Program-made: the position numbers and the translations under genes
IMG/VR virus record: IMGVR_UViG_3300017989_000089
Location: 1 to 64,000 of that record
Direction: 5' to 3' (one strand)
Source: a virus
Lineage: Duplodnaviria > Heunggongvirae > Uroviricota > Caudoviricetes
DNA: 64,000 nt
The notes under the pieces: generated by a model
Seen by the model: the letters and a program-made list of their open reading frames with translations, nothing else
Told to the model about the DNA's origin: nothing
Database searches by the model: none
Shown: positions 1 through 64,000 of the stretch, piece by piece
Position numbering within the stretch: the first letter of the stretch is position 1
How the letters are laid out: every line of letters starts with the position of its first letter

Positions 1-538
1 AGGTTCTCTTCTTCGAGCGTTACGGGAGGATGCCGCCGCGTCCTTATATCCTGGATGTACTTGGGAAGGAACGCGAGATCAAGTGCCCAAAGTGGCCGTT
101 CAGGAGTGGACAATGACGAGACAGGAGATAGTGAATCTACTAGCCTTCATGCCGGTTGATGTCGAGGAAGACATTGCTGAGGGGAGAAAATACCATCGTG
201 TCGCTCTGGCCACCGCTGTGGAGTCGGCGACCTGCAACCACTGTATGGTTCACATGGATCCCTGTGATTTGCTTGACATTCTCGTCGGAAAGATCCAACA
301 TATACTAGAGGTCGACGGGAACCTAAGCCACAATGGTTGATCGAAGCAGTACAAAATATAGAGCGTGTTCTCGTCGGCCTCTTGTCTCAGATCGCCTGAG
401 GCTCGATCCGGAACTCACAAAGATCTCTATGCAGTACATTAGGGATATCGAAGAGATCAGGACATGCAAGAAGTGTGGTAGGTATCTAGATCCGATGAAG
501 TTCTTCTTCTGCTCCAACCCAGACTGTGAAGATTCCTT

Positions 539-772
539 CTAGCCTCTGTGCTCAAACTCCGCTTGATCCTCTTGTGTCTCGAGTAATCCTTGCTCCCGTT
601 TGACCATCAGGAAGTGCTGCTCCAAGACATATCGGCAGTAATCGGATACACTGCGCTTGGATTCATCAGCGAGTGCCTCCAACTGCTCTTTTAGCCCGGG
701 CTCCATACATACCGCCACTACAGTCGATCTAACCCGTGCTCCCATTCTTGGTCTTCCGGGAGGTCTACCCAT
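539..772 (-). CDS. Ribbon-helix-helix (CopG/Arc-like) DNA-binding protein
   Basis: 77-aa ORF. The segment RSVSDYCRYVLEQHF after a beta-strand-like STVVAVCMEPGLKEQLEALADE matches the RHH fold pattern. Its start overlaps the stop of the upstream SPFH gene. Confidence 0.45.
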   Translation of the reverse strand: MGRPPGRPRMGARVRSTVVAVCMEPGLKEQLEALADESKRSVSDYCRYVLEQHFLMVKREQGLLETQEDQAEFEHRG

Positions 773-1371
773 TACAACACCTTGATTACACCACTTCTCA
801 GATCCGGTCTGATGAATGATTGAATATAGAAATCAGTTAGCTCTGCACCCCACTTACGTGTCTCCTGGTTGCAGTGGGTACGCAGTTTCCAGGGAAGCCC
901 CTGCCGTCGATCCCCAATGCCTTCCTTTCTCATTTCCAGCAACTCTTCCCAAGTAAACTGGAAAAGGTATTCCTGTACCATCCCTTGAACATTTGTCAAG
1001 ACAGTATCGGCATCTTCGACCTCGATCTTGAACTTTTCGATGTCTGTTATTGCCCATAGCGCACTGAAAACGATGTACAGAGGCGTTCCACACTTCAGCG
1101 TCATCTCAATCTCGAGGTCTGGGAGATCTGATGGGACGACATTATCCACTAGCACCTCCTCCACACCGAATGGTAGTAGCAGATGGAATCCAGGACCAAG
1201 TGTTGGCGACTTCCTCCGGAATATCCAACGTTGAACACACCAATTCCTACGCTTGCCCCAAGTGAGTACAACACCTCTCTGATACTCGTCAAGGACAATC
1301 CAGAATTTGAACAGGTAAATGATCTCCAAGATGAGATCGATAATCCTGTCTATTCCGAGTCCGGCTGTCAT
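772..1371 (-). CDS. SPFH/band-7 (stomatin/HflKC-like) membrane protein
   Basis: 199 aa. N-terminal TM helix IIDLILEIIYLFKFWIVL is followed by EYQRGVVLTWGK...GPGFHLLLPF..VDNVV, which matches the conserved SPFH core. Confidence 0.5.
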   Translation of the reverse strand: MTAGLGIDRIIDLILEIIYLFKFWIVLDEYQRGVVLTWGKRRNWCVQRWIFRRKSPTLGPGFHLLLPFGVEEVLVDNVVPSDLPDLEIEMTLKCGTPLYIVFSALWAITDIEKFKIEVEDADTVLTNVQGMVQEYLFQFTWEELLEMRKEGIGDRRQGLPWKLRTHCNQETRKWGAELTDFYIQSFIRPDLRSGVIKVL

Positions 1372-1375
1372 CGCT

Positions 1376-1819
1376 CTACTCGTGAAGTATCGAGATGGCT
1401 ACCTCCACCGCGTCGATGATCGAAGTCACCACGAATCCGCAGGTTTCACGGATCATAGGATGGTCATGAACGTTTCCGTCCTCCATCACTAATATGACAG
1501 GAATCCTGTACAAGTCGGCCCAGGCGATTTCCATCACCGTACCTATAGACACCTTAGTTGTACCAAGTACGTTGACGATAATGAGGTCGGCTCTCGTACA
1601 GTCAAACCTGTCTCTCGTGGTGAGTCCTTTCTGACTGCTCAGAGGAAACTCTTCGTAAGCCGCACGAATCTTATCGGAGCCCTCGAGGTATTTTTTGGCA
1701 CGCAGTGGGGACAGCCCCTCGATACCATGTACGTTCAATCGTTTCTTTGCTTCGGCGCGCCACTCTGTAGCTTCATCCCAGGACGCACCTGTAATAGGAC
1801 CTGCTAGATAGACTTTCAT
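1376..1819 (-). CDS. Nucleoside 2-deoxyribosyltransferase-family protein
   Basis: 147 aa. N-terminal MKVYLAGPI and the later EIAWADLYRIPVILV are hallmark motifs of the Nuc_deoxyrib_tr/YtoQ family. Confidence 0.55.
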   Translation of the reverse strand: MKVYLAGPITGASWDEATEWRAEAKKRLNVHGIEGLSPLRAKKYLEGSDKIRAAYEEFPLSSQKGLTTRDRFDCTRADLIIVNVLGTTKVSIGTVMEIAWADLYRIPVILVMEDGNVHDHPMIRETCGFVVTSIIDAVEVAISILHE

Positions 1820-1836
1820 TCGTCTTTCTTCCTTTC

Positions 1837-3033
1837 TTATTCAACAAAGATCGGACAAGTGAATGTTCTTCCTCGTTTGCTGTCGATCACAAAGAATGTT
1901 TGACGCGGTGGTTCGTAGTCGGCCTTGATCCTAATCGCATATGGATTGTACCCAATGAGCGATCCATTAGAGATGAAGTTTCCTCCATCCTTCATCTGAT
2001 GGTAGTGGCCAAATACGTCCAGGTCTGCACGGCGAGCCCGGTTCCACTGAGCGATGCTCTTGTTGACCGGAATGTAGAGCCCTCCGACTCCACCGCGGTA
2101 TAGCATACCGTGTCCATGATGGAAACGCAACAGCAGATCGTATACCGGCAGGTAGGAATGGTAGGCACGTTTGATCTCGAACTTGATCCTGTTCTGGTTC
2201 TGAAACAGGAGTGCAAGGTTTTTGTACATTAGAAACTCGAGACTGTGTCCGTGTTCCGTCGCAATGAAGATCTTCTTCGTTGTTCTGGAGTGGTTCCCAA
2301 CGTGACAAGGGATAACAAGATCGTAAGGACTGTTGTCCAGTAGGAAGTTGATACCGTTGGCTATGAAGCATTGTGCGGCTTCGACGGCTTCCATCGGCAA
2401 CAACCCAGCTACCTCCCGATTCTCCTCGTGGATGTCTGTAGTAACGAAATCACCAAGAAGCGGGAGAACGATCGTTGTGATCTTGACGTCACGATCAATG
2501 ATCTCTGTCAACCGCAGACCGGATTGGAAGAACTTTGTGGCGCGTTTCTCCGCGATTCCGACGTTGTACTCGTTGAGCATGTTGACAGATTCTGGAGTCA
2601 CCTCTTCCTCGATATGCCAATCCGATGCAACCATGAACGCAGTCGCTTCTGTAGCACCCGATGGTTTCTTCTTTTGGATAGGTTCGAGGACAGGTAGACC
2701 GACCTTCTCGATGACACCAACTTGTTCAGTCAGATCATCATATTTGGTTTGTAGGATTTTGTGGACTGTCTTTACTCGGGACAACTCTGCCTTTGTCGCT
2801 TGGAGCTTTCGTTCAAGCTCTTCAATCTGGATAACCTTCGGATCAGTTGGGTCGCTGATTGCTTGAGCTTCGATCAGCGGAGGCGCACTCCACTTTTGTT
2901 TTACAGCCCAATCCTTTACAGTGGACTGCGGAATTCCGGTACGCCTTGCGATCTCCACATAAGGAAGACCCTGCTTCTCTCTGAGATCTTTGGCGCGTTT
3001 TACCGTTTCCGGTGAATACTTAGCCGATTCCAT
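1837..3033 (-). CDS. Calcineurin-like metallophosphoesterase with N-terminal HTH and coiled coil
   Basis: 398 aa. Metallophosphoesterase motifs are SDWHI (DxH), LGDFVTTDIHEE (GDxxD), VGNHS (GNHE-like), FHHGH and GHYHQ (GHxH). The N-terminus carries an HTH (YVEIARRTGIPQSTVKDWA). Confidence 0.55.
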   Translation of the reverse strand: MESAKYSPETVKRAKDLREKQGLPYVEIARRTGIPQSTVKDWAVKQKWSAPPLIEAQAISDPTDPKVIQIEELERKLQATKAELSRVKTVHKILQTKYDDLTEQVGVIEKVGLPVLEPIQKKKPSGATEATAFMVASDWHIEEEVTPESVNMLNEYNVGIAEKRATKFFQSGLRLTEIIDRDVKITTIVLPLLGDFVTTDIHEENREVAGLLPMEAVEAAQCFIANGINFLLDNSPYDLVIPCHVGNHSRTTKKIFIATEHGHSLEFLMYKNLALLFQNQNRIKFEIKRAYHSYLPVYDLLLRFHHGHGMLYRGGVGGLYIPVNKSIAQWNRARRADLDVFGHYHQMKDGGNFISNGSLIGYNPYAIRIKADYEPPRQTFFVIDSKRGRTFTCPIFVE

Positions 3034-3408
3034 TTAAAGCTCCTCTTCTGGTATTCCCTCCTCGTTTCCTATAGTCAGAAGGCAATGCATCCTCTGGAGT
3101 CGATCATCGACCTCATCCAAACCACCGTTTTCCACTATAGCGTCCGGCATGAGGTCTCTTGCTTCTATAACCAATTCCTCCAGCCTCCTTAGCTGTGGTG
3201 CCATTACCGCAACGTAGGAAACGAAGTCCAGAACTTCATCTACCAGCATAGGTAGACATTGCTTTCTCCACAACCTCCCCCCGTGTTCGTATTGACCCTT
3301 CATGTATTTCCTACGCCAGGCTTCTCCGAACGCGTTGAGGATGAGTTCCATGTGATCTTCTGGTGTACTCTCCTTGTTCAAGATGGGAATATCACTGAGA
3401 TTTTTCAC
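3034..3408 (-). CDS. hypothetical protein
   Basis: 124-aa ORF in the minus-strand operon, tightly packed next to the upstream gene. Confidence 0.35.
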   Translation of the reverse strand: MKNLSDIPILNKESTPEDHMELILNAFGEAWRRKYMKGQYEHGGRLWRKQCLPMLVDEVLDFVSYVAVMAPQLRRLEELVIEARDLMPDAIVENGGLDEVDDRLQRMHCLLTIGNEEGIPEEEL

Positions 3409-3509
3409 GCTTCTTTTCCTTTCTCATCGATCCATTTGTCAAAAGCTGTAATCATGCCCTTGAGTAGACGGACTAGTTGCTTGAAGAGTTTTCTGGTAGC
3501 TGGACTCAT

Positions 3510-3908
3510 TTACGGAACTTTCTGTAGATTGTGGACTACCAAATCAACTTGTTTTGCGCCGAATCGAGCATTGCCATCGAACTCGTACTCGAACAAGGCG
3601 CGGTGAATTTCTCTGTTGTTCTCAGCGTCGGACGTGTCAATGATCTCAAGATCATCTGGCTGTATATCCCACGTGAGGTTGCCACTTGCATCGATGGTTA
3701 CATTGTTCGTGTTTTTGATGTCCTGCTTGTTGCGAGAATTGACGATTGTCCCGGATTCCGGAACGAACAGTGTAAGCGTTGCTGCATCGATATCAGCGAC
3801 GTCAACTGGATCGCCATTTTCATCTTTTAGCACCGCAGTAAGCTGAGGGGTGGTTCCTTCCAGGACCTCATACGAAGGGATAGTAGTTGGGTCATTTCCT
3901 GTAGCCAT
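3510..3908 (-). CDS. hypothetical protein
   Basis: 132-aa acidic ORF in the operon. Confidence 0.35.
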   Translation of the reverse strand: MATGNDPTTIPSYEVLEGTTPQLTAVLKDENGDPVDVADIDAATLTLFVPESGTIVNSRNKQDIKNTNNVTIDASGNLTWDIQPDDLEIIDTSDAENNREIHRALFEYEFDGNARFGAKQVDLVVHNLQKVP

Positions 3909-4085
3909 CGTGCTAGTCTCCCGACGGAACCAACTCGATATCCGTCATAGATGGCTGGATCACAGAGATCTCATCGTCCTCCATAGTGGGGGTCGTGACC
4001 TCTATGTCCTGCATTTCTACGGTGATAGGCATGCTTCACCTCTTGTTTGTTGGGATTATACCCCAAAAGCTGTAGGAAAAACAGC

Positions 4086-4547
4086 CTATTGATCGTCCTG
4101 GCACCATTCTCTGAATAGGTCCATGTCGAGGTCAGGGCAGGTTTTCTGGTCGGTGAACTCGTAGTGTCCCTTTACGTGCTCAATCGTCGGAAACCTGTTC
4201 ATCATCAGCTTACATAAGCCGATAGCGGAGTCAATTTGCTTGGAGGTAAACCCGCCCTTCTTCCCGATCATACAGATCCCTATTGAGTGTCCGTTGTGCC
4301 CTTGAACATGTGCTCCTTCGAACTCTAGTGATCTGCCTGTATGAACTTTTCCATCGAATACACGATCAGGTTTCTTCGCCTCCCACTTATAGCGCGTCGG
4401 AAAACAATTGGTGATGACAAAGTGGTAGCCGATATCATCCCATCCGCGGTCCTTGTGCCACTGTCTAATTGTGGACACATCTCCGTAATAGGAGTCGGAA
4501 ATGTGAATGACGATCGTGTCGATTTCTTCTGGATCTATATGTCGCAT
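4086..4547 (-). CDS. N-acetylmuramoyl-L-alanine amidase (amidase_2/PGRP, T7-lysozyme-like) endolysin
   Basis: Motifs IVIHISDS, GYHFVI, GAHVQGHNGHSIGI and a C-terminal HYEF..KTCPD match zinc amidase_2. Start set at the internal ATG 4545-4547 (MRHIDPEE), which gives about 154 aa. The upstream stop overlaps as TAAGATG. Confidence 0.75.
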   Translation of the reverse strand: MRHIDPEEIDTIVIHISDSYYGDVSTIRQWHKDRGWDDIGYHFVITNCFPTRYKWEAKKPDRVFDGKVHTGRSLEFEGAHVQGHNGHSIGICMIGKKGGFTSKQIDSAIGLCKLMMNRFPTIEHVKGHYEFTDQKTCPDLDMDLFREWCQDDQ

Positions 4548-4548
4548 C

Positions 4549-4836
4549 TTACGGGTTCGGATTCGGGTTCTGATCGCCAGCACCGATGAAATCGTTGTCT
4601 CTCTCGAGCATTGTGCCCAGTGCGATAAGGCGTTTTGCGAACTGAGCCTTAGATCCAGCTGCAAGGTAACCCCAAACCGCCATGGAAGGCTTGAACACAA
4701 TACCGACGACTGCTAGATCTTCCGGGCCGAGTCCATTCTCGACTGCTTCATGGATGGCCTCATAGATCTTGTCGGCGTTCTCAGCCGCTACATGCTCTTC
4801 CTCTTTCCAGTTGACTTTCTCTCTGCTGTATGCCAC
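4549..4836 (-). CDS. small protein adjacent to endolysin (holin-like candidate)
   Basis: 95 aa with a hydrophobic stretch LAVVGIVFKPSMAVWGYLAAG. Sits immediately upstream of the amidase gene. Confidence 0.3.
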   Translation of the reverse strand: MAYSREKVNWKEEEHVAAENADKIYEAIHEAVENGLGPEDLAVVGIVFKPSMAVWGYLAAGSKAQFAKRLIALGTMLERDNDFIGAGDQNPNPNP

Positions 4837-4851
4837 GGTGTTGCTCCTTTC

Positions 4852-5220
4852 TTAGTTGATATCGAGCTTTCCTTTGATCTTCCCGATATCACTGTGTATC
4901 AGATCAAACCTTCTGTTGGTTTCAGACTTGTGTTGTTGTAGATCTTGATGGACAAGCTCGACGAGTTCGGAGATGGTACGTCCGGGATTCTTCTTTCCAG
5001 TAAGCGTAGCATCACCGTTTGTCCACTCTCTTTCAATCCTTTGCTCGACACGTCTGGATTGCTTCTTTTCAAGACGCACTATCCACCACGTTCTGAGCAT
5101 CCAAACAATTGCCGATAGCACTAGTGTCCATATACCTACCTCGTTTGGTTCGTCAAATGCTCTAGGTACCCAGCTGGTGATCTCCGGTGTTGCTTCTTGA
5201 ACGAAGAGTAGGAACCACAT
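4852..5220 (-). CDS. single-pass membrane protein (holin/spanin candidate)
   Basis: 122 aa. Contains a TM helix IWTLVLSAIVWMLRTWWIV and a charged C-terminus. Position is in the lysis cassette. Confidence 0.35.
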   Translation of the reverse strand: MWFLLFVQEATPEITSWVPRAFDEPNEVGIWTLVLSAIVWMLRTWWIVRLEKKQSRRVEQRIEREWTNGDATLTGKKNPGRTISELVELVHQDLQQHKSETNRRFDLIHSDIGKIKGKLDIN

Positions 5221-5231
5221 CCTCTTTCTCC

Positions 5232-6002
5232 TTAAATCGCATATTTAGGTCGTACGAACAGAGCGTTCAAGAGGATTTCCTTCTCCTCAGGAATATCCAT
5301 AGATGGGAGTCTGTCGGCGGAGTTACCTGGACATGCAATGATGTCTTTGAACTCAGCAAAGATTTTGTTCAGAACCTCAGTAGACTCGTGAAATAGATTT
5401 AGTCCTCCCCACCCTGCAGCAATGAGGGGGCCGAGCCATGAGATACCTGTCATGACTCTAGTAGCAGCAGCGCCTCTCCACGTGACATCGATACGGAAGT
5501 AGTAGACGTTCATGCCGGTGCCGATTGCAGGTCCCATGACGATCGCATAGAGATTGCCGTCTACTTGCGGCTGTGTCCATACAGTACCGTCTGGTGGCGT
5601 CGGCATTGGTGTCGTCGTTCTTCTCACGCCGCATGATCCGCCTGGAGCACCGGGTTGAATGGTTGCATAGTTTATACTATACGTGTAAGGACTTGGTGAG
5701 TACCCCATCACTCTGTACTGACCTGCAGTGGATCCTCCACCACGTCTAGCTGTAGTTTCGGCACTAACCGCATCGATCGCGCCACCACGTGCGTCATTTG
5801 GTAGTGACTGAAACTCGAACCTACCAAACCTAAGCGGGGTACTGTTTGGTTGTATGATCCTGGATCCCGACGAGCAGTCATCACTCTGCATGCACAGGAC
5901 GCAATTTCGCAGGGTGGGGCTCATCCACGGGCCGGTCAGGCAGTAATTGGGCGATATATTGCCGCTCTCGAGGACTTGAGGTAGAAGTGGTGTAAGGGGC
6001 AT
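5232..6002 (-). CDS. Gly-rich virion structural protein (tail fiber/baseplate accessory candidate)
   Basis: 256 aa, glycine- and threonine-rich, in the distal tail region. Confidence 0.35.
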   Translation of the reverse strand: MPLTPLLPQVLESGNISPNYCLTGPWMSPTLRNCVLCMQSDDCSSGSRIIQPNSTPLRFGRFEFQSLPNDARGGAIDAVSAETTARRGGGSTAGQYRVMGYSPSPYTYSINYATIQPGAPGGSCGVRRTTTPMPTPPDGTVWTQPQVDGNLYAIVMGPAIGTGMNVYYFRIDVTWRGAAATRVMTGISWLGPLIAAGWGGLNLFHESTEVLNKIFAEFKDIIACPGNSADRLPSMDIPEEKEILLNALFVRPKYAI

Positions 6003-6005
6003 CGT

Positions 6006-7034
6006 CTACCTCACAGAAGCCGGACTCAACCAGATCTCTTGCGGACGCTTCCAAGCTTTGTAGCGAATGTGGATGCCGAGTGTGTCCCCACCGGCAGTTG
6101 GCAAAGGAGCGTCGACTTCACTACGAATTAGGATACCGGCATTGCCCGGAGCGGCTGCAGCACCGGTCTCAAGGTAGGAGAAGCATCTACGGTTGTATGT
6201 ACTGTCAGGATTTGCATAGCCGTTATAGGCAGATACTGCAACCCGTGGACGACCACCAGCGGTGAACATGGAAGTGAATGTAGTACCATCCCATTGTAGA
6301 ACATCAGCAATCAGTGGATTGGTAACCGGCTGCGAATTCGTACGTAGTGCAACCTGTTCTACGATGAAAGGACGCTGAGGCATGTACTGATCGATGAACC
6401 CAAGGTACGGCGCACCGCGGATACCCATAAACAAGGTCTCTCGAATAAGGGGAGTAGGCACGAAACGATCCGGCTTGATGTCGCTAAATAGGAAAACAGG
6501 ACCACTGAAGATCGCGTTCCCTGCGCCCTCGACCCTCCCCTCGAAGCTGAGATAGGTCGCCGCAGGATTGATCAGATGCTCAAGATCCAGCCACTCAAAC
6601 GCACCACCGCCGGTATGATAGGCGGAGTCAGTTGTCGCTGCACCATCATCAATTCTGATCCTAGCTATACCGCCTGTCGCTGTCTTCACGAAGCACCCGG
6701 CTGTGACAACCCGTCCGTCGAAGAAGCTGTCGTAGTCGGCTGGATTGATAATATACTGCCATAGGCGAGCTACTGCAGATCCGTACGTCACGCGAGCGGA
6801 CATCTTTCCGACGGCTATATCGATCGCCGTGGTAACCCTAGCGATGAGCGCGCCGGTTCCGGACAAGTTCCAGGTCGCCGGTACGGTTGCATCATCATAG
6901 GCCCAGCACTCGTAGAGGGGATCCTGGAGGTAGTTGGCCGAGTACATGTGCCGCCGGGTCGCGAGGAAGTTGGCCCTCATGTCGCCGGAGATCAGCAGGC
7001 TCGAAGTCGGTGGGTTATTCTCGTTGAAAGACAT
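6006..7034 (-). CDS. tail/baseplate structural protein
   Basis: 342 aa, directly downstream of the large fiber gene. Confidence 0.4.
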   Translation of the reverse strand: MSFNENNPPTSSLLISGDMRANFLATRRHMYSANYLQDPLYECWAYDDATVPATWNLSGTGALIARVTTAIDIAVGKMSARVTYGSAVARLWQYIINPADYDSFFDGRVVTAGCFVKTATGGIARIRIDDGAATTDSAYHTGGGAFEWLDLEHLINPAATYLSFEGRVEGAGNAIFSGPVFLFSDIKPDRFVPTPLIRETLFMGIRGAPYLGFIDQYMPQRPFIVEQVALRTNSQPVTNPLIADVLQWDGTTFTSMFTAGGRPRVAVSAYNGYANPDSTYNRRCFSYLETGAAAAPGNAGILIRSEVDAPLPTAGGDTLGIHIRYKAWKRPQEIWLSPASVR

Positions 7035-7103
7035 CGTGTTCTCCCTCTTGCTCCCGAATTATAAGCTCCAAACCGGGTAGCAAGCAAGCAAAAACCTAAA
7101 CGG

Positions 7104-9935
7104 TTAGTTATCTGTAAGTTCCACGTTCACCTTACCCGTCTGGGGCTGCTTCCTGATCGAGACAATTCTGAAGATGACGTTGTCGATGGAGCCGTCCACA
7201 CCGACCCCAGTACTTTTATCAACCTGGATCTTGTCGCCAACATCGAAGCGAATGAACCGGCCACCCAAGAGATTCATGCTAGCCTTTCTAGGTTCCTTAT
7301 TGGCGAGGACAAGGAAACCGTCGGCGCGTGTCTTGGCATCGACCGGGTTCTTGATGAACGTGTTGAACTCCTTAGTGTCCGGACGCCCCAAACGGATAAC
7401 TACACTGTCATCCGTCGATTCCGCAGCGCGGTAGTTCCCGGTTGTTGGATCCTGATCGTACTTGATCCTAATAGTCTGGTAGACATCAGCAACGGCTCTA
7501 TCCTCGCCGTATTGCTGAATCTCTTTGTCATCGACTATAGGTACAGTCCCTGTAATGGTCTCGATATTCACCCTGTAGAAGACCACACCGTCTGCGTTAA
7601 CGATGATGTTGGCGGCATTCGACCACTCGAGCCCATCGAAGATATCCTTGGTTGAGATTGTGCTACCGAGATAGATCGCTAGTTCCTCTGGAGCGTTTGT
7701 ACGTGCATCCAAGAACGAGTCTTCATCGATAATATCCAGACCCTTCTTCATGTAGTTGCGTAGAACCACGCGGAGGATATCAGCCCCGATTGTGATTGGA
7801 CCTTCACCAGTTCCAGTAAACGTTCCTGCGTTGTTGTCCTTATACCCAGAGGCATCACATCTGATAATGTGGTTCGTTTCAGGATCCACGAATACTGGTT
7901 CATCACTCGTATAGCCGGTTGCGTCACCACCGGTCTTGTCGGCACCTTTAGTAAATCCTACGAGTGGCCAAATGGCGATATCCTTATCCGCTCCAGAGTT
8001 GGTCAACAACTCAAAAGTACCGACCGGGATCGCTCTGTGGAAAAAGAATGTGTGTGCTGCTTGATCATATGTAACGATGTAGTCGCTAGGACCAACACCT
8101 TCCATTGCAGTTTCGATCGCAGCCGCTAATTGTGTGGCGGTGTACAAACCTGTTGGTACTGCAGCAGTGTAGATGGATCCACCATCATTCCACTCGATGA
8201 TGTTATTCTCCGCAGTGACTTCGAATGGACCAACGTCGTTTATGATGGAGATGTTGCCAGCGGCTAGATCCTCCGTGTAGTCAACACCGAATACGAGGGC
8301 TATCCTTCTGTTAGTATCTACGAGGTCAGCCGCCTCCTTGTCTACGTAGGCGTACACAGCGTTTACCCCGTAGATCCCATTGGGAGCATCTAGCGTATCG
8401 GCGATCTCATATCTGCCATAGCCATTGGAAGCAAACTCGATGCGTCCAGGAGAAATGTTCTCCTTGGTCCCAAATAGGATCGGCCTCGCTTTGCCATCTA
8501 TTGCAGGATTGATATCAGGACTGCTTGTAATATCGTAGACACGCAGCGGCAAAATCGAATGGAAGAATGACCGCAGATCTTGTAGGCTTACCTTGAACTC
8601 CTCAGCATCTTCGTCGTGTTCCTGAATGAGGCCAGTAAAGGATCGTTCATAGTCCTCGAGTGGAATTTCTTGAGGTAGATCCCCGGGAGCCAGAGGTGGA
8701 AATTCACCTCCCCAAAGAACAACGGTGTTTTGGTTTCCCCACTCTACGAGCGGAATTAGGCGATAAAAGAAACCATCGTTGTTTATAAGTGAGACGGAGC
8801 CCACACCAATATTCTTACGTCCGAAGAAGACGTCATGGGATCCTACACGAGTGGAAGGAATCGAGGTCATCTTGATACGTGGTTCGTGATAATTGTACGA
8901 CCACACTCTGCGTACATCTACGTTGTCCCAATAAGCGGTACCACCACCGGTACCACCGATAGCACGAAGCATGAATGTGTGTGTAGTATCGAACGCCACG
9001 AAATCGATGAAGAACCTCTTCCATTCACCACCGGTTGCTGTAAGAGGAAGATGACCGGTAGCAGCAGTGGCCGTATAGCGACCATCTACACGAATAGCGT
9101 TGGTTCCGGCACCATCGGTAATCCTGATTTGAGGAGTGACATCCCCATCCGTTCTATATGCACCGTAGAATCGGTAGATCTTGCCTGGTGTGAACTCGTC
9201 GGTAAGTGTTTGCTCTACGCTAGTGATTCCCGTTGGAGCAACGGTCATTCCCATAGAACTCTTGCCCTCACGAACGATCGTCTGTTCCTGGAAGATCGCT
9301 TGCAGGAGTTCATCCCATGTAAGCGGAGGAGTATCCCATGAAGCGCCACTATCCCATGTAGTGAATCCTGTCCCCTCCACCGTTATCCAATTGTCTGCCT
9401 TCCCTGCAGTCCAGTCTTCCATATCTCCATTGATCAACTTCGTCGGACCAAACCGCGGGTTGAACATTCCTTTAGGCGCAAAGTTGAATGAATGGACGGC
9501 GACTATGGTCGTATCGTCCGGATCCGAGTCGTCCGATAGGTGGACGTGCAACTGTGTAAATTGATCCCATCTAGATACACCGTCGTCCCACAGGGTTGAA
9601 CCATCATCCCAAGCCCCAGATGGTGTGAACACGAGTGCAGGATCATAGAAGAAGGACCCAGGGATATCTCTACACTGCTGCACTGTTTCTACACGAAGGA
9701 GAGTGGGATCCACCAAACTACGAACATCAATGATATCGCGGCGCACGCCATCGAAGATGAAGTCTACATTGGCAATATATGCTCCATTTTGATCAGGAGC
9801 CCACCCAGTAACTTCTTGGATCGGTTGAAGCTCGACCAAGACAGTCTTATCCGAGTGGGACGCATTTACAAGATCAACGAAGTCCTTGATGCGATCCTTC
9901 AACCCAAGCGCACCATGTCCTCTGTTATCTGCCAT
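7104..9935 (-). CDS. large tail fiber / receptor-binding or baseplate protein
   Basis: 943-aa ORF after the Dit-like gene. W/D/G-rich composition typical of fibers. Confidence 0.5.
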   Translation of the reverse strand: MADNRGHGALGLKDRIKDFVDLVNASHSDKTVLVELQPIQEVTGWAPDQNGAYIANVDFIFDGVRRDIIDVRSLVDPTLLRVETVQQCRDIPGSFFYDPALVFTPSGAWDDGSTLWDDGVSRWDQFTQLHVHLSDDSDPDDTTIVAVHSFNFAPKGMFNPRFGPTKLINGDMEDWTAGKADNWITVEGTGFTTWDSGASWDTPPLTWDELLQAIFQEQTIVREGKSSMGMTVAPTGITSVEQTLTDEFTPGKIYRFYGAYRTDGDVTPQIRITDGAGTNAIRVDGRYTATAATGHLPLTATGGEWKRFFIDFVAFDTTHTFMLRAIGGTGGGTAYWDNVDVRRVWSYNYHEPRIKMTSIPSTRVGSHDVFFGRKNIGVGSVSLINNDGFFYRLIPLVEWGNQNTVVLWGGEFPPLAPGDLPQEIPLEDYERSFTGLIQEHDEDAEEFKVSLQDLRSFFHSILPLRVYDITSSPDINPAIDGKARPILFGTKENISPGRIEFASNGYGRYEIADTLDAPNGIYGVNAVYAYVDKEAADLVDTNRRIALVFGVDYTEDLAAGNISIINDVGPFEVTAENNIIEWNDGGSIYTAAVPTGLYTATQLAAAIETAMEGVGPSDYIVTYDQAAHTFFFHRAIPVGTFELLTNSGADKDIAIWPLVGFTKGADKTGGDATGYTSDEPVFVDPETNHIIRCDASGYKDNNAGTFTGTGEGPITIGADILRVVLRNYMKKGLDIIDEDSFLDARTNAPEELAIYLGSTISTKDIFDGLEWSNAANIIVNADGVVFYRVNIETITGTVPIVDDKEIQQYGEDRAVADVYQTIRIKYDQDPTTGNYRAAESTDDSVVIRLGRPDTKEFNTFIKNPVDAKTRADGFLVLANKEPRKASMNLLGGRFIRFDVGDKIQVDKSTGVGVDGSIDNVIFRIVSIRKQPQTGKVNVELTDN

Positions 9936-11065
9936 TACTGCAACACCTCGATGACATTAGTGGTGAAGCGCCAGTGGTATGGAGCCTGGAACACAGATTG
10001 CATTGGACGCTCGAGCATCACATACAGGGTCTTTTGTATATCGACCAAAGGCTCGAATGCTATAAAGAATGGTCTACCCACTTGTACGAGACTCGCAAGC
10101 GAATCCCATCGTGGCTTCTCCGCGGTAGGAATGCCGAGCCACTGTAACGGATACGCCATTCGAGTGGCACGTACATGTTGGAAGCTAGCTCCCTCTTCTG
10201 CGATATCGACAGAGGAAAGCTCTTCACGATCTTCAGTGAACGCAGCGGAATAGCCGTTGGATGGTTCGTAGTAATCACCTACATAAGGAACGCCCATCTC
10301 AACGAACCCATCTGGGTTCTGTGTGTTGTCGATTAGCATCCTCCACCAACGGTAGGCGACTGTAGAAGTGAGCCACTCGATCCCCTTAATGTAATCCCGA
10401 CCAGCATCCATTTGCAGCTGTATTGATAGTGGAGGGCTCCCCCACGAATCAATCGTGTTGGCCTGAATTGTGATAACCGTGTTCGCATCGAAGTTGCCAT
10501 CGAATGCTATAACAGCGGAGACAGGATACGAAGCATAACCAGTACCAAAGTCGAACTTGATCCACTCCAACGATCCGTGAGAAACATTGTCGGAGGAGTA
10601 TGATGTTCCGCCTGTGTCATCAGAGCTTGTGTCGAAGCCGATATCTCCACCGATAGTAGTTGCAGCGTTCGGTCCTGTGTTCCAGTCGAGATCGAATGTA
10701 GCAATCCCAGTAGCACGTGCGATCGTGAACAAGTTGGTGACCGGACTGTAAGTAACGGTGTATGTATTGTCGGTGGCGGCTGCATTTAGTTGAGTCTGGA
10801 TCTCAGCAGCCAATGTCACACCGCTCAGATAGTTCATTGCAGTAATAGTTGCTACTGCAGCACCGGATATGCTTTCGGTGAAGTCTAGTTTATCATTAAC
10901 ACCAGCGACGATATTCCACCCTAGCTCTGAGCGCCACCTCTTAGACCGCAGTGGATCATCCAAGAACGTTTTTGGAGCTTGTACCTGCTCAGAGCTTACA
11001 GTCACTACTGTGTTGTCAAGGAGCGCCCAATCCTCGAACAGGATTCTTCCACACGCTGTTCCCAT
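9935..11065 (-). CDS. distal tail protein (Dit-like)
   Basis: 376 aa, immediately downstream of the tape measure gene with overlapping stop and start. Confidence 0.45.
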   Translation of the reverse strand: MGTACGRILFEDWALLDNTVVTVSSEQVQAPKTFLDDPLRSKRWRSELGWNIVAGVNDKLDFTESISGAAVATITAMNYLSGVTLAAEIQTQLNAAATDNTYTVTYSPVTNLFTIARATGIATFDLDWNTGPNAATTIGGDIGFDTSSDDTGGTSYSSDNVSHGSLEWIKFDFGTGYASYPVSAVIAFDGNFDANTVITIQANTIDSWGSPPLSIQLQMDAGRDYIKGIEWLTSTVAYRWWRMLIDNTQNPDGFVEMGVPYVGDYYEPSNGYSAAFTEDREELSSVDIAEEGASFQHVRATRMAYPLQWLGIPTAEKPRWDSLASLVQVGRPFFIAFEPLVDIQKTLYVMLERPMQSVFQAPYHWRFTTNVIEVLQ

Positions 11066-14000
11066 TATCCGAACTCCCCAACTGCATCCGAATGGATACG
11101 GACATCACCTGTACGGCTGAGATCACCAATAACTTTACCGATTGTCTTGCCGTCGATCTGTAGAACCACAATGCTAGGACCACCGGTATCTCCACCACCA
11201 CGTCCGCCACCAGGGGTGATCTCTACGCGTTCCTCACCGGCCTCACCAGCAACGAATGGAGTAGGTACGCTAACGGTTGTAGCTAGGCCGAACTGACCGC
11301 CCTCTGGTGCTCCAGGTCCACCTCCACCTGTTTGATTTGCGGACGATGCAGCAGCCGCGGCATTTCTAGCAGCATCAGCCATCGCAGCGAATTTGTCTGC
11401 GCTTCCTAGAGCACTATCACCAAGGGCACCAACAGCGTCGACCGCAATGCTCATAGACTCGACAATACCAAGGGTTCCATCAGCCACACCTTGGTGTAGT
11501 ACCTGGAACTGCTCGAGGTCTTTGGCAGTGCCTTGTTCGAAGGAAGCCGTTAGTGCGTTCACTGCCTCCTGACCGGCGTTGGACAAAGTCTGCATCTCGT
11601 TCATGCCAGTACCACTGATCTGGCGGAGGTTCTCGGATGCGCCTTGCTCGAACCGTTCAAAGGCTTCACGACCGCGCCCCTCTATAAACTCTAGGTCGCG
11701 TCCGATCTCTTCACCAGCCATTCCGAAGCTCTCTGCAACATGTTGTCCGGCCTGTGCGCCAGCGTTACCAACCAATCCAAGCTCTTCTGCAGTGGCACCT
11801 AGCTTAGTAGCGACGATCTCGAGAACCTCAACCATCCGCTGCATTGGATCAGTCTTGAAACCGATTCCAGCAGCTTCGGCCTGATCAATGAGCTTCTGTG
11901 TGTTCTCATCGAGTTCAAAGCCGAACATCTGAGAAGCGTTCAAAGCTTCCTGTAGGAACGGAGCGATCTGTTGTAGAGCTTCCTCTTGGCTTAGCCCCGC
12001 GGCGGTCAACTGTTCGAAAGCAGCACCGGCTTGTTGTTGAAGGGCACCGAATGTCTCGGTCGTCAGATATCCAGCATTACCCAAACCGGTCATGGCCTCA
12101 GTCAACCCACCAATACCTTCGAGCAGTGGACGGAATTGAGGATCCTTCGCGATGTCGAAGAACCGTTGTACGCCACCGAAGTCAACCTCACCGCCGAATG
12201 CCTCGAGTTTTGCCTTGAGTTCCTGGAATGCAGGTTCGAAGGCATCAACCGCGGCAAGGAGTCCTTCCTCTTGTAGAGTTGCAAAGAAGGCTGCTGCGAA
12301 AATGGTAGCCTGAGCTTGAGCATCCTCAGCCGTCGCTACCTGAATACCACCGAACATCTTCTCACCGCCTTCCCCTTCCATTGCCTGACCGATCATCTTC
12401 GACACGCCTTCAGCTGCTTGTGCGAGTTGATCAGAGATGAAAGCTGCGATTTCTGGAATCTCCTGACCTAGCTCACGAGCACGATTGATGATGTTGAGCA
12501 TCGCGGCATCGGCGAACTTGCCAGCCTCGAATGTTTCTTCAGCCATCATGGAGAATGCATCACCAACGGCTTTGATCCCTTCTTCAGCAGGTACAGTACC
12601 AAGCTCGATCGAATTCAATAGATCGACGACTTGCTTCTCGGCATTTTCCATGCCAAATGCTACGGCACCACCGGCCTCCCGCATGATGTCGCCAAGATGG
12701 AGTAGACGAGACTCGAAACGCCCGAGGTCGAACTTCTCCTGGGTAGCCTCGATGGCTTTCGCGAGTTCCTCGGAGATCTTGACCCCAAAATCACGCTCGA
12801 TATCAGCGGCGATCTTCTCACTTTCGCTCTTCCACAAGTTACGGATTCCGCCGATCGCCGCACCCACAGCTGCTCCGATCCCGGCACCGATAGGACCACC
12901 GATTTGAGCACCCATTGACATACCGGCTGCAGCACCGCCGAAAATAGCTTTAGCTCCACCGCCAGCAGTGGCCTTCCAGATGGTACCGGCACCTTGAACA
13001 ACGTTGCCCATGAATTGCATACCGGCAGCGAGGCCTTCTGAAGAGAACAAGGAACCACCCTCTTTTTGCATGATACCTTGAATGTCTTTGAAGGAGGACT
13101 TCATCTCGGCACCGACTTGCATACCGACAGTCAGGCCACCCATAATCTTTCCAAAGGCGGAGTCAGCATCGATACCAAGGACCTGGAAGGCGGCAGCTAG
13201 ATCTCTAACGGCAGAGCGGAACTTCTTAGCTTGCTTCTCAGCTTCCTTCATCTGTTTCTCGGTCTCGGCGACGATAGCCGCACCGAGTGTACCAGGCATA
13301 TCTTTAGGCGTCTCACCGAACGAAGGCATCTCCGGCGCACCAGTGAATTTGAATCCAGCGGGCGGTTGTAGAGCTTCATCAGAGATATCGCTGAAATCTT
13401 TGAGGCTCTTGGACGCACTTTTGATTGCTTGATCGATTCCCTTAGCCCAATCGATAGAGGCTACAAGATTCTCGTTGAACTTCTTACGAAGATTCTCGAG
13501 AGCCGGATCGACTTCCATACCTGCCCGCTGTGCAAGCTCGAAGAGCTTCTTCGACATTGCATCTAGACCTTGATCCGTGAACTCTTTACCGGCAGCGAAG
13601 GCTTCGATCAGTGCCCGCTGATAATTTTCGAACTCAGTTACTGCGGTGTCGATGGTAAGAGCTTCGATCTCACTACGTAGGGCTTCAGCTGCTTTCTTCG
13701 CTTCCTCATCCGCCTTGATCTTCTCGCGCATTGCATCAACGGCATCCAAGAAGGACTCTCCCTGCTCACTAATGATCTTGGATAGTTCCTCTTCCTTAAT
13801 CCCTAGGAAGGATGCAGCGTCTTTCAAACGTTTGGCTTCCTCTGCAGACGCACGTAGACTCTCGATGATAGACTCGTTCTCCATCCTAAGATTGATCTTG
13901 GCTTCGGCAGCTTGACGTATTCCCTCGGCGGATGCAGCGAACTCTTCAGCTTCCTTGCGTGCGGCCTCGGCGAGTCTATTGGCGACATCGATCCCTTTCT

Positions 14001-16116
14001 CACCGGCTTCTATAGTGATACCAAGTTGCTCAGCCTGGTAACGCATTGCAGCGGTGACGGGGTCTGCATCTGGATCGATTTTCTCCATGGACATAATCCA
14101 ACCTTCGAAGAACTTAGTCATCTTGTCACTAAGTCCATCGAATAGGATTGCGAGTCCATCCAGTGCCGGTCCTATAAGTTTGAATCCTTCTACGAGTACT
14201 CCTATACCACTACCCCAATATAGTATTTGTTTACCGAACTCAATGACGGGACCCAAGACACCACCGACACTCCCACCGAATGATGTGATCCAAGTGATTA
14301 CTGCCGTGAATGTGGAAGCGATAGTGGTTCCCCAACCTTTTGCTACATCGATCCATCCCTTGATTGTCTCTATAATGATCCCGCCAGTATCCTTTGCAGC
14401 ACCGCCAAGAAGCTTGAATACTTCTATGGACCCATACCATGCTTTCTGGAAGATACCTGCATTGTTTATCGCATTCTTAGCTAGATCATCGGATTTGCCT
14501 TGCAACGCTTCCGCACGAGCAGACAGAAAATCTGCAGCGGCAACACCACTCAGGATCCCGGCGGCAATTGCAGCCGCTGCTGTACCAACCGAAGCAGCCA
14601 CAGGACCGACAGCTGATCCAATCGAACTAAAAGCTGGTCCCAGCTTTGTCACCATTGGTACGAGCTTGCTTAGGGCACCGCTGAACTTATTGGCGGCTGT
14701 TGTACCTTTATCGAAAGGCAACATCATTTGTCCACCAGCAACGCTTGTTGCCATGAAGACACCCTTCAGCTTCACGAGTTCACCGGCCAACAAAGCAAAG
14801 ACAGTCTTGGACTGGTTAATCAAACTGATTGTACCAACAAGAGCGCCACCCATGGTCCCAGCGGCGATAGTAAGAGCGACCAAGGCACCGGCCAATCCTA
14901 TCGCACCTAGAATTGCTACTTTGAACGGATCAGGTAGAGATTGGATCCACTTTGCCATGGTAGCTAGAGCACCAGCAAATTTGATCCCGACATCAATCAA
15001 GCCAAGGATTTGGTCCTTGAAGGCATTGAACAAATTGATCCCGATCTCTTCTACGGCTCTCTTCAAACGTCCGAATTGGGCAGATACAGTCGACAACTGA
15101 ACCGCGAACTCACGCTCCAACTTGAGGTGACGTTCACGATCCTTCGTAGCAGCATCCATCGCTTTGCGGAATAGATCGGCAGCACCAGCACCAGCCAACA
15201 TAGTTTGGACAGTACGCAGGTTCTGCAGATCCAACTTCTCGAGGGAGACGAGGAGTTTATCGGACCCTTCATCTTTCAGACGTCCCAGGCCTTCGATAAA
15301 CTGAGCAATCGCCTCACCGGCATCCTTTTGGAAGAGTTGTTGGAACTCATCCATGGACATCTTAGTAACGTTTGCAAACTCCTGAAGCTTTGGCCCACCG
15401 GTAGCGGTAGCCTCGATCATTTGTTGAACTAGCCGCTGTACCGCAGTCGAAGCACGTTCAGTACCAGGGACGACAGCGGAGAACCCACCAGCCAAACCAA
15501 GGAGTTGCTCACCGGAGAGATTGGCAGCTTTAGCCATACCACCGAGTAGCACGGAGAAGTTGAGGATTCGTTCTTCTGTAGTCGGCAGCTTATCGCCTAG
15601 GAAGGCGAGAGTAGACGCAAGCTTGTCGACGTCATCTATACTCTCTCCGGTGAGCGCAACGAGTCGAGCCAGACCTCTGGCAGCGGCTTCAGGAGTAAGT
15701 TCCGCGGCAGCAATGCTCAACTTAGCAATCGTATCTGTGAATTTGGCAAGCTGTTTCGTACCCTCTACACCAAGTTGTCCACCGATTCTCGTCAAGTCAG
15801 CGAGTTCAGCTGCAGCGATACCGGTCGCCTTGGAGGCATCCATCAAGGACGACTCCAACTTGGCGAAGTCCGTTGTGGCGGGGTCAACAGTCTTACGAAC
15901 TCCAGCCATCGCTGATTCGAAATCAGTACCAACTTTCAAAGCGAAGCCGGAGATAGCACCGAAGCTAGCCGCAAATGCTGCCCCCATTCTGTATCCGACG
16001 ACGTTAAGGGTTGCAGAGAATGACTGCACCGTCTTCATCGATTCGGACAAACCGGATCTGAACCCACGGGAGTCCACTCCCATGGACATCATTAGAGGGC
16101 CGATATCTCTTGCCAT
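11065..16116 (-). CDS. tail tape measure protein
   Basis: 1683 aa, Ala/Gly-rich with coiled-coil stretches. Contains a TP901-type TMP motif (..AQFIEGLGRLKDEGSDK..). Position after the tail chaperones. Confidence 0.8.
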   Translation of the reverse strand: MARDIGPLMMSMGVDSRGFRSGLSESMKTVQSFSATLNVVGYRMGAAFAASFGAISGFALKVGTDFESAMAGVRKTVDPATTDFAKLESSLMDASKATGIAAAELADLTRIGGQLGVEGTKQLAKFTDTIAKLSIAAAELTPEAAARGLARLVALTGESIDDVDKLASTLAFLGDKLPTTEERILNFSVLLGGMAKAANLSGEQLLGLAGGFSAVVPGTERASTAVQRLVQQMIEATATGGPKLQEFANVTKMSMDEFQQLFQKDAGEAIAQFIEGLGRLKDEGSDKLLVSLEKLDLQNLRTVQTMLAGAGAADLFRKAMDAATKDRERHLKLEREFAVQLSTVSAQFGRLKRAVEEIGINLFNAFKDQILGLIDVGIKFAGALATMAKWIQSLPDPFKVAILGAIGLAGALVALTIAAGTMGGALVGTISLINQSKTVFALLAGELVKLKGVFMATSVAGGQMMLPFDKGTTAANKFSGALSKLVPMVTKLGPAFSSIGSAVGPVAASVGTAAAAIAAGILSGVAAADFLSARAEALQGKSDDLAKNAINNAGIFQKAWYGSIEVFKLLGGAAKDTGGIIIETIKGWIDVAKGWGTTIASTFTAVITWITSFGGSVGGVLGPVIEFGKQILYWGSGIGVLVEGFKLIGPALDGLAILFDGLSDKMTKFFEGWIMSMEKIDPDADPVTAAMRYQAEQLGITIEAGEKGIDVANRLAEAARKEAEEFAASAEGIRQAAEAKINLRMENESIIESLRASAEEAKRLKDAASFLGIKEEELSKIISEQGESFLDAVDAMREKIKADEEAKKAAEALRSEIEALTIDTAVTEFENYQRALIEAFAAGKEFTDQGLDAMSKKLFELAQRAGMEVDPALENLRKKFNENLVASIDWAKGIDQAIKSASKSLKDFSDISDEALQPPAGFKFTGAPEMPSFGETPKDMPGTLGAAIVAETEKQMKEAEKQAKKFRSAVRDLAAAFQVLGIDADSAFGKIMGGLTVGMQVGAEMKSSFKDIQGIMQKEGGSLFSSEGLAAGMQFMGNVVQGAGTIWKATAGGGAKAIFGGAAAGMSMGAQIGGPIGAGIGAAVGAAIGGIRNLWKSESEKIAADIERDFGVKISEELAKAIEATQEKFDLGRFESRLLHLGDIMREAGGAVAFGMENAEKQVVDLLNSIELGTVPAEEGIKAVGDAFSMMAEETFEAGKFADAAMLNIINRARELGQEIPEIAAFISDQLAQAAEGVSKMIGQAMEGEGGEKMFGGIQVATAEDAQAQATIFAAAFFATLQEEGLLAAVDAFEPAFQELKAKLEAFGGEVDFGGVQRFFDIAKDPQFRPLLEGIGGLTEAMTGLGNAGYLTTETFGALQQQAGAAFEQLTAAGLSQEEALQQIAPFLQEALNASQMFGFELDENTQKLIDQAEAAGIGFKTDPMQRMVEVLEIVATKLGATAEELGLVGNAGAQAGQHVAESFGMAGEEIGRDLEFIEGRGREAFERFEQGASENLRQISGTGMNEMQTLSNAGQEAVNALTASFEQGTAKDLEQFQVLHQGVADGTLGIVESMSIAVDAVGALGDSALGSADKFAAMADAARNAAAAASSANQTGGGGPGAPEGGQFGLATTVSVPTPFVAGEAGEERVEITPGGGRGGGDTGGPSIVVLQIDGKTIGKVIGDLSRTGDVRIHSDAVGEFG

Positions 16117-16118
16117 TT

Positions 16119-16388
16119 TCAGATACCTAGATAGTTCCTATAGAACGGATTCCTAGGATCTATGTGGGATTCTTTGTAGAAGTCGACCATCTTTGCTCGC
16201 TTACCCTTCTTGAGGTGTCCGCAAGAATTGATGATCGATACGAGTGCGCTGGCACGTACTTTCTGATCGCGCTCGAGCTTCCAGTTAAAACCTCTAACTG
16301 CCGTCAGAAATTCACCAGGGGTTAGGGCTTCAAAGTCGTGGATACTCATTCCCATCACCCCCAGTGCCATCGGTTCAGCGTACTCCAC
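16119..16388 (-). CDS. tail assembly chaperone, frameshift-extension part (gpT-like)
   Basis: 89-aa ORF between the chaperone and the tape measure gene, in a different frame. Classic G/GT arrangement. Confidence 0.4.
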   Translation of the reverse strand: MEYAEPMALGVMGMSIHDFEALTPGEFLTAVRGFNWKLERDQKVRASALVSIINSCGHLKKGKRAKMVDFYKESHIDPRNPFYRNYLGI

Positions 16389-16417
16389 CCAATCACTCCA
16401 CGTTTCGATCCTAGGCT

Positions 16418-16828
16418 TTAGACGTTTGGGAGGTCTTTCCTACCACCAAGTGACTTGACCTCCCCACTTGGTGTATCATCTCTGTCGTCATCAGGCTCTT
16501 CCTCCTTGTCCGGCTTCTTCGCGATGATTCCAGCAGCCTGCATTGCCTCGATGACGTAGTCCGTCAATTCTCCAAGGTCTTTTCCGTTGTCCAACCACTT
16601 CTTTTGAACAAGTTCCCCAACCCTGGTGTCATTCAGCGGTCTCTTCTCAGATTCGCCGTATTTCAGCCCAATCGTGAGAAGCATGATGATCTCCTCGTAG
16701 CCAAGGTTGTTGGCATCGAAGATCTGACCGAACGTCTTTCCAAAATGACGCTCGAGTTCGCGAATTGCGTTGATCGTGTAACGAAGTCGTCTTGACTTGT
16801 CGAGAGGGATGTCAACATACTGTGCCAT
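16418..16828 (-). CDS. tail assembly chaperone (gpG-like)
   Basis: Start placed at the internal ATG 16826-16828 (MAQYVDIPL), preceded by AAAGGAGA. Acidic C-terminus. Confidence 0.5.
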   Translation of the reverse strand: MAQYVDIPLDKSRRLRYTINAIRELERHFGKTFGQIFDANNLGYEEIIMLLTIGLKYGESEKRPLNDTRVGELVQKKWLDNGKDLGELTDYVIEAMQAAGIIAKKPDKEEEPDDDRDDTPSGEVKSLGGRKDLPNV

Positions 16829-17010
16829 TGGTGTTCTCCTTTCTTGGCTGTGAAATTGTTGACTCGGTTGAATCCCTGAGGACCTTGTCCCCGTTGGGAT
16901 GGGGACGAGGCAGGTGTAGATGGTAGGCCGGTCATGACAACCAACCGTGAGGCCGGTGCCCGCGGCACCGAGTAGCACCGCGGGCCTCCGGTTTTAGATT
17001 CTACTCCAAC

Positions 17011-17784
17011 TTACGGCTTCACCGCAACTGCTACAGTGAAGGTGAAGGATGGAGTGGTTCCAGCGATAGTCCAATCAGCATGCAGATACTGATCGATGGT
17101 ATCGGATCCATTCGCCGTTTCGAGACGTTCGCAAGTAGGCGCGGTGGCCTGAGCGAAGGTCATTCCGGTAACAGGAGTCCACACCATGTCATCTGGGCTA
17201 TCCTCGATTACCACGTCGAGCGTAGGAGTGGTTCCAGATGCTAGGATGACGTGGAGGTGAGCGACGAGACCTTGAGTGGTTGTAGCAGCCCCACCGTAGA
17301 AATTGGTCATGTCGACGCTGGCTCCAGATCCGGTTGCAGACTCAGCGGCAATCGCGTGAAGCGAAACACCACGAGATAGGTCGCCGGAAAGTTGAAGATC
17401 CGCAGTCCACGCCTGTACACCATCCACCGGCTGAGTGGTGTTGTAGCTATTGATCAGCGCACGGAAAAGATATGCGATGTTCCCAATAGCCGCACCATTT
17501 GGAAAGTCGGTCCAGATGGATGCAGTCGGCGTATTGAAGGTCGCCTGCAGAATCGCATCGATGCCTTCATCGTAGTCATCATCGATGAAACCGGAAATAG
17601 ATCCGGTAGCATTCCGAAGACCATTGATGTAGGCTCGAGTGTCGTTGCAGTATGTCGTAACCTCGGGGAGGTCGATATCCTGCGTAAGATCGATGTTGTT
17701 CACGAAGCAGGTGATGTCGTGCTCACAGAGCACAACCTCAGTCTCTTTTCCGTGAAGGAACACAGGGTTGAGAATCTGACTCAT
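17011..17784 (-). CDS. major tail protein
   Basis: 257 aa, immediately upstream of the chaperones. Confidence 0.5.
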   Translation of the reverse strand: MSQILNPVFLHGKETEVVLCEHDITCFVNNIDLTQDIDLPEVTTYCNDTRAYINGLRNATGSISGFIDDDYDEGIDAILQATFNTPTASIWTDFPNGAAIGNIAYLFRALINSYNTTQPVDGVQAWTADLQLSGDLSRGVSLHAIAAESATGSGASVDMTNFYGGAATTTQGLVAHLHVILASGTTPTLDVVIEDSPDDMVWTPVTGMTFAQATAPTCERLETANGSDTIDQYLHADWTIAGTTPSFTFTVAVAVKP

Positions 17785-17790
17785 TGTGCC

Positions 17791-18033
17791 TTACTCCTCG
17801 AGTGCTCTGAGCACTCCTTTTCTTAGTAGAGACGCCTTGGCAACTTCACTGAGATCGCTTGGTACGTCATCTCCGGGGAGGACCTTCTGCTTCCCGTTGG
17901 TGAACGGCTTCACGACCTCAAACTTAGCTACCTTGGGCTCCGGTTTGGGTTCTTCCAGGATCTCCATTTCCTGGTCGTCGCCTTCCCATAGTTTGTGGGT
18001 TTTCATACTCCACCTCTTCTGTAAATTGCTCAC
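17791..18033 (-). CDS. hypothetical protein
   Basis: 80-aa acidic ORF. Overlaps the neighbouring ORF 17924-18226 in another frame. Confidence 0.25.
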   Translation of the reverse strand: MSNLQKRWSMKTHKLWEGDDQEMEILEEPKPEPKVAKFEVVKPFTNGKQKVLPGDDVPSDLSEVAKASLLRKGVLRALEE

Positions 18034-18226
18034 CGCACGTATTGCAGATTAAGGTTTTCTTTCCCATTCGCATTGTGAGCAACTCGGTAATGTCCGTGTG
18101 GGGACAAGTACCGGGTCCGCCTTTCTCCTTCTGGATTTCGGCATCGATTATGCCGATAGCCTTTATAAGGAGCTTTCGGATTATCTGCATTGTTGGTATG
18201 TTCATTAGTTTGGCCTCTTCCAGCAT
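17924..18226 (-). CDS. hypothetical zinc-ribbon protein
   Basis: 100-aa ORF with CPHTD...CNTCGEQF. Start is uncertain. Confidence 0.25.
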   Translation of the reverse strand: MLEEAKLMNIPTMQIIRKLLIKAIGIIDAEIQKEKGGPGTCPHTDITELLTMRMGKKTLICNTCGEQFTEEVEYENPQTMGRRRPGNGDPGRTQTGAQGS

Positions 18227-18615
18227 CTAAGTCCGAATCCGATCAACCAACGCCCTTGTTCATCGATCCCGATGTTGTAGGGCGACTGAGTAGCTTCTAT
18301 TACTGCGTAACGTGTTCCGGAAATCGTAATACCGACCAGGTTGTGTACGGCATGAAAAACTAGGTCAGCAAGATCTCTGGATGCTTTGTACTGATCCTTA
18401 GGAGTCCTCACTATTATCTGAATGTTCGGAAGCTCCATATGAAGCGTTGGACCTCTGCCCCTACCAACGAACGTTTCAGCAGGCGGCTCGCCACCAGGTC
18501 TCTCTATGATTCCGATCACCTGATCTGGATCTGTAGGTAGGAACCCAGTACGAATCGTTTCGGCAGGAAACTGTGCCGACAGATACGTGTGCAGATCATC
18601 AGTAACCGTAGCCAT
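18205..18615 (-). CDS. tail-completion/neck protein
   Basis: 136 aa. Stop and start are coupled with the gp10-like gene. Confidence 0.4.
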   Translation of the reverse strand: MATVTDDLHTYLSAQFPAETIRTGFLPTDPDQVIGIIERPGGEPPAETFVGRGRGPTLHMELPNIQIIVRTPKDQYKASRDLADLVFHAVHNLVGITISGTRYAVIEATQSPYNIGIDEQGRWLIGFGLRCWKRPN

Positions 18616-19103
18616 TAGATTGCTCCATAAACCGCAGCTTTGACCTTCTTTGCTATCCTATCCGCCATACCCGGAACCCTCTTTGCGGCGGCATTCTCCA
18701 GGAACTGGCTCTTAGTAGGATGCGTCTCGTGAACAATCACCGCGTAGTCAACAAACCTGCTTCCTCCTTCAGCCGATACAGTGATACCTCCGAACACGAC
18801 CTGGAAAGATGCCGTACCCTGCTTCTTATTGATACGAGGTTTGAACATCCTACCGGAAGTGACGAGGTGTCCCCTATCGATAGGTGTATTCGCCTTTGCA
18901 TCGTCCAAGATCATTTTCACTTCTTCTTCAGTTGCTTTTAGTGCGGCTTCAACACCCGCATCGCTAACCCTCTGCATCTGTTTCATCACTTGGCGAAGAC
19001 TAGCAGGAATGACCTCAATCTTTACGCGGGGAATTCCTTTACCCCTCGGTCCTCCTGCACCTCCGATGCCTCTTGCCGGAGGTCCTGTAAACATTCCAGG
19101 CAT
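18615..19103 (-). CDS. HK97 gp10-family tail completion protein
   Basis: 162 aa. The segment RFVDYAVIVHETH and overall size fit the HK97_gp10 family. Confidence 0.5.
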   Translation of the reverse strand: MPGMFTGPPARGIGGAGGPRGKGIPRVKIEVIPASLRQVMKQMQRVSDAGVEAALKATEEEVKMILDDAKANTPIDRGHLVTSGRMFKPRINKKQGTASFQVVFGGITVSAEGGSRFVDYAVIVHETHPTKSQFLENAAAKRVPGMADRIAKKVKAAVYGAI

Positions 19104-19436
19104 CTACGTCTCCAATACGATGTGATGAACCCCTTGATGATCGTGTGTGATCCTTACATCCAGAATCTTTGGTTGCAGTGGTTCGAAACCAGCAGGCAAC
19201 GTCAACCTATCCTTCGTCGTTATCCCCGTATATGTCGTGTACAGATAGATCAATCTACGTGATCTAATCGTGTGTTGATCCAAAGTACGTGTTATTCTCT
19301 CCTGCCTCTCGATCTTTGCTTTGTACTCCACCGGATCTCCGTATGTCGGACTCCCGCTATAGTCTTCAGAGATGAACGGCTCAATCGTCACCGTCCATAT
19401 AAAGAACTTCTTGAGCGGAGTGCCTATAATCGACAT
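19104..19436 (-). CDS. head-tail adaptor protein
   Basis: 110 aa, between the connector and gp10-like genes. Confidence 0.4.
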   Translation of the reverse strand: MSIIGTPLKKFFIWTVTIEPFISEDYSGSPTYGDPVEYKAKIERQERITRTLDQHTIRSRRLIYLYTTYTGITTKDRLTLPAGFEPLQPKILDVRITHDHQGVHHIVLET

Positions 19437-19886
19437 TTAAATCACCGTGAAGTCGACCGCAGGTCTACTACGACGAGTAGTACCCGGGTAGTCGTGCATC
19501 CCACGAAAGAAATCTCCACGTAGGATATTGGAATTCGACAACAGGGCATCCCGCTCGCTTTTGTACACACCTCCAATAGAAGGTTGCTGATGCATCGCAC
19601 CACGTGCTCGAAGCTGATCTTCCTTGACCTTGAGATCAGAGATCCTGCGAGCACGTAGACGTGTCTCACCAACTTTCTGTTCCTCCCAAATACCAGCTTG
19701 CAGCTTGAGAACCATCTGATTGACAGCCATAGCTGCGGCAAACCAGATATTAGGTTCCTGCGTCAGGATGAAGTCAATTTCTTCGTCCTCGAGTACGTGG
19801 TCATCCTTATTGGTATCGCCGGAGAGGAAACGTACCTTGTCTCGATCTCCTGGGAGACCCTCAGCAAGCTTGTACGAGAAAGTCAT
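19437..19886 (-). CDS. head-tail connector/head completion protein
   Basis: 149 aa, first gene after the head-module insertion. Confidence 0.4.
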   Translation of the reverse strand: MTFSYKLAEGLPGDRDKVRFLSGDTNKDDHVLEDEEIDFILTQEPNIWFAAAMAVNQMVLKLQAGIWEEQKVGETRLRARRISDLKVKEDQLRARGAMHQQPSIGGVYKSERDALLSNSNILRGDFFRGMHDYPGTTRRSRPAVDFTVI

Positions 19887-19898
19887 CTCTAAGCCCTC

Positions 19899-22800
19899 TT
19901 ATGGTGCATCACAGGCACTATCTGTGCGTAGGATGCTGATTACAACCTCGGTTCCGTTTGCTAGCTCCGCAATCAATGCACAGTCGTTGCCGGGGCCACC
20001 GGCACCACGATCTGACACATCGGAGAAATACAACCTGATATCGCTTCCACCAGGACTGGCTATAGCACCGCTTTGGTGCTCTAGATCCAAGTAAGCCCCG
20101 CTTTGGAGAGCGACCGTTCCGGTAGCTGCCGGGATAGTCACCGTATTCACTCCAGATGGAGAAGCAAAATCAAGATAGGTACCAGTCGTTGTGTTTCCCC
20201 ACAAGAACGTGTGATCCCATCCAGTACCCATCACGTGCAAAACCTCGTTTGCAGAGGATGGAGAGATACCGGACCACTGCACACCAAACTTGTTCCCAGC
20301 GGTGTGAGCGGCAGACGGGAAGTTGACCTTAAAGAACTCACGTTGATCTCCGGCGCTGTCCATCGCAGTCTCGTTCGTCTGCTCCATCAGGAAGCTGTAG
20401 CCGGAGTTGCCCGCCGCAACCTCTGATCCCATCTCGAAGTTAGGATCCTGAGTTGTCAACCTTGCCCAACGTATTGGACCGGTTGATGGAGCGAAGACGA
20501 TCGACCCTAGATACGGTGTATAGGTCTCTAGCCTCTGGTTCGGATCTCCGAAGTCACGGAGCTTAATGTATCCATCCGTTGTTGCGTCGTACCCGAAGTG
20601 GAGTTCAACCTCACTTGGAATCTGGATATCACCGGACGCACCGAGTGTAATATCAGCACCATCATCAGTGATCTGTGAGTCCGCCATCTCACTACCGTCC
20701 CACTTCGGTATAGCGTCGGAGGTAAGGCTGGAACCAGAAAGCGGTACACTACTTGCACCTGGATCGAAATAGCTAGACATGACCCACTGTGCTGTTGGGG
20801 TTGTCTGGTAAACGAATCCAATAGTGGACCCGGGCGTAAAGGTGAACGCGGATCCAGGTACCTCTTGTTGTCCTGCGATATCGTTCACAGTGATATCGAC
20901 GGAACCCTGGTTGTGTACGTAGAACCATACACCAGGCATGTCTCCGGCGCTTTCCGCAATCGACAAATCACAAGGTCCGGTAATGCAGGCGACGTTTCTC
21001 CACGAACCGGTTGGGGATTGCATCGGAGTTTCGGTAAGTGTCCCCGCGTTCAATTGATGTGTCGAGATGTTGAATCTGCGCGCACTTGCGAACTGGAAGT
21101 AACCGTTATCGGATGATGCGACAATGTCGTCTCCGGCTCCGTTCGCAGTGAGCAATAGGTTTCCACCGTTCACGGCGAACTGAAGCGTACCTGCTCTAGT
21201 GATGGTTCCAGCCCCGTTATCACTCATAGATCCGTCTACGATATTCGGTGAAGCAAACCTTGGGATGACGTTTGTAGTTCCGGATCCTGCGCTAACCAGC
21301 GCAACCGTCCCTGTTGCGTCTGGAAAGGTAACAGTGTTTGTGCCCGATGGGGACGGCACGTCAATGAAGAACTGGTTTCCCTGACCGGAAGTCGCGTCCG
21401 TATTGACCTCCAGCAGGTGATCGAACGTATTCCTCATCGACAGCAACGATTCCGTCGCATTGGCACTGTTAGCAGAGAGTTGTACACGAAAAGCATTCAA
21501 CCAGTTATTGGCTCCTGTGTGTGCGGCGTTTGTGATACTGGAGGAATACATATTCTTGACATCGTTACCATCCATCACTGCAGGATTGCCTAGGTGAACT
21601 ATGTCATTGGAGCTAGTTCCAGCCGCTCCAAATGTGGCATGCACACGAAACCGCTCCTGGTTGTTCTCTTCCAGTATCTTAAAGATGCCGGTTGGGTAAC
21701 TATCTAGGTAGAACCAATGAACAAGCCCGCCTCCTGTGGTCCCGTACTCGATATCAGTTCCCCAGTCCCAGATGTTGGAGTCCACCAGCTTTGTTCCATC
21801 CCAATAAGGGATCTTGTTTGCTGTCAAGCCGGATTCAAGTACGACTGTACCGCTAGCGTTTGGAAAAAGGATTGTTCTGTCAGCAGTAGGATTGACGACA
21901 TGAACTGTAGTCTCCCACGCATCGCCGACGCTCCCCTCAAATGCTAGACCTGCATCCATGTAACGCCCGAAGTAGATACCCCACTCGTCGGCATTTGCAT
22001 TTGGTGCGGTGAACGAATCGAGATAGAGCCAGGTCCATTCTCCGCCAGTGTGCGCCCCCTGAGCCACTTGCATATTGAATAGCTTTTGCACATCACCTGG
22101 AGCCATCGCGATAGTTGTTATGTTCCCAGCACCCATATAGCTACCGTTGGCAGCTGGTGTGAACAACTGGAACCACCACTCATCGGCGGTTGCATCATCA
22201 TCTATCACGAAATTGAAACTTACATCAGCCCCAAGTCTCATACCGTATGGGGCATCAGCATGGATGTGGCGGATCTCTCCGATATCGTTGGAGGTCTGAT
22301 GAAAGTTTATACCGTAGACAACCTCGGAGGAATCGTCCGCATCACCAAAGTTCATGTTGATGTAGTTGGTCTTTCCACTAGACAATGCCGTAATGTCCGG
22401 ATTGAAATTGAAGAGGTTGATTGTATTCCCCGCACCAGGGTCATTAAGCGTTGGTGCGATGGAAAGTACATCCCCTCCTGATGCCGCTGCTGGCACTGCC
22501 GCCTCTGCAATCTCGGAGTCAACTAGCTCGCCGGTTGTGCTTCCCTGGTACACATGTCTAGTTGCTGTCGACGTCACAACTCCAAACGTCCCAGACACGT
22601 CAGGTACAGCGATAGTCCGATTGGCGGTAGGAGTATTGAATCCAATATCAGTCGTGAACGTCGCAGTCTCGTAGCGAATCTCATTGTCCCAACCAGTCCC
22701 GAAGTTGATCGCGTTGTGGGTCGCGTTGGCTCCTGGTGTGATGTTCGAGAACTTGAAGCCATTCGCAACGTTGCCCGTTCCTGTATTTGCTGTAAACGTA

Positions 22801-24017
22801 GGCGAAAGTCTGAAAAAGTCCACAAGTGTTCGTGTGGTCCCGTTCATATCGCGGGCGTAGGCGTCGTACATAAACCAGCCAGTATCTGGAATCCCTGGTG
22901 CAGGTACATTGCTTCTATACCTGACATTGTAATCACCAGAATTCAATCCTGCCGCACCAACCGTCCATTCTTGGTAGGAGCCGTTGTTAATCAACGTGTC
23001 AATCACATCGAGGCGGTGCCGTCTATGAACCGTTCCAGTCCCGGAATCGAAATAGACTTCGTAGATCCCTCCGCCTCCTGGCCAACTAGAAAACAATAGC
23101 TTGTAGTCGTTAGGGAACCGTACACCATTTACACCATCATCGGTGATCATAGAGTCACCGATTGTAGTTGCTCCTGTGAACTTGGTCATGTAGTTTGTGG
23201 TTCCACCAGCAGAGAGCATAATCGTACCAGTGGCCGCAGGGATCGTTACAGTATTGTTCCCAGACGGAGCAGCAAAATCCAGGTACGTATTGTTCGCTCC
23301 AGCTGCATCACCCTTGTTCCAATCGTGATCCCATCCGCTACCAAGCTGTGTGTGGATCTCAGTTGCGGCAGATGGAGTGATAGATCCCCAAAACGCACCA
23401 TATTTGATTCCTGCAGTATGTGCTCCGGAAGCGGGTTCAATGTTAAGGTGGTACCGTCGATCATCTGCACTGTCCATCGCACTTTCAGTACCCTGACCGA
23501 TAATATTGAACTGAGGGCCAGACGTACCGGCTAGCACAAGAGCATTCATATTGATGTATGGCTTGTTGGCTCCACCATAATCGTAGATGACACTCCAAGG
23601 ACCACCAACGAACATCGCAATACCGGCGTTGTTGTTTTGTGCATCGATCTCGAAACGATCTGCAGCACCACCGAACGTGCGGTGGATAAGCGTAGTAATG
23701 TTGGCACCGGTACCAAAATCAACCTGATAGTCATAAGGAATGATCAGATTGGTGAGCGTGTCTTGAAGCGCGCTCGAGTCCTGAGTATGAGCACCACTCC
23801 AACGAACAAGATACGGAGACACACCAGTACCGGTCACATTATCAGCAGGGATAGGCCCACCACCACCACCACAGACGAAGTTGTCGTAGGCGTCAAAGCA
23901 GTTCTCGAGTGCCATAATCGCCTTAGACGACAGACCTCCGCCTTGTCTGCTACTCTGTGCAGATGCCATCCCGGCGATAGCCAAGAACACGACAAAGAAT
24001 AGGAATGTGCGTTTCAT
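19899..24017 (-). CDS. giant Sec-signal-peptide protein with internal ~150-250-aa repeats
   Basis: 1372 aa. N-terminus MKRTFLFFVVFLAIAGMASA-QSS is a typical signal peptide. At least four repeat units share ..AHTAG.K(Y/F)G..W...(P/S)..A.E...G.GWDH......YLDFA.PSG.NTVT(I/F)P(A/D)ATGT(I/V)AL.S. Confidence 0.6.
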   Translation of the reverse strand: MKRTFLFFVVFLAIAGMASAQSSRQGGGLSSKAIMALENCFDAYDNFVCGGGGGPIPADNVTGTGVSPYLVRWSGAHTQDSSALQDTLTNLIIPYDYQVDFGTGANITTLIHRTFGGAADRFEIDAQNNNAGIAMFVGGPWSVIYDYGGANKPYINMNALVLAGTSGPQFNIIGQGTESAMDSADDRRYHLNIEPASGAHTAGIKYGAFWGSITPSAATEIHTQLGSGWDHDWNKGDAAGANNTYLDFAAPSGNNTVTIPAATGTIMLSAGGTTNYMTKFTGATTIGDSMITDDGVNGVRFPNDYKLLFSSWPGGGGIYEVYFDSGTGTVHRRHRLDVIDTLINNGSYQEWTVGAAGLNSGDYNVRYRSNVPAPGIPDTGWFMYDAYARDMNGTTRTLVDFFRLSPTFTANTGTGNVANGFKFSNITPGANATHNAINFGTGWDNEIRYETATFTTDIGFNTPTANRTIAVPDVSGTFGVVTSTATRHVYQGSTTGELVDSEIAEAAVPAAASGGDVLSIAPTLNDPGAGNTINLFNFNPDITALSSGKTNYINMNFGDADDSSEVVYGINFHQTSNDIGEIRHIHADAPYGMRLGADVSFNFVIDDDATADEWWFQLFTPAANGSYMGAGNITTIAMAPGDVQKLFNMQVAQGAHTGGEWTWLYLDSFTAPNANADEWGIYFGRYMDAGLAFEGSVGDAWETTVHVVNPTADRTILFPNASGTVVLESGLTANKIPYWDGTKLVDSNIWDWGTDIEYGTTGGGLVHWFYLDSYPTGIFKILEENNQERFRVHATFGAAGTSSNDIVHLGNPAVMDGNDVKNMYSSSITNAAHTGANNWLNAFRVQLSANSANATESLLSMRNTFDHLLEVNTDATSGQGNQFFIDVPSPSGTNTVTFPDATGTVALVSAGSGTTNVIPRFASPNIVDGSMSDNGAGTITRAGTLQFAVNGGNLLLTANGAGDDIVASSDNGYFQFASARRFNISTHQLNAGTLTETPMQSPTGSWRNVACITGPCDLSIAESAGDMPGVWFYVHNQGSVDITVNDIAGQQEVPGSAFTFTPGSTIGFVYQTTPTAQWVMSSYFDPGASSVPLSGSSLTSDAIPKWDGSEMADSQITDDGADITLGASGDIQIPSEVELHFGYDATTDGYIKLRDFGDPNQRLETYTPYLGSIVFAPSTGPIRWARLTTQDPNFEMGSEVAAGNSGYSFLMEQTNETAMDSAGDQREFFKVNFPSAAHTAGNKFGVQWSGISPSSANEVLHVMGTGWDHTFLWGNTTTGTYLDFASPSGVNTVTIPAATGTVALQSGAYLDLEHQSGAIASPGGSDIRLYFSDVSDRGAGGPGNDCALIAELANGTEVVISILRTDSACDAP

Positions 24018-24511
24018 TATCTCAGTCTCCGCGAACCGTAGTAGTAGATGGAGATGTCTTCATCCGCCGCATCGCCATCGTCCGCACCATTGATCCTGAT
24101 ACCCACACGGATCTGTCTGAGGGCTTCAGGGATGACTACGTAGTGCGTGCCGACAGCTGCGAAGGAGTTTGTCAAACCGAGTTGAATGGGAGAAGTCCCT
24201 ACCTTGACTCTGGCGTAAATAGAGATATCGATGGTTCCGGCTGCTAGTGCCATCGCATCGACATGCATAGCGATCCCTTTGAAGTCTTCAGTACGCGCAT
24301 CAACCCATCCATCTTCAGCTGCGGTTCCGGTGGAGCACTGATCCATGCCCTCGGGAGGATTGGTCGCGTACGTAACAGGATCGCAGTAGACGTATGCAAC
24401 GGAGTCGAGGTCGTAGTTCTCGAAAATATCTGCCCGCTTGCCACCCGTTTGTGTAGCGGCTGGAATTGCCAGACACAATACGAGCGCGAGTGCGAAAGCT
24501 ATACGCTTCAT
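24017..24511 (-). CDS. small Sec-signal-peptide protein
   Basis: 164 aa. N-terminus MKRIAFALALVLCLAIPAATQ. Its stop overlaps the start of the giant protein as TAATGA. Confidence 0.5.
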   Translation of the reverse strand: MKRIAFALALVLCLAIPAATQTGGKRADIFENYDLDSVAYVYCDPVTYATNPPEGMDQCSTGTAAEDGWVDARTEDFKGIAMHVDAMALAAGTIDISIYARVKVGTSPIQLGLTNSFAAVGTHYVVIPEALRQIRVGIRINGADDGDAADEDISIYYYGSRRLR

Positions 24512-24591
24512 TTCAACACCTCAAGGCTCTGGGGGAAGAGCCCCTATGCAGAGGTGCATACACTCACGCCCTTCCCCCGGAAAGCATTGTT

Positions 24592-25050
24592 TTAGACTAG
24601 GTTCGCGTAGAGGATGTAGATATCCCCGCGGAACTGGACCCAGTCGCCAAGCGATCCGGCCTGGTACTGGATGGTCTCTCCACCACCATCGACATCGGCT
24701 TCAGGAACCAGAGTACCTGCTCCGTCTTCATCCACCACGAGCAGATCACCTCTTGTCTGCCCAGCATTGTCGAGTGTGGCCTTCTTCAGACCTGTCGTTG
24801 AAACATCAACTGCTGCCATGTACCCATTCGGATCACTCGTGCGTCCAACGTCGAGCGTCTTCGCGGCTCCTGCAACTTCAGCTACGCGAACATCCAGGAA
24901 GACATCGAGAACGACTGCTTTGGAGGGAAGAGTGAATCCTGTATTTTGAATGTTACCATCGGGTGCAGCATTGATGCGAATTCTCTTGATAGACGGAAGA
25001 AGCCCATCCATCACACGTGCTCTTGCTCGAGTTAGTTGCTGAATTCCCAT
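24592..25050 (-). CDS. hypothetical head-associated protein
   Basis: 152 aa, downstream of the capsid gene. Confidence 0.4.
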   Translation of the reverse strand: MGIQQLTRARARVMDGLLPSIKRIRINAAPDGNIQNTGFTLPSKAVVLDVFLDVRVAEVAGAAKTLDVGRTSDPNGYMAAVDVSTTGLKKATLDNAGQTRGDLLVVDEDGAGTLVPEADVDGGGETIQYQAGSLGDWVQFRGDIYILYANLV

Positions 25051-25056
25051 TTCACA

Positions 25057-25383
25057 TTACCCCTTTTTAGCCACCGGCACCCTTCCGACTGCAGGGACAT
25101 CCCCTACATCCTTCCCTCCAGGTCTCTCGGAGAGAACAGGAGGTTTCGGTGACACCGACAGCTTAGAAACTTCCCGAGAAGTAGGTAGCGGTTCACGCTC
25201 GTTCTTCACGATGCGGTTACCGGACTTCACTTGCTCCTTGTCCTTCTCGGGCGCAGAAGGCTTACCGATGAATCGGTGCTCCAAGAGGAGGCGCTCATTC
25301 TTCCAGTGAGACGTCTCAACTATCTCCCCTCTTTCGAGCATGCGTCCTTCTGCCTTAAACTTCTTCAGAACTTGGTGCAACAT
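25057..25383 (-). CDS. hypothetical protein
   Basis: 108 aa, basic and Pro-rich. Confidence 0.3.
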   Translation of the reverse strand: MLHQVLKKFKAEGRMLERGEIVETSHWKNERLLLEHRFIGKPSAPEKDKEQVKSGNRIVKNEREPLPTSREVSKLSVSPKPPVLSERPGGKDVGDVPAVGRVPVAKKG

Positions 25384-25454
25384 CTCAGATTCCTTTCTCT
25401 GAGTTGCTGGTGGACCCCGTAGGGCCCACCAACTCAGTTAACGGTTACGCTGCT

Positions 25455-26405
25455 TTAGGAAACAGCGTTAGTCCAGAAGTAGCCCATGTCAGGCGCGACA
25501 ACCTTGTTGTCCCACGCCTTCTCGGCCTCGACCCGCTCCGCCTTCTTGAGGCGCATTGGGATACGAGTGATTCCGATGGCTTCTCCGAGACCTTGGCTGA
25601 CTCCACGCCAAGCGAAGGTGTATCCAGCGGAAGGCTCATAGAGCCCAGGTGCGCTGGCAACGTACATGAGCAACGCCTGCTTTCCTTGGATGAAATCGTA
25701 AGCTTCGGCCTCACCCTCAGCATTGGTCGCCTGAATTGCACGACACACCATGATCCGCTCTACACCAAACAGGGTGGCGAGAAGATCTTCAGCAACGACA
25801 CGGAACTGCGTGTACTTGATCCGGTCGATGATGTCCGGATGGTTCTTCAGCTTCCGGAACACCTGGTAGCCCATAACAAGCGTGTTAGGCTTGTGGCCGG
25901 TCGTACCAAGAATGGTCTCCTTTCCTTCTTCGACATCGTCGATAGGATCGGAGGACGCATAGTCGTCCCAGGAATCGGTGAGAGTGATATCGCTATCCCA
26001 AACACCGATAGTGAAGAAGTCAGCCGCCCACTGATTCTCTTGACGGAGAAGCATCTTCTGCGTCACGAACCGAGTGGCATCACGGAACGGATTGAGAGGT
26101 ACGTCCGTATTGGACGCAGTCTGGTTGTCCACATCCTTGTGGATGGCCCAGACGTCGCAGTTGTAGTTGTCGGTTCCGACGTTATATCCAGACCCCTCCG
26201 ACTCGGTAGCCGGTGCTCGCCGTTTCGCCTCATCGCGGAACCAATCATTCTTGTCATAGACATAGTAGAGGTCGCTCTTCTTGTCTACAGGAATGATCGG
26301 AAATACCTTCGTAGCACAAAAGGCATCCTGTTCCTGGATGTACGCAACGGAGACCTGGGTGAGGATCGCGTCTACGTGAACTTGATTGAGTGTAGGTTGT
26401 GGCAT
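25455..26405 (-). CDS. major capsid protein
   Basis: 316 aa, after scaffold and decoration genes. Preceded by AAGGAGGA. Confidence 0.65.
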   Translation of the reverse strand: MPQPTLNQVHVDAILTQVSVAYIQEQDAFCATKVFPIIPVDKKSDLYYVYDKNDWFRDEAKRRAPATESEGSGYNVGTDNYNCDVWAIHKDVDNQTASNTDVPLNPFRDATRFVTQKMLLRQENQWAADFFTIGVWDSDITLTDSWDDYASSDPIDDVEEGKETILGTTGHKPNTLVMGYQVFRKLKNHPDIIDRIKYTQFRVVAEDLLATLFGVERIMVCRAIQATNAEGEAEAYDFIQGKQALLMYVASAPGLYEPSAGYTFAWRGVSQGLGEAIGITRIPMRLKKAERVEAEKAWDNKVVAPDMGYFWTNAVS

Positions 26406-26418
26406 TGGTCAATCCTCC

Positions 26419-26814
26419 TTATGCAGCCCTGGAAGGCGCTGCGCAATCGATCAACGCCGAGAAGATCGTTCCAGCACCGGACGCATCTTCCATAGCTTTT
26501 CCAAGCTTGAACTGCGTCACGTCCATACCAGAAACAATCGTGTCTCCCTCACCATCTGCAGAGGTTCCGAGTTCGTCGCCGTAGCTGATACCACTGTCGG
26601 CGACAAGCTTGGTGATACCGTATACAACGATCTCAACCTCTTCCCCTTCCTCGGGATCACCTTGCTGGACTCCAACAGGCTCATCCGTATTTGCGGTCAC
26701 CTTGATGACCTCATTGGGGTTGGCAGGGTCGATTTTCACGAAGCGATACTGGTTGTCCGAAAGATCCTCTCCAGCAACCCTAGTGATCTTGAAACCATGA
26801 AGTTCGGTAGCCAT
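26419..26814 (-). CDS. head decoration / DUF2190-like protein
   Basis: 131 aa, acidic and Gly-rich, located between the scaffold and major capsid genes. Confidence 0.4.
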   Translation of the reverse strand: MATELHGFKITRVAGEDLSDNQYRFVKIDPANPNEVIKVTANTDEPVGVQQGDPEEGEEVEIVVYGITKLVADSGISYGDELGTSADGEGDTIVSGMDVTQFKLGKAMEDASGAGTIFSALIDCAAPSRAA

Positions 26815-26820
26815 GTTTAG

Positions 26821-28281
26821 TTACCCCCTGGTTTCCGCTAGGTACTCGTCATAGAGTCGCGGATTCTCTTCGGTAGCTCTGACGAACGCTTGCGCTTCCG
26901 TCATGCCGTTTTCACTCTTCTCGACGATGGACTTCGCGATCTCCTTGATACGAGCGTATGCAGATCCAGCTTCAGAAAGTTGGAACGATCCGCCCTTCGC
27001 GTCCTCGAAAGCCTTCGTTGCCGCAATGGCTTCGTCAGCAGCCTTCAAGATCCGCTCAAAGGTCTCCGCTTGCTCCTTCGTGAGAGCTTCATGAACCGCC
27101 TGGACCATAGGACCGAGTTCATCCGACTTCACAGGAAGATTCGGATAGTCCTCTGCGGCCTTGGCGATCGCCTTCTCGTTGGCACGAGCTTTACGCTCTG
27201 CCTCGAGTTCTGCTTTGGTCTCCGCTTGCTCCTTACGAATAGCAGCGATTTCCTTTTGCTGCTTCTCGTAATCAGCCTTGGAGATGGTTACTTCCTCGGA
27301 AGCTTCGTCGGCCTTCTTCATCTTCGCCTTCTTCATCTTCTCTTCCTCCTCCTCTTCTTCCTCTTCAGAGGGCATAGGAGGTTGCTTCGAAACTTTGGCC
27401 TTCTCTACTTCCTCGGACTTCGGTGTCTGCTCTTCCTCGAGTTCGCCCTTTTGGACTTCCTCTTCTAGAGCAGTCTTTTCATCAGCCATGGGTTTTTCCT
27501 CCGTGTCCGATTTGAGAATGTTTGGAAGGTCTTCACGAGACTTTTCTGGGTTGGCCTTCAACCACGCAGCGCGAACTCTAGCTCTTACCCTCCCGCGATC
27601 AGCCGCAGGAAGCTGGACTTTTTGTCCGCGGAATCCTTTGCCGAGTGCAGCAACAGCTGCTCCGACGATTCTGGGATCTGGGGCTCCACCAGGAGTGTTG
27701 GTGAGACGTAGCTTCCAAGTTGATGGTTTCTGAGGGTCCGGTACGTACGCGTAGTCGGAGGCAAAGAAATTTCTACCGCCCTCAGACTTCGTTGGTTTTT
27801 CCGCCTTATCTACGTTGCATTCCGCAGTTTCGGTCGCCTCCAGGTACGCGTCAACTTCTTCCTTGGTGATCTTTACATCACCATACTCGTAGACGTATTT
27901 GGACTGTGGTGCAATCTTCTCGATGACGTCTTCGGGTATTTCATCTCCGAAAGCCTTGAAAAGTCGGAGGGTGCCCTTTAGGGCGTTCCAGGCACGACTA
28001 GAGAGGTTCTCTTTCTCCACCATACCTTCAAGAATGGTGTCTTCGTTCTCAACTTCGGTAGTCAATGCTTCCTCCAAGTCGGCTTTCAGGATCTCTTCCT
28101 CAAATTGCTGGGTGTCGTTGAGATCCGACATTGGATCCTCCATTTTCATGAGTAGAAATCGTTGCTTGTTTGCGGCTTTGGGGACTAGGGACACCTCTCG
28201 CGCATCAATGTCTGCTAGTCTGTATTTTGCTCGCTCGTTAAGCCGCGTAGTCATGGCAATCACTTGTTCTGGATTGCTCAA
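26821..28281 (-). CDS. scaffolding protein
   Basis: 486 aa. Extremely E/K-rich coiled-coil region (EEEEEEEEEKMKKAKMKK). Confidence 0.5.
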   Translation of the reverse strand: MSNPEQVIAMTTRLNERAKYRLADIDAREVSLVPKAANKQRFLLMKMEDPMSDLNDTQQFEEEILKADLEEALTTEVENEDTILEGMVEKENLSSRAWNALKGTLRLFKAFGDEIPEDVIEKIAPQSKYVYEYGDVKITKEEVDAYLEATETAECNVDKAEKPTKSEGGRNFFASDYAYVPDPQKPSTWKLRLTNTPGGAPDPRIVGAAVAALGKGFRGQKVQLPAADRGRVRARVRAAWLKANPEKSREDLPNILKSDTEEKPMADEKTALEEEVQKGELEEEQTPKSEEVEKAKVSKQPPMPSEEEEEEEEEKMKKAKMKKADEASEEVTISKADYEKQQKEIAAIRKEQAETKAELEAERKARANEKAIAKAAEDYPNLPVKSDELGPMVQAVHEALTKEQAETFERILKAADEAIAATKAFEDAKGGSFQLSEAGSAYARIKEIAKSIVEKSENGMTEAQAFVRATEENPRLYDEYLAETRG

Positions 28282-28434
28282 CGCGACCCTTGCGAGACCC
28301 TTGCGGGTGAGGCAAGTAGGGTAGGGTTGAAGCGCGATGTCGACGCTTACTTTTGAGGAGCGTCGATAGGCTTACCCAGCATCATCTGGATGATGCAAAA
28401 TTTGCGTAGGTTTTGTCAAGAGGATTTTCCCAGA

Positions 28435-29928
28435 TCAGGCATTTTTTCTGCGAGTTCCGTGCCCTCCAACGCTGAATCCGTTGTACTCACCACGTTCAAC
28501 TCCGGCCCAGAGTGCAGGATCTTTCACCTTCACCCCAATGATCCAGGTGCCGACCTTCAAGCTTTTTGGACCGAGCTTGGTACGCCCTTGTGTCACGTAA
28601 CTATCTGTCAACTCAACACCTTCCGCGACTTTACGATGACGCAGACCAATCCGGCGAGAACGGAGCATGAAGCTCTCCGCAGCTTTTTCGATCTCTTCTG
28701 CACTCACCGTATCATCTTGAGTGTCGGTCTCTTCTGGCTCGAGAACGATTCCGTAAATTTTTTGCTTTTTCTTGTCGATTTTCGCGATTGGGACGTTGAA
28801 CCAGACATCTTCTTTCTTTATTTCGTCGTCTTCCTCATCCTCGTCCTTCCCACTACCTGGTTGGTGAACCTGCCCAAGTGTGGGCTGTCCTTTATCCACC
28901 TTTCCCCCACATTTCTTGTCAAGTTTGTTGGTTTCACGCTCCAGCTTGGCTTTCACTTTCTGCTTCACAGTTTCCTCACCTTGCCGTTTGAGCTTCGAGG
29001 ACTCGATAGCAGCGAGTTGGCGAATCGCATCGGAACGCTTGTCGTGTGTTCCAAGAACTTTCTGCCCAGAATCATCAGTTACTTCCCATTTTCCACTAGC
29101 AGTAGGACGAATACGCTTGCGGATCTTGGCCTTGACGAGTTCCATCACTGGCTTTTTAGGATCAGTATTTTCGTCATCATCATTTCCCATCTCGGATGCT
29201 TTGTGTAGACCGAGAGCTTGGTCCATCAATTCAGAATGGATAAGCTCCTGCGCAAGACGGAACCTGAACTCAGATAGATACTTCGCGCAGATGTTGAGAT
29301 CGCACTTGGCAAACCAGTAAATGGGATCGCCGTCCACGACTTGACATGTCCCCGCCTCACCCATGGAGCGCATGAAGAAACGGCAACCGGAGCAAGTAGT
29401 GTGGCCATCCGGAGCGCGATCGATATAGTTCGCCTGTTCCAAGGTGAACTTACCATTCTCCGAAACCATCTGAAGCGTCTCTTCTACAGTGTAGCCTCGA
29501 TCGCTCATTGGAGCATCGCGCATAATTTCACCCTGGAGTGTCTTCTCGACTTCGTCGTCAGTCTTCCCGATGTACTCCTGGATAACAGCCAGCTTCGTAT
29601 CGATAGAAAGTTTTCGTTCACGCATCTCTTGTACCACCCAATTGCTAGCCTTAAGGAAGGCTGATGTGTCTTCTTTCGTCCGCTTCGCAGTCACAAATAT
29701 CCTATTGAGCCGAGAAAGAATTGTTTTGAGTTCCTTATCCTTTAGGTTCTTCAAGCGTTCCGGCCTAAGCTGAGGGATCGCGATCTTCTCGAAGATAGAC
29801 GGGCCAGACATCTTCCATCTGGCCTGTGCCCCCGACATAGGGATGGCGGCAGACTTGATCTGCTCGTACAAGAACTCCGGAATGAGTTCCTTTGCTTTCT
29901 GGTGAAACGCCGAGTGGAATTCAGACAT
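28435..29928 (-). CDS. minor head protein (MuF-like) with C-terminal XkdF-like domain
   Basis: 497 aa, immediately after portal with overlapping stop and start. C-terminus KIYGIVLEPEETDTQDD...GFSVGG resembles the XkdF domain. Confidence 0.45.
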   Translation of the reverse strand: MSEFHSAFHQKAKELIPEFLYEQIKSAAIPMSGAQARWKMSGPSIFEKIAIPQLRPERLKNLKDKELKTILSRLNRIFVTAKRTKEDTSAFLKASNWVVQEMRERKLSIDTKLAVIQEYIGKTDDEVEKTLQGEIMRDAPMSDRGYTVEETLQMVSENGKFTLEQANYIDRAPDGHTTCSGCRFFMRSMGEAGTCQVVDGDPIYWFAKCDLNICAKYLSEFRFRLAQELIHSELMDQALGLHKASEMGNDDDENTDPKKPVMELVKAKIRKRIRPTASGKWEVTDDSGQKVLGTHDKRSDAIRQLAAIESSKLKRQGEETVKQKVKAKLERETNKLDKKCGGKVDKGQPTLGQVHQPGSGKDEDEEDDEIKKEDVWFNVPIAKIDKKKQKIYGIVLEPEETDTQDDTVSAEEIEKAAESFMLRSRRIGLRHRKVAEGVELTDSYVTQGRTKLGPKSLKVGTWIIGVKVKDPALWAGVERGEYNGFSVGGHGTRRKNA

Positions 29929-31490
29929 TATGCTGTCTCCCCTCCCTCAGGTGGGAATGCTTGTTGTTCCTCCCCCGGCTTTTTCTTCGGCTGATCAGAG
30001 AAAGCGTCCTCCGCCGGTCCCGGACGGGCACCGACATTTGGCTGATCATGTGGATCATCATCGTCTGAAGGATCCATCACGTCACCAATCGCTGGTAATG
30101 TCTCTCTAGGATCGATTCGTATTGGAAATGATGCAATCTCCCTCATGTGTCTCTCGAGGTTCTGGTCGGGAGTCAATACATTGTTCCCAACGAGCTTGTT
30201 CACATATTCTGCGAGTGACTTGAGATCTGGAGTATCGATCGGACCGAATCTAATGTACGGCGTCTTCTCTGTACGCATCCCATTCATTCGGAGCAGTCTA
30301 GGAATGGCGTGTCGATTGAATTCACCTTCGATAACATTTGCCACGGATCTAAGTGCCTTGCTGAACAAACTCACTTTCGCCGCAACGAGAGCAAACGAAC
30401 CAACACGTTCCTGCCCAATAAGAAGCATATCCGCAAGAGCTACAGTAGCGATGCGCTGTGCGTAACGGTTGATGATGATCGATGTGTCGAGAGATCTTTG
30501 GCCGGTCGCACTCAGAAGAGTCAATGTCCATCCGAATGGGAGCACGACACCTTGATGCATATCCTGTCGAATGTTCCTCACCAGTTCCTCTGCGCGGGTC
30601 AACAGGGTTTGAGCAACTGGATCTTTCGTGTTCCATAGGTTATATCCCTCAGGAGGCTGCAATACAGGCATACCATTGAGTTCACGCTCAACGGCGATGG
30701 CTTCGATCTCTTCGATCCTTTTCATGAAGAACCAAGGTCTGTATGCATTGCGTAGGATGGAGCGCCCTTCAGGATTCGACTTGTACGGACGGATCGTGAA
30801 GTGAAGAGCTTTCTCCCTTGGTACCAGGGTATTTATGAAATGCGGTGGCGGCAGTTGCTCAAGAGCAACTACATTCATGGTCTCGTCCATGTGCCACCGA
30901 TACGTAGTATCTTGGCCGCGGAGCGCCATCTTGCTCCAACCGATCAAACCATCGTTGTATTGAGAATCCTTATTCGGATCTCTGTGGTGACCCCTACGAT
31001 GCTTCAGCGTCACCTCCATGTACGAATAACCGAACGGCAGAAACGTGAGGATCTCAGAGAAGACATGGTTCCATGGGTGGATCATGTCGTTGATAGAGGT
31101 TTCAACCAGCATGCGCGCCTTCTCGCCCTGCGGAGAGGTATCATCGGTTAGCACATTCAAGGTCGCGTTACCAATAAGGTGCTCCATAACGTAGAGCATC
31201 GCGCCGACAGTCGGATCATTGTCACGCATCTCTTGATAGACACGCGCAGCAAGATGCCCGCGGAGTTCAGGAAGGAATTCCTCCTCGAGAAACCCTGAAT
31301 AGATTCTAAGACCAGGAGCACCAACATCCCTGAAATGAGCAGCACGAGGTATTCGCTTGGCGACCTGGCTCATATCGTAGCCAGTACCGAGGTCGCGCAT
31401 GAACTCGGATTGCTTTTCTAGGTAGGTCTCGTAGTCTTTAGGATCCAGGTATTCCCTGGCCGACTTCAAAATAGGAGTAGTGCTTGGCAT
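29928..31490 (-). CDS. portal protein
   Basis: 520 aa, downstream of the large terminase gene. Acidic C-terminus. Confidence 0.65.
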   Translation of the reverse strand: MPSTTPILKSAREYLDPKDYETYLEKQSEFMRDLGTGYDMSQVAKRIPRAAHFRDVGAPGLRIYSGFLEEEFLPELRGHLAARVYQEMRDNDPTVGAMLYVMEHLIGNATLNVLTDDTSPQGEKARMLVETSINDMIHPWNHVFSEILTFLPFGYSYMEVTLKHRRGHHRDPNKDSQYNDGLIGWSKMALRGQDTTYRWHMDETMNVVALEQLPPPHFINTLVPREKALHFTIRPYKSNPEGRSILRNAYRPWFFMKRIEEIEAIAVERELNGMPVLQPPEGYNLWNTKDPVAQTLLTRAEELVRNIRQDMHQGVVLPFGWTLTLLSATGQRSLDTSIIINRYAQRIATVALADMLLIGQERVGSFALVAAKVSLFSKALRSVANVIEGEFNRHAIPRLLRMNGMRTEKTPYIRFGPIDTPDLKSLAEYVNKLVGNNVLTPDQNLERHMREIASFPIRIDPRETLPAIGDVMDPSDDDDPHDQPNVGARPGPAEDAFSDQPKKKPGEEQQAFPPEGGETA

Positions 31491-31586
31491 GTGGTGTTCT
31501 CCCCACGGTAGAATGTAGGAAAACTACCACGTTTGTCAAGATGCTATTTCCAGAAATACGCAAAAAATATGGAGTTAACCCCTATG

Positions 31587-31994
31587 CTACTGATTCTGCT
31601 GATTATAGGTATTTCTGAGGACGCCTTTCGGGGTGTAGACAATCTCTAACTTCCCAGCCATCAATGCTTTATACATGGTGTCAACGGTGCCAGTGGATTC
31701 TTTATTTACGGACCAGAAGGCGTAAATCTTGTCCGAATCCTCGACGATCTTCGTGTTTCGATCATTCGCAGCCTTGACAAATGGCTTGACATTTGGATCG
31801 GGTAGGTGCTCTTTGTACTCTATTTTCAAGCGTTTAGCGGTGTCGACTGCAGTCTTGTCAACACCACGGGCTCCACCAGAGACAATGACAATCCCATCGC
31901 CGTAGGCCTCATGCAGAGCTTCTACGAGACTCGAGACTCGGGAGAGGTCACCGAAATTTCTGGACCCAACGATTCCTATACGAAGTTTTCCCAT
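31587..31994 (-). CDS. DUF2493 / SLOG-family (DprA/Smf-like Rossmann) protein
   Basis: 135 aa. IGIVGSRNFGD...IVIVSGGARGVDKTA...KIYAFW matches the DUF2493 motifs. Confidence 0.55.
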   Translation of the reverse strand: MGKLRIGIVGSRNFGDLSRVSSLVEALHEAYGDGIVIVSGGARGVDKTAVDTAKRLKIEYKEHLPDPNVKPFVKAANDRNTKIVEDSDKIYAFWSVNKESTGTVDTMYKALMAGKLEIVYTPKGVLRNTYNQQNQ

Positions 31995-32266
31995 GGTATC
32001 CCTTTCGAGGAGAGCTTGTGAGAGAGAGGCTTGAACTGCCCATGATCAAGGTAGGCCGGTTTCTCAAAGCCATCTCGACACTTCCACCAGCACGACACAC
32101 CGGCTTTCTCCTGGCGGTGAATGATTATCTGATGGCAACAAGGATAGCACTGTCCGCAACGTGAGCAAATGTAGTACTCATTATGCCCACTATGGGTGCA
32201 AACGTTCCCATTTTGGGAACGGTTTACTTTGCTCCCCTTACGTCTCTTTTCCTTCTTCGCAGCCAT
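31976..32266 (-). CDS. Cys-rich small protein
   Basis: 96 aa with more than 8 cysteines (CSRCGQCYPCC). Confidence 0.3.
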   Translation of the reverse strand: MAAKKEKRRKGSKVNRSQNGNVCTHSGHNEYYICSRCGQCYPCCHQIIIHRQEKAGVSCWWKCRDGFEKPAYLDHGQFKPLSHKLSSKGIPWENFV

Positions 32267-32600
32267 GCCAGCTGTTGTGGACCTTTCCGCAGACCTTGTG
32301 AAGCGTCCGCCAATCTAGGATCTTACCACAGTTCCGGCATTTGTAAACCTGATGTTCGTATTCGTAATTCGGGCGCATTACGGAGAGCCAACCATAGCTT
32401 TCGCTAGGAACCCACGCAGGCTCGTGGGAAATTCCCACTTTCCCTTTACACCATTTCCGTGTTTTCTTCTTGGAACGGTGACGTGGGGGGAGTTCAGATT
32501 GGGGAAGCTCCTTCACTTTCTTCTCTCCGGTAAGTTTGTGAGGCTTACACATAAGGCAACCGGCGCGGCGGGCTTTCGGTCTTTTCCTCTTGTGTTTCAT
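32238..32600 (-). CDS. basic Cys-rich small protein
   Basis: 120 aa. K/R-rich N-terminus; CxxC motif (CRNCGK). Confidence 0.3.
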   Translation of the reverse strand: MKHKRKRPKARRAGCLMCKPHKLTGEKKVKELPQSELPPRHRSKKKTRKWCKGKVGISHEPAWVPSESYGWLSVMRPNYEYEHQVYKCRNCGKILDWRTLHKVCGKVHNSWHGCEEGKET

Positions 32601-32611
32601 ACAAACCTGTT

Positions 32612-34321
32612 CTACCTACGGCGGACCCCCCAACTACCCATGACATCTTTTCGGGTAGTATAGCTATCTTCAGGAGACCATCCAGTCTCGTGTTGGAATC
32701 TATTCTCGAAGCCGACACCAGTCGGGAAAGCATCAGGATCTATTTGGAATGCAGCATAGCGTATCAGTGCATGCGTCATGGAGTCAACTATATCATCTCT
32801 AGATGCTTTCGGGAATCTACAAGCTTCATCCAAAACAAGTTCGACCCAAGAATACATCTCTGGATCAGGAAGACGTACATTACCAGCTTCGATCAACCAG
32901 AGAACAGAGCCATAGCGAGCAGTCTTCGGTTCGTTCCCTGTGTCGACCGCGATGATACCAGCGACTTTCTTGCGCATCGTCGCCATAATTGCGGTACCAT
33001 TGGCGCGATCCTCTACGAGCTTCTCTTGCGCCTTCGGGAAATCTTGGTGGACCTTGATGAAAGCCTTGAGCGTGTCGTTGAAACCAATTTGCGCACGGAA
33101 CATATGAATGAGATAGAGATACAAACCAATCTGTGCCCACACTGTGCCGACGACATAAGAGGTATCGGTACTGGCTTCTTCCTCATCCTTGAAGCTCATA
33201 TCCCATGACGTGAAGATCTTGTATGCTCTCTCATAGATCTCCATCGGATCGTCTTTGTAGAATGCATCCTCGAACCACTTTCTCTTCGCCATACCACCCT
33301 CAAGGGGTACGGGATCTTGTTGGAACTGTCCTGCGTAGGACCAGGAATCCATCTTGCGATTGAGCTTGGGGTTCTTGCCGGATACGTTCGCGCCTTTCTG
33401 TTTATCGACCCACTCTTGATCGAAACGCTTTGGATTGAGAAGCTCTCCATCCTTCTCACGAGGATCAGTCAAACCGAGATCCGGGACGATGCATCGACTC
33501 TTCTTCACGAACTCCATTGGAAGACAAAGATGCGTCCATCCTCCTTGTTCAAGCACATGTCCAGATAGATCACGATCATGAACACGCTGCATAATGATCA
33601 TCCGGCGAAGATTCCTAGGATCACCCTCGGCACGGGTCGACATTACTTGATCCCACCAAATGAGTACGCCCTCCCTTTTGATCTCCGAGTGGGCTTCACG
33701 AACGTTGTGTGGGTCGTCCACTACGATGATGTCACCACCACGACCGGTCGCCATACCACCAACGGATGTCGTGAGGCGGTATCCCATCTTGTCGTTTTCG
33801 ATTTCCTTGATAGCCTCAGAGGTGATCGTGTACATGTGCCCAAAGTGTCTTCTGTACCACCTAGACTGCATCACCTTCTTTGCATACCCGGAGTGCTTGA
33901 GCGAAAGGGTTGCGGAATAAGAAGAGTAGATCCATCTGAGGTGTGGCCACTTCGTCCAGACCCACGGTTGGAACATGACTGTTGATACCATGGACTTGGT
34001 ATGCCGCGGAGGAACGTTGATCAATAGGTCTTTGATCTGGCCTACAGCGAGAGCTTCCAAAGCCTCGCAGATATAGCCTATATGCCAGTTGCTGACGAAC
34101 GGATTCTCCGGCTCTATGACATGCCAAGCATTCTCGATAAACGTAATGAGATGGCGAGAAGACTTTTCCGCACGTATGGAGTCCAGATCTAGGATACGAT
34201 CAAAGGCCTCAACTTTTGTATCGGTGATTTCCCGCTTTCTGCGGGCTCTGGGTTTCTTTGGAAGAGGTCCTAGCTCTTTTATCTCTTCGAGGGTCGGATC
34301 GTCATTCAATGATCTCTGCAT
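32612..34321 (-). CDS. terL: terminase large subunit
   Basis: 569 aa. The segment IIVVDDPHNVREAHSEIKRE..W and a nuclease-domain-like C-terminus fit the Terminase_6 family. Confidence 0.8.
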   Translation of the reverse strand: MQRSLNDDPTLEEIKELGPLPKKPRARRKREITDTKVEAFDRILDLDSIRAEKSSRHLITFIENAWHVIEPENPFVSNWHIGYICEALEALAVGQIKDLLINVPPRHTKSMVSTVMFQPWVWTKWPHLRWIYSSYSATLSLKHSGYAKKVMQSRWYRRHFGHMYTITSEAIKEIENDKMGYRLTTSVGGMATGRGGDIIVVDDPHNVREAHSEIKREGVLIWWDQVMSTRAEGDPRNLRRMIIMQRVHDRDLSGHVLEQGGWTHLCLPMEFVKKSRCIVPDLGLTDPREKDGELLNPKRFDQEWVDKQKGANVSGKNPKLNRKMDSWSYAGQFQQDPVPLEGGMAKRKWFEDAFYKDDPMEIYERAYKIFTSWDMSFKDEEEASTDTSYVVGTVWAQIGLYLYLIHMFRAQIGFNDTLKAFIKVHQDFPKAQEKLVEDRANGTAIMATMRKKVAGIIAVDTGNEPKTARYGSVLWLIEAGNVRLPDPEMYSWVELVLDEACRFPKASRDDIVDSMTHALIRYAAFQIDPDAFPTGVGFENRFQHETGWSPEDSYTTRKDVMGSWGVRRR

Positions 34322-35063
34322 CGATAGCCTCTTCTTTCAGCCGCTCTCTTTGGGCTTTCAAGGCGAGGCTCTCTGCTTGATCCAATTCCTCATCAGTGAA
34401 TCCAGAGTAGTCTACCCTTTTGGCTGTGTGCTCGTGTTCTACTTTCCCGGTGACTTTATGTGTCGTCTGCTTTCCATAATCTTCCGGGAAGAGCTTCTCT
34501 AGAAGTTGGATTGCCACCCTTCCATCTTCTCGGGCATGCCGCCAACAGATAGCGACGAGCCCCATCTTTCCACCAGCACGTGCCTGTCTACACAATTCGG
34601 AGAATTCATATAGCTCGAGATCGATACCTTCGGAGTCTGGCCCAGCCATCTGACCGCGGGCCCACCAATCCAGTAGGGTCTTCTTCGTGATTCCGCCGTG
34701 GTCTGCTGCGGTCTCAGGAGTGTGTCCCATTTTGAGCGCGACGAGGATCTTACGCTTGGCTTGGTGAGTAAACTTCCGCGGACGTCTCGCGATATCCTTG
34801 TTCTCCGGCGGGATTGGAGCGAGATCAAAACGAGGAGGTAGTGTAACATCGTCGGGTGACACCGGCCTGCCTTCTACCAGATATCCGTCACCCCGCATTC
34901 CTTGCACTTCCGAAACAGGCGCATCCGCATTCCGGTGCCCATTATCCTTGTCTCCCATCTGTGGAGGTGGATACGGCAAAGGAATCTTCTCCACCGCTTC
35001 CGGAGCTTCCCGGTCCTGCGCATCGCTTACCTCACTCGACTTCGCATTCGTCACAGCGATCAC
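34302..35063 (-). CDS. terS: terminase small subunit
   Basis: 253 aa with an HTH (KILVALKMGHTPETAADHGGITKKTLLDWW), immediately upstream of and overlapping terL. Confidence 0.5.
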   Translation of the reverse strand: MIAVTNAKSSEVSDAQDREAPEAVEKIPLPYPPPQMGDKDNGHRNADAPVSEVQGMRGDGYLVEGRPVSPDDVTLPPRFDLAPIPPENKDIARRPRKFTHQAKRKILVALKMGHTPETAADHGGITKKTLLDWWARGQMAGPDSEGIDLELYEFSELCRQARAGGKMGLVAICWRHAREDGRVAIQLLEKLFPEDYGKQTTHKVTGKVEHEHTAKRVDYSGFTDEELDQAESLALKAQRERLKEEAIDAEIIE

Positions 35064-35241
35064 ACTCCAATACTAATAGGGCTCCAGGCTTCATCTCACC
35101 TGTCAGTGGATCACGCCTGAAGGTCTCTTGATATTCACAGTGTATCACACCTCCACAGCTGCAATACCCGAACTGCTCTTCACAACCAGGGCATTCCAAA
35201 TCCCCAGGCTCGTGATTCTTCACGAGATTTCCGAAAGACAT
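35032..35241 (-). CDS. Cys-rich mini-protein
   Basis: 69 aa with 10 cysteines (CPGCEE...CSCGG...CDRCDEC). Confidence 0.3.
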   Translation of the reverse strand: MSFGNLVKNHEPGDLECPGCEEQFGYCSCGGVIHCEYQETFRRDPLTGEMKPGALLVLECDRCDECEVE

Positions 35242-35359
35242 GTCGCACTATCGCTTTCTTCCGCGAACACGCTTACGCCTGCGTCTACCGGCCTGGGGAC
35301 GCTGTCTGCGTGTCTCACCCTGCTTTTGTATTCTCTGGCGTTGGGTTGCCATGATACCT

Positions 35360-35683
35360 CTACTCGTTCAGTGCCAGATCATCTGCAGCATCAGGGCAGT
35401 GATCCAACCAGAACTCTGCATATTGTTCCTTGCGTAATTGTTCAATCTCATTCTCCGTGGACTTTATCCAATAGCATGGATGAAAATTCTGAGGCTCCTT
35501 CATACCCTCACGGAGAACCGTCAAGATTCCATTCTCGAACTTGACGACCTTTCCAAATGTGTAGGCATAATTAACACCAAGACCCGCTTCCCACCCCCAT
35601 ACGGTTAATTCAACCAAGTCGCCGGGCTTGAAGTCTGCGTATCTGCAGAAGCCCAACGCTATATGAGTACAAGCGTCTGCCAT
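35360..35683 (-). CDS. hypothetical protein
   Basis: 107-aa ORF. Confidence 0.35.
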   Translation of the reverse strand: MADACTHIALGFCRYADFKPGDLVELTVWGWEAGLGVNYAYTFGKVVKFENGILTVLREGMKEPQNFHPCYWIKSTENEIEQLRKEQYAEFWLDHCPDAADDLALNE

Positions 35684-35952
35684 GGGCCTGCCTCCGATGC
35701 TGGTATACCATAAATCATGTCCTTGGATCTACCTTGGAATCCCCGAGACGGAGGAAAACAGGCTTCGGGAGTTGCTTTATTGAGAAAATGGACATGTCAC
35801 AGAGTGTACCATCATCGTGAAAATACACATGTCCTATCACGATACGGCGTTCGGAACGCGAGTATGGTACGACATCAGTTGGTGGGCAATCAGCCCAACG
35901 TGCCTTACCACTCACGACAGGCTTGCCACAGTTAGGACATGTCGGTAGAACA

Positions 35953-37467
35953 CTATTTCTCTGGCGTTGTGGCACGCTTCGTCTCTCTTCCTCTCCGACG
36001 CTTGCGGAGTTCAAGGAGATGAGGATCCGTCTCCTTCACTCTAGCTTCCTTTTTACGAACTTCGGAAGACGTCCTCAATACAGTAGTAGGTACGGGAAGG
36101 TTGAAGCTATCGATCATTTCCCTCCCGTTCTTACCGGCATAGATTAGAAGGTGTCCCGGCTTGAGAATATCCAGGGCATCAAGCAGATTACGCTCAATAA
36201 TTGGCACCCTCTCCTGATCAAACTCCGTTTGGAACTGTGTTGCAACGATAGGAGGATTGAAAGGAATACCCATCAAGCAATATTGTTGTGACTTTTCCTG
36301 GAAGAACTCAAGTCTCGGGATCACCTTCAGCCCAGCCTCTTGGAAGTAACGCCCAAGCCAGGCAGAGCGATAAAGTGACCAGATATGTGCGGCGGTCGGA
36401 GCGAAATCCCACAAGGAGAAATCAGGGACGACGATCGTCTTCACACCAGCGACTAGAATCTGACCGACACGATACGCTGGAGTCGCCCACCAGGTCTCGA
36501 TGTGGGCGTCATGCGTGAAGAAAGAAAAGATCGTACGATCGAACGGCAATCCACGGTGTGGGCATGCACCATAGTTGTAGTAGTAGAAGCTCTTTCCATC
36601 GTCTGGAGTGGATAGGCGATCGCCCCAGATCTTGATATCGTCTGGAAGTGTCTCGGCGAGCATGTCAGGACGGAGGTTAGGAATCCCGATCGAATTGGCA
36701 CCGGGGAACGTGATCCATCCACCACCTTGTTTCTTGTTGACTCCAGCAATGCACTGATCTGCGAAGTCATCATCCTCTGGAAGCCAGTACTCCTCTTCAG
36801 AAAGTTTGAAGACACCTTCAAGCTCAAAAGGGAGTTGATCATAGATCTGCTGATCGTCGAGCTTCTTTTCGTGGGGTTCTTTCTCCTCTTCCTGCTCTTC
36901 TTGTGAGTCGGTGGGTTCCCGTTCGTTTTGTTCCGATGGCTGTTGTTCACCGATTTCGTTGATCTCTGGCACTTCGAACTCTTCTTCGTCGTGATGCTCA
37001 ATTTCACGCTCCACTTCGTTTGCTATTTCCGCAATGTCGGCCTCGAGTACAGCTTCAGCGGCGATAATATCATGATCGAACTCCTCAACCATGCGCTGAA
37101 GCTCAGCCTCGTCGAACCCTCCCTCGACTGTCAATAGATTGGCTGTAGCTCCGTACTCCTCTGCATCTTCCTCGGACTCGAAGGTCACGCCGCGGATGAC
37201 CGGAATACACCATGCACCATTCTGATCCAGTTTTATACGCTTTGGGGGCGGCTTACCGGAGTCGCGCTCTTCCTCAAGTTTCTCGAGCCTTCCATGACCG
37301 GCTACGAGCTTACCAGAGCCCTCATCTATCAATACAGGATCCACGAAGCCGAATCTGGCGAAGGAGTCCTTGATTTTCTCGGAATGGAGTTTGGGATTGC
37401 GCTCCATCTTGATTAGATCTTGTAGACGGTGGTACTCTATCCACATGTCTTTTTCTTCTGACATCAT
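35953..37467 (-). CDS. ParB-like nuclease domain protein with DUF4417-like C-terminal domain
   Basis: N-terminus (ERNPKLHSEKIKDSFARFGFVDPVLID...GHGR) is ParB/Srx-like, followed by an acidic linker and a large C-terminal domain. Start chosen at ATGATG (37462-37467), which sits behind GGAGGT. Confidence 0.45.
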   Translation of the reverse strand: MMSEEKDMWIEYHRLQDLIKMERNPKLHSEKIKDSFARFGFVDPVLIDEGSGKLVAGHGRLEKLEEERDSGKPPPKRIKLDQNGAWCIPVIRGVTFESEEDAEEYGATANLLTVEGGFDEAELQRMVEEFDHDIIAAEAVLEADIAEIANEVEREIEHHDEEEFEVPEINEIGEQQPSEQNEREPTDSQEEQEEEKEPHEKKLDDQQIYDQLPFELEGVFKLSEEEYWLPEDDDFADQCIAGVNKKQGGGWITFPGANSIGIPNLRPDMLAETLPDDIKIWGDRLSTPDDGKSFYYYNYGACPHRGLPFDRTIFSFFTHDAHIETWWATPAYRVGQILVAGVKTIVVPDFSLWDFAPTAAHIWSLYRSAWLGRYFQEAGLKVIPRLEFFQEKSQQYCLMGIPFNPPIVATQFQTEFDQERVPIIERNLLDALDILKPGHLLIYAGKNGREMIDSFNLPVPTTVLRTSSEVRKKEARVKETDPHLLELRKRRRGRETKRATTPEK

Positions 37468-37481
37468 TACCTCCAGGCCGC

Positions 37482-37511
37482 AATATACCATGTCTCATTC
37501 TCCCTCTACAA
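37482..37511 (-). promoter_or_regulatory. candidate sigma70-like promoter for the leftward structural operon
   Basis: On the minus strand, TTGTAG, 18 nt, TATATT lies just upstream of the ParB-like gene RBS. Confidence 0.3.
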
Positions 37512-37526
37512 TATATAAAAGGGAGA

Positions 37527-37555
37527 TTGCGACAAGCGGGGAAACGTGCTAATGT
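37527..37555 (+). promoter_or_regulatory. candidate sigma70-like promoter for the rightward tRNA/RNA-repair region
   Basis: TTGCGA, 17 nt, TAATGT lies about 20 nt upstream of RBS TAGGAGGA and the ATG at 37578. Confidence 0.35.
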
Positions 37556-37577
37556 ATTCTTTCGTTAGGAGGACTGA

Positions 37578-38444
37578 ATGGATAAGAAAATTCCTGACAA
37601 TCCTGGCATCACCCACGTTCTCTACCACGGAAATTGCTACGATGGGTTTACTGCGGCATGGATCGCACGTAACGCTGGTGTGCCAGAAGAAAACATCCGC
37701 CCTGTGAACTATGGAGGGGAGTGTCCACCATTACCGGATCCACCAGGGTCCAAAGTTTTGATGACTGACTTCTCCCTGCCCAGAGAGGGTCTCCAGATGA
37801 TGGAGAAGGCGGTGGAAACTCTGATCGTTCTCGATCATCACAAGACTGCTGAAGCTCAGCTGCATGGACTGCCTTGGGCATACTTCGACATGAACGAATC
37901 GGGTGCGAGCTTGACATGGGACTTCTTCCATCCAGGCGAGCCACGACCGAAATTTGTCAAGTACATCCGTGAACACGATCTATGGAGGTTTGAACTGGCA
38001 CAGTCTGCACAGGTGAGAGCGTTCATTCGATCCTACCCTATGTCCTATGAAAACTGGGATTACCTCAATACGACGATTGAAATGGATTTTGAGATCGTGG
38101 AGCGTGAAGGTGCAGCAATCCAGCGTGGACATGAGGCGTTGATCAGCGAGATGTGCAAACAGGCTGTTATCATGAAAATCGGTGGGCATGAAGTACCGGT
38201 TGTCAATGCGACAATCCTGTTTTCCGAAGTAGCAACACGCCTTCTGAAGCTGTATCCAAATGCTTCATTCGCCGCATACTACATGGATCGCGCTGACGGC
38301 GTTCGTCAATGGGGAATGAGATCACGGAGTGATTTCGACTGCTCAAAGGTCGCGAAACGTTACGGTGGTGGGGGCCACCCTGGAGCATCCGGCTTCGTCA
38401 CAGAAGTCCCAACAATAATCGAAGAAGAGAAAGAAAAGGCTTGA
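37578..38444 (+). CDS. DHH/DHHA1-family phosphoesterase (NrnA-like)
   Basis: 288 aa. Motifs are HGNCYDGFTAAW (DxD), VLDHHKT (DHH) and a C-terminal GGGHPGASGF (DHHA1 GGGH). Confidence 0.65.
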   Translation: MDKKIPDNPGITHVLYHGNCYDGFTAAWIARNAGVPEENIRPVNYGGECPPLPDPPGSKVLMTDFSLPREGLQMMEKAVETLIVLDHHKTAEAQLHGLPWAYFDMNESGASLTWDFFHPGEPRPKFVKYIREHDLWRFELAQSAQVRAFIRSYPMSYENWDYLNTTIEMDFEIVEREGAAIQRGHEALISEMCKQAVIMKIGGHEVPVVNATILFSEVATRLLKLYPNASFAAYYMDRADGVRQWGMRSRSDFDCSKVAKRYGGGGHPGASGFVTEVPTIIEEEKEKA

Positions 38445-38478
38445 CAGCTTAGCTACTGGATCCTACAATTATTCACGT

Positions 38479-38555
38479 AGCGGAGTGGGGGAGAGGCCGT
38501 CCCCGCTGGGCTCATATCCCGGAGATCGCTGGTTCGAATCCAGTCTCCGCCACCA
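38479..38555 (+). tRNA. tRNA-Met (CAT), initiator-like
   Basis: Hand-folded. D-stem gggg/cccc. Anticodon stem ctggg/cccgg has three G-C pairs next to loop ctCATat. T-loop ttcgaat. Position 1:72 is an A-C mismatch. Encoded CCA. Confidence 0.7.
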
Positions 38556-38666
38556 TATTCGAGGTTTGATCCCAGCCTTACCCAAATGGGAGCCGGGCAC
38601 GGTCGGAACCGGGGTACAAACGGGGCCGAGGAATTATCATGAGAGTCAGCGAAAGCATAATACGAC

Positions 38667-38742
38667 TGGGCACGGAGGTCTGGTCGATCCACTGACTCTT
38701 ATAAGGCCGGTGCGCTGGGTTCGATTCCCAGGTGCCCAACCA
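38667..38742 (+). tRNA. tRNA-like / possible pseudo-tRNA (canonical 3' half, aberrant D/anticodon region)
   Basis: Acceptor tgggcac/gtgccca, T-arm ctggg-ttcgatt-cccag and CCA are clean. The intervening 41 nt do not fold into D and anticodon arms. An 8-bp stem agagtcag/ctgactct overlaps the region. Confidence 0.35.
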
Positions 38743-38862
38743 AAAAGAAAGTTGGAAATTATGAGACCTAAAGGCATTGTAAGGACGACTCAGGTGGTCA
38801 TTAATGCCTCCGCGAAGGGGGATACCTCTACGTAGGGCTCGGTCCATACTTCCACAATTCAT

Positions 38863-38892
38863 AGGCCGGGTCCTACGGGGTCCGGCCTTTTT
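38863..38892 (+). terminator. rho-independent terminator
   Basis: GC stem aGGCCGG...CCGGCCt followed by TTTTT. Confidence 0.5.
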
Positions 38893-38968
38893 ACTTTAGG
38901 GGTAAATAAGGTTTGTCCATTAAATTAGTCTGTTCACGTTTCGTGGACACGCAGAAATAATGAACGTT

Positions 38969-39046
38969 CCGGCCCGAGGAAGCTGGTCGTAACCGCTACA
39001 CTGATAATGTAGGTCGAGCGTGGTTCGATTCCACGGGGCCGGACCA
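38969..39046 (+). tRNA. tRNA-Ile (GAT)
   Basis: Acceptor ccggccc/gggccgg. Anticodon stem ctaca/tgtag, loop ctGATaa. T-arm cgtgg-ttcgatt-ccacg. CCA. Confidence 0.7.
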
Positions 39047-39119
39047 ACTAAGAAGGAATAGGAGGTGTGTCAAGTCACTTTCAGCAGGACGTTAACCAAT
39101 TTCCTGCTGGAGGTGTATC

Positions 39120-39449
39120 ATGGCACAGAAAGTTTACTGTGGTGTGCCAGAGAAGGAATGCTTCGGTACTCACCACATTTCAAATGCGATGCTGAATCAC
39201 GCAGCGAGTGTCAAGCTTCACGCGACACACGAAGAAGCCTTCAAGTGTTATAAGCGGTGGTTGATGACGCAAGGGTACGAGCAAATCGGCCCACGTGAGT
39301 TCAGGAAAGAGGGCGAACCGATTCGTGTTCTAACGCGGAAGAGTAAGTTCGGGACAACGATGCGATCAGGAAAGGGAAAAGATGGCTCAAGTCCAGGAAG
39401 TACAAGATACGTTCCGCAAACGACGCGGGGGTTCATCCACAGGAGCTAA
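39120..39449 (+). CDS. hypothetical protein
   Basis: 109-aa ORF between tRNAs. Basic. Confidence 0.3.
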   Translation: MAQKVYCGVPEKECFGTHHISNAMLNHAASVKLHATHEEAFKCYKRWLMTQGYEQIGPREFRKEGEPIRVLTRKSKFGTTMRSGKGKDGSSPGSTRYVPQTTRGFIHRS

Positions 39450-39571
39450 GTTCGGTGCTTGGAGTTTCCGGGTAGTCCGCAGTGTAGGAAGCGGAGGATT
39501 TTGCTTGAGGGTATATGAGACTGCGGAGAGCACCGTCGATGAACAATTGGTTGATTTAATGTTGGAGGAGA

Positions 39572-39647
39572 TCAGGGGTAGCTTAGCGGCTAAAGCGTCC
39601 GGCTGTTAACCGGGTCATCGTGGGTTCGAGTCCCACCCTCTGAGCCA
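39572..39647 (+). tRNA. tRNA-Asn (GTT)
   Basis: D-stem gctt/aagc. Anticodon stem tccgg/ccggg, loop ctGTTaa. T-arm gtggg-ttcgagt-cccac. CCA. Confidence 0.75.
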
Positions 39648-39900
39648 GCTATCATGAACAGAGCGACGAAGAGAATGTACTGCAAGAGTTGCCGTAAGGA
39701 CACTATGTGGTCCCGCGGGATTGCTCTGATCAATAGGTGGCTCGTGAGCGCCGATTTCCTGGGCGACTTCATGGGGACTCTCGAGGAAGCAAAAGCAAAA
39801 GGGATCGACGTGACCGGGCAAACAATGAGCGCAAGCGGACCTCCGTACATAACGAACGCGATGAAGTGCAGCGAGTGTGGGAGGTCGATTACGGATTAGT

Positions 39901-39975
39901 GGGCTGGTAGCTTAATGGGAGAGCGGGTGCTTTGCAAGCATTCAGATGTCGGTTCGACCCCGACCTGGTCCACCA
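39901..39975 (+). tRNA. tRNA-Ala (TGC)
   Basis: G3:U70 pair in the acceptor stem. Anticodon loop ttTGCaa. T-arm gtcgg-ttcgacc-ccgac. CCA. Confidence 0.65.
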
Positions 39976-40342
39976 AACAGACATACCCAGTGGGACATCT
40001 CACGGGGAGGCTTCATACGATACGAATGAGATCGTCACTGTTGCAGTTAGAGCCCAAAGATGTTGTCGGCTCCCCCCGTGCCACTGGGGTGTTCTTGGAA
40101 AGTAGGATGCAGACTTTCGATGAAAGGGGCAAGATGCAAGTTTTCGACAAAAAGGAAGGCAAGTTGATCTCATTGTCTCCCGGCGAGTACGCAGACTTGC
40201 TACAGAGGAAGCACAACGAAGTGAATCAAGGAGGCGGCGTGGAAGCTTGGATGGATTTGATGGGGCTCTTGATTACAGGATTCCCTGCCATCATACAAGC
40301 TCTCAGGCTGACGGACGCCATGACGGAAGTTGATACCAATTA

Positions 40343-40418
40343 GCCCCTGTAGCTTAATTGGAAGAGCGGACGCCTTGTAAGCGACCAGATGCGGGTTCGA
40401 GTCCTGCCGGGGGCTCCA
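40343..40418 (+). tRNA. tRNA-Thr (TGT)
   Basis: Acceptor gcccctg/cgggggc. D-stem gctt/gagc. Anticodon loop ctTGTaa. T-arm gcggg-ttcgagt-cctgc. CCA. Confidence 0.7.
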
Positions 40419-40765
40419 ATGATACGGCATATTAATCGTAGTCATTTGAAACGGAGATGGGGGCGCAAATGGACTAAAAGAGCATGTCCTTGTTGTGGTG
40501 CTGGAGATGATTACAACAGGGAGCGCCAACGAAGGAATCTCAAGGAACGTCTGATCAAGGCAGAGATCAAAGATGGATTGGCCAAAGTGTCCTAAGTGTG
40601 GCACGCCTGGATCTTCAAAAGGATTCCAGGGAGAACTAATTTGGATTCCTACTTGCCAATGTGGCAAAGGACTGTTTCCTGAGAAGCCGATGGTTCGCAT
40701 TTGGGAAACACCTGAGGAGGAAGAAGTGAAGAAGCTCAAACGTAGGAGACGGGAAGAGTAACACC

Positions 40766-40842
40766 GCCTCCATAGTTCAACTGCGCAGAACAACGGGCTT
40801 TTAACCCGTGAGATGTAGGTTCGAATCCTGCTGGGGGCACCA
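40766..40842 (+). tRNA. tRNA-Lys (TTT)
   Basis: Acceptor gcctcca/tgggggc. D-stem gttc/gaac. Anticodon stem acggg/cccgt, loop ctTTTaa. T-arm gtagg-ttcgaat-cctgc. CCA. Confidence 0.8.
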
Positions 40843-40844
40843 GA

Positions 40845-40919
40845 GCCCCCGTAGTCTAATAGGAAAGGCACTGGACTTCTAATCCAGGAGATGTAGGTTC
40901 GAGCCCTACCGGGGGTTCC
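40845..40919 (+). tRNA. tRNA-Arg (TCT)
   Basis: Lies 2 nt after tRNA-Lys. Anticodon stem ctgga/tccag, loop ctTCTaa. T-arm gtagg-ttcgagc-cctac. CCA. Confidence 0.8.
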
Positions 40920-41071
40920 AAGATGGTGGACATAACACCAAATGATCCAGGTTGGATCACACTGATCGAGGACGACGAGCCGATTACCGGCGAATCGCTA
41001 TGCAAGGAATGTGGGAGGCCTATTAAGGATCACTACAACGAACGATCCTGCCCTGAACTGAAAGGGGGAAT

Positions 41072-41566
41072 ATGATCTATCTAGTTTCCTACATAGAGGA
41101 AGTGAAGATCGGTTGGCGTGCGTACGATCGCTGGATGTTCGATATATTGGATACAGGATTCGGCATCGACATTCACTATTACATCCCAATCGATCTACAA
41201 AAAGACGGAGACTGGTTCTGGAGCAAAGGAAGAGGAGGGGAGGACAAAAGGTTCGTTGCAGATCTCCCAATGCTGAAGAGAGTGCTCGGTGATATCAACT
41301 ATGTAAATGTCCAACCTGCAAAAGTGCTGAGGTCACTTGGTAAGGTGGGACAGAACCTAACGAACTTCATCCATCCCGATGAAGACGTTTGTTACATCTT
41401 CGGACCAAATAAAGGGAAGATAGAACTACTGCCGGGTTATAATGTCTACATCACGCTCGAGAAGAGTGCGCTGCATGCTTCATCCGCTGCAGCAATCGTG
41501 CTTTATGACCGAAGAGCAAAGATCGAAACTGGTACTCGTGGTTGGCCCACCGAGAAGCGGGACTAG
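41072..41566 (+). CDS. SPOUT-class RNA 2'-O-methyltransferase (TrmL/TrmH-like)
   Basis: 164 aa. The C-terminal half (YIFGPNKGKIELLPGYNVYITLEKSALHASSAAAIVLYD) matches TrmL motifs (FGPE..G; IPM..SLN.S.A.A..LYE). Confidence 0.45.
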   Translation: MIYLVSYIEEVKIGWRAYDRWMFDILDTGFGIDIHYYIPIDLQKDGDWFWSKGRGGEDKRFVADLPMLKRVLGDINYVNVQPAKVLRSLGKVGQNLTNFIHPDEDVCYIFGPNKGKIELLPGYNVYITLEKSALHASSAAAIVLYDRRAKIETGTRGWPTEKRD

Positions 41567-42107
41567 CGTCACTGCTAGGATCCTTCATGAGAAGATCGGC
41601 ATTTGTTTTGGACATAATCTAGTACCAGGCAATGCTGGCAACCCGAAAGGGTTCTACGAAGATTCACAGATGGTGGCAGCGACCTTGACCAAGAACACGG
41701 CGATCTGGAGAACGATGCTCGAGTATGTTCACAGCAAATGTAACAAACCGAGAGGAGTGAAAACACCTGAGCTAGCTTTCATGGAGATCAGAGAACTACA
41801 ACCGGATCTCATTTTTAGAACATGTAGGTCTCCTATAGCGATCGCAGACAGCTTGGAGCGTTGGTATCAACCGAAACCATCGTGTGCAGATGCACTGTCG
41901 ATGGCAGTAAAATACGAAAAGGCTATCGAGGAAAAACTAACCGGAATCAGTTGTCATGTCCATCGTGTTGACTTCTACCGACAGCGCGACGAGGGAGAGT
42001 TGGAGGAAGAGTTGAGAAAGGCATGTACCTCCGTAATTCAGCGGATAGAAGGCCGGACTCTTAATCCGGAGGTCGTAGGTTCGAATCCTACCGGGGGTAC
42101 CAAATGA
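41505..42107 (+). CDS. PAPS-dependent sulfotransferase-family protein
   Basis: LVLVVGPPRSGTS matches the 5'-PSB P-loop (PKSGTT) and RSPIAIADSLERWY matches the 3'-PB motif (R.P.D...S.Y..W). The ORF begins at 41442; internal ATG 41505 was chosen. It overlaps the SPOUT gene, and its 3' end runs into tRNA-Lys(CTT). Confidence 0.5.
   Translation: MTEEQRSKLVLVVGPPRSGTSVTARILHEKIGICFGHNLVPGNAGNPKGFYEDSQMVAATLTKNTAIWRTMLEYVHSKCNKPRGVKTPELAFMEIRELQPDLIFRTCRSPIAIADSLERWYQPKPSCADALSMAVKYEKAIEEKLTGISCHVHRVDFYRQRDEGELEEELRKACTSVIQRIEGRTLNPEVVGSNPTGGTK
42027..42101 (+). tRNA. tRNA-Lys (CTT)
   Basis: Anticodon stem ccgga/tccgg, loop ctCTTaa. T-arm gtagg-ttcgaat-cctac. Acceptor 3' cgggggt, then A and CCA. 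Confidence 0.7.
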
Positions 42108-42173
42108 TCTACTGCCACATTTGCAAGAAGAACTACAAGGAATGCACGTGTGGTCTCTCAGAAAGGATGAAGG

Positions 42174-42419
42174 ATGCCCGAGAAAGGCAACGTAGAGAAA
42201 AAGAGGACACCAAAGGGGGATATGATAGACGGTCCGGCCCACTACAAGGGGTACGACGTTCTGGAGTTCATAAATCGACATGACCTCGGTTTCGAGCTTG
42301 GTAACGCAGTCAAGTACATTGCTCGAGCACAAGCCAAGGGTAAAGAGATCGAGGACTTGAAAAAAGCGGTATTCTATTTGAATTGGTACATCGAAAGAAA
42401 GGAGAGTGGAGCGGAGTAG
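42174..42419 (+). CDS. hypothetical protein
   Basis: 81-aa ORF between two tRNAs. Confidence 0.35.
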   Translation: MPEKGNVEKKRTPKGDMIDGPAHYKGYDVLEFINRHDLGFELGNAVKYIARAQAKGKEIEDLKKAVFYLNWYIERKESGAE

Positions 42420-42486
42420 TTCAGTTGGCTAGAACGTCCGGCTCTGAACCGGAAGGTCGCTGGTTCGAGCCCAGCCTCCGCTTCCA
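42410..42486 (+). tRNA. tRNA-Gln (CTG)
   Basis: D-stem gttc/gaac with D-loop agttggcta. Anticodon stem tccgg/ccgga, loop ctCTGaa. T-arm gctgg-ttcgagc-ccagc. CCA. Confidence 0.8.
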
Positions 42487-42495
42487 ATTAGGACA

Positions 42496-43482
42496 ATGAG
42501 CGACGAGAGAGTACACAGCTACAGCAGCCCGTACGCAGTTGGGCACAAGATGCTCGCCCGTTACGAAGATCGCCCAGGCATCTTCGAGGTGGAGGTCTTT
42601 GTCGAAGAGAAGATCGATGGAAGCCAGTTCTCCTTTCGTAAAGAAGGAGACGAGGTGAAGTTCCGCTCTCGCAAGACAGATCTCTACCCCGGCAATGCGG
42701 GGATGTTCGAGAAGGGAGTACAATCTGTACTCGAGGTTGCCGATCGCCTCTCCGAAGGTTGGACGTATCGTGGTGAGTATCTCATGAAGCCAAAACACAA
42801 TACACTATGCTACGAGCGTGTACCGAATAGAAACGTCGTGATCTTCGATATCGAGAAGGCACCGAATGACTTCCTGACTCCAGACCAGCGAATGGAGGAA
42901 GCAACACGGCTCGGGTTCGATGTCGTTCCTGTGTACTTCACCGGAATGATCGACGACATGAACCAGCTGAAGCAGTTCCTGACCAAGGTTTCCATACTTG
43001 GTGGACCGATCGAGGGGATCGTAATCAAGCCAAAGAGTCAGATGCTATTCGGTATCGACAAGAAGCTTCTCATGGCTAAGTTCGTTGCCGAAGACTTCAA
43101 GGAGAAGCATGAAGGTGAGTGGAAGAAGTCCAATCCAGGACGGAAGGACATCGTTCAGGAGATCATCGAGACTTACAAAACGCCTCAGAGATGGAACAAA
43201 GCCGTACAGCACCTTCGTGAGGCTGGTAAGCTCGAGGGATCTCCACGGGACATTGGACTTCTCATGAAGGAAGTCCCAAGCGACGTCTACAAGGAATGCG
43301 CCGAAGAGATCAAGGAACAGATCTTCAAGTACTTTTGGAGACAGATCTCTAGAGCATTGACGAGTGGACTACCCGAGTGGTACAAGGAAAAACTTGCGAA
43401 GGACGCGTTCGAGAATCCGGAAGGTTGTCAGCCTCATGAGAGTGTCCAAGCCGAGAACGGGGAAGGAGCAAAGCCAGAATGA
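42496..43482 (+). CDS. ATP-dependent nucleic-acid ligase (Rnl2-like RNA ligase / small DNA ligase)
   Basis: 328 aa. Nucleotidyltransferase motif I is EEKIDGSQ (KxDG), motif IV is EGIVIKP, motif V is LLMAKFVAEDFKEK. Size and context suggest RNA ligase. Confidence 0.65.
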   Translation: MSDERVHSYSSPYAVGHKMLARYEDRPGIFEVEVFVEEKIDGSQFSFRKEGDEVKFRSRKTDLYPGNAGMFEKGVQSVLEVADRLSEGWTYRGEYLMKPKHNTLCYERVPNRNVVIFDIEKAPNDFLTPDQRMEEATRLGFDVVPVYFTGMIDDMNQLKQFLTKVSILGGPIEGIVIKPKSQMLFGIDKKLLMAKFVAEDFKEKHEGEWKKSNPGRKDIVQEIIETYKTPQRWNKAVQHLREAGKLEGSPRDIGLLMKEVPSDVYKECAEEIKEQIFKYFWRQISRALTSGLPEWYKEKLAKDAFENPEGCQPHESVQAENGEGAKPE

Positions 43483-43676
43483 GAGAGCGTTGTCCACGGT
43501 GTGGTATCCCATTTCTGAAGCACGAAGTAATAGTTGGTGAGGAGATGCCTCTTGGAGACGGTACGAAGTGCTATGGGCGTAAAGGGGTAATCTACTACCA
43601 CAAAACAGGCATCCACTGTGGGATCAAAGATGATGGGACAATGTACGAGATAGACTGCAGAGCAAAGCCCGATTAG
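43479..43676 (+). CDS. zinc-ribbon mini-protein
   Basis: 65 aa with CPRCG...C..C-like cysteine pairs. Overlaps the ligase stop. Confidence 0.3.
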   Translation: MRERCPRCGIPFLKHEVIVGEEMPLGDGTKCYGRKGVIYYHKTGIHCGIKDDGTMYEIDCRAKPD

Positions 43677-43740
43677 CTCAATAGGAGAGCCACCGGCCTA
43701 CACCCGGAAGACGGGGGAGCGTTACCTCCATCGGGCACCA
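43667..43740 (+). tRNA. atypical tRNA-like (anticodon TAC?, non-canonical T-loop agcgtta)
   Basis: Perfect acceptor gcccgat/atcgggc and CCA. D-stem gctc/gagc. T-stem ggggg/cctcc, but the loop is agcgtta (not TTC). Anticodon loop cctacac carries C33. Confidence 0.35.
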
Positions 43741-43745
43741 AGTTT

Positions 43746-43855
43746 GGCTGGGGTGAGATTCGTCTGGCACCCTCCATGGCAAGCCAACGCGGGGGCTATC
43801 CTGGACGCAGGGTACGGTGGGTACACGGTAAACAGTCCCACAGCTTACCCCAGCC
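43746..43855 (+). ncRNA. structured RNA-like element closed by a 9-bp stem (unknown)
   Basis: ggctggggt (43746-43754) pairs perfectly with accccagcc (43847-43855). Interior is GC-rich with local hairpins. No canonical tRNA fold. Confidence 0.25.
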
Positions 43856-43913
43856 AAAAAGTATACGATTATCTACCTTAAGTAGGGATAGGGTACATAA
43901 TTGTGGACATTAT

Positions 43914-44012
43914 GGAGGTGTGAGCGGAAATAGGCTATCGCCCCTCGTTGGAAGCGAGGCTCGCCTCGGTCAGCGCCGGGGCGTGTAGGTTCGAGTCCTA
44001 CCACCTCCGCCA
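43914..44012 (+). tRNA. tRNA-Ser (GGA), class II
   Basis: Acceptor ggaggtg/cacctcc. Anticodon stem cctcg/cgagg, loop ttGGAag. Long variable arm with 6-bp stem cctcgg/ccgggg. T-arm gtagg-ttcgagt-cctac. CCA. Confidence 0.55.
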
Positions 44013-44050
44013 TGCACCCTTGAGTGTATGCAAAGAGGTAATACACCCTC

Positions 44051-44377
44051 TTGAGGGTACAAAAGAGGGTAACACAGAAAGTAGGTAATATGACCTGGAA
44101 TTTAGGTGTTGCTAAATGGATCGCCTTATTGACTGTGGTCACCTGCATAAGATGGGTAGATATCACAGGTGATTCTGGTTGGGTATCCAAAGAGGAGATT
44201 ACCGAGGCAGCAGAGATTACCAGCTGTGGGATCCTTGTGAAAGAGGATGACGAATTTCTCTGGCTCGCTATGGACGCATCTGAGGACGAGGAGTTCAATT
44301 CAACCGGTGTCTTCCCAAAGGGGGTCATCCTGAAGAGGATAGATACCGAAGTTGACATGGATCTCGAAAAGGACTAG
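44051..44377 (+). CDS. hypothetical protein
   Basis: 108-aa ORF with a hydrophobic N-region and acidic C-terminus. Confidence 0.3.
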   Translation: MRVQKRVTQKVGNMTWNLGVAKWIALLTVVTCIRWVDITGDSGWVSKEEITEAAEITSCGILVKEDDEFLWLAMDASEDEEFNSTGVFPKGVILKRIDTEVDMDLEKD

Positions 44378-44409
44378 ACGCAGAGAGCCCAACCACGTAT
44401 AATTCGGAC

Positions 44410-44488
44410 GGAACCTTGGTCTAGATAGGACTAGGATGCCCGGCTGTCTACCGGGAGGTCACGGGTTCGAATCCCGTAGGTTCCGCCA
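44410..44488 (+). tRNA. tRNA-Asp (GTC)
   Basis: Acceptor ggaacct/aggttcc. Anticodon stem cccgg/ccggg, loop ctGTCta. T-arm acggg-ttcgaat-cccgt. CCA. Confidence 0.7.
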
Positions 44489-44578
44489 AAATCAATGAGT
44501 TGCCTACTTTGCTTTTTGACGTTCGTAGCGTTTATACTTGTGTCTGCATTGTATGCAAGGAAACGCAAGAAGGGTTGA

Positions 44579-44654
44579 GCGTGTGTGGTGCTAATGGTAA
44601 GTCGCAGGCCTTCCAAGCCTTGAGATGCGGGTTCGAATCCTGTCACACGCTCCA
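44579..44654 (+). tRNA. tRNA-Gly (TCC)
   Basis: Acceptor gcgtgtg/cacacgc. Anticodon stem aggc/gcct, loop ctTCCaa. T-arm gcggg-ttcgaat-cctgt. CCA. Confidence 0.65.
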
Positions 44655-44668
44655 AAAGAGCACAACCT

Positions 44669-45244
44669 ATGCCACAGTATGCCCGACCTATTGAAGACGC
44701 TTTTCTGTATATCCCTCCACCTGAGTATGATGGTGGGCCATTCGGGGACAGCTGGCGCGATAACATCGGAGGCACGTCTGACTTGTTCCAGCGAATTGGG
44801 ACGAACATTCCGAACGACACCGACTACGCTGAATCAGATCTAATACTAGGTCCCCTCTTTCCAGATGCTGACGAAGATGGCGATCCTGGAGAAGCAGCTT
44901 TTACGGAATCCACTGCCTATGTTTGCAAACTGTCCGAAGTGGTTGATCCTGTGATAGACGAAGGCTTCACCATACGTGCAAGGTTGGCGAAGAACGAACC
45001 TGATGGTGTGAATGTCGACTGCCTCATAGAACTGCGGAAGGACTACAATGTAGAGGGTGATGCGCTCGAGAGCGATGGTGACCTTGGTCAGCTTATCGCT
45101 TCCCACATCTTTGAAGGCATCACTTCCGAGTTCATCGAGTACAGCTTTGTCGTTACACCGGAGGAAGCAGCCAGTATAGATAACTACGACGATCTCTATC
45201 TGCGTTTTGTTTTCTCTGCATCCCTCAAGGGAGTGTACGCATGA
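44669..45244 (+). CDS. paralog family member A (unknown function)
   Basis: 191 aa. Shares N-terminal G.TS.L...I, central Y.CKLS.V.DP, DLTVEL-like and C-terminal DLYLRFV motifs with the next two ORFs. Confidence 0.5.
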   Translation: MPQYARPIEDAFLYIPPPEYDGGPFGDSWRDNIGGTSDLFQRIGTNIPNDTDYAESDLILGPLFPDADEDGDPGEAAFTESTAYVCKLSEVVDPVIDEGFTIRARLAKNEPDGVNVDCLIELRKDYNVEGDALESDGDLGQLIASHIFEGITSEFIEYSFVVTPEEAASIDNYDDLYLRFVFSASLKGVYA

Positions 45245-45717
45245 CCCAGATAGCATTACCTGAAGAAGATGCGTACGCCGACGCGACATGGAGTGGCGGC
45301 GGTGACTTGATTGGTGAACCACCAACCTACCCCGACGTTTCATATCCAGACCTCTACACGATGATCAGAGATCAATCTGATGACTTTTGGATGCACACAG
45401 AGCATCTTCCCAGCAATGTTATCTACGTCTGCAAGCTTTCCCAAATTGTGAACCCGGAGGATCTCGCGGGGGACTGGACCGTACGTGTAAGAGCAAAGAA
45501 GGCGAGCACATCTATCACACCACTCGATCTCACCGTTGAGCTATACCAGAACTATGGTACCGGTGCCGGTCCACCACCTACCGGCTTGATTGCATCCGAA
45601 ACATTCTACGATATCCCGAGTACGCTGACTGATCTAGAATTGGTCGTACCTGAGGAGAACAGAGAGTTCGTTCTAGATCCGATGCTTCTCTATGTTCGTA
45701 TCATCGCGGACACATAG
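45241..45717 (+). CDS. paralog family member B (unknown function)
   Basis: 158 aa. IYVCKLSQIVNPED...DLTVELYQ...MLLYVRII. Start overlaps the stop of member A. Confidence 0.5.
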   Translation: MTQIALPEEDAYADATWSGGGDLIGEPPTYPDVSYPDLYTMIRDQSDDFWMHTEHLPSNVIYVCKLSQIVNPEDLAGDWTVRVRAKKASTSITPLDLTVELYQNYGTGAGPPPTGLIASETFYDIPSTLTDLELVVPEENREFVLDPMLLYVRIIADT

Positions 45718-45731
45718 GAGGAATTTGAAAA

Positions 45732-46172
45732 ATGTCTCAGTTTGGAAGACCTAGCACCGATGCACATATCGGTAACTGGGAGGATCAACTTGGTGGCACA
45801 TCTCTCATTTACCAAGCTATTGACGAGGTGTCTCCAAGCGATTCCGACTATGTTACCTCCGAATATGCGCCCGCGAACAGCCCCTACGTAACGAAACTGT
45901 CTGCCGTAACGGATCCGAACGTAACAAGCGGGCACTACATCCGTTTCAGGACAAGGAAAGATCCGGCTACAGGTTCGCAGGTTGATCTCACTGTTGAACT
46001 ACGTGAAGGATACGTTAGCGAAGCCAGCCAAGGAACACTGATCGCGACAACCACAATCGTCAACGTACCAAACGTGTTCACCGAGTACTTCTACCTACTG
46101 TCCGCAATCGAGGCCGGAAACATCACCGACTATTCCGACCTCTTCTTGAGATTCGTTGCCAACCAACCATAA
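45732..46172 (+). CDS. paralog family member C (unknown function)
   Basis: 146 aa. YVTKLSAVTDPN...DLTVELREG...DLFLRFV. Confidence 0.5.
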   Translation: MSQFGRPSTDAHIGNWEDQLGGTSLIYQAIDEVSPSDSDYVTSEYAPANSPYVTKLSAVTDPNVTSGHYIRFRTRKDPATGSQVDLTVELREGYVSEASQGTLIATTTIVNVPNVFTEYFYLLSAIEAGNITDYSDLFLRFVANQP

Positions 46173-46184
46173 GGAGTAAAGGAA

Positions 46185-46496
46185 ATGGCTTTTGGAACCT
46201 ACAAAGAAGACGTGACCGCTGAGGCGATCAAAACTCAGCTTGGGCGCACCGCAAAGGATTTGGCGCGTGCAATAGAGAACGGAAACATGCTAAACGAAGA
46301 GTGGGAGGCCTACAAGCAAGGCAAGACCGACGTCGACATTCAATCTGCTCTTGGTATCTCTTCGGATGAACTCACTGATGTCAAACAGGCGTTTATCTCT
46401 CTCAGGGATCTGTATAGCATTGCGAGCGGTGATGATACAGTCACCATTCCAACAGGAATTGGCACCTATTTTCGCCGCCTAAGGGAGTTCTCGTAA
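46185..46496 (+). CDS. hypothetical protein
   Basis: 103-aa ORF behind RBS AAGGAGTAAAGGAAATGG. Confidence 0.4.
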   Translation: MAFGTYKEDVTAEAIKTQLGRTAKDLARAIENGNMLNEEWEAYKQGKTDVDIQSALGISSDELTDVKQAFISLRDLYSIASGDDTVTIPTGIGTYFRRLREFS

Positions 46497-46801
46497 TGTC
46501 CCTCTACGCCAAACTGGTTGGGACGGATCCAACAAAGCGAGTTGCCGTCCACAACTTCATGGCTGCTATCGCTGAGAGACATCGCGGGATCCTTACGAGA
46601 GATGACATCATCCTGATGTTCAATCTCGAGGTCGCAGATCACTTGGAGCTAGACGAAATCCTGGATAAGTCCGATGCATTGGCTGCAGACAGGCGCTTCG
46701 AGTTCAGCAGAATGATCCACGATATCTTGTTGCTCTCCGAATCCGGGCTTGCGTTCACGACTAGCGAAGACTTCTACAGCAGGATAGAAGCATTCACCTA
46801 G
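46496..46801 (+). CDS. hypothetical protein
   Basis: 101 aa. Start overlaps the previous stop (TAATG). Confidence 0.4.
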   Translation: MSLYAKLVGTDPTKRVAVHNFMAAIAERHRGILTRDDIILMFNLEVADHLELDEILDKSDALAADRRFEFSRMIHDILLLSESGLAFTTSEDFYSRIEAFT

Positions 46802-46814
46802 GAAGGGGCTTCCG

Positions 46815-48806
46815 ATGGGTGCGAAGTTCTCGACCATACAAACGCAGTCTATCACCTCTACGGGGGGTCAGGAGATTCTGACCCCTCTAGATGGTGCTGT
46901 ACCAAGGGCTGCGATCATCTTCTCCACTTACTCCAATCCGATATCTACAATCACGGATCATGCACGCATGTCCATTGGAGTTGCTACCGCTCTTGATCAA
47001 TATGTATGGTGTGGGCGTGGTCGAGACTCTTCAGGTACCACACAGACGAGAAGAGTATCCAACTCTGGAAGCATTGTACAACATCTAGAATACAATGGTA
47101 ACACCCTCACCGCCGATGCACGACTAAGCTCATTTGTGCCGGATGGACTAAGACTCGATTGGGTAACACCTCCACCGGATCCGGTGAGCTTGTTCATAAT
47201 CTTGATCTCTGGTGACGACGTACTTGTTCACGCAGGTGTGGAGAATCTCCTGAATACAATGGATCTAGAGATTGATGTTACCGATCCTGGATTCAGACCG
47301 GATTTCCTATTTCTAGGTGGTGGGAGCAATCTATTTGATGGCACCGTTGAACAAGACTATCGCTGCTCTTTTGGCATCGCAGTCAACGGTGGTAATCAGT
47401 ACGGGCAATATTTCGAGTATCCTGCAAACACAGGATCCGGCACAGCCGAGGCGGAGACATTCACCAATAGAGTCGCTGCGGATAGAACGAACTACACTGT
47501 CGAGGTGGATAACTTTGATGCAGATGGATTTTCTTTGTTTGCTCGTGGGGGTGGAGGGCTCGATCATGATATAGCCTACCTCGCGATCAGCCTTGGTTTC
47601 GGATCATACCTTCAAGAGTTCACATACGACACTCCTACAGCTACAGGACCATACCAAAAAACTGGGATCGGTTTCACACCTGACTTCGTGTTCCTCGGCA
47701 CGAACATGCTCGATGCTCGAGACTCTTACACGACAGATCTGAAGGCTGGGGCAAACGGCTTCGCTTCCGTCTTCACTGAGCCGCTCCCATCACGTGACTT
47801 CGCCGGAATGGTGACCAATGAAGTAGGAGCAGGTACTACCAACTGTGCTTCATTGATGGATTCTCGAGTAACACTCAACCAACACGACAGATCTATAGGT
47901 ATCCAGGGCGACCTCATTTCTCTAGATGCGGTTGGCTTCACGATCGACTACTCCTACGTTATGGGATCTGCGCGAAAGTGGTGGGGATTTGCCGTCAATG
48001 ACCCTCCTGGCAGACCTCGCACACAGGTGTCATGGGCTGCGTTCGAAGTGGGCGATCCCGTGCCCGACGCAAGAGGTAACGTAAGCTGGGCTGAATTCGA
48101 GGTGCCCGAGTATGTCCCTTGCGCCGGACAGGTATCCTGGGCCGCACTCAAGACACCAGATGTTCATGGAGCAGGGAGCACTTGTTGGGTAAGCTGGGGA
48201 CTGTTCGAGGTTCCTGACTCCGACTCTGCAATCATCACACAGGTATCACTCGAGACTCCTGATCCTCGTAGAAGAGGTAGGGTCTCGTGGGCAACCGTGC
48301 AGTTCGATGCGCCACCTGGTGAAGGTACAAAGCTGATCAGAGTATATTTGAAAGACTTCAATAGAGATCTGGTTCTAGAAGAACTGGATGCTTATGGACT
48401 GAGGCCAGACATTCTATTCGCCCTTGCTGGATTTGAACCGCTGGACAGTTCGATCGACTCCAACCTCCGAGTCTGGACACCATCATCGAACCCAGATCCT
48501 TACTACAATGATGTGGATGTAGAAGTCGGAGAGATCTGGCTCGAGTATAGCTATACACTGACGGCACAAAATATAGCAGACATCGAACTCGTCTTGTATA
48601 ACCACAACGCTGGCTACCTCACTGAGGATCAGCAGGAGTACGATCAGGATGTAGAAGATCGTGCAACCTTGCAGCAGTATCTCGATAACCCTTGCGCCTC
48701 CTTGACACCAAGTGAACAAACTGATGCTCTTTGCCGAATCATGAGGCTGCTGCTAAGGTATCATCCGCACGACTTGCCAACATTCCCGGACGAGTACGAT
48801 GGCTAA
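46815..48806 (+). CDS. large repeat-containing protein (unknown; structural/adhesin-like)
   Basis: 663 aa. Two tandem domains are marked by GFRPDFLFLGGGSN and GFTPDFVFLGTNM. A run of five to six ~18-aa repeats follows ((V/I)SWA.FEVP...). Confidence 0.55.
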   Translation: MGAKFSTIQTQSITSTGGQEILTPLDGAVPRAAIIFSTYSNPISTITDHARMSIGVATALDQYVWCGRGRDSSGTTQTRRVSNSGSIVQHLEYNGNTLTADARLSSFVPDGLRLDWVTPPPDPVSLFIILISGDDVLVHAGVENLLNTMDLEIDVTDPGFRPDFLFLGGGSNLFDGTVEQDYRCSFGIAVNGGNQYGQYFEYPANTGSGTAEAETFTNRVAADRTNYTVEVDNFDADGFSLFARGGGGLDHDIAYLAISLGFGSYLQEFTYDTPTATGPYQKTGIGFTPDFVFLGTNMLDARDSYTTDLKAGANGFASVFTEPLPSRDFAGMVTNEVGAGTTNCASLMDSRVTLNQHDRSIGIQGDLISLDAVGFTIDYSYVMGSARKWWGFAVNDPPGRPRTQVSWAAFEVGDPVPDARGNVSWAEFEVPEYVPCAGQVSWAALKTPDVHGAGSTCWVSWGLFEVPDSDSAIITQVSLETPDPRRRGRVSWATVQFDAPPGEGTKLIRVYLKDFNRDLVLEELDAYGLRPDILFALAGFEPLDSSIDSNLRVWTPSSNPDPYYNDVDVEVGEIWLEYSYTLTAQNIADIELVLYNHNAGYLTEDQQEYDQDVEDRATLQQYLDNPCASLTPSEQTDALCRIMRLLLRYHPHDLPTFPDEYDG

Positions 48807-49113
48807 ACGTGTCGATGCGAACCAAGCGCAGATAGTCAAAGAACTGCGAGATGCTGGATGTTCCGTCCAGTGTTTACACGAAGTTGGGAAGGGATGCCCT
48901 GATATCCTGGTGGGCTATGAGGGCTACAATTTCCTTTTCGAGATCAAGGATCCATCCAAACCGCCTAGCAAGAGAAAGTTGACTTCCGATGAAGAAACAT
49001 GGCATAATTCTTGGGCTGGAGATGCTACCATCATCTTCACATCAGAGTATGCGCTTCACTATATGGAGTCCTGTGTTGGCTGTAGCTCAAGTAGTCAGAG
49101 CACCGGCCTGTGA
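48799..49113 (+). CDS. VRR-NUC-domain (PD-(D/E)xK) nuclease-like protein
   Basis: 104 aa. GCPDILVGYEGYNFLFEIKD matches the VRR-NUC core (G.PD......EvK). The 3' end runs into tRNA-His. Confidence 0.45.
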   Translation: MAKRVDANQAQIVKELRDAGCSVQCLHEVGKGCPDILVGYEGYNFLFEIKDPSKPPSKRKLTSDEETWHNSWAGDATIIFTSEYALHYMESCVGCSSSSQSTGL

Positions 49114-49151
49114 AGCCGGGGATGCGGGTGCGAGTCCCGTCGGCCACCCCA
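49075..49151 (+). tRNA. tRNA-His (GTG) with encoded G-1
   Basis: 8-bp acceptor in which G-1 pairs with C73. D-stem gctc/gagc. Anticodon stem ccggc/gccgg, loop ctGTGaa. T-loop tgcgagt. CCA. Confidence 0.65.
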
Positions 49152-49184
49152 ACAACCACCAACCCAAAATGAAAGGGAGAGCTA

Positions 49185-50228
49185 GTGAAACAGTATATTG
49201 GTTTCGTAAGGGACCACTCCATCTCAATGACCCACCTGGCAGCAGGAGCAGCTAGGGACTACAACACAAACGTCAAGGCAGTTCAAGACGCAGCGAACGC
49301 ACACCAACTGGATACGATCGTAAGCACAGTACTGTGTGGGATCAAAGGCGAAGGTTGGAATGATCGCGGCGTGGTAAAGCGTGAGATCGTCAATTCGAAC
49401 GTTCACATGCTGAAGCCCATTCCAGAACAAACATACCTTACGAATGGGTCCTCCACTCCTCTTCTCGACTCCGTTGGAGAACTGATCGAGATCATGGAGT
49501 CTATGCCTGATGCACAAGACCAGAATGTCTCCTTCCTTCTGATTGTGATCACAGATGGACAGGAGAACGACTCACACAAGTGGGATAGGTACAGTCTCAC
49601 TGAGAAGATCAAGAAGCTTCAGTACTCGGACCGCTGGACCTTCACATTCAGGGTTCCCCGCGGAGAGACTTGGTACCTCGAGCAACTTGGCATCCCACGC
49701 GGCAACATCCTCGAATGGGATCAGACGCAGCATGGATTGGAGAGAGCGACCAAAGACACAGTGCGTGCGGTGACTCATTACTACACGCAGCGCAGCAAGG
49801 GTGTGACAAGCTCTCGCTCATTCTACGCTGACCTCAGTGACGTCAGCATTCACGAGGTCAAACGAAACCTCAAGGATATCTCGAAGGAGATCGAGGTGTG
49901 GCCCGTCAAAAATGCTGGCAGTGAAATCCGAACCTTCTGTGAGTTCCACACCAACGATGGTGACTACCTGAAGGGTGCGGCTTTCTACGAACTCACGAAG
50001 CCGGAGACAGTTCAGGACTACAAGCAGATCGTGATCAGGAATCGGAAGAACGGAAAGTGCTATGGTGGTCCCGCAGCAAGACAAATGCTGGGGCTCCCCG
50101 ATTTCGGACAAGTCAGACTGCGTCCTGGCGACCACGGGCAGTACGACATCTTCATTCAGTCGACGAGCGTGAATCGGAAGCTGATGAAGGGTACACGTGT
50201 CGTGTATTGGGAAGGCGCGGTGCGGTAA
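49185..50228 (+). CDS. von Willebrand factor A (vWA) domain protein
   Basis: 347 aa. MIDAS motif DHSISM (DxSxS) near the N-terminus, plus VITDGQEN. Confidence 0.55.
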   Translation: MKQYIGFVRDHSISMTHLAAGAARDYNTNVKAVQDAANAHQLDTIVSTVLCGIKGEGWNDRGVVKREIVNSNVHMLKPIPEQTYLTNGSSTPLLDSVGELIEIMESMPDAQDQNVSFLLIVITDGQENDSHKWDRYSLTEKIKKLQYSDRWTFTFRVPRGETWYLEQLGIPRGNILEWDQTQHGLERATKDTVRAVTHYYTQRSKGVTSSRSFYADLSDVSIHEVKRNLKDISKEIEVWPVKNAGSEIRTFCEFHTNDGDYLKGAAFYELTKPETVQDYKQIVIRNRKNGKCYGGPAARQMLGLPDFGQVRLRPGDHGQYDIFIQSTSVNRKLMKGTRVVYWEGAVR

Positions 50229-50473
50229 TGCCTGGGCCGGTATCGGATAGCTACGACCCTGAATGGGGAACCGGAGCAAATAGGGACAGGATCGAGAACG
50301 AGCTAACGGCTATGTACCGAGAGTTGGGCAGAGTCATTGGAGGACCACCGAAGTATATCATGGAAGTAGTTGACGGTACGGATGGACCTCTATTGGATGT
50401 TCAGCCTGGATACACGGAGAAGCAGTGGAGGCTACTCCGGTTCGCGCTCGAACGTGCCATAGAGTCTCTATGA
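50228..50473 (+). CDS. hypothetical protein
   Basis: 82 aa. Start is the internal ATG 50228, overlapping the vWA stop as TAATG. Confidence 0.35.
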   Translation: MPGPVSDSYDPEWGTGANRDRIENELTAMYRELGRVIGGPPKYIMEVVDGTDGPLLDVQPGYTEKQWRLLRFALERAIESL

Positions 50474-50733
50474 AAACCACAGTAGTCAACAAGAACTACG
50501 AACTTTACGATGTCTATATCGGACGTCCCTCGAAATGGGGGAATCCGTTTAGACCAAAGGGCAGATCTGAGAAGGCTAGGCTTGAAGCGATCCGTAAGTA
50601 TGCACTCTGGATTGCTGAGCAGCCTGAGCTACTCAAAGCTGCCAAGACAGAATTGCGTGGCAAACGGCTTGGGTGTTACTGTAAGCCCAAGCCGTGCCAC
50701 GGTGATATTCTAGCGGAGATTGCAGATGCCTAG
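50470..50733 (+). CDS. DUF4326-family protein
   Basis: YELYDVYIGRPSKWGNPF and LGCYCKPKPCHGDILAE match the conserved DUF4326 motifs. Start is the internal ATG 50470. Confidence 0.55.
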   Translation: MKTTVVNKNYELYDVYIGRPSKWGNPFRPKGRSEKARLEAIRKYALWIAEQPELLKAAKTELRGKRLGCYCKPKPCHGDILAEIADA

Positions 50734-51154
50734 AGTAAAGTTTATCTCTTCCATCACCGATTGGTTCCTTGTCATAACGGCAGCGGTACTCTTCACTCTG
50801 GAAATGGTTGCCGTGGCAGGATACGTGCCTCTAATCACGACCGAGACCGTTGAGATCTCCGTATTTCAGCTTTGGGTCCCGGCGGCATTGGGTGCCCTCA
50901 TGGGCCACTTCTTCCCGCTACCTTTTTCGCTGTTCGGGCGTAAGAAGTACTACACCAGGAACTTCCTGATTGCCTTATTCGCTGGTGTGGGATTCTACCT
51001 ACTGTGGTACTTCAAGGCTCCAGAGGCCCAGGTAAATTCTGTCCTTGACATTCTCGCCGATCGTTTGTATGCTTTCTTCCTAGGCGGTTACTTCATAGGG
51101 AGTGAGTTCTTCCTTAGAGGGCTTCACCCGCTGGAAAGAGAGGATACAGAATGA
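50720..51154 (+). CDS. multi-pass membrane protein
   Basis: 144 aa with about four predicted TM helices. Confidence 0.45.
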   Translation: MQMPRVKFISSITDWFLVITAAVLFTLEMVAVAGYVPLITTETVEISVFQLWVPAALGALMGHFFPLPFSLFGRKKYYTRNFLIALFAGVGFYLLWYFKAPEAQVNSVLDILADRLYAFFLGGYFIGSEFFLRGLHPLEREDTE

Positions 51155-51239
51155 GAGCTACGATGCAACCTTTATTGCGACTCGCTTATCGATTTAGTCG
51201 GTCACGACTGAGTTGGCGGTCGTATGCCCTCCAAGCGTA

Positions 51240-51316
51240 GCCCCCGTAGTCTAACTTGGCAAAGACGACGGGCTCAAACCCCGCAGTTAGAGGTTCGAAT
51301 CCTCTCGGGGGTACCA
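51240..51316 (+). tRNA. type-I tRNA with anticodon CAA (Leu-type anticodon; unusual short form)
   Basis: Acceptor gcccccg/cgggggt. D-stem gtct/agac with D-loop aacttggcaa. Anticodon stem (a)cggg/cccg(c), loop ctCAAac. 4-nt variable loop. T-arm agagg-ttcgaat-cctct. A73 and CCA. Confidence 0.5.
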
Positions 51317-51361
51317 CTTGGCTCCAGCCACCAACCAAAGCAATTATTCCAGGAGTGATCT

Positions 51362-51751
51362 ATGTCTAAAAAGTTTGTCGATGCTATAGCCAAGTACAAT
51401 CGTGTCGCAATCGCTGGAGGACCGAGGACAGGCAAGACGACGTTGGCTGCATTGGGAGCTTCTCCCAATCGGCGAGTCTACCACACGGATGACTTCATGC
51501 ATCTCAACTGGAAGGATCAGCCGGAGTTCATTATCCAGCTACTGAAGGATCAGTCACGATACATTGTCGAAGGTGTCCAGGTTGCTAGAGCATTGAGAAG
51601 CGGGTTGCAGGTTGATGCTGTCGTCTTCATTCGAACCCCTAAGGTTGTTCTGAATACGCGGCAAGAGGGAATGCGGAAGACGATCGACAAGATCTTCACC
51701 GATTGGTACGACGCGAACAACGGCAGGGTACCGATCATCTTTATAGAATGA
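51362..51751 (+). CDS. P-loop NTPase / small kinase (possible polynucleotide kinase)
   Basis: 129 aa. Walker A is VAIAGGPRTGKTTLA. Preceded by RBS AGGAG. Confidence 0.45.
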   Translation: MSKKFVDAIAKYNRVAIAGGPRTGKTTLAALGASPNRRVYHTDDFMHLNWKDQPEFIIQLLKDQSRYIVEGVQVARALRSGLQVDAVVFIRTPKVVLNTRQEGMRKTIDKIFTDWYDANNGRVPIIFIE

Positions 51752-51975
51752 TGAAAGAAGATCTGTTCGTAACTGGTTTCATTCTGATGTACTTCGCGTT
51801 CGCCTTCGGTGCAGGGTTCTACACCGGATGGATGAAACGAAAGCATTGGGTTGAGCAGAGACTCTCGAGAAGTCGTCCTCGAGAGAACCCGGTAGAGGGT
51901 GACCGAGACGATCCGGGTAATCCCTTTTGACGGGGATCCGGGGTCGCCCTCACCGTTAACGAAAGGAAGAATCAA

Positions 51976-52200
51976 ATGTCCAAGCATGTCGTTATCGAAG
52001 CGCACCTCGTGGCGGATAATTCGATTCACAATCCGCACAATGTTGCAGACAGAGCGGCACAGAAGGTTAAGGAGATGCTCGAAGAGAACTACAAGAAGAA
52101 GGAGTTGCTCAAGGACAAAGATGGGAAAGTCCAAGAGCAACCGGTGAAGGTTCTTCTTGTAACACACCGCATCTCAGACATTCTGGATACACCGGAATGA
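51976..52200 (+). CDS. hypothetical protein
   Basis: 74 aa, behind RBS GAAAGGAAG. Confidence 0.35.
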   Translation: MSKHVVIEAHLVADNSIHNPHNVADRAAQKVKEMLEENYKKKELLKDKDGKVQEQPVKVLLVTHRISDILDTPE

Positions 52201-52623
52201 GCAATGGTGCGAGGCTCGTAGGACGCCCACCCCATCCGGAGTGGTGCCGTTGCTGCGAATATTGGAGGAATCTGTTAAAGCAGATCTTGGAGGAAAACAA
52301 TGCCAAGGCGGGGAAGAGCGAAGAAAGGGAAGATGTCGCCGCAGAGCCTGATGAACTCAGGACAGTTTGGCGATCTCCCGACCATTAATGTACCTGGATG
52401 GAAGGCGGATTACGGAGCAACGGAGCTTCGCATTCTGGTCGAAGGCCTTCTTCGTCAGGGCTACTCGTTCCAAGACTGCAGAAGGAAAGTCCACGAGCTA
52501 ACCGGACAAATTATCGTCGAGGATGAACGTGGAAACGTTCGCTGGCTTCACCGAAATAGTAGAGGTAACAAAGTCAGCAAGGCGGTTGGATACGCGAAGG
52601 GACCTTATAGGCAAACAGATCGT

Positions 52624-52699
52624 GCTCCTGTAGCTCAGAAGGTAGAGCGCCGCCCTGAAGAGGCGGGCGTCGGTGGTTCGATTCCACCTGGGAGCACCA
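52624..52699 (+). tRNA. tRNA-Phe (GAA)
   Basis: D-stem gctc/gagc. Anticodon stem ccgcc/ggcgg, loop ctGAAga. T-arm ggtgg-ttcgatt-ccacc. CCA. Confidence 0.75.
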
Positions 52700-53222
52700 C
52701 TACTCCTACTGGCAGAATTGTCAAAGAAGATGACGTTGCCTATGTGCTACCGAGTGGGAAGATCAGATCGAAACGCGCCATGATGGCCATCCTCTATGGA
52801 ATGGACGAGCGACAAGCTGACGAGAAGTATCCTCCATATCGGGATAACTCATGGGATCGTTTAAAGCCGGGTGAAGTCAAAAGCGAACGTCAATCGATAA
52901 GGATGGGGACGTATGAAACTAAATTTACCCAAACTGCCGGAGGGGCTGAAGATCAACATAGGCGGAAAGAAAGAATCCGAGAGCGGATCCGAGAAAAAAG
53001 AGAAGCCAAAGTTTCTCGCGCCAAATCTGAGAGAGTACTGGCTGGACGGTCGGGGGTTCGTGCGGAGGATCGATCTCCGTGGTACAACGAGGAAAGAAGC
53101 GAAGGAAGAGAAACGTCGGCAGAAGAAAGAACGCGTGAAGGAATTGAAACGATTGAAGAACTTGCAAGCGCGATCGAAGGAATAGCAAAGGCTTTAGGAT
53201 CATGAAAGTATGGTGGTGTCTA

Positions 53223-53291
53223 GGCGTGCCCTCTGGGAGGAGCGAGGTCTCCAAAACCTTGCAGCTGGGTTCGATTCCTAGGCGCGCCGCC
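53223..53291 (+). tRNA. tRNA-Trp (CCA)-like with truncated D-arm (69 nt)
   Basis: Good acceptor ggcgtgc/gcgcgcc. Anticodon stem gaggt/acctt, loop ctCCAaa. T-arm ctggg-ttcgatt-cctag. CCA. Only 14 nt lie between the acceptor and anticodon stems. Confidence 0.4.
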
Positions 53292-53300
53292 AAAGAAAGT

Positions 53301-53378
53301 GCCGGTGTAGCCCAACCAGGCAGAGGCGACTGGCTTAGAACCAGGAGGTTGTAGGTTCGAATCCTACCACCGGTACCA
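53301..53378 (+). tRNA. type-I tRNA with anticodon TAG (Leu-type anticodon; unusual short form)
   Basis: Acceptor gccggtg/caccggt. D-stem gccc with D-loop aaccaggcag. Anticodon stem (a)ctgg/ccag(g), loop ctTAGaa. 5-nt variable loop. T-arm gtagg-ttcgaat-cctac. A73 and CCA. Confidence 0.5.
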
Positions 53379-53389
53379 GGAGTCATAAA

Positions 53390-53593
53390 ATGCTGACTTG
53401 TCCGATTTGCGGAAAGAAATTCAATCCTGTGGAGGACCTTGGTGATCCTATCACGGTGCGTATCGCGCTTTATAGAGGCCAGGCAGCTGAATTGAAGATC
53501 GTTCCATGCGCTGAGTGCTACGCAAAGGCCGATGAACTCATAAGCAAGTACGCAAAAGCCCTCGTAGCCCAACTGGCAGAGGCGTTGGTCTGA
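53390..53593 (+). CDS. zinc-ribbon mini-protein
   Basis: 67 aa with CPICGKK...CAEC. Confidence 0.35.
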   Translation: MLTCPICGKKFNPVEDLGDPITVRIALYRGQAAELKIVPCAECYAKADELISKYAKALVAQLAEALV

Positions 53594-53634
53594 GAGGCCA
53601 AAGGTTGGTAGTTCGAATCTACCCGGGGGCACCA
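53558..53634 (+). tRNA. type-I tRNA with anticodon GAG (Leu-type anticodon; unusual short form)
   Basis: Acceptor gccctcg/cgggggc. D-stem gccc with D-loop aactggcag. Anticodon stem ttggt/gccaa, loop ctGAGag. 5-nt variable loop. T-arm ggtag-ttcgaat-ctacc. A73 and CCA. Confidence 0.5.
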
Positions 53635-53648
53635 GAAAGGAACCTGAA

Positions 53649-53885
53649 ATGGCTGACTATTTCGTGATTCAGCGACTGAACGAGAATCAGACTGCGGTCT
53701 ACAAGTTTAGTAGCAAAAGAGATCTACAGATCGCATTGCAGGAAGGTAAATTCGTCCCGAAGTTCGTTGGCGACATTGACGAGGTCGACGAGGTCGAGTA
53801 CTGGGAATACGATTCAATCATGATCATCAAAGGCAACATCATCGTACCGGAAGCGAAAGAGCAAGTGACCGTTTGGGAGGTCTGA
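53649..53885 (+). CDS. hypothetical protein
   Basis: 78 aa, behind RBS AAAGGAAC. Confidence 0.35.
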   Translation: MADYFVIQRLNENQTAVYKFSSKRDLQIALQEGKFVPKFVGDIDEVDEVEYWEYDSIMIIKGNIIVPEAKEQVTVWEV

Positions 53886-54124
53886 AAATGAAGGATATGC
53901 TTCGTTATGCGGTCCAGTTCAGTGTTTATCCGATGGCGTGCAAGCGTGTTCGCATCGAGGCTCTGACAAAGTGTGGCGACGACAAACTGTGGGCAGTACA
54001 CGTGGACGTCGGCCCTATCATCACTGAGGGTGCCGTCGCGAACGCTGTTGACATGCTCCTATTTCGGATCGCACAAAGGGCACAAACGGAGTCGAGCAAT
54101 GGAGTGATTGAAGTGGAAGGGTGA
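53873..54124 (+). CDS. hypothetical protein
   Basis: 83-aa ORF overlapping the previous stop. Confidence 0.35.
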   Translation: MGGLKMKDMLRYAVQFSVYPMACKRVRIEALTKCGDDKLWAVHVDVGPIITEGAVANAVDMLLFRIAQRAQTESSNGVIEVEG

Positions 54125-54202
54125 CCGAGTGGTAAGGTGCCCGGCTGCTACCCGGAGGCTGTCTTAACCGGCACGGAGGTTCAATTCCTCCTCCTTCCGC
54201 CA
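54115..54202 (+). tRNA. tRNA-Ser (GCT), class II
   Basis: Acceptor ggaaggg/tccttcc. Anticodon stem cccgg/ccggg, loop ctGCTac. Long variable arm. T-arm ggagg-ttcaatt-cctcc. CCA. 88 nt. Confidence 0.65.
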
Positions 54203-54219
54203 AAAGAAAGGAGAGGACA

Positions 54220-54561
54220 ATGTTAACAGTTTACAAGTACCAAATTCCGGCTACGCTCACTGGAAACGGTATCAGGTTCGAGAATGAGTTTACACTCGAG
54301 ATACCTAATCCTGGAATCATAACAACGATGGGGGTGCAACCGTCCAGGAGCCCTCACTTGCAGATCTGGGCACTGGTGGACGATGAACCTACAGTTATAC
54401 GTGAACGCCGTTTCGTTTTTCTAGGAACTGGACACACGACGAAGCATGCGAATCTGCAATTCATCGACGCATGGGTAACAGACGGACTCGTTTTTCACCT
54501 GTTCGAGGTGATGAATCCGGAACTCGAAGCCGGAGAAGACAAGGTTGGAGGAACCGATTAA
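54220..54561 (+). CDS. hypothetical protein
   Basis: 113 aa, behind RBS AAAGGAGAGG. Confidence 0.4.
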   Translation: MLTVYKYQIPATLTGNGIRFENEFTLEIPNPGIITTMGVQPSRSPHLQIWALVDDEPTVIRERRFVFLGTGHTTKHANLQFIDAWVTDGLVFHLFEVMNPELEAGEDKVGGTD

Positions 54562-54586
54562 TGAAAGGTGAAGGATCATCGAGACT

Positions 54587-54681
54587 GGAGGGTGCCGGGC
54601 CAATGGGTGCCCAACCGGTCTCGAAAACCGGGGGACCTCCCGAGAAGGGGGGTCGGGGTTCGAATCCTCCACCCTCCGCCA
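54587..54681 (+). tRNA. tRNA-Ser (CGA), class II
   Basis: Acceptor ggagggt/accctcc. Anticodon stem ccggt/accgg, loop ctCGAaa. Long G-rich variable arm. T-loop ttcgaat. CCA. Confidence 0.55.
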
Positions 54682-54883
54682 GAATGCCTGTGACGGCTTA
54701 TCGATTGCCTCACATGACTTATAACGAAGTCATCTTCTGTGATGGGTACAGTAGGCATTATATGCGGTTGGATGTGAAAAGTGACAACTTCGTTTGTCAG
54801 TTCTGCAAGCGGGATATGGTAGTCACCAAACAAACCATTCGGATGTTCCTGCAGGAGCATTACGGAACAAAGGAAGTGGGATT

Positions 54884-55204
54884 ATGAGACAGAAGGAATG
54901 GAATATCGGAGTGAAAATCGAGAGAGAAGCCATGGAGAATGGTTACCTCGGTTTACTACACAAGTACGGAACCCGTGTACTCGCCGGTAACATGAAGCTG
55001 GCTAGTCAGCTTATCAAGACCGGAGTCGTGTTCACGTTCTACGACAACTTCACCACTGCGGTTATCATAGATAAGTACGGTAGAATGGTCTCTGCCGGTG
55101 CTGCGAAAAGACTGCCGACCGACAAGGTGAATCCAAACATTGGCAAGTGTGTCGCTCTGTGGAGAGCATTCGATGCCTACTTCGTTAGGGTAGCGAAGAG
55201 ATGA
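54884..55204 (+). CDS. hypothetical protein
   Basis: Start is the internal ATG 54884, behind AAGGAAG. Stop overlaps the rtcB start as GATGA. Confidence 0.35.
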   Translation: MRQKEWNIGVKIEREAMENGYLGLLHKYGTRVLAGNMKLASQLIKTGVVFTFYDNFTTAVIIDKYGRMVSAGAAKRLPTDKVNPNIGKCVALWRAFDAYFVRVAKR

Positions 55205-56430
55205 ACGATCACCACTATGATGTCTACGTGGCTGATGGTAAACCGGTGTATGCCTGGGTGAAGGGTGTACCGATCGAGGACGAAGCACTGACACAAGTGC
55301 TCAACGTCTCGAGAATGCCTTTCATCCACCATCACGTTGCGGTTATGCCCGACGTCCATGCGGGGATGGGTGCTACTATCGGATCAGTGATCCCAACAAA
55401 GGGTGCCATCATCCCTGCGGCGGTAGGCGTGGACATTGGTTGTGGTATGCAGGCTTGCCACACCAACTGGGGTATCCACGATCTTCCGAAGGACCTTAGC
55501 AAGCTGCGTGAAGCCATTGAGAAGCTCGTACCCCACGGAAGGACGGATAATGGTGGGCCGATGGACCGCGGTGCGTGGGGAACACCTCCACCGGGCGTGA
55601 ACACCGCGTGGCAGAACGAGTGTGACCCCGATAAGTTGGCTACACTCGTAGCGAAGTATCCTGAGTTGGGAAAGGCGAACTCGACCAGACATCTCGGGAC
55701 TCTAGGTACGGGTAATCACTTTATTGAGATCTGCCTGGACGAAAACGACAGCGTGTGGGTAATGCTCCACTCAGGCTCGAGAGGGATCGGTAACAAGATT
55801 GGTAGCTTCTTTATAAGACTAGCGAAGGAAGACATGAAGAAGTACTATATCACTCTACCGGATCCAAATCTGGCTTACTTTGTCGAGGGTACCACGAACT
55901 TTACCGACTACATACTTGCGGTAAAGTGGGCTCAGAGGTTCGCGCAGGTGAACAGATGGTTCATGATGAACCAGACACTGGCGGCTATGGAGCATGCAAC
56001 CAAGATCCACTGCTATGGAAAGGAGCCGATCATTGACTGTCACCACAACTACGTCGAACTCGAGCATCACTACAACGAGAACATTTGGGTCACTCGTAAG
56101 GGAGCTACAAGAGCTAGAGAAGGCGATTTTGGAATTATTCCAGGATCCATGGGTGCTCGAAGCTATATCGTCCGTGGAAGAGGCGTTCAGGAATCTTTCC
56201 ACAGCTGCTCGCACGGCGCTGGAAGGGCTATGTCTCGTACCGCAGCTAAGAAGCGATTCTCTATCGAGGATCACAAGAAGGCCACCGAGGGGATCGAGTG
56301 CAAGAAAGATGACTCTGTCCTCGATGAAACCCCAGGTGCATACAAGGATATTGACGCGGTCATGGAAGCGCAGAAGGACCTAGTGGAGGTTGTTCATGAA
56401 CTCAAGCAGGTGGTTTGTATCAAAGGCTAG
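55201..56430 (+). CDS. rtcB: RtcB-family RNA ligase (3'-phosphate/5'-hydroxyl)
   Basis: 409 aa. Motifs are MPDVHAGMGATIGSV, GTGNHFIEI, HSGSRGIGNK and CSHGAGR. Size equals E. coli RtcB. Confidence 0.8.
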   Translation: MNDHHYDVYVADGKPVYAWVKGVPIEDEALTQVLNVSRMPFIHHHVAVMPDVHAGMGATIGSVIPTKGAIIPAAVGVDIGCGMQACHTNWGIHDLPKDLSKLREAIEKLVPHGRTDNGGPMDRGAWGTPPPGVNTAWQNECDPDKLATLVAKYPELGKANSTRHLGTLGTGNHFIEICLDENDSVWVMLHSGSRGIGNKIGSFFIRLAKEDMKKYYITLPDPNLAYFVEGTTNFTDYILAVKWAQRFAQVNRWFMMNQTLAAMEHATKIHCYGKEPIIDCHHNYVELEHHYNENIWVTRKGATRAREGDFGIIPGSMGARSYIVRGRGVQESFHSCSHGAGRAMSRTAAKKRFSIEDHKKATEGIECKKDDSVLDETPGAYKDIDAVMEAQKDLVEVVHELKQVVCIKG

Positions 56431-57061
56431 TCTATTACTGGTCTGGTTGACACTTAGTTGCGGGAATTGGCCTATCGAGCCGCCTCCACCTCCACCGCCG
56501 CCTCCTACAACGACGTCTACAACCAGCACTACCACTACGACAACACCAGTAACGACGACCACGACCAGCACTACGACGACGATCGATGATATACAGGCGA
56601 AGGATTACTACACGCTCGATCTTGCGGGAACTTTGCCTGCAGATTACACGCAGGACTGTAGAGACGCCACTGGGATGGTACTGAAGCTCTGTGTGCAGCG
56701 ACAGGAGTTGATATGGCAGGGATACAGAGGTCCGAATAAGGCACGCTATGATTGCAGAGACGAGCTACACGTGATTGGAGTCGACCCTGAAGACCTCGAT
56801 GCTCTTGTTGAGAGAGTGGAGGGTCCTGAAGGACTGTTGGCGCGCCTTGATCGTTTCATCGTGCGGCTACCGATGGAGAACTCTGATTTCCCTGGGCGAT
56901 CGGTCGTGAGGAAGGAATACTACAGAGCGTTCCAGAACGATCTCGTCGCCCACCTGGAAGAAGCAGGGATCTACAATGACGCGACACAAACCGATCCGTG
57001 TCGCCAAACGGAGGCTTACGACAACCTCCAAGGATGGTGCGAAAAATGTTACGCAAACTGA
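56396..57061 (+). CDS. putative lipoprotein with poly-Pro/poly-Thr linker
   Basis: Start ATG 56396 sits behind TGGAGGT. Signal peptide with Cys (LLLVWLTLSC-G), then PPPPPPPPPTTTSTTSTTTTTTPVTTTTTSTTTT, then a Cys-containing globular domain. Confidence 0.45.
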   Translation: MNSSRWFVSKASLLLVWLTLSCGNWPIEPPPPPPPPPTTTSTTSTTTTTTPVTTTTTSTTTTIDDIQAKDYYTLDLAGTLPADYTQDCRDATGMVLKLCVQRQELIWQGYRGPNKARYDCRDELHVIGVDPEDLDALVERVEGPEGLLARLDRFIVRLPMENSDFPGRSVVRKEYYRAFQNDLVAHLEEAGIYNDATQTDPCRQTEAYDNLQGWCEKCYAN

Positions 57062-58500
57062 CACTGGTATTCACGTTCTTGCTCATTGCCTCATTCGCTT
57101 CGGCTGAGGTCGTGGTCAAGAACGGAAAGTTTTGGTTCAACGGTGAGAAGAAGGATATCGTTTGGGGACGTACAAGCTTCAAGCTGGCGAACATCATCAC
57201 CTATCACTACACGGGCCAAGGTGGAGGGAAATACAATCTTGGTTATGCGATGGAATGGGTGAAGCACAACCAGAGACTGTTCGGCAAAGATGTCGTGCTT
57301 CGGGTATTCCTGGAGACTGCCGGGTGGAGTCCGTGCGATGACGAGAACGGTACTCCAGAGAACTGTATGTTCGGAAGCGAGCCAAGAGACCAGGGCTTTT
57401 GGGTACGCGCTCGTTTGAGGGACGGTAACCGTGAAACCGAGGTACACCCTGTCGGTAAAGCAGTGCTCGAGTGGTTCTTCAAGACGAGTCAGGAGACCGG
57501 TTGTGCGTTCGAGCTAGTTATCGATGCGACTCTGAAGCATGACGACATTCCAAAAGGAGAGATTGATCATGTGATTCGTGTAGTCGGTGTCTACATGGGT
57601 GAGGTACTACAACCAAAGTACCCGCAGGCGCTGATCATCCCGAACATGCGAAATGAATGGAACGCACACAACCAAAGCGGACACACGTTGAACGACGTCA
57701 ACATGTGGGCAGTTCGGTGGGACAGGGACAACTATTCCCCGGGCTGGAACGCTCCGAAAATCGTCGATGGTGGCGGGGGCAATACCTTTGCGTTTGATGT
57801 TGGACCGGAAGCTGGCAAATACAGAGCAGGAATGATTCACCCAACACGGGATGGAGGATGGGAGCAGTTTCCCAACCGTGCGCAGATGAATCAACTCCGT
57901 ACCGACGCTCGTGGGATGCCGGTCGGATCCAATGAGAGTATGTACTATGTCGAGCAGGAAGATCGGCCTAGGGCGGAAGGTTGGTACCGTAGTGGTGGAT
58001 GGACAAGCAATTGGTCGATGTACAAACAGCATCTTGAGAGTCTAGAGGCCGGTGGGTTCGATTACATCATCGTCCACGACGAGAAGGGTGTGCAGTGTGA
58101 TTTGAACTGGCCGCGGCCTATGACTCGTGTGGAGCAGTGGGCATTGACGAAGTTCGGCGGAGAAGTCTGTGAAGCCCCGGCTGAGTGTGGAGCTACCGGA
58201 GGGACTTGGGATACTACTACATGTGTGTGCAACTGTCCTGACGGAAAGAACTACGTAGAAGGACAAGGTTGTGTTGGTGACGAGCCTCCACCGCCTCCAA
58301 CTGAGGTCAGCTACGATCGAATCATCAATGAAATGTACATGAGAATCCTCGAGCGACCTGCTGATCCTGATGGATTGGCTGTGTACAACGAGTGGTTGGC
58401 GAGGTGTTACGATCTCCCAATCGATTTCATCCCGTGCTCGGCGATGATAGAGGATATCTTGATCAGGAGCGACGAGTACAAGGAGAAGAACAAGAGGTAA
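57034..58500 (+). CDS. secreted protein (possible glycoside-hydrolase-like enzyme) with Cys-rich C-terminal region
   Basis: Sec signal MVRKMLRKLTLVFTFLLIASFASA-EVV. About 470-aa mature part with NEW/NEP-like and aromatic-rich segments. C-terminus contains CEAPAECGATGG..CVCNCPDG plus a PPPPP stretch. Confidence 0.45.
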   Translation: MVRKMLRKLTLVFTFLLIASFASAEVVVKNGKFWFNGEKKDIVWGRTSFKLANIITYHYTGQGGGKYNLGYAMEWVKHNQRLFGKDVVLRVFLETAGWSPCDDENGTPENCMFGSEPRDQGFWVRARLRDGNRETEVHPVGKAVLEWFFKTSQETGCAFELVIDATLKHDDIPKGEIDHVIRVVGVYMGEVLQPKYPQALIIPNMRNEWNAHNQSGHTLNDVNMWAVRWDRDNYSPGWNAPKIVDGGGGNTFAFDVGPEAGKYRAGMIHPTRDGGWEQFPNRAQMNQLRTDARGMPVGSNESMYYVEQEDRPRAEGWYRSGGWTSNWSMYKQHLESLEAGGFDYIIVHDEKGVQCDLNWPRPMTRVEQWALTKFGGEVCEAPAECGATGGTWDTTTCVCNCPDGKNYVEGQGCVGDEPPPPPTEVSYDRIINEMYMRILERPADPDGLAVYNEWLARCYDLPIDFIPCSAMIEDILIRSDEYKEKNKR

Positions 58501-58605
58501 GTCTTGTGCGGGTTCTCGTATCTTGGTTGGCCGAGATATGGACGTAAGCGGGGTTCCGTCCTCTCTCCCCGGCCCGCTCCAACTTCTGAAAGAAAGGAAG
58601 TAGAA

Positions 58606-58977
58606 ATGAATCAGACTCAGAGGAAATATGCGTTGGAACGCATACAAGGGATCTACAAAGAGAAGGCTGCAGATTTGAAGAAACACTGTGACATCTCACC
58701 GGCTCCCATAACGCATGGAGAGCTACAGAAGCAGATCAAGTCTGGGGCAGTCAAGGTTATTCGTCCGAAGTCGGAGCTATACAAATATGCCGACGTCAAG
58801 GACGTGTTCGATCTGCCCGATGGACTCTTCGAACAAGACGAGATGTTCGACGGGACATACGAAGGGCGCAAGAAGAAACTCGATGCGTACTTCATGAAGA
58901 TCAAAGACGAACTCATGCTTGGAGATGCCGAAGAAGCAGTGAAGCTGATCAAGGCATTCGACAGCGAGAAGTTTTAG
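58606..58977 (+). CDS. hypothetical protein
   Basis: Start is the internal ATG 58606, behind AAAGGAAG. Stop abuts tRNA-Tyr. Confidence 0.4.
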   Translation: MNQTQRKYALERIQGIYKEKAADLKKHCDISPAPITHGELQKQIKSGAVKVIRPKSELYKYADVKDVFDLPDGLFEQDEMFDGTYEGRKKKLDAYFMKIKDELMLGDAEEAVKLIKAFDSEKF

Positions 58978-59069
58978 GGGTAGCTGGGGAGATTGGTGGG
59001 CCCCGCCGGACTGTAACTCCGGACTCGGGAAACCGGGCGTTGTAGGTTCGAATCCTACCTGCCCCACCA
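58977..59069 (+). tRNA. tRNA-Tyr (GTA), class II
   Basis: Acceptor ggggtag/ctgcccc. Anticodon stem ccgga/tccgg, loop ctGTAac. Long variable arm (tcggg-aaa-ccggg). T-arm gtagg-ttcgaat-cctac. CCA. Confidence 0.7.
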
Positions 59070-59079
59070 CAAAAAGAGG

Positions 59080-59322
59080 ATGCCGATGGACAAGGAAGCG
59101 TATAACAAAGAATGGCTGAAGCGCCGAAGACTATCCAAGTGGAAGATGTACACTAAGGCAGTATCCCTCGCTGCCGTCGTACTGATCGCCATCTATTTCG
59201 TGCTCGGTTGGCGTATGGGTTGTGAAACATGTGAGATGCCATTCATGGTCTGGCTCACAGAGCAAGCAACAGTAGCTGATATCTTCGTGACGGCGTTCTT
59301 CCTGCTGTGGTTGACAAAGTGA
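59080..59322 (+). CDS. small membrane protein
   Basis: 80 aa with two hydrophobic helices, behind RBS AAGAGGATG. Confidence 0.35.
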   Translation: MPMDKEAYNKEWLKRRRLSKWKMYTKAVSLAAVVLIAIYFVLGWRMGCETCEMPFMVWLTEQATVADIFVTAFFLLWLTK

Positions 59323-59546
59323 GGGAGATCAGCTTCAACAATGTCGCCTACTGGATGCGCAATTCAGAAGTTGGTGACTGCGTTCCGACACTGAGCAGAG
59401 TGAAGAGTGGACTACCACCGAGATCTCACTTCGAGGCTGCTTACTTGATTGCGATGAAGTGCCTGAGTTGGGATGGCGAGAAGCTGTCTATCACGGAGAA
59501 AGGTGAAGAGGCATTGGCTTTCTTCACTCATACTAAGCCCGCGTAG
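59307..59546 (+). CDS. hypothetical protein
   Basis: 79-aa ORF ending at the start of tRNA-Arg. Confidence 0.3.
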   Translation: MVDKVREISFNNVAYWMRNSEVGDCVPTLSRVKSGLPPRSHFEAAYLIAMKCLSWDGEKLSITEKGEEALAFFTHTKPA

Positions 59547-59612
59547 CGTAGTGGACGACGCGCCCGGCTACGAACCGGGTATACGGAGGTTCGATTCCTC
59601 CCGCGGGCTCCA
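59537..59612 (+). tRNA. tRNA-Arg (ACG)
   Basis: Acceptor gcccgcg/cgcgggc. Anticodon stem cccgg/ccggg, loop ctACGaa. T-arm ggagg-ttcgatt-cctcc. CCA. Confidence 0.75.
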
Positions 59613-59874
59613 GAGGTTGGGAGGGGGATGCGCAGGGAATCCGCTTGGGCAGGACCCTAGGGAACGGGAGCGATAGCTAACCTTGGAGGCTAGTCGCTCC
59701 TATCGTTCTTACTCTGAGGTAGCCACAATCCCGCCCCCTCCCGACACAAGGAAGTTATCATGCGTGATAAGATTTTTCGTATCGGCTGGTGGCAACCGGT
59801 AGACGGCAGTTGGGAATGGCATGAGGAAATCATCGACATCCCTGATGGGGCCGTTAGTGTCGTATTCTTTGCTG

Positions 59875-59949
59875 AGCCTCGTAGCTCACCGGCTAGAGCG
59901 CCGGGCTTTGAACCCGGAGAACCAGGTTCGACCCCTGGCGGGGCTTCCA
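59875..59949 (+). tRNA. tRNA-Gln (TTG)
   Basis: D-stem gctc/gagc. Anticodon stem ccggg/cccgg, loop ctTTGaa. T-arm ccagg-ttcgacc-cctgg. CCA. Confidence 0.75.
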
Positions 59950-60053
59950 CAATCGTTTGCGACAACGGCTGCGGCGTGGTTGGGTGGATGAACATCTCCC
60001 CCAAGATGCTCGGTGCTCCATGTCCCCTATGTAAAGAGGGTAATGCCGTCCCT

Positions 60054-60129
60054 GGCCCCGTAGCTCAGCAGGATAGAGCACTGCCCTCCGAAGGCAAAGA
60101 TCCTGGTTCGAGTCCAGGCGGGGCTTCCA
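60054..60129 (+). tRNA. tRNA-Arg (CCG)
   Basis: Acceptor ggccccg/cggggct. D-stem gctc/gagc. Anticodon loop ctCCGaa. T-arm cctgg-ttcgagt-ccagg. CCA. Confidence 0.65.
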
Positions 60130-60131
60130 CT

Positions 60132-60160
60132 TGACTTTGGATTTCTCAGGATGATACAAT
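60132..60160 (+). promoter_or_regulatory. strong sigma70-like promoter candidate
   Basis: TTGACT, 18 nt, TACAAT lies directly after tRNA-Arg(CCG), followed by RBS CCTAGGAGGA and a 51-codon ORF (60186-60341). Confidence 0.45.
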
Positions 60161-60335
60161 AACCTAAGCGCCTAGGAGGATAGCCAATGTCGAACATATA
60201 TGGAGACTGGGACCAAGCGATCGCCCACAAACGATCGGACCACGTTAAAGTACACCCTTCCATTGCGGCTACCTTCCAACTTCTTTGGTTGCCTCCTAGG
60301 CAAAACGTTATCAAATCAGTAACGAAAGGCAAATT

Positions 60336-60683
60336 ATGGAACTAGTGTATGGAGAGGATCCCCCAGTCCATCCACAATACCGTTTGATGGCTGTCGACAA
60401 CTGGCCATACGCACGAATTGCACAACCTGGGGACAGAGCTTTGTTTTGGTGTGAGCGTCCCGGAGCGGAGCGGTGGAACTTCCCGTTGTGGGCTCCGATT
60501 CCGAAAGGGATAGTGAAGCTCATTGTATCATCTTCAGTGAGGGCACGGGATCTCGTCACACTAGGACCTGATGGCACTGTTACCTACTCTTATTTCGACC
60601 ACGACGTAGATAGGCATATTGCACAAGCGTTGCAGGATGGTAAGACCGGCGACCTTGTTTACTGCTATTGGCTAGGAGGATGA
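60336..60683 (+). CDS. hypothetical protein
   Basis: 115-aa ORF. Confidence 0.4.
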   Translation: MELVYGEDPPVHPQYRLMAVDNWPYARIAQPGDRALFWCERPGAERWNFPLWAPIPKGIVKLIVSSSVRARDLVTLGPDGTVTYSYFDHDVDRHIAQALQDGKTGDLVYCYWLGG

Positions 60684-60684
60684 A

Positions 60685-61029
60685 ATGGCAAGCATAGGTG
60701 GATTTTTCAAAGCGATCGGCGGATTCTTCATTGGCCTGTTTCCTCTGATCAAAAAGCTACTCAGCAACCCGGTGATCAAAGCGATCGTCGTTTCCAAGAT
60801 TGGACAAAAGTGGTATGAGGTCATCAAGGCTCTCATCGAGGCCGCGGATGAAATGGATGATCTTACGAGTGAAGCGAAACATGCGTACGTCGTCAATGAG
60901 GCTCGCATGCGGGGACTCGACACATACACTGCCCCTGATGCCGAACTCGACATGATGATCTCCGGTATCGTTGCAGAGAAGCGCAGACCTGATCGTGTTC
61001 GTGTGTTGACGGAAGAGAGCAGAGCGTGA
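60685..61029 (+). CDS. hypothetical protein (N-terminal hydrophobic segment)
   Basis: 114 aa. N-terminus MASIGGFFKAIGGFFIGLFPLI. Confidence 0.4.
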   Translation: MASIGGFFKAIGGFFIGLFPLIKKLLSNPVIKAIVVSKIGQKWYEVIKALIEAADEMDDLTSEAKHAYVVNEARMRGLDTYTAPDAELDMMISGIVAEKRRPDRVRVLTEESRA

Positions 61030-61391
61030 GCACAATAGAGTTGCCTAAGCTGCGTATCGAGGTAGAAGTCAAAGATACGACACCGTTATCTATCCCGGAT
61101 ACGGAATGGTTCTGCTATGACAGCAAAGGACACTTACATAAATGGCAACTCATTGGTGGGGAGCGCAGACTACCAACTCTGAAACTCGTTGGTGGCTCCG
61201 GCAGATTTTACTATATCTGTAAGAAGTGTGGAGAGCAGGTGAATCCAGTATGGAACTCTTCGCCATCGCAAGCAATGTACGGACCTCGCCACTACTTCGT
61301 AAATGATGTAGAGGTCGACAAGAAGGAATTCGACATGTGGGTGGAGGCATTCCAACGCTTCTGTGAGAAGTACAAGGAGAATCTGCTATGA
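61026..61391 (+). CDS. zinc-ribbon protein
   Basis: 121 aa with CYDSKGHLH...CKKCGEQ. Start overlaps the previous stop. Confidence 0.4.
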   Translation: MSTIELPKLRIEVEVKDTTPLSIPDTEWFCYDSKGHLHKWQLIGGERRLPTLKLVGGSGRFYYICKKCGEQVNPVWNSSPSQAMYGPRHYFVNDVEVDKKEFDMWVEAFQRFCEKYKENLL

Positions 61392-61780
61392 CCGCCGATA
61401 TGCTACTTGCTATGTTAAAGGGTATGTCTCCCTCTGCAAGAGACAACTTGTTGAATAGCATGGACGAGACCTCGAAGGTATCGATCATCCTCATGGATCT
61501 GTTGAATAGGTTGACCAAGCTGTCCAATGAGTTGAGACTCGGTCCATGGGCTACGATGAAGGTACCTGGAACGCTGAGCACGATCGTCATCGACGCCATA
61601 GACAATATCACAAAAGACATGGCTGCTAGGAACAAAGAGAAAGATCCCATGCTTGCAGTGGCCGAGAAAATTCTGAAGGAAATGGAAGGATATGTGTCAG
61701 AAGAAGGACAAGGAAAGAATCGAGATCCTAAGAAGCCGCCTAAGGGCACTCGAGGCAAAGGACCCAAAAACATCCATTGA
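61388..61780 (+). CDS. hypothetical protein
   Basis: 130 aa. Start overlaps the previous stop. Confidence 0.4.
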   Translation: MTADMLLAMLKGMSPSARDNLLNSMDETSKVSIILMDLLNRLTKLSNELRLGPWATMKVPGTLSTIVIDAIDNITKDMAARNKEKDPMLAVAEKILKEMEGYVSEEGQGKNRDPKKPPKGTRGKGPKNIH

Positions 61781-61860
61781 CGAGATCGGGATCGATGCGA
61801 TCAAGACCGAACTCGAGAAGCTGTCAAATGGACTCACCAAGAGTTGGAACATGGTGCTAA

Positions 61861-62043
61861 ATGCGGAGAGTAAATGTTGAGTGCCCTTATGGACATAAGC
61901 AAACGATCTGGCTCGAGGACGGGAAACCGATACCAAGGTGCCCTGTCATGAAGAATGTAGAGCGTTGTGAGGGACGAAGGCGTCAGCCTTGCGGAAGGAA
62001 GCGAAAGGAAGTCAATGCCGAGAAGAATAACGGTCGAGTGTGA
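61861..62043 (+). CDS. zinc-ribbon mini-protein (paralog 1)
   Basis: 60 aa: VECPYGHKQTIWLEDGKPIPRCPVM. Confidence 0.3.
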   Translation: MRRVNVECPYGHKQTIWLEDGKPIPRCPVMKNVERCEGRRRQPCGRKRKEVNAEKNNGRV

Positions 62044-62197
62044 AGCAGGACATCGAGAGGAGATCATCATCGGAGCAAACGACAAGATCCCGCGGTGCCC
62101 TACCTGCAGAAAAAAGAGGGAGATTGTATGGGACGAGAAAGGAACACAGGGAGCACCGGGGTTCAGGGTGAAGGGACTGACCAAGAACTTCCGGTGA
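62015..62197 (+). CDS. zinc-ribbon mini-protein (paralog 2)
   Basis: Start is the internal ATG 62015 (MPRRITVECEAGHREEIIIGANDKIPRCPTCRKK). Similar to the preceding mini-protein. Confidence 0.3.
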   Translation: MPRRITVECEAGHREEIIIGANDKIPRCPTCRKKREIVWDEKGTQGAPGFRVKGLTKNFR

Positions 62198-62389
62198 AAC
62201 CGAAGGCGCTGAGGAAAGAGCACCTACAATTCCTGGATAACCTTCGTGAGTCCGGCGAGACCAACATGTATGGATCCCCTCGGTACCTGCGTGAAGGTTT
62301 TTCAGAGTTGACCAAGAACGATGCATCCGAGATCGTCTCATACTGGATGAAGACGTTCTCGCTACGTCACGGGTGAAGGGAGGAAGCCT

Positions 62390-62617
62390 ATGGACACGAA
62401 ATGCATTTGCGGTAAGGAAATGAGAGTGGAACAAGGCAGCGATGCCGTGCAACTCATTTGCGGCTGTGGTCACCATCGAACGGTGAGTCTGCAGATACTC
62501 AAAGGTAGGGGTCCATCCGATACGCAACCGATCAATCCTGTGCCGAAGCCAAAAGGAATGAGTGAAGTGGAACTCAGGAAGGCTCGAGCAAGAATGATGG
62601 AGAAGGTCTATGAATGA
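62390..62617 (+). CDS. zinc-ribbon mini-protein
   Basis: 75 aa with CICGKE...CGCGHH. RBS GGGAGGAAG. Confidence 0.35.
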   Translation: MDTKCICGKEMRVEQGSDAVQLICGCGHHRTVSLQILKGRGPSDTQPINPVPKPKGMSEVELRKARARMMEKVYE

Positions 62618-62749
62618 CGGAAGTTTCGAGAGGAGATTCAGCCTGATCTTCTGGATCAGTTGGATCTTTGGTGTGATGGGAGGGATACTCGGACTTGCCG
62701 CAATGGCGCTCGTCGTGTATGCTCTCTACCTGCTGGTCACCGGGCAAGT

Positions 62750-62824
62750 GCCCCTGTAGGCCATTGGTAAAGCCACAGGACTTTCAATCCTGGGATCGGG
62801 GTTCGATTCCCCGCAGGGGTACCA
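62750..62824 (+). tRNA. tRNA-Glu (TTC)
   Basis: Acceptor gcccctg/caggggt. Anticodon stem cagga/tcctg, loop ctTTCaa. T-arm cgggg-ttcgatt-ccccg. CCA. Confidence 0.75.
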
Positions 62825-62826
62825 AA

Positions 62827-63108
62827 ATGTTTACTGAAACGCTGTCATCCAATCTGTTATTCAAAGTCTGCGAGAGATGTGGAGGGGACCTATTCAGGAT
62901 TTTCTTTGCACGCAACGGCAATCTCATGTGGTGCTGCGCGAACAAAGACTGCGGGTTCAGGGGGAGGGTGATTGAACTCGTAGGAACAAGAGAAAGGAGA
63001 GAGCATGGCAAGCATGCCGATCGAGCTAGCAGAGCACATCGTCGACAAGATCATCGCGGATCTAAGAAATCGAAAGGGTCTAAGGCAAGAGTGGGATCTG
63101 ATCGATAA
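62827..63108 (+). CDS. zinc-ribbon basic protein
   Basis: Starts 3 nt after tRNA-Glu. Contains CERCGG...CCANKDCG. Basic C-terminus. Confidence 0.3.
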   Translation: MFTETLSSNLLFKVCERCGGDLFRIFFARNGNLMWCCANKDCGFRGRVIELVGTRERREHGKHADRASRAHRRQDHRGSKKSKGSKARVGSDR

Positions 63109-63158
63109 GGAGATCCAGGAAGACATCAAACATACCTGGAGATCAATTATCGAGTACT

Positions 63159-63374
63159 ATGGAGACTGACATGGCTGAGCCTACAAAGAAAGCGCCCGAG
63201 ATCAATCAGTTCATCTCTAACATGATGGGGAGAGAGCGTGAAGCTACCATCCGCGAAGATCGCTGTATGGTTTGCGGAGGTCCTGCGGCGAATTTCCGTG
63301 ACGCCCTTTCCGAGAAGGAGTATACTATTTCCGGCATGTGCCAGAACTGCCAGGATGAAATGTTTGGAGTTTGA
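63159..63374 (+). CDS. zinc-ribbon mini-protein
   Basis: 71 aa with CMVCGG...CQNCQ. Confidence 0.35.
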   Translation: METDMAEPTKKAPEINQFISNMMGREREATIREDRCMVCGGPAANFRDALSEKEYTISGMCQNCQDEMFGV

Positions 63375-63380
63375 TCTAAA

Positions 63381-63456
63381 GGCCCCGTCGTCTAGTGGTC
63401 TAGGATTCCGCCCTCTCACGGCGGCGACATGGGTTCAAATCCCGTCGGGGCTACCA
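63381..63456 (+). tRNA. tRNA-Glu (CTC)
   Basis: D-arm tcgtctagtggtctagga closely resembles bacterial tRNA-Glu. Anticodon stem ccgcc/ggcgg, loop ctCTCac. T-loop ttcaaat. CCA. Confidence 0.7.
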
Positions 63457-63469
63457 ACCACGAAAGGAA

Positions 63470-63676
63470 GTGGATATGCCTACACCAAAAAACCCGACCA
63501 AGAAAGAGCAGTTGGGTCAGCTTCTTGATTCATTGAACGAAGCTATCGTTACCTACTCGCAGTCACACCTTCACCTGTTCGTCAATCACCTCCGAGACAA
63601 GGGATTCATGAGCGACGAGCAAGTCCTGAAAGCGTTGGAGTCGTTCAATGAAAGTCTCGACGATCCCGCTTATTGA
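63470..63676 (+). CDS. hypothetical protein
   Basis: 68 aa, behind RBS GAAAGGAAGTGG. Confidence 0.35.
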   Translation: MDMPTPKNPTKKEQLGQLLDSLNEAIVTYSQSHLHLFVNHLRDKGFMSDEQVLKALESFNESLDDPAY

Positions 63677-63845
63677 CATGAAGGGCAAAATACCACAAAC
63701 CTACTGCTCCGAGTGCATGGCACCGGCACGCATCGAGTATGCAGTCGGCAAACAGGTCTTCAAGCTTTGTCTCCGGTGCCTAATAGAGATGGAGCGACAA
63801 ACCAGCGAAGCGTTGAAAGGTCTACTCAACGAAAGGACACACTGA
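63648..63845 (+). CDS. zinc-ribbon mini-protein
   Basis: 65 aa with CSECM...CLRC. Confidence 0.3.
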   Translation: MKVSTIPLIDMKGKIPQTYCSECMAPARIEYAVGKQVFKLCLRCLIEMERQTSEALKGLLNERTH

Positions 63846-64000
63846 ATGGCTACCTACGAGAAAATCAAATGTGACAACTGTGGCAAGGAATGTGAAACCA
63901 TCCATGCCATGAATTGGATACACATTGGTATCGTTGGGATTGATGGCAGGTCGTTCAGCGATCCTGTCCTTCCTGCTGACCTCTGCTCTCCTACGTGTGT

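Follow-up and report, generated by a model that had tools for sequence, protein, structure and literature searches.

A phage gene pair with Sec-type signal peptides that may form an exported base-plus-fibre complex

Introduction

T7 gp17, the fibres of SU10 and the head fibre gp8.5 of phi29 have no signal peptide and are assembled in the cytoplasm. The gene pair considered in this study resembles the genes of these fibres in its modular repeats, its conserved N-terminal anchor, its variable distal domains, its high variability among close relatives and its location beside capsid or adaptor genes. However, both partners of the pair carry signal peptides and cysteine pairs, and in this respect they differ from those fibres.

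Other phage products are sent to the host envelope, as the products of the present pair are predicted to be. T5 Llp, Cor of T1 and phi80, Lom and Bor of lambda and gp15 of HK97 block receptors or entry, and some of them are embedded in structural gene regions. Unlike the pair, these are small lipoproteins or outer- or inner-membrane proteins, and in many cases their expression is early or comes from the prophage. None of them is a fibre, none has a base-plus-fibre design, and no homology between them and the pair was detected.

XepA of PBSX and YomS of SPbeta, both from Bacillus subtilis, offer a further comparison. These C2-like beta-sandwich proteins are made late, exported past the cytoplasmic membrane and absent from the phage particles, and they are encoded at the end of the structural operon near the lysis genes (PMC6834076). 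The pair may resemble them on these points, although the host of PBSX and SPbeta is Gram-positive, our small protein has no detectable sequence similarity to either protein, and XepA, a pentamer with two domains, lacks a partner fibre. Phages of Porphyromonas gingivalis, which are temperate and have classical Bacteroidia as hosts, have been described as carrying signal-peptide genes that obey the Q rule (PMC10367356). By contrast, the genome studied here makes heavy use of Shine-Dalgarno sites. In the literature, we found no description of an exported or signal-peptide-bearing phage fibre system.

Arrangement of the gene pair

The window, which is the whole stretch of 64,000 nucleotides that was analysed, contains a small gene and a large gene whose features are collected in Table 1. 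The preliminary description of this DNA placed two translationally coupled genes between the capsid and connector genes, and this arrangement was confirmed. Both reading frames lie on the minus strand at the positions claimed, and at the junction (...AGA TAATG AAA...) the stop codon of the small gene and the start codon of the large gene share one base, with GGAG upstream of the start of the large gene. The major capsid protein gene is located at 25455-26405, and the connector genes run from 19886 downwards. The gene for the 149-aa adaptor forms the downstream boundary of the variable cassette and is separated from the large gene by a gap of 12 bases. The two genes are tightly packed in the late operon.

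Table 1. Positions in the window of the gene pair, its protein segments and adjoining features.
Feature	Position	Strand	Basis or remark
Small gene ("base" protein), 164 aa	24017-24511	minus	exported beta-sandwich, predicted
Large gene (modular fibre protein), 1372 aa	19899-24017	minus	start coupled to the stop of the small gene
Small protein, signal peptide, residues 1-20	24452-24511	minus	sequence features and conservation
Large protein, signal peptide, residues 1-20, MKRTFLFFVVFLAIAGMASA then Q	23958-24017	minus	sequence features, relatives
N-terminal "docking" segment, residues 21-49, QSSRQGGGLSSKAIMALENCFDAYDNFVC, Cys40-Cys49	23871-23957	minus	profile
Repeat module 1, about residues 93-271	23205-23741	minus	matches module 5 with 40% identity across 180 residues (E 1e-31)
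Repeat module 2, about residues 330-480	22578-23030	minus	most diverged module
Repeat module 3, about residues 560-727	21837-22340	minus	contains FEGSVGDAWETT..NPTADRTILFPNASGTVVL
Repeat module 4, about residues 790-909	21291-21650	minus	motifs
Non-repeat domain, about residues 937-1100, Cys1011-Cys1016	20718-21209	minus	
Repeat module 5, about residues 1130-1306	20100-20630	minus	motifs
Conserved C-terminal cap, residues 1307-1372, ..LYFSDVSDR..DCALIAELANGTEVVISILRTDSACDAP, Cys1346-Cys1369	19902-20099	minus	
Conserved 149-aa protein	19437-19886	minus	head-tail adaptor-type, PHROG 1732, Ottawa gp103 homologue
Conserved RNA/DNA hairpin (extended stem 24522-24589)	24531-24578	minus	individual folding of relatives

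The same description regarded the pair as inserted, listed a moron among the candidates and suggested a comparison with relatives that lack the insertion. These views were not borne out. The GC content of the pair (0.51-0.54) is that of the genome (0.49-0.54 across the window), and every close relative, as defined by a capsid protein 82-84% identical, keeps the small gene at the same position. No sigma-70-type promoter-like site was found upstream of the pair in a scan that does not cover non-sigma-70 hosts, and the 12-base gap on the 3′ side contains no terminator-like site. By its defining features, a moron was rejected: no promoter or terminator of its own was found, the composition is typical, and the presence of the small gene is not sporadic. 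A recent insertion is not supported by these data. It is also very improbable that the pair serves lysogenic conversion, with a prophage expressing a surface adhesin or exclusion factor that benefits its host. Lom and Bor of lambda, gp15 of HK97 and Cor are exported phage proteins of broadly this type. However, the 64 kb examined showed neither an integrase nor a repressor, no family member turned up in two pattern scans covering 185,579 reference genomes, and the lack of promoter-like and terminator-like sites, the genome-like GC content and the tight packing in the late operon also speak against it.

Signal peptides and cysteine pairs

Signal peptides were judged by rule, that is, by sequence features together with conservation, and by a heuristic scan. 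Both proteins have the features of substrates of Sec and signal peptidase I, namely a positive n-region, a hydrophobic core of 10-15 residues and small residues at -3 and -1. In the large protein, MKR is followed by FLFFVVFLAIAGM and by ASA, with QSS after the cleavage site. In the small protein, MKR is followed by IAFALALVLCLAI and PAAT, so that A-A-T precedes the cleavage site and Q follows it; the corresponding site reads ASA before and QK after cleavage in 14 of 15 homologues. Six of the 315 ORFs of at least 60 aa were matched by the scan: the small gene, the large gene, one holin-like protein and three short and probably spurious ORFs, one of which overlaps the large gene. The small and large genes appear to be the only real genes in the window with signal peptides of the Sec type.

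The character of the signal peptide is kept among 15 close homologues of the small protein, but its sequence is not. Relatives of the large protein likewise have signal peptides of the same character and of different sequences, each followed by Q. In the distant small-protein family, signal peptides are present in 104 of 120 cluster representatives. The predicted cleavage site is directly followed by Q in all cassette proteins examined but one, the 129-aa protein of locus L011, in which the site is not clear-cut, and Q lies close to the site in about 80 of the 104 distant members, which fits the rule described in PMC5837995.

The presence of a signal peptide is associated with that of cysteines. 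At least two cysteines occur in the mature part of 114 of 119 members with a signal peptide versus 5 of 12 members without one (Fisher p = 4.7e-6); these are counts over whole proteins, and an insertion in the 230-260-aa subgroup makes column-based counts of Cys43 and Cys59 unreliable. In all eight members without a signal peptide that have a recognisable motif, the first conserved cysteine is replaced by G or A, a reading confined to the members without a signal peptide because the regular expression for the motif over-matched inside signal peptides. Locus L100 has both partners with neither signal peptide nor cysteines, and in locus L097 the signal peptide is confined to the fibre partner. 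Every conserved segment has one cysteine pair of its own, and these cysteines are missing from the few homologues without signal peptides. Signal peptide and cysteine pairs are gained and lost together, which makes export testable and probably real. Both proteins look truly exported. The Sec signal peptides claimed earlier for both genes have held up, given their conserved character in more than 100 homologue clusters and their tie to the cysteine pairs, and the accompanying remark that such signals are unexpected in a head module is a fair one.

Two other routes were considered and rejected. The small protein contains L-V-L-C13, where Leu at -1 leaves no lipobox ([LVI][ASTVI][GAS]C), and conservation of Cys13 does not extend beyond the close group; in the large protein, the signal peptide is free of cysteine. 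A lipoprotein reading was therefore discarded for both. Cargo of type IX secretion would carry a C-terminal sorting domain of 70-100 residues (TIGR04183 / TIGR04131, PF18962), and neither protein of the pair matched anything in Pfam or NCBIfam; the conserved C-terminal cap comprises only about 45-65 residues. The proteins of eight relatives gave 0 matches to the type IX sorting-domain models in NCBIfam, and their single weak match in that database, to choice-of-anchor D, fell on the 129-aa protein of L011 below the cut-off.

The small protein and its family

The mature part of the small protein contains Cys43, Cys59 and an acidic loop, NGxDDGDAADED. It is predicted to be a beta-sandwich and is the conserved core of the locus. 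A sensitive search assembled 121 clusters (50% identity) of this family, all of them unannotated, and the family has no match in Pfam, NCBIfam or the PDB. In structural comparison, XepA ranked first for the small protein, with a model of moderate confidence, a very common fold and no sequence similarity. With the same model, a Foldseek search of BFVD returned only weak matches, which are small uncharacterised phage beta-sandwiches. A scan of viral contigs with subgroup A8 gave no matches. In relatives with about 60% capsid identity, proteins of 90 aa were rejected as homologues of the small protein (hhalign probability 15%).

Architecture of the large protein

The large protein comprises five diverged repeat modules and three local cysteine pairs. 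P-x-x-[ST]-G-T occurs at residues 260, 472, 719, 899 and 1296, AHTAG-type motifs occur at residues 199, 410, 655, 832 and 1237, and GWD-type motifs occur at residues 226, 440 and 1264 and, in degenerate form, at 684 and 862. The earlier reading of a repeat protein with AHTAG and GWD motifs agrees with these modules, which are of the tail-fibre type, and its count of at least four repeats is to be corrected to five. The repeats are pairwise 23-42% identical. The large gene has no tandem repeat at the DNA level, so a recent tandem DNA duplication was rejected as their origin; the duplications are therefore old, or the modules have been shuffled.

The sole family match of the large protein is to PHROG 38058, "tail fiber protein", over 46 residues (684-729), and no sequence match was found in Pfam, NCBIfam or the PDB. 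Besides the protein itself, a full-length search retrieved only three tail-fibre-like proteins, which have about 6% of its length in common with it, and a profile of the 70-residue fibre module matched nothing among PDB sequences or PHROGs. The AF2 model of residues 1-330, built from a 9-row alignment, had a pLDDT of 40. The C-terminal cap is common to L007, L009, P0021, P0022 and P0024, and the docking segment is the only part common to all fibres at the locus, which range from 220 to 1372 aa. We consider the large protein to be composed, as far as its sequence indicates, of a conserved helix-like N-terminal segment, shuffled tail-fibre-type modules in variable number and interchangeable C-terminal caps. 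A polymorphic toxin was rejected; the caps are short and have no family matches, and the next gene is the conserved adaptor gene rather than an immunity gene.

When a 24-residue profile of the docking segment was compared with 1154 ORFs of distant loci, the two best matches (E 0.048 and 0.092) were both ORFs directly downstream of the beta-sandwich gene. Furthermore, the small domain is naturally fused to a fibre in P0046 and P0048. The base overlap, the adjacency of the genes, the fusions and the synteny of the docking profile suggest that the small protein and the fibre are physically linked.

Conservation of the locus in other phages

The genomic context was gathered via the small protein; the 1372-aa protein had no record in the contig index. 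In the close relatives, between zero and three exported fibre genes of high variability lie after the small gene, the fibres range from 0 to 1372 aa, and locus L010 keeps the small gene with no fibre gene at all. The small proteins of these relatives are 62-75% identical and their adaptors 54-58%, beside the 82-84% of the capsid protein. The fibre is the variable part of the locus. Across the wider lineage, a large variable protein is encoded in the slot between capsid and adaptor genes, for example in Arthrobacter phage Ottawa, and in relatives with about 60% capsid identity the motif of module 3 is present in fibre genes of the same slot that lack signal peptides. The adjacency of small and fibre genes is kept in siphophage- and podophage-type genomes, and the pair lies beside head-tail adaptor genes in very different phages, including SU10-like podophage genomes.

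In podophage relatives, the small gene heads runs of genes for exported proteins and lipoproteins beside adaptor and lysis genes. The beta-sandwich gene belongs to a run of exported proteins in L098, L101, L103 and L100, and it leads the run in the first three. These runs include a SASA esterase, Laminin-G proteins and lipoproteins with Peptidase_S8 or trypsin domains, and they adjoin holin-like and M15-like genes. The candidate functions named earlier include an exclusion factor, an adhesin, a head fibre and a glycan binder, and such surroundings favour an envelope-acting protein over a virion part.

The lysis genes nearby raise a further alternative, in which the beta-sandwich, with or without the fibre, acts like XepA as an accessory of lysis or exit and weakens the membrane or an outer envelope layer so that lysis by the endolysin is completed. 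The pair adjoins small transmembrane proteins in L094, L096, L098 and L100, with an M15-like peptidase gene nearby in L094, L098 and L100, and no spanin candidate was seen beside the amidase of the window. We nevertheless regard such a role as quite unlikely: the amidase gene (4086-4700) is about 15 kb away from the pair, a fibre that is hypervariable and reaches 1372 aa would be surprising in a lysis factor, and the fold match is generic and comes with no sequence similarity.

The chief alternative is a neck or head fibre of the virion that would be exported, folded with disulfides in the periplasm and joined to finished particles only at lysis. The large protein has fibre-like features, namely the 46-residue PHROG match and motifs shared with fibres that lack signal peptides, and its conserved docking segment with variable distal parts is what receptor-binding fibres show. 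The recurrence of the pair by adaptor genes in siphophage-type and SU10-like podophage genomes, the fibres without signal peptides that fill the same slot in relatives and the cytoplasmic version of both partners in L100 agree with this alternative. However, to our knowledge no tailed phage adds virion parts after lysis, L010 keeps the small gene with no fibre, and the tail module of the window is complete and unrelated in sequence to the large protein. In addition, the gene stands elsewhere among lipoproteins and exported enzymes, which cannot be parts of a capsid. We consider a virion fibre rather unlikely. The general form of this idea is an extracytoplasmic assembly step, in which neck or head fibres and their base are exported, oxidatively folded in the periplasm and attached at lysis, with lineages switching between this route and a cytoplasmic one that uses neither signal peptide nor cysteines; we judge it unlikely as well. 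The signal peptides argue against cytoplasmic assembly of the pair as a virion fibre, and the runs of exported genes, the complete and unrelated tail module and the XepA match point away from the virion.

Proposed role outside the cytoplasm

The explanation that we prefer, with a confidence slightly better than even, is that the pair encodes a base-plus-fibre complex that is exported by Sec, stabilised by disulfides and active on the host envelope at a late stage of infection. Both proteins would be exported at that stage, at the same time as the virion proteins of the cytoplasm but apart from them. Cleavage of the signal peptides would expose an N-terminal glutamine able to cyclise, and both proteins would fold oxidatively. 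The fibre would dock on the beta-sandwich base through its N-terminal segment, and its variable part would then bind a component of the host envelope or cell surface. The purpose is the weakest step. We infer that the complex might mask the receptor that the phage itself uses, or occupy it, on the infected cell and on its debris, or might ready the envelope for release. It might do so together with the products that related phages encode near the small gene, namely the exported esterase, the proteases and the lipoproteins.

Several observations count against this envelope-acting complex. The single signal peptide in L097, on the fibre partner, disagrees with a simple complex formed in one compartment. 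A fibre of 1372 residues is hard to fit into the periplasm, and a signal for passage across an outer membrane was not found. The fibre modules are the same as those of the fibres without signal peptides in the same slot of related phages, and L100 has a version of the pair that would not be exported. Moreover, a neck fibre would be expected to be encoded beside adaptor genes in widely differing phages, as this pair is.

The pair belongs to a phage module that is widespread and unannotated and that seems to operate outside the cytoplasm. Known envelope-directed phage proteins are small and few, whereas this family is large, and its design is different, with a conserved exported base that is paired with or fused to a hypervariable fibre of tail-fibre modules. 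This base-plus-fibre module is located inside the late structural operons of phages of unrelated morphotypes, and the joint gain and loss of signal peptide and cysteine pairs provides an internal control for export. If the complex masks receptors or aids release, it would represent a novel means by which virulent phages control the surface of a cell that they are about to lyse. If it is a virion fibre, the rule that tailed phages are completed in the cytoplasm would be overturned. Either way, this class of genes is left blank by annotation pipelines or is liable to be mislabelled as "tail fibre".

A hairpin upstream of the pair

The spacer of 80 nt upstream of the small gene contains a hairpin just 5′ of the ribosome-binding site. 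It has no U tract on its 3′ side, and Rfam gave no match. RNAalifold recovered only a 6-bp stem and missed the long hairpin because the MAFFT alignment on which it was run is out of register. When each sequence was folded on its own, a hairpin of -25 to -40 kcal/mol was formed in 9 of 9 relatives, and several positions of the stem have changed on both sides with pairing kept (A-U / G-C / U-A).

Secretion signals and architecture of the gene pair

The two genes form a module whose products are clearly made with secretion signals and built for oxidation. Both open reading frames were found on the minus strand at the coordinates given in the preliminary description, and the translational coupling proposed there was likewise recovered, with the first stop and the second start sharing one base (TAATG) and GGAG upstream. 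Each N-terminus shows the tripartite organisation typical of Sec signal peptides, as had been proposed. A rule-based scan of all 315 ORFs of at least 60 aa returned six matches, namely the pair, a holin-like protein and three short ORFs, one overlapping the large gene, that are probably not real genes. Because so few real genes matched, chance is excluded as an explanation for two neighbouring matches. There are two cysteines (43 and 59) in the mature small protein and six in the mature large one, where they fall into three local pairs (40/49, 1011/1016 and 1346/1369).

The structural model of the small protein predicts, with moderate confidence, a signal helix followed by a beta-sandwich (mean pLDDT 66, core ~80). 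The large protein is repetitive, as first described, although it contains five diverged modules rather than four. Pairwise identity among the modules is 23-42% (best pair, modules 1 and 5, E 1e-31); every module ends with a block of the type ..PSGxNTVT(I/F)PxATGT(V/I)AL, and the linkers between them have the form IPKWDGxxxxDSxIxD. No tandem repeat was found in the DNA of the large gene. Searches of Pfam, NCBIfam and PDB sequences gave no match to the protein, and its sole family match is one of 46 residues to a PHROG 'tail fiber' family.

A strong hairpin (-35 kcal/mol) occupies the spacer from the preceding gene to the ribosome-binding site of the small gene. All nine relatives retain it, with matched base changes on the two sides of the stem. 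It lacks a U tract and matches nothing in Rfam; it may serve for RNase III-type processing, for attenuation or for stabilisation of the mRNA.

Gene order and the variable slot

The pair belongs to the late structural operon, on the minus strand, of a siphovirus-type phage (see the table). At the DNA level, no isolated phage was close to the window; the most similar capsid proteins come from Arthrobacter phages (55% identity).

Coordinates of features in the window, in operon order, and in related loci
Feature	Position	Strand	Remark
Terminase small subunit	34302-35063	-	
Terminase large subunit	32612-34321	-	
Mu-like portal	29928-31490	-	
XkdF-type protease fusion	28435-29928	-	Prohead protease domain at residues ~380-495; N-terminal ~370 residues without clear family
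Scaffold-like protein		-	Between protease fusion and cement-like gene
Cement-like protein	26419-26814	-	
Major capsid protein	25455-26405	-	
Two small proteins	25057-25383; 24592-25050	-	Between major capsid gene and pair
Hairpin	24522-24589	-	Main stem 24531-24578
Small protein of the pair	24017-24511	-	164 aa
Large protein of the pair (fibre)	19899-24017	-	1372 aa
Adaptor-type protein	19437-19886	-	149 aa; directly after pair
Further connector genes, tail terminator		-	Between adaptor-type and major tail genes
Major tail protein	17011-17784	-	
Tape measure	11065-16116	-	
Distal tail proteins		-	Between tape measure and amidase
Membrane protein	4852-5220		122 aa; directly upstream of amidase
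Amidase	4086-4700	-	As listed: TTG start, no ribosome-binding site
L014, tandem gene copies	8619-9449		Upstream of small gene
L099 (Arthrobacter phage Ottawa), gp102	10363-12666		767 aa, unannotated
L007, ~150-aa protein	13603-14055		
L096, ~150-aa protein	4920-5381		
L098, exported run	10001-15704		
L101, exported run	6974-11509		
L103, exported run	7001-12066		
L100, exported run	11761-13334		

The true amidase start is probably an internal Met at residue 52 (MRHIDPEE..), and the membrane protein beside it may be a holin; no spanin pair was recognised near the window's amidase.

The pair had been described as inserted between capsid and connector genes, a view that we abandon. Its GC content equals that of the genome, and the contigs of close relatives carrying homologues of the small gene keep the window's gene order, with a cassette of three genes at most, and sometimes none, separating the small gene from the adaptor gene. 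Neither a sigma-70-like promoter upstream of the pair nor a terminator-like site in the 12-base gap before the adaptor gene was found. The cassette encodes 1372 aa in the window, 807 aa in L006, 702 + 330 + 150 aa in L007, 545 + 316 aa in L009, 461 + 129 aa in L011, 370 + 384 aa in L014, 220 aa in L008 and nothing in L010. Each of these proteins opens with a signal peptide or a signal anchor. Q follows the signal in all except the 129-aa protein of L011, whose cleavage site is ambiguous. L009 has an extra 102-aa ORF just before the adaptor gene, with an N-terminus that is not signal-peptide-like.

We are confident of the contrast between the two partners, a conserved small protein and a hypervariable fibre. 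The 15 homologues of the small protein (62-75% identity; capsid 82-84% and adaptor 54-58% across these phages) all have a signal peptide ending in ..A-S-A|Q-K or similar, and all retain Cys43 and Cys59. The fibres have only three features in common: an N-terminal segment of ~30 residues (GGGLSTKAIxALExCFDxxxxFxC), shuffled modules, and a C-terminal cap drawn from a small set. In more distant relatives (capsid ~60%) and in phage Ottawa, the slot is taken by large proteins or fibres that lack signal peptides, some with FEGxxADAFET..DPTADRT(I/V)T(L/F)PNA(S/T)GT, as in window residues ~695-727. Since the slot is occupied across the lineage, also by signal-less proteins, the position is a conserved variable slot, and what is peculiar to the window's subgroup is the export of everything in it. 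The signal-less fibres in the same slot, the adaptor genes as neighbours and the fibre-like design all speak for the main alternative to an envelope function, namely that the fibre belongs to the neck or head and is attached once the cell has lysed.

Gp102 of Ottawa occupies the capsid-adaptor slot of the nearest isolated phages; it lacks a signal peptide, and its sequence is unrelated. L014 carries two diverged copies, in tandem, of the 138-aa gene homologous to window gene 24592-25050. The homologous ~150-aa proteins of L007 and L096, two unrelated phage types, lie within or just past the exported cassette and have an i-spanin-like layout, in which an N-terminal signal or anchor precedes a long stretch resembling a coiled coil.

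Distant relatives of the small protein

Run without filters, a profile search from the alignment of the small protein recovered 121 cluster representatives at E values up to 1e-3, none of them annotated and all from metagenomes. Signal peptides occur in 104 of the 120 representatives examined, ~80 of them with Q at or near the predicted cleavage site. Two or more cysteines are present in the mature part of 114/119 signal-peptide members, compared with 5/12 signal-less ones (Fisher p = 4.7e-6), and exactly one in 0/119 signal-peptide members. Moreover, the first conserved cysteine is G or A in all eight signal-less members with a recognisable YDLD..Y.Y motif. Judged from these sequences, the cysteines appear to go along with export.

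The partners are firmly linked by coupling, adjacency, fusion and a common docking segment, the conserved N-terminal stretch of the mature fibre. In the natural fusions P0046 (666 aa) and P0048 (704 aa), a signal peptide and the small-protein domain are followed by linkers and modules of the same kind as those of the window fibre. In L094, a signal-peptide homologue precedes a 747-aa signal-peptide fibre. In L100, a signal-less homologue precedes a 171-aa protein starting MARAGGSFTAKALQALGQLID, which is the docking segment without signal peptide and cysteines; this cytoplasmic version also favours a neck or head fibre. When a docking-segment profile (24 residues) was run against 1154 ORFs of seven distant loci, these syntenic ORFs of L094 and L100 were the top two matches (E values 0.048 and 0.092).

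In the podophage-type genomes L098 and L101, the beta-sandwich gene directly follows an SU10-like adaptor gene; three short genes separate the two in L100. In L097, it follows an adaptor-like 341-aa gene, and only the fibre partner has a signal peptide, a neat fit to neither the envelope nor the neck-fibre reading. The gene heads a run of exported products in L098, L101 and L103. The L098 run comprises signal-peptide-bearing Laminin-G and SASA-esterase proteins, together with a holin-like protein, an M15-like peptidase and two lipoproteins (one with Peptidase_S8); L101 and L103 have five or six consecutive signal-peptide or lipoprotein genes, and L100 has two lipoproteins (one trypsin-like). 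These runs of 5-7 exported proteins and lipoproteins in the podophage-type relatives adjoin holin-like and M15-like genes and look like a phage 'secretome island'.

Proposed function

We infer that the products would assemble outside the cytoplasm as a base-plus-fibre complex, the fibre of which would bind something on the host envelope. The purpose is the weakest step of the argument. We favour action on the envelope of the infected cell, either receptor occupation or masking or the preparation of release, because exported esterases, proteases and lipoproteins accompany the module beside lysis genes, because the tail is complete without it, because the small gene persists without any fibre in L010, and because the phage appears virulent. 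The working of the module is closest to that of the phage-encoded envelope proteins Llp, Cor, Lom and XepA, although it lies outside their families, and a lysis role like that of XepA is less likely. The fibre part resembles phage fibres; however, their expected cytoplasmic assembly is at odds with a fibre bearing a signal peptide. We found no description of exported phage fibres in the literature, and the nearest published remark concerns P. gingivalis phages with unexplained signal-peptide genes obeying the Q rule (PMC10367356). There is a modest chance that the module is something more unusual than a variant of what is already known.

Host and lifestyle

A Shine-Dalgarno core (GGAG/GAGG/AGGA) is present at -4 to -18 in 38 of 55 window genes (69%), compared with 14% in the background. 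Classical Bacteroidia and Flavobacteriia largely lack Shine-Dalgarno sites, and therefore this usage argues against such a host. At least five unrelated signal-peptide families in the cassettes have Q directly after the cleavage site, which fits the Q rule; this rule covers a mean of 71% of signal-peptidase-I substrates in Bacteroidetes, 77% in Ignavibacterium and <9% in most Chlorobi (PMC5837995). For classical Bacteroidia, the two signals conflict, and our guess is a host elsewhere in Bacteroidota sensu lato. No relatives of the small protein were found in 185,579 reference genomes.

The examined parts of the window showed no integrase; the phage looks virulent, and a role in lysogenic conversion is less likely. 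The close relative L014 lies on a 315-kb contig (ENA ERZ25072490 ctg196362, 314,847 bp, 157x; 21 kb examined), which could be a prophage in a host chromosome or an assembly concatemer. A prophage would be at odds with a virulent lifestyle and would show which host the phage uses.

Follow-up and report, generated by a model that had tools for sequence, protein, structure and literature searches.

A conserved array of 28 tRNA genes, several of unusual shape, lies together with two RNA ligases on a siphovirus-like phage genome

The stretch of DNA analysed here (64,000 nucleotides, hereafter the window) belongs to an uncultivated siphovirus-like phage with a public contig of 83 kb and no close cultured relative found. 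Its assignment to a phage, made in an earlier note from the sequence alone, is borne out by genes for the large terminase, portal, head protease, major head protein and tape measure, all on the minus-strand arm. The rightward, plus-strand, non-structural arm is occupied by an array of tRNA genes, which also contains about 50 small, mostly orphan ORFs and genes for a DHH phosphoesterase and for two RNA ligases, RtcB and an ATP-dependent enzyme. The phosphoesterase (37578–38444, NrnA/NrnB-like, DHH/DHHA1; phrog_4771, E=6.7e-69; Pfam DHHA1 24.3 bits, just below the cut-off) is the first gene of this arm, and its homologs, with 64–81% identity, head the same array in related phages. All features described below lie on the plus strand.

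ARAGORN called 27 tRNA genes, all on the plus strand, between 38479 and 63456. The Rfam tRNA model accepted 24 loci above its gathering score, including 43914–44009 at 39 bits and a Val UAC-like gene (43667–43737, 44.9 bits) not called by ARAGORN; four of the ARAGORN calls are not hits of that model. Adding the Rfam-only gene to the ARAGORN calls gives a total of 28, in agreement with the earlier estimate of about 28 tRNA or tRNA-like genes. Individual E-values span 1e-13 to 1e-3, and a chance origin of these calls is excluded. No tRNA was called in positions 1–38478 of the window, a strict scan for T arm, acceptor and CCA returned nothing beyond the known loci, and the 10 kb following the window hold no tRNA. 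A perfect or near-perfect acceptor is kept in all 28 genes, and CCA is encoded directly 3' of every one of them, more than the "almost all" first proposed. Arranged as singletons or small groups among ORFs, they represent 18 amino acids, to which an initiator-like tRNA-Met is added. ARAGORN reproduced each of the 22 anticodons read previously by hand and added Ile(TAT), Leu(CAA), Leu(TAG), Leu(GAG) and Trp(CCA).

The array opens with tRNA-Met(CAT) (38479–38555, 49.4 bits; here and below, genes are ARAGORN calls and bit scores those of the Rfam tRNA model unless stated), which is initiator-like in its A1xC72 mismatch and the three G:C pairs closing its anticodon stem. It continues, beyond two tRNA-Ile genes, with tRNA-Asn(GTT) (39572–39647, 63.2 bits), tRNA-Ala(TGC) (39901–39975, 56.8 bits), tRNA-Thr(TGT) (40343–40418, 55.6 bits), tRNA-Lys(TTT) (40766–40842, 65.4 bits), tRNA-Arg(TCT) only 2 nt past it (40845–40920, 63.4 bits), tRNA-Lys(CTT) (42027–42102, 67.1 bits), tRNA-Gln(CTG) (42410–42486, 68.4 bits), the 99-nt tRNA-Ser(GGA) with a long variable arm (43914–44012, 39 bits), tRNA-Asp(GTC) (44410–44488, 55.4 bits), tRNA-Gly(TCC) (44579–44654, 47.1 bits) and tRNA-His(GTG) (49076–49151, 53.5 bits). 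Further downstream lie tRNA-Phe(GAA) (52624–52699, 63.4 bits), tRNA-Ser(GCT) (54115–54202, 50.8 bits), the 93-nt tRNA-Tyr(GTA), also with a long variable arm (58977–59069, 33.6 bits), tRNA-Arg(ACG) (59537–59612, 62.8 bits), tRNA-Gln(TTG) (59875–59949, 61.6 bits), tRNA-Arg(CCG) (60054–60129, 62.5 bits), tRNA-Glu(TTC) (62750–62824, 65 bits) and, as the last member, tRNA-Glu(CTC) (63381–63456, 57.1 bits). Several identity marks were read directly from acceptor strands and flanks: G3:U70 in tRNA-Ala, G at -1 (49075) opposite C73 in tRNA-His, A73 in tRNA-Leu, and G73 in tRNA-Ser, tRNA-Trp and tRNA-Asp.

Six or more of the 28 tRNAs depart from the canonical cloverleaf. The earlier description as canonical is inaccurate for tRNA-Ile(GAT) (38969–39046; ARAGORN, alignment and stem check), because the Rfam tRNA model has no match there. 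This gene is a paralog of tRNA-Ile(TAT) (38667–38742; ARAGORN only) and shares its odd D arm, with a 2-bp stem and a purine at position 8; neither gene is matched by Rfam at E<=1. The Ile(TAT) gene is conserved in four related contigs (L016–L019) with compensatory changes in all stems. In all ten sequences of the pair the acceptor and T stems are paired even though the sequences differ, and so are the anticodon stems, apart from a single A:C mismatch seen in win_tat and in L019_tat. These two genes with a 2-bp D stem are among the more surprising findings, as are a 70-nt tRNA-Trp and short-arm (class I) tRNA-Leu genes.

The miniature tRNA-Trp(CCA) (53223–53292, G73) has a novel fold, consisting of a 7-bp acceptor, no 8/9 linker, a 4-bp D stem with a 3-nt loop, a 7-bp anticodon stem, a variable region of 2–3 nt and a 5-bp T stem. 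All cells of its alignment pair (100%), seven pairs being compensatory, and RNAalifold arrived at an identical fold, in which 11 of 23 pairs are compensatory. Its best match in the Rfam clan is tRNA-Sec, below the threshold of that model, as is also the case for the 95-nt tRNA-Ser(CGA) (54587–54681; tRNA-Sec 39.4 bits). The class I tRNA-Leu genes are Leu(CAA) (51240–51316, 77 nt, variable loop of 4–5 nt, A73; 60.3 bits), Leu(TAG) (53301–53378, 78 nt, A73; 59 bits) and Leu(GAG) (53558–53634, 77 nt; 56 bits). In the Leu set, which supports the first two by covariation, 96.9% of cells pair and both sides have changed in 16 of 19 pairs, a result matched by none of 500 shuffles. The positional counterpart of Leu(GAG) in L021 and L022 is of class II (84–86 nt), whereas the phage's own is of class I. 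Finally, the tRNA-Val(TAC)-like gene (43667–43740, Rfam 44.9 bits) carries C33 and, in this phage only, a degenerate T loop AGCGTTA, its relatives having TTCGAAT or TTCAAAC; lacking the T54-U55 consensus, it may be impaired, judging from its sequence.

Two RNA ligases of kinds that serve in tRNA repair are embedded among these genes. The first (42496–43482; PF09414, Pfam E=3.8e-15) is an ATP-dependent enzyme with the KxDG motif in its translation (motif I EEKIDGS), and the second is a full-length RtcB 3'-phosphate/5'-hydroxyl RNA ligase (55201–56430; PF01139, E=3.3e-127), whose nearest named cellular homologs are in Planctomycetota and Hydrogenedentes MAGs (61–69% identity). The co-location of the array with both ligases is conserved in relatives. 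RtcB repairs rRNA and other RNAs as well, so that its link to the tRNAs is one of co-location only. The locus is a genuine, evolutionarily maintained array, and we consider it probable that its replacement tRNA pool and RNA repair sustain translation once the tRNAs of the host have been depleted or cleaved. The investment in translational autonomy or host tRNA replacement that had been proposed for it finds support in conservation, codon match and the two RNA ligases.

Watson-Crick cognates among the phage tRNAs exist for 54% of phage codons, a share that rises to 77% with wobble allowed and to about 94% on the assumption that U34 can read entire family boxes. The preferred codons CTC, ATC, TTC, TCC, CGT and AGA all have cognate phage tRNAs, and the anticodons not represented are those for the rarest codons (TTA, RSCU 0.03–0.11; TCA, 0.49–0.71). 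Pure codon compensation, the classical explanation of phage tRNAs as presented in PMC10264068, would have the tRNAs supply codons that the phage uses more than its host, with no tRNA loss or damage, and is favoured by a set that follows the preferred codons and leaves only avoided ones without a reader. Yet a set reading about 94% of codons, in which the Lys, Glu and Gln boxes each have both members, goes well beyond a rare-codon top-up, and the conserved co-location of two ligases is left unexplained; we regard this alternative as rather unlikely. The set lacks tRNA-Pro (Pro being 4.6% of codons), tRNA-Cys and an elongator tRNA-Met, the sole tRNA-Met being the initiator-like one, so that the phage still relies on host tRNAs and its autonomy is incomplete.

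Public gene calls on identical contigs place 47 plus-strand genes in the interval (median about 106 aa, 19 of at most 81 aa), with extra uncalled mini-ORFs, and agree with the view that very short ORFs and enzyme genes separate the tRNAs. That many carry CxxC pairs was a claim which stood in part: about 15 ORFs have paired Cys/His motifs, and for seven of them both the ORF and its Cys are conserved in relatives, but strand enrichment is absent (nine loose Cys motifs on each strand). Likewise, the "zinc-ribbon" label holds at the level of these seven motifs, but no mini-ORF reached a Pfam zinc-finger cut-off. Such ORFs include one of 81 aa (39654–39899, CxxC...CxxC), 6 nt from tRNA-Asn and 1 nt from tRNA-Ala, a gene call on both L011 and L019 and 88% identical in the latter with both Cys pairs kept; one of 62 aa (40573–40761, CPKC...CQC; 72% identical in L019, Cys kept); and one of 59 aa (42104–42283, CHIC...CTC; 50% identical in L019, Cys kept), whose ATG lies 1 nt past the CCA of tRNA-Lys(CTT) and which overlaps a DUF3310 gene (42174–42419; PF11753 on the public gene call, phrog_236 E=2.7e-23). 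Towards the end of the array they include a 121-aa ORF (61026–61391, C/H...CxxC; conserved in L022 and L023, motif kept), two paralogous mini-ORFs (61861–62043 and 62015–62197, VEC..GH...C; matched in L020–L023, motif kept) and a 75-aa ORF (62390–62617, CxC...CxC; 40% identical in L020–L022, Cys kept). A DUF4326 protein is encoded at 50470–50733 (Pfam E=4.7e-24).

Three candidate transcription signals accompany the array. A promoter-like TTGACA-17-TACAAT (38441–38469, 11 of 12 matches) lies 9 nt upstream of tRNA-Met, its TTGACA box being present in L019 too, and an intrinsic-terminator-like hairpin of 11 bp (8 G:C) with a T run follows at 38863–38888. A conserved predicted promoter, TAGACG-17-TATAAT (44375–44403), ends 6 nt before the tRNA-Asp +1; among four phages neither hexamer varies, only the spacer does, and the pattern occurs nowhere else in the window (0.01 expected). 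This promoter abutting the tRNA-Asp +1, and the ORFs that start right after CCA, also count among the more surprising observations.

If the tRNAs were primarily punctuation, their main role would lie in RNA processing and control of gene expression: RNase P and 3' processing would cut the long transcript into short, partly leaderless mRNAs, thereby setting how stable the mini-ORF messages are and how they are translated, and decoding would be secondary. At 65 of 135 tRNAs the stop codon of the upstream ORF lies within 12 nt of the tRNA 5' end (control 18.5%), and at 12 of 134 junctions, drawn from related phages and hence not independent, an ATG ORF of at least 40 codons begins -1 to +2 after CCA (3.8 expected, p=5e-4; five of the 12 in the window). 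Moreover, a 200-aa ORF (41505–42107, a gene call on L009) has no stop before tRNA-Lys(CTT) and spans the entire tRNA, its homology to L016–L019 stopping at the tRNA 5' end. However, a cleavage signal needs no conserved anticodons, identity nucleotides or full covarying cloverleaf, the anticodon set is non-redundant and fits codon usage, and tight packing is normal for phage genomes, which makes this explanation improbable.

At least eight related metagenomic contigs share the gene order of the array, L016–L019 over its first half and L020–L023 over its second, with protein identity to these relatives of only 64–77%. Compensatory substitutions together with this synteny show that the tRNA genes are under selection. 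A decaying, horizontally acquired bacterial array, with many pseudogenes of no current phage function, would account for atypical members missed by the Rfam tRNA model and for the Val T loop, and mobile tRNA arrays do occur in bacteria and on plasmids (PMC8421152, PMC5966550), but it is highly implausible and largely refuted by covariation, since the atypical members show compensatory changes across phages so divergent, tRNA order and anticodons are conserved, and all 28 genes keep their acceptor and CCA.

Under the favoured reading of a replacement tRNA pool coupled to RNA repair, sigma-70-like promoters would drive transcription of the plus-strand arm; a few of them abut tRNA 5' ends, and the rest of the arm would be read as polycistronic RNA. 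The tRNAs would be freed by host RNase P and 3'-end nucleases and charged by host aminoacyl-tRNA synthetases using the identity marks present in them. Matched to the codon usage of the phage itself, this pool could sustain translation despite depletion or cleavage of host tRNAs, which might result from host shut-off or from anticodon-nuclease defences, and cut tRNAs could be resealed by RtcB and the second ligase. Evasion of anticodon nucleases is among the hypotheses for phage tRNAs given in PMC10264068.

Phage "bring-your-own-translation" kits are an already known kind, and several tRNA shapes in this one are unusual and conserved. In Anabaena, RtcB has been proposed to work with array tRNAs under translational stress (PMC8421152). 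A further parallel is with Rhodococcus cluster CB phages, in which tRNA clusters likewise adjoin two RNA ligases, one of them RtcB-like, in the midst of many small ORFs, an arrangement read as countering tRNA-turnover defences (PMC13313380).

ARAGORN, one of the tRNA finders proposed in the earlier note, called 27 tRNA genes in the whole window, all on the + strand and all within the array at 38479-63456, and no tRNA gene in the first 38.4 kb. With the Rfam tRNA model (RF00005, gathering score 29 bits) 23 loci passed in default mode, and the locus at 43914-44009 also rose above the gathering score under laxer filters. One Rfam locus, 43667-43737 (44.9 bits), was left uncalled by ARAGORN, and its alignment displays a Val(UAC) anticodon, A73 and CCA; adding it to the 27 ARAGORN genes brings the total to 28, in agreement with the approximate count in the earlier note, whose 22 listed anticodons were every one reproduced. 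That note had taken failure of a covariance model on most loci as the outcome that would count against such an array. This did not occur: 24 of the 28 loci pass the Rfam model (33.6-68.4 bits), the other four being called by ARAGORN alone. Ile(TAT) at 38667 and Ile(GAT) at 38969 gave no match to the Rfam tRNA model, and the best match of Trp at 53223 and Ser(CGA) at 54587 within the Rfam clan is a sub-threshold one to tRNA-Sec, the tRNA model recovering neither of them.

CCA is encoded after all 28 genes. The canonical core (U8, a D stem of 3-4 bp, a D loop of 7-11 nt and T54-U55-C56) is incomplete in six of them, among which Ile(TAT), Ile(GAT), Trp, Val and His, and present in the rest. The genes occupy 24,978 bp, i.e. 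1.1 tRNA per kb, with intergene gaps of at most 4,421 bp that hold enzyme genes and ORFs. A strict scan for T arm, 7-bp acceptor and CCA retrieved no locus besides the known genes, no additional tRNA was found in the 10 kb downstream of the window, and neither search uncovered a hidden tRNA for Pro or Cys; consequently, Pro, Cys and elongator Met tRNAs are missing from at least 74 kb of the 83-kb contig. YrlA (Y RNA-like), considered because of the presence of RtcB, had no Rfam match in the window at E<=1.

The assignment of the array to a phage genome was borne out by viral hallmark genes, the - strand arm (1-37.5 kb) encoding a large terminase, a portal, a head protease, a major head protein and a 1683-aa tape measure; the GC skew flips at about 38 kb, at the coding-strand switch. 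Megablast of 20 kb of the array against the 50,697 phage records of INPHARED yielded no DNA-level match, and the best identity of the large terminase (TerL) was 36%, to Roseobacter phages CRP-901/902. The sequence recurs in several public metagenome assemblies (longest contig 83,289 bp), and the public contigs containing the window (L001-L003, L009-L012) are 99.99-100% identical and so carry no covariation information. A DHH phosphoesterase gene opens the array, which also encodes a full-length RtcB (PF01139, E=3.3e-127, profile positions 1-426 of 426), an ATP-dependent RNA ligase of the Rnl2-like nucleotidyltransferase family PF09414 (56.9 bits against a cut-off of 27) in which the motif I lysine (KxDG) is present as EEKIDGS in the translation, and DUF3310 and DUF4326 proteins. 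No Pnkp homolog was detected in searches of the array proteins. Most other array ORFs are orphans, PHROGs and Pfam having returned almost nothing for the mini-ORFs and most of the larger ones. The nearest named cellular RtcB sequences come from Planctomycetota and Hydrogenedentes MAGs (61-69% identity), a similarity that is a weak hint of the host at best.

Three consecutive ORFs at 44669-45244, 45241-45717 and 45732-46172 (191, 158 and 146 aa) have no family match, are kept as a block in relatives in the form of 146-192 aa genes, and have N-termini that look alike by eye (MPQYARPIEDA, MTQIALPEEDA and MSQFGRPSTDA); they are probably tandem paralogs. The ORF at 56390-57061, directly 3' of RtcB and overlapping the next gene, carries a run of nine prolines followed by a Thr/Ser-rich low-complexity stretch, and no family match was found for it. 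About 6 kb past the window end, in the leftward gene block after the array, the same phage (L024:16004-16570, - strand) has a gene of PF26128, the Gad2 anti-Gabija protein family.

We reached eight further metagenomic loci through homologs of the DHH protein (64-81% identity) and RtcB (66-71%), and across them the order of the tRNA genes is identical. In the first half it runs Met, Ile(TAT), Ile(GAT), Asn, [Gly GCC], Ala, Thr, Lys, Arg, Lys, Gln, Val, Ser, Asp, Gly, and in the second His, Leu(CAA), Phe, Trp, [Leu TAA], Leu(TAG), Leu(GAG), Ser, Ser, Tyr, Arg, Arg/Gln, Glu, Glu; none of the eight loci has a Pro or Cys tRNA. Several relatives likewise encode RtcB and a second RNA ligase alongside a near-complete tRNA set. 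IMG/VR scans with RtcB and DHH provided no confirmed relatives, and the array is absent from the IMG/VR contigs related through its RNA ligase (L004-L008). In an alignment of 13 Leu genes, 96.9% of cells pair and 16 of 19 pairs have changed on both sides, a value reached by none of 500 shuffles and not approached by slid controls. The acceptor and T stems of ten Ile genes are likewise all paired despite differing sequences, as are their anticodon stems save for one A:C mismatch in the Ile(TAT) genes of the window and of L019, a relative with the first half of the array. These comparisons show selection on these genes as structured RNAs, and the compensatory changes in the Leu set and the stem pairing in the Ile set thereby largely rule out a decaying pseudogene array. 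In the more distant relatives (L016-L018 and L020-L022) the sequence ...(A/G)TTTGT stands before many tRNAs and CCA-(A/G)TTTG(A) after them, flanks which suggest a shared processing or junction motif and which are not obvious in the window.

The anticodon set was compared with the codons of long phage ORFs (approximately 12,300 codons), the phage side of a comparison for which the earlier note had called, and it tracks them closely: 54% have a Watson-Crick cognate among the phage tRNAs, 77% are readable by standard wobble, and 94% become readable if, in the Ala, Gly, Thr and Val boxes, the lone U34 tRNA can decode every codon. The codons that stay unreadable are those for Pro (4.6%) and Cys, TTA (RSCU 0.03-0.11) and TCA, the rarest Ser codon, so that the Leu and Ser codons without a cognate tRNA are the ones the phage avoids; some relatives do have a tRNA-Leu(TAA). 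Given this coverage and this avoidance, the set is a near-complete pool co-adapted to phage codon usage, not a handful of rare-codon supplements. The identity nucleotides are in line with bacterial rules (PMC9976931), with G3:U70 in Ala, G-1 with C73 in His, A73 in Leu, Tyr, Phe, Lys, Val, Ile and Met, G73 in Ser, Trp, Asp and Asn, and U73 in Gly. Nuclease-insensitive phage tRNAs (van den Berg et al. 2023) would be expected to depart from the host isoacceptor where nucleases recognise the anticodon loop; the oddities noted in this loop comprise C33 in Val and U37 in Asp, positions 37-38 of the latter varying among relatives.

All three tRNA-Leu genes of the window (51240-51316, 53301-53378 and 53558-53634, + strand) are only 77-78 nt long, with a variable loop of 4-5 nt, and thus lack the long variable arm (a stem-loop of more than 10 nt) that defines class II. 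They retain the bacterial tRNA-Leu D arm (3-bp stem, A14 A15, G18 G19, A20a) together with U48 and A73. The tRNA-Ser and tRNA-Tyr of the array keep their long variable arms, which for Ser fits the role of this arm as an identity element for SerRS. The leucyl enzyme of E. coli requires A73, A14, A15-U48, G18G19 and A20a (in a D arm with a 3-bp stem) and not the long arm (PMC9976931); this whole set is present and invariant in our alignments, and charging of the short tRNAs by LeuRS is predicted at the sequence level. Three to four Leu isoacceptors are short in this phage family. In relatives L021 and L022 the positional counterpart of Leu(GAG) is a class II tRNA of 84-86 nt, with which the window gene has its anticodon arm in common while its body is of the short form; in the window lineage, therefore, Leu(GAG) seems to have exchanged its long scaffold for the short one.

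Other phages have the short form too, as judged from full-length ungapped BLAST relatives annotated as tRNA-Leu in KVP40, Mx1, Comrade and others. Myxococcus phage Mx1 has two of 74 nt (L013:3001-3074 and 3902-3975), Vibrio phage KVP40 has tRNA-Leu-3 of 78 nt (L014:1495-1572), and Streptomyces phage Comrade has a tRNA-Leu(caa) of 75 nt (L015:1499-1573) beside one of 84 nt. These phages of Vibrio, Myxococcus and Streptomyces are unrelated, yet their short genes share with the window family G1, the D arm GTAGCCCAA-YTGG-CAGAGGC, the variable loop of 4-5 nt and A73; unlike them, the window family has several short isoacceptors, with GAG long in relatives and short in the window. According to a review, the long arm of tRNA-Leu is retained everywhere but in animal mitochondria (PMC9976931), a generalization with which a conserved short-arm phage tRNA-Leu is at odds. 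We found no paper that discusses short-arm phage tRNA-Leu.

The tRNA-Trp(CCA) at 53223-53292 (+ strand) measures 70 nt including CCA and has counterparts in relatives at L020:6175-6245, L021:6187-6256 and L022:7514-7583, and a further one at L028:7223-7293. RNAalifold on five homologs predicts a 7-bp acceptor that runs directly into a 4-bp D stem capped by a 3-nt YGG loop, without the 8/9 linker, followed by a single spacer, a 7-bp anticodon stem with a CUCCAAA loop, a variable region of 2-3 nt and a normal T arm, i.e. a 7/4/7/5 helix plan. Compensatory changes occur in 11 of 23 pairs, and a separate structure count gave 100% pairing. A pattern scan detected the same core in two other, unrelated IMG/VR phage contigs (L026:~428-505 and L027:~4686-4763), at loci uncalled by ARAGORN and without an encoded CCA. 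A scan of genome contigs for this core produced three chance matches in Acidobacteriota genes and one contig with a tRNA array. The latter, L032 (WVWW01000280.1, 42 kb long and binned to an Acidobacteria MAG), has its match adjoining a dense run of 14 tRNA genes, Pro(CGG) among them, on the - strand at ~6000-7711; the contig may derive from a phage or prophage and be a weak clue to the host. No tblastx similarity to the window was found for L026, L027, L028 or L032. If charged and used by the ribosome, the miniature tRNA-Trp would set a lower size bound for the tRNA body in a bacterial system, a limit that would be useful for orthogonal tRNA design.

The paralogous tRNA-Ile(TAT) (38667-38742) and tRNA-Ile(GAT) (38969-39046), both on the + strand, have a purine at position 8 in place of U8 and a D stem of only 2-3 bp, which covaries (GG:CC, CC:GG, GC:GC) around a conserved CTGGTYG loop. 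All ten homologs, which come from five phages, share this D arm, and the Ile(GAT) copy of L017, a relative carrying the first half of the array, scored 42.8 bits on the Rfam tRNA model when its region was searched alone at an E-value threshold. Between its tRNA-Met and tRNA-Ile(TAT), L017 (ENA ERZ25072490 ctg194656) also harbours a 78-nt "tmRNA" reduced to the tRNA-like domain (L017:11655-11732; 76.8 bits on the Rfam tmRNA model, with 11 nt standing for 308 central model positions), which has G3:U70 and ACCA and neither tag reading frame nor pseudoknots. Such a tmRNA is absent from the window, and INPHARED contains no full-length counterpart, only matches to its 3' half at ssrA and att sites. 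This reduced tmRNA, and a 17-nt tmRNA fragment match at 38715-38731, had prompted the idea that the Ile D loop CTGGTCG marks a tmRNA-like domain, which is unsupported, the Ile genes having full anticodon arms with conserved Ile anticodons. Two further genes depart from the norm in their T loops. In tRNA-Val(UAC) (43667-43740, + strand) the loop reads AGCGTTA in the window phage only, against TTCGAAT or TTCAAAC in relatives, and C33 in place of U33 is common to the window and L019; the window gene may be a weakened or pseudo copy. In tRNA-His (49076-49151, + strand) it reads TGCGAGT, with G at 55, and a U1xC72 mismatch lies beneath G-1:C73.

A promoter-like TAGACG-17-TATAAT element at 44375-44403 (+ strand) has its 3' end 6-7 nt upstream of tRNA-Asp +1. 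Four phages share its two hexamers unchanged, with variable spacer and flanks, and the pattern occurs once in the window against an expectation of 0.01; such conservation is the phylogenetic footprint of a putative promoter, with a predicted start at or beside the mature 5' end. Sigma-70-like candidates near Met, Ile(TAT) and Ile(GAT) (38441-38469, 38634-38661 and 38933-38961) place similar -10 boxes 4-9 nt upstream of these tRNAs in the window and also in L019, the Ile(TAT) box recurring in L016-L018. With predicted starts at, or 0-3 nt from, their mature 5' ends, the tRNAs for Asp and Met and the two for Ile would not need processing by RNase P. A strong terminator-like hairpin lies at 38863-38888.

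Tight junctions between tRNAs and ORFs are enriched, yet they are a minority of all junctions. For 65 of 135 tRNAs (control, 18.5%) the upstream ORF has its stop no more than 12 nt from the 5' end of the tRNA, and ATG ORFs of at least 40 codons start at -1 to +2 after CCA at 12 of 134 junctions in the phage family, where 3.8 are expected. Five ORFs have their ATG 0-2 nt after CCA (40418/40419, 40920/40923, 42102/42104, 54681/54684 and 62824/62827) without a separate Shine-Dalgarno sequence. The idea that G-rich 3' strands of the acceptor (CGGGGGY) serve post-CCA ORFs as Shine-Dalgarno sites is speculation, such strands being found both with and without an ORF start right after CCA. A conserved 200-aa ORF (41505-42107) has no stop ahead of tRNA-Lys(CTT) (42027-42102) and reads on across it; the L019 homolog ends within the tRNA, and those of L016 and L018 end 5-6 nt before it. 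We infer that, if the tRNAs are excised, the abutting ORFs would yield leaderless mRNAs and the 200-aa ORF a non-stop mRNA.

Because a gene finder based on codon usage lacked the power to detect Cys-rich mini-ORFs, the protein gene set was taken from public calls and conservation. In the interval, public calls list 47 + strand genes (median length approximately 106 aa) and leave several shorter ORFs uncalled. Paired Cys/His motifs occur in about 15 array ORFs, seven of which, including one paralog pair, are conserved in relatives with their Cys residues kept (among them 39654-39899, 40573-40761, 62015-62197 and 62390-62617); by this conservation the seven are real genes with plausible metal-binding knuckles. 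To this extent the description of the mini-ORFs as zinc ribbons stood. It did not extend further, since no Pfam zinc-ribbon or zinc-finger profile passes on the mini-ORFs (best 19.3 bits against a cut-off of 27) and CxxC motifs are no more frequent than on the opposite strand (9 ORFs on each strand, 2.4 in mononucleotide shuffles; 3 on the + strand against 2 on the - strand for strict CxxC...CxxC). "Zinc ribbon" is thus a reasonable, putative label for a subset of the ORFs and not an established property of their population. PHROGs has a family, functionally unannotated, for one Cys-motif ORF.

The conserved tRNA set and its co-location with two ligases, as in actinobacteriophages, lead us to favour a replacement tRNA pool combined with repair as the probable function; expression, processing, charging and repair we infer from sequence comparison. 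The earlier reading of the array as phage investment in translational autonomy or in replacing host tRNAs was essentially right, with Pro, Cys and elongator Met absent. The anticodon-nuclease evasion hypothesis, as put forward in PMC10264068, is in line with the co-location of tRNAs and ligases, and the cooperation proposed in Anabaena between RtcB and array tRNAs under translational stress (PMC8421152) fits the array too. Pure codon compensation, for which the match between anticodons and phage codons would be the natural evidence, we rank below a replacement pool with repair and consider unlikely, the set being near-complete and kept together with the two ligases. An equally doubtful proposal takes the remodelled Trp, Ile and Leu bodies, under purifying selection, as an escape at the level of tRNA architecture, with the promoters at tRNA starts and the leaderless mini-ORFs as parts of the same design. 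The altered bodies would stay chargeable by synthetases that read no more than the anticodon, the discriminator or the D/T elbow, and would evade host enzymes recognising the normal tRNA body, such as tRNA-targeting nucleases or modification-dependent defences; the tRNA-Asp +1 promoter would bypass RNase P, and tRNA excision would generate leaderless mRNAs for the mini-ORFs starting 0-2 nt after CCA.

Whether large phage tRNA sets with RNA ligases reflect codon tuning or a countermeasure to tRNA-cleaving immunity is a current question. To it the window adds a well-conserved, deeply divergent example from an uncultivated phage, with eight syntenic genomes to compare and a tRNA set that mirrors phage codon usage almost exactly. 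The further value of the array is in its conserved non-canonical tRNAs, putative promoters and ORF junctions, for which the support is comparative.

Phage tRNA arrays with RNA ligases are already known, and the one described here comes from an uncharacterised phage lineage. Animal mitochondria have tRNA-Leu without the long variable arm, size-reduced tRNAs with shrunken D arms, and ORFs abutting tRNAs whose excision would leave leaderless mRNAs (the punctuation model). Short-arm tRNA-Leu, size-reduced tRNAs and ORF-tRNA abutment recur in the window array, whereas its bacterial-virus setting, normal T arms, encoded CCA, tight junctions in only a minority of cases and long-arm Ser and Tyr set it apart, and there is no evidence of shared ancestry with mitochondrial tRNAs. 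Phage T4 has 8 tRNAs, and its Pnkp and Rnl1 repair tRNA-Lys cleaved by PrrC. Like T4, which counters an anticodon nuclease in this way, the phage supplies both tRNAs and RNA-end repair enzymes; unlike T4, it has 28 tRNAs, seals with RtcB, which needs no kinase, and a PF09414 ligase, and has no detected Pnkp. The Anabaena trn operon, an L-array, gathers dozens of tRNA genes in one operon (PMC8421152); L-arrays are cellular or plasmid-borne and tightly packed, whereas the window array is viral and interleaved with ORFs. Morgado and Vicente (2019; PMC6409571) defined clusters by at least 2 tRNA per kb, a density that the window (1.1) falls short of, although its 28 genes exceed their figure of at least 15 on a viral genome. 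The Caudoviricetes genomes of at least 72 kb surveyed there, with large clusters in KVP40, mycobacteriophage cluster C and Streptomyces phages, have 15-37 tRNA genes, typically spanning about 16 of 20 isotypes, with hypothetical genes on their flanks and a match to phage-gene codons (PMC6409571), and Shigella phage Sf14 has 26 tRNAs for 19 amino acids (PMC12482277); unlike the surveyed clusters, the window array has gaps of up to 4.4 kb with enzymes and ORFs, and CCA encoded by every gene. The closest parallel is offered by Rhodococcus cluster CB and other actinobacteriophages, in which tRNA clusters with an RtcB-like and a second RNA ligase have been read as countering host tRNA turnover (PMC13313380). 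The lineages are unrelated (no INPHARED megablast match, best TerL 36%), and cluster CB phages have 11-15 tRNAs in several small clusters against 28 over 25 kb in the window phage, but in both the tRNAs lie near two RNA ligase genes, one of RtcB type, among small uncharacterised ORFs.

Follow-up and report, generated by a model that had tools for sequence, protein, structure and literature searches.

Two RNA ligases of opposite chemistry in the tRNA array of an uncultured phage and their possible role in healing-free tRNA repair

Jumbo phages carry tRNAs with RtcB and/or ATP-dependent Rnl-type ligases (Rnl1/Rnl2) in any combination, a gene content read as RNA repair that defends translation against host RNases, and their DHH phosphodiesterases and calcineurin-like enzymes are placed under counter-signalling, not repair (Iyer, Anantharaman, Krishnan, Burroughs & Aravind 2021, Viruses 13:63, PMC7824862). 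In T4, Pnkp and Rnl1 repair PrrC-cleaved tRNA-Lys (cited in PMC12409363). The phage described here shares tRNAs, RtcB and an Rnl-type ligase with the jumbo phages, and the counter-signalling placement of DHH and calcineurin-like enzymes matches the conclusion reached below. By comparison, it is smaller (an 83-kb contig of an uncultured phage of at least that size) and belongs to a lineage without a close cultured relative, and PNK, HAD, 2H and RlaP, the usual partners of the ATP-dependent ligases in jumbo phages, were not found among its array ORFs of at least 100 aa. The likeness to T4 would lie in the use of a phage ATP-dependent RNA ligase as counter-defence to reseal anticodon-loop breaks, whereas no Pnkp homologue was found here in the window (the whole 64,000-nucleotide stretch analysed) plus 7.8 kb, the ligase is Rnl2-like and not Rnl1, and a healing-free RtcB is present instead. 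The combination of tRNAs, RtcB and an ATP-dependent ligase is already known in large phages; the general idea is published and is not contradicted here.

The array occupies the right arm of the phage and contains 28 tRNA genes, 27 detected by ARAGORN and one extra, Val-UAC, by Rfam, each encoding its own 3'-CCA. Interspersed with them on the same strand are about 45 small ORFs, mostly unknown and heterogeneous. The array and five enzyme genes, all five of which are open reading frames, lie as follows:

1837-3033, minus strand: HTH protein with a probable calcineurin-like metallophosphoesterase domain, 398 aa (phrog_284 'exonuclease', E 5e-33)
37578-38444, plus strand: stand-alone DHH-DHHA1 phosphoesterase, NrnA-like, 288 aa (phrog_4771, E 7e-69)
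38479-63456, plus strand: phage tRNA gene array (ARAGORN and Rfam)
42496-43482, plus strand: ATP-dependent RNA ligase (3'-OH + 5'-phosphate), 328 aa (PF09414 RNA_ligase; phrog_548 'RNA ligase')
51362-51751, plus strand: minimal P-loop kinase-fold protein, 129 aa (Walker A, predicted structure)
55201-56430, plus strand: RtcB RNA ligase, 409 aa (PF01139, E 3e-127; phrog_1075, E 4e-141)

The initial annotation had described these enzymes as an RNA end-healing and sealing kit in the tRNA array. This placement holds for the ATP-dependent ligase, the P-loop ORF and RtcB; it fails for the DHH gene, which lies just upstream of the first tRNA and not inside the array. The metallophosphoesterase gene, already placed on the other arm by the initial annotation, is outside. 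The four genes assigned to the array (DHH, ligase, P-loop and RtcB) are spaced 3.5-7.9 kb apart, with tRNAs and about 30 unknown ORFs between them, and RtcB and the ATP-dependent ligase are separated by 11.7 kb and share no operon.

The identity of RtcB is confirmed by a match to PF01139 over the full length of the profile (positions 1-426; 425.7 bits, cutoff 27). Residues D78/C81, N172/H173, H190, H282 and H338 align to D95/C98, N202/H203, H234, H329 and H404 of P. horikoshii RtcB, residues whose established roles are to bind metal (Asp/Cys/His) and to accept GMP (His). As judged from this alignment, the active site is intact, and the protein is predicted to be a GTP/Mn-dependent ligase that joins 3'-phosphate or 2',3'-cyclic-phosphate ends to 5'-OH ends. 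Bacterial RtcB (E. coli RtcBA operon) and the archaeal/eukaryal tRNA-splicing RtcB belong to the same family and have the same catalytic residues. By comparison with the E. coli-type and PrfH-associated enzymes, the phage RtcB scores below both NCBIfam cutoffs and falls into its own phage clade (52-62% identity among viral contigs), and a profile scan of the neighbouring array ORFs revealed no RtcA, RtcR or archease. A tRNA gene is present in 35 of 80 RtcB-bearing viral loci, nine of which hold eight or more, and the tRNA density at these loci (0.149 tRNA/kb) is 6-fold over that at loci chosen by the ligase family (0.026 tRNA/kb) and 17-fold over that at loci chosen by the DHH family (0.009 tRNA/kb). 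The commonest identifiable nearest neighbours of phage RtcB are PF09414 ligases. Among the families examined, these distributions strongly support a general link to phage tRNA arrays for RtcB only.

The 328-aa ORF had been annotated as an ATP-dependent ligase with KxDG and EGxVxK motifs that joins 5'-phosphate to 3'-OH ends, and its RNA-ligase identity is borne out by profile, motifs and fold. It matches PF09414 with 56.9 bits (cutoff 27), and its motifs I, III, IIIa, IV and V (K39-x-D-G, Y91-R-G-E94, F117-D118, E173-G-x-V-x-K178 and K195) consist of residues that are invariant or nearly so in an alignment of 31 family members. An Rnl2-like nucleotidyltransferase domain (residues ~30-198) is followed by a family-specific all-helical C-terminal domain (residues ~199-306). 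The top structural matches are T4 Rnl2, NgrRnl, REL1 and Rnl3, and every DNA ligase ranks lower; the nucleotidyltransferase domain is closest to Rnl2, and the nick-sealing clade of T4 Rnl2, trypanosome REL1 and Naegleria NgrRnl comprises the closest known relatives by structure. The helical domain has no clear structural match to the Rnl2 C-domain. Identity to T4 Rnl2 is only ~16-17%, and the 31-member family profile did not retrieve any Rnl2 chain even at an E cutoff of 1, its best match being Rnl3 Pab1020 (E 0.018). A DNA ligase, the outcome that the initial annotation had named as pointing to DNA metabolism, was rejected: PF01068 DNA_ligase_A_M reaches 21.3 bits (cutoff 26.2) and covers motif I only, the model lacks an OB domain, and RNA ligases come ahead of DNA ligases in the structural ranking. 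An Rnl1-type ligase was also rejected, as Pfam gives no Rnl1-like match and Rnl1 stands lower among the structural matches. On the modelled fold, the enzyme is of the RNA-ligase type, closest to T4 Rnl2, and not a DNA ligase; it is probably the second repair ligase of the array.

The other three enzymes had been listed as candidates for end modification. For the DHH protein the family identity stands, with motifs D86-H-H and G263-GGGH, the phrog_4771 match, and H17/D22, D64, D86-H87-H88, D134 and G263-G266-H267 invariant in 38 homologues. The profile of its family fits NrnA/TmPDE/GdpP-type enzymes best. A RecJ-type exonuclease, which the initial annotation had considered, was rejected: the protein has 288 aa, compared with >550 aa for a RecJ with its OB or other extra domain, and the profile finds only one 338-aa 'RecJ-like' chain (E 6e-5). 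The end-modifying role is unsupported: the DHH family shows no link to tRNAs, RtcB or the ligase (0 of 80 loci), and neighbours in relatives lean to nucleotide metabolism. The protein is probably not an RNA end-healing enzyme; more likely it turns over nanoRNA, pAp or (cyclic) oligonucleotides. In the HMM searches, RtcB and RNA_ligase scored above cutoff, DHHA1 lay just below it (24.3 bits against 25.9), and Pfam Metallophos gave no match on the 1837-3033 ORF. The metallophosphoesterase motifs can nevertheless be read from its sequence (D138-x-H, G194-D, G246-N-H, H305/H306/H308 and G342-H-x-H), and it matches phage 'exonuclease' families and phrog_704 (E 1e-11). It is encoded 35 kb from the array, beside lysis genes (amidase), and its family also occurs in ~35-kb Bacteroides phages. 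It lies apart from the array and has no link to RNA repair, and an end-modifying role is unsupported.

The same is found for the small P-loop protein, which carries the Walker A sequence G19-GPRTGKT. Structure prediction returned a P-loop kinase fold with pLDDT 96.6; this is a generic fold, indistinguishable from nucleoside/nucleotide kinases. The protein is stand-alone, without fusion to a 3'-phosphatase or RNA ligase, and belongs to an orphan family of about 49 members at unrelated positions in other phages. In the three homologue contexts looked at, the gene is an isolated insertion among packaging or tail genes and has no RNA-repair gene beside it, and no homologue lies near the ligase in 80 ligase loci. 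The protein is probably not part of a repair system; its family behaves like a mobile insertion. Among array ORFs of at least 100 aa, we detected no Pnkp, HAD, 2H, HD, archease, RlaP or CCA-adding enzyme, and a tblastn search of the window and the next 7.8 kb, with an approximate T4 Pnkp query, found no Pnkp-, PNK3P- or HAD-like sequence. The 'larger, differently composed kit' of the initial annotation was overstated: there are two ligases and no recognisable healing enzyme.

Metal-independent anticodon nucleases (PrrC, RloC, colicins) leave 2',3'-cyclic-phosphate/3'-phosphate and 5'-OH ends, and metal-dependent tRNA nucleases (Toprim effectors of PARIS, OLD) leave 3'-OH and 5'-phosphate ends. 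Cleavage by AriB yields 5'-P/3'-OH tRNA ends (PMC12409363); P2-OLD ends need no healing, and T4 Rnl1 and Rnl2 both reseal singly nicked tRNA (PMC12445682). What was observed directly are the protein identities and folds, the integrity of the active sites at residue level and the genomic distributions. From these we propose that tRNAs would be the substrates, with the ATP-dependent ligase working on RNA in vivo and the whole serving counter-defence. Through the array the phage would have tRNAs of its own, and two ligases of opposite chemistry may have accumulated there, RtcB resealing breaks with 2',3'-cyclic-phosphate or 3'-phosphate and 5'-OH ends and the Rnl2-like ligase those with 3'-OH and 5'-phosphate ends. 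No kinase or phosphatase would be needed because each ligase would accept its break type directly, without a healing step, which fits the absence of a recognisable healing enzyme. Repair by the ligases and replacement by the 28 tRNAs would form two protective layers for translation against tRNA-targeting defences, and the three other enzymes (P-loop, DHH and metallophosphoesterase proteins) would come from independent genes with other roles. We give this healing-free two-ligase repair an even chance. The claim that both RNA-joining chemistries are represented survives as one ligase for each, with repair of tRNA breaks the most plausible role, at least for RtcB. A bolder and rather unlikely reading is that the 328-aa ligase represents a large, uncharacterised phage RNA-ligase family, whose catalytic domain resembles Rnl2 and whose helical C-terminal domain is peculiar to it, and which would reseal, without healing, the 5'-P/3'-OH nicks that metal-dependent defence nucleases (Toprim AriB/OLD, HNH PtuB, PIN toxins) introduce into tRNA; with RtcB and the 28 spare tRNAs it would provide a minimal two-ligase strategy against both cleavage chemistries without kinase or phosphatase.

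The main rival, which we consider rather unlikely, is that the ATP-dependent ligase is a DNA-replication accessory, acting on nicks with an RNA-primer 3'-OH strand or on RNA/DNA junctions, that landed in the array, and that RtcB alone serves RNA repair. A DNA-metabolism role is kept alive because 41 of 80 related viral loci hold replication/recombination genes within 4 kb of the ligase, 32 of them core replisome genes (family-A polymerase, DnaB, Prim-Pol/AAA_25, SSB; cluster representatives verified by Pfam). Most of these replication-linked loci lack a tRNA, the ligase-family loci holding 35 tRNAs in total, 16 from a single locus, and T4 Rnl2-type enzymes are nick sealers on duplexes. However, the fold and profiles are of the RNA-ligase type, with no OB domain and lower scores for DNA ligases, and T4-type RNA-repair genes also sit in early/replication clusters, so that context alone is indecisive. 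The HAD_SAK_2 RNA 3'-end-healing phosphatase, moreover, accompanies the ligase in four loci, all of which also carry a family-A polymerase gene within 4 kb of the ligase; in two of them HAD_SAK_2 is its nearest downstream ORF. The ligase also sits with tRNAs and RtcB both in this phage and in locus L046, an independent combination of the same ligase family, RtcB and a 15-tRNA cluster, in which a PNK3P-like HAD gene overlaps the ligase gene. Co-occurrence of the two ligases is rare, which counts against the two-ligase model: RtcB lies within 10 kb in three of 80 loci chosen by the ligase, and the ligase family turns up in two of 80 RtcB loci. The ligase, RtcB and the candidate end-healing genes do not form a conserved module.

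It is improbable that the genes have no functional connection, the array being a hotspot for unrelated accessory genes ('morons') and RtcB and the ligase acting on other RNAs (rRNA, mRNA, phage transcripts) or being weakly selected. The mostly unknown, heterogeneous array ORFs and the mobile behaviour of the P-loop family would fit such a hotspot, as would the reported ability of bacterial RtcB to repair rRNA as well as tRNA (PMC9304027); the strong, general tRNA enrichment around phage RtcB, the rank of RNA-ligase genes as its top identifiable neighbours and the same content in L046 argue against it. Still more improbable is a full heal-and-seal kit, in which the P-loop protein would be a polynucleotide 5'-kinase and the DHH protein and/or the metallophosphoesterase would strip 2',3'-cyclic or 3'-phosphates, so that PrrC-type breaks could be sealed by the ATP-dependent ligase alongside RtcB; the generic kinase fold and the genomic contexts of all three families leave these roles unsupported.

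Defences that cleave tRNA (PrrC, RloC, PARIS, OLD, retron-Eco7, Schlafen-like nucleases) are now known to be widespread, and the tRNA arrays of phages are regarded as an answer to them. Should phages also use one ligase per cleavage chemistry, this would explain the co-occurrence of RtcB and ATP-dependent ligases without healing enzymes and would predict which defences a phage can survive. The practical value lies mainly in cleaner annotation and a testable role assignment. The ligase family is abundant in metagenomes (~5000 clusters) and has no characterised member; as an Rnl2-like nick sealer it may be a useful enzyme.

The DHH family also bears features of its own. It has the DHH and GGGH motifs in common with the stand-alone DHH-DHHA1 phosphodiesterases of the NrnA/TmPDE/GdpP type, but its members are shorter (~275-290 aa), and their motif I reads H-x-N-C-x-D-G with an invariant Cys.

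All five genes that the initial annotation had joined into an RNA end-healing and sealing kit are open reading frames, the one at 1837-3033 lying on the minus strand. The observation is thus confirmed and the interpretation placed on it partly supported: two of the genes encode RNA ligases, but healing enzymes were not detected among the ORFs scanned or by tblastn of the window. The 328-aa ligase (42496-43482) scores above the PF09414 RNA_ligase cutoff (56.9 bits) and belongs to phrog_548 'RNA ligase' (E 2e-31), and its match to the DNA-ligase domain PF01068 falls below cutoff and is limited to the surroundings of motif I. Homologues of ~300 aa number about 5000, and in an alignment of 31 of them K39-x-D-G, E94, F117-D118, E173-G-x-V-x-K178 and K195 vary little or not at all. 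Sequence searches of the PDB, with the single sequence and with a profile, gave marginal matches, the profile reaching Rnl3 Pab1020 weakly (E 0.018), so that structure was needed. In the AlphaFold model (31 homologues, pLDDT 86.8) the nucleotidyltransferase domain leads into a C-terminal domain made up entirely of helices, and there is no OB fold. Foldseek against the PDB placed full-length T4 Rnl2 first, then TbREL1, NgrRnl, Rnl3, Rnl1 and Trl1, with DNA ligases starting at rank 37. The protein is accordingly an enzyme of RNA-ligase type, whose family is uncharacterised and whose catalytic domain resembles that of Rnl2. Assignment as a DNA ligase, an outcome that the initial annotation had allowed for, was rejected on the sub-cutoff PF01068 match and the higher structural rank of RNA ligases.

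The window belongs to an 83,289-bp metagenomic contig (ENA ERZ27256770 k141_459559; a window position w is 83290-w on the contig). The sequence examined comprised the window plus 7.8 kb beyond it, all but the last ~11.5 kb of the contig, and no replication module or DNA ligase was seen in this stretch. Megablast of the region found no close relative among GenBank phages, IMG/VR scans with a lineage-specific 663-aa ORF gave no match, and no isolate has a large terminase more than 36% identical to the one encoded here. The layout is as follows.

Features of the window
1-37491, minus strand: block including the large terminase, the lysis amidase, long, presumably structural ORFs (the longest 1683 aa) and the DUF4417 protein
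1376-1819, minus strand: nucleoside 2-deoxyribosyltransferase-like ORF adjoining the 398-aa ORF (weak PHROG match, E 2e-4)
35953-37491, minus strand: 512-aa DUF4417 protein (domain E 2e-24) at the strand-switch point
38479-63456, plus strand: tRNA array, 27 tRNA genes called by ARAGORN and one by Rfam, ending at 63456
43667-43740, plus strand: 28th tRNA (Rfam match at 43667-43737, 44.9 bits), missed by ARAGORN

From 37578 on, all genes lie on the plus strand, and beyond about 65.4 kb they are again on the minus strand. About 45 small ORFs are interspersed between the array tRNAs. The 3'-CCA is encoded in every tRNA gene, both the 27 called by ARAGORN and the additional Val tRNA, consistent with there being no CCA-adding enzyme among the scanned ORFs. 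When the whole window was scanned with Rfam, five of the ARAGORN genes scored under the gathering threshold, namely Ile-tat 38667, Ile-gat 38969, Ser-gga 43914, Trp 53223 (just 70 nt) and Ser-cga 54587. The ARAGORN set includes Lys-UUU, Lys-CUU, Tyr, Thr, Arg, His, Asn and Asp, the usual targets of tRNA-cleaving nucleases.

RtcB (55201-56430) matches PF01139 over its full length (E 3e-127), and the catalytic residues of P. horikoshii RtcB have aligned counterparts in D78, C81, N172-H173, H190, H282 and H338. IMG/VR scans with single-sequence RtcB patterns gave no match; a 4-sequence alignment retrieved 80 viral loci with relatives 52-62% identical. These loci hold 205 tRNAs in 1.37 Mb (0.149 per kb), a density 6-fold above that of the ligase locus set and 17-fold above that of the DHH set, with at least one tRNA in 35/80, at least three in 19/80 and at least eight in 9/80. 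The linkage of RtcB to tRNAs is a general phage feature, and 695 GenBank phage records are annotated with RtcB. Its commonest identifiable nearest neighbour is a PF09414 RNA ligase (3 of 80 loci), others being HD, TROVE, PTH2, NADAR and NUDIX proteins; the pairing of RtcB with an Rnl is thus recurrent but infrequent. The ORFs flanking RtcB in this phage (106, 221 and 484 aa) have no homologue in any ligase or RtcB locus.

The neighbourhood of the ligase family was surveyed in 80 IMG/VR loci with 10-kb flanks. In 41/80 loci, neighbour clustering with Pfam-checked cluster representatives placed a replication or recombination gene no further than 4 kb from the ligase, and 32 of these loci carry a family-A polymerase, DnaB, Prim-Pol/AAA_25 or SSB. 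tRNAs are present in 15 loci, a single locus contributing 16 of the 35. RNA-repair partners occur in seven loci: HAD_SAK_2 ('Swiss-army-knife') phosphatases in four, a PNK3P-like HAD in L046, and RtcB, within 10 kb, in three. The family usually resides in early or replication clusters and sometimes with genuine RNA end-healing partners, and a replication-linked role for the ligase stays a real rival to tRNA repair. L046 comes from the 112-kb contig IMGVR_UViG_3300037067_005096.

Features of L046 (region 41-15522)
41-982: RtcB, partial, 38% identical
9986-10891: ligase-family gene, preceded by a LAGLIDADG endonuclease ORF
10884-11642: PNK3P-like HAD phosphatase, downstream of the ligase and overlapping its stop codon
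13870-15522: tight cluster of 15 tRNAs

L046 independently unites RtcB, the ligase with a HAD partner and a 15-tRNA cluster in 15 kb, and is the best comparator of this phage for experiments.

The candidate end-modifying enzymes fared less well. The 129-aa ORF (51362-51751) has a Walker A loop and only 49 homologues in 5.8 billion sequences, with GGPxxGK[TS], T42-D43, E70-G71, R79 and D85 invariant. Its model adopts a P-loop kinase fold (pLDDT 96.6), and the match of its profile to PDB sequences is confined to the Walker A loop. Three homologues on long contigs (L089 6001-6402, L092 6001-6426 and L094 6001-6507) occupy differing sites: one position is directly upstream of TerL, another separates TerL from a 725-aa ORF, and the third falls between the tail terminator and sheath genes. 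Mobile accessory genes ('morons') typically show such scattered insertion. None of the three has an RNA-repair neighbour, and the gene occurs in 0/80 ligase loci. The proposal of an RNA-end kinase is not supported: this is a small mobile gene with a kinase fold, and no result links it to polynucleotide ends.

The 288-aa ORF (37578-38444) contains DHH and GGGH motifs, matches phrog_4771 'DHH phosphoesterase' (E 7e-69) and falls narrowly below the Pfam DHHA1 cutoff; its family counts 12,199 cluster representatives, mostly of ~275 aa. Profiled with 38 members, the family comes closest to stand-alone NrnA/TmPDE/GdpP/Pde2-type phosphodiesterases rather than canonical RecJ, so that a RecJ identity, the other outcome allowed for initially, was rejected. 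The usual D-x-D element of DHH motif I is replaced here by H-x-N-C-x-D-G, with an invariant C20, in 38/38 aligned homologues. DHH genes are found in 0/80 ligase loci, and RtcB, the ligase or the P-loop gene in 0/80 viral DHH loci, where tRNAs appear in 8/80 (0.009 per kb). DHH genes have DNA methylases, integrases, thymidine kinase and dCMP deaminase among their nearest neighbours, with only one RlaP and one HAD_SAK_2 in 147, and the phiCbK homologue lies among nucleotide-metabolism genes with no tRNA nearby. Iyer et al. 2021 (PMC7824862) assign phage DHH enzymes to the breakdown of cyclic-nucleotide signals. As judged from sequence, the protein would most simply be a nanoRNA, pAp or (cyclic) oligonucleotide phosphodiesterase, and a role in RNA end healing is unsupported.

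The 398-aa ORF (1837-3033, minus strand) combines an N-terminal HTH with metallophosphoesterase motifs read from the sequence (D138-x-H, G194-D, G246-N-H, H305/H306/H308 and G342-H-x-H); the Pfam Metallophos model gave no match. Its PHROG matches are phrog_284 'exonuclease' (E 5e-33) and phrog_704 'DNA repair exonuclease'; homologues occur in ~35-kb Bacteroides and Phocaeicola phages, and the gene lies downstream of the lysis amidase, 35 kb from the tRNA array. With the neighbouring ORF at 1376-1819 it may form a small cluster for nucleotide/DNA metabolism behind the lysis genes, and it is not part of the tRNA-array finding. Furthermore, Pfam, PHROG and NCBIfam searches of ~30 further ORFs revealed no Pnkp, HAD, 2H, HD, archease, RlaP or CCA-adding enzyme, and tblastn of the window with HAD_SAK, PNK3P-like HAD and T4 Pnkp (approximate query sequence) gave no match. 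A conserved module of all five genes was rejected by the ligase, DHH and RtcB locus sets (80 each).

RtcB joins breaks with 2',3'-cyclic-phosphate and 5'-OH ends without healing. The Toprim tRNases AriB (PMC12409363) and P2-OLD (PMC12445682) leave 5'-P/3'-OH ends; OLD-cut ends are ligatable 'without additional end healing', and both T4 Rnl1 and Rnl2 close a tRNA bearing a single nick (PMC12445682). Since no healing enzyme was found and neither kind of end needs one, the most economical model is that each cleavage chemistry would be served by one ligase acting directly, with the 28 phage tRNAs backing up repair as replacements. Building on the observed identities, folds and distributions of the genes, we infer the substrates and the counter-defence role. 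The tRNA-rich jumbo phages carry RtcB and/or Rnl1/Rnl2 in any combination, with PNK and HAD, 2H or calcineurin-like phosphoesterases as healing enzymes (Iyer et al. 2021, PMC7824862). Like them, this phage joins a tRNA array with RtcB and an Rnl-type ligase, and the locus is a further case of a known combination; unlike them, it is smaller and novel, has no healing enzyme detected in the scanned ORFs or by window tblastn, and draws its ligase from an uncharacterised, predicted Rnl2-like family.

Past the window end, in the minus-strand block after the array, lies a 188-aa gene for which PF26128 (Gad2, anti-Gabija) is a precomputed match (18264-18830, minus strand, of L086, the locus extending past the window; approximately window-equivalent 69650-70220), which suggests anti-defence genes close by. 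The N-terminus of the DUF4417 protein (35953-37491) weakly matches PADLOC type II methyltransferase models (E 2.5e-8), and PADLOC gave no match on the large unknown ORFs.

Several array genes are unusual. The 28th tRNA, read as Val(UAC), has the anticodon loop CCUACAC, in which a C replaces the universal U33, and an A·A mismatch tops its anticodon stem; the gene overlaps the end of a 65-aa ORF (43479-43676). The altered loop could matter for nuclease evasion. A 301-aa ORF (52300-53205, plus strand) stays open straight across tRNA-Phe (52624-52699), gene callers reporting either the whole ORF or only the 153-aa part past the tRNA, and the end of a 200-aa ORF (41505-42107, plus strand) overlaps the entire tRNA-Lys(CUU) (42027-42102). 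Promoter and terminator counts in the array were no higher than in shuffled controls, so the scan is uninformative; within that promoter count, four near-consensus sigma-70-like promoters (38441-38469, 44375-44403, 48979-49008 and 51045-51073, plus strand) lie 7-170 bp upstream of tRNAs Met, Asp, His and Leu.

The 347-aa ORF (49185-50228, plus strand) belongs to a strongly conserved family (phrog_26613; >1500 clusters, typically at least 50% identical) that has no Pfam or PDB match and is often found on 100-380 kb contigs. A MIDAS-like D-x-S-G-S…T-P-L…T-D-G pattern in its N-terminal half suggests a vWA domain. Cultured phages with matches include several large ones, probably rich in tRNAs (Caulobacter Cr30, Mycobacterium Myrna/Phabba and Streptomyces phages). 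In the 10-tRNA locus L248, a family member (8296-9324) lies immediately upstream of RtcB.
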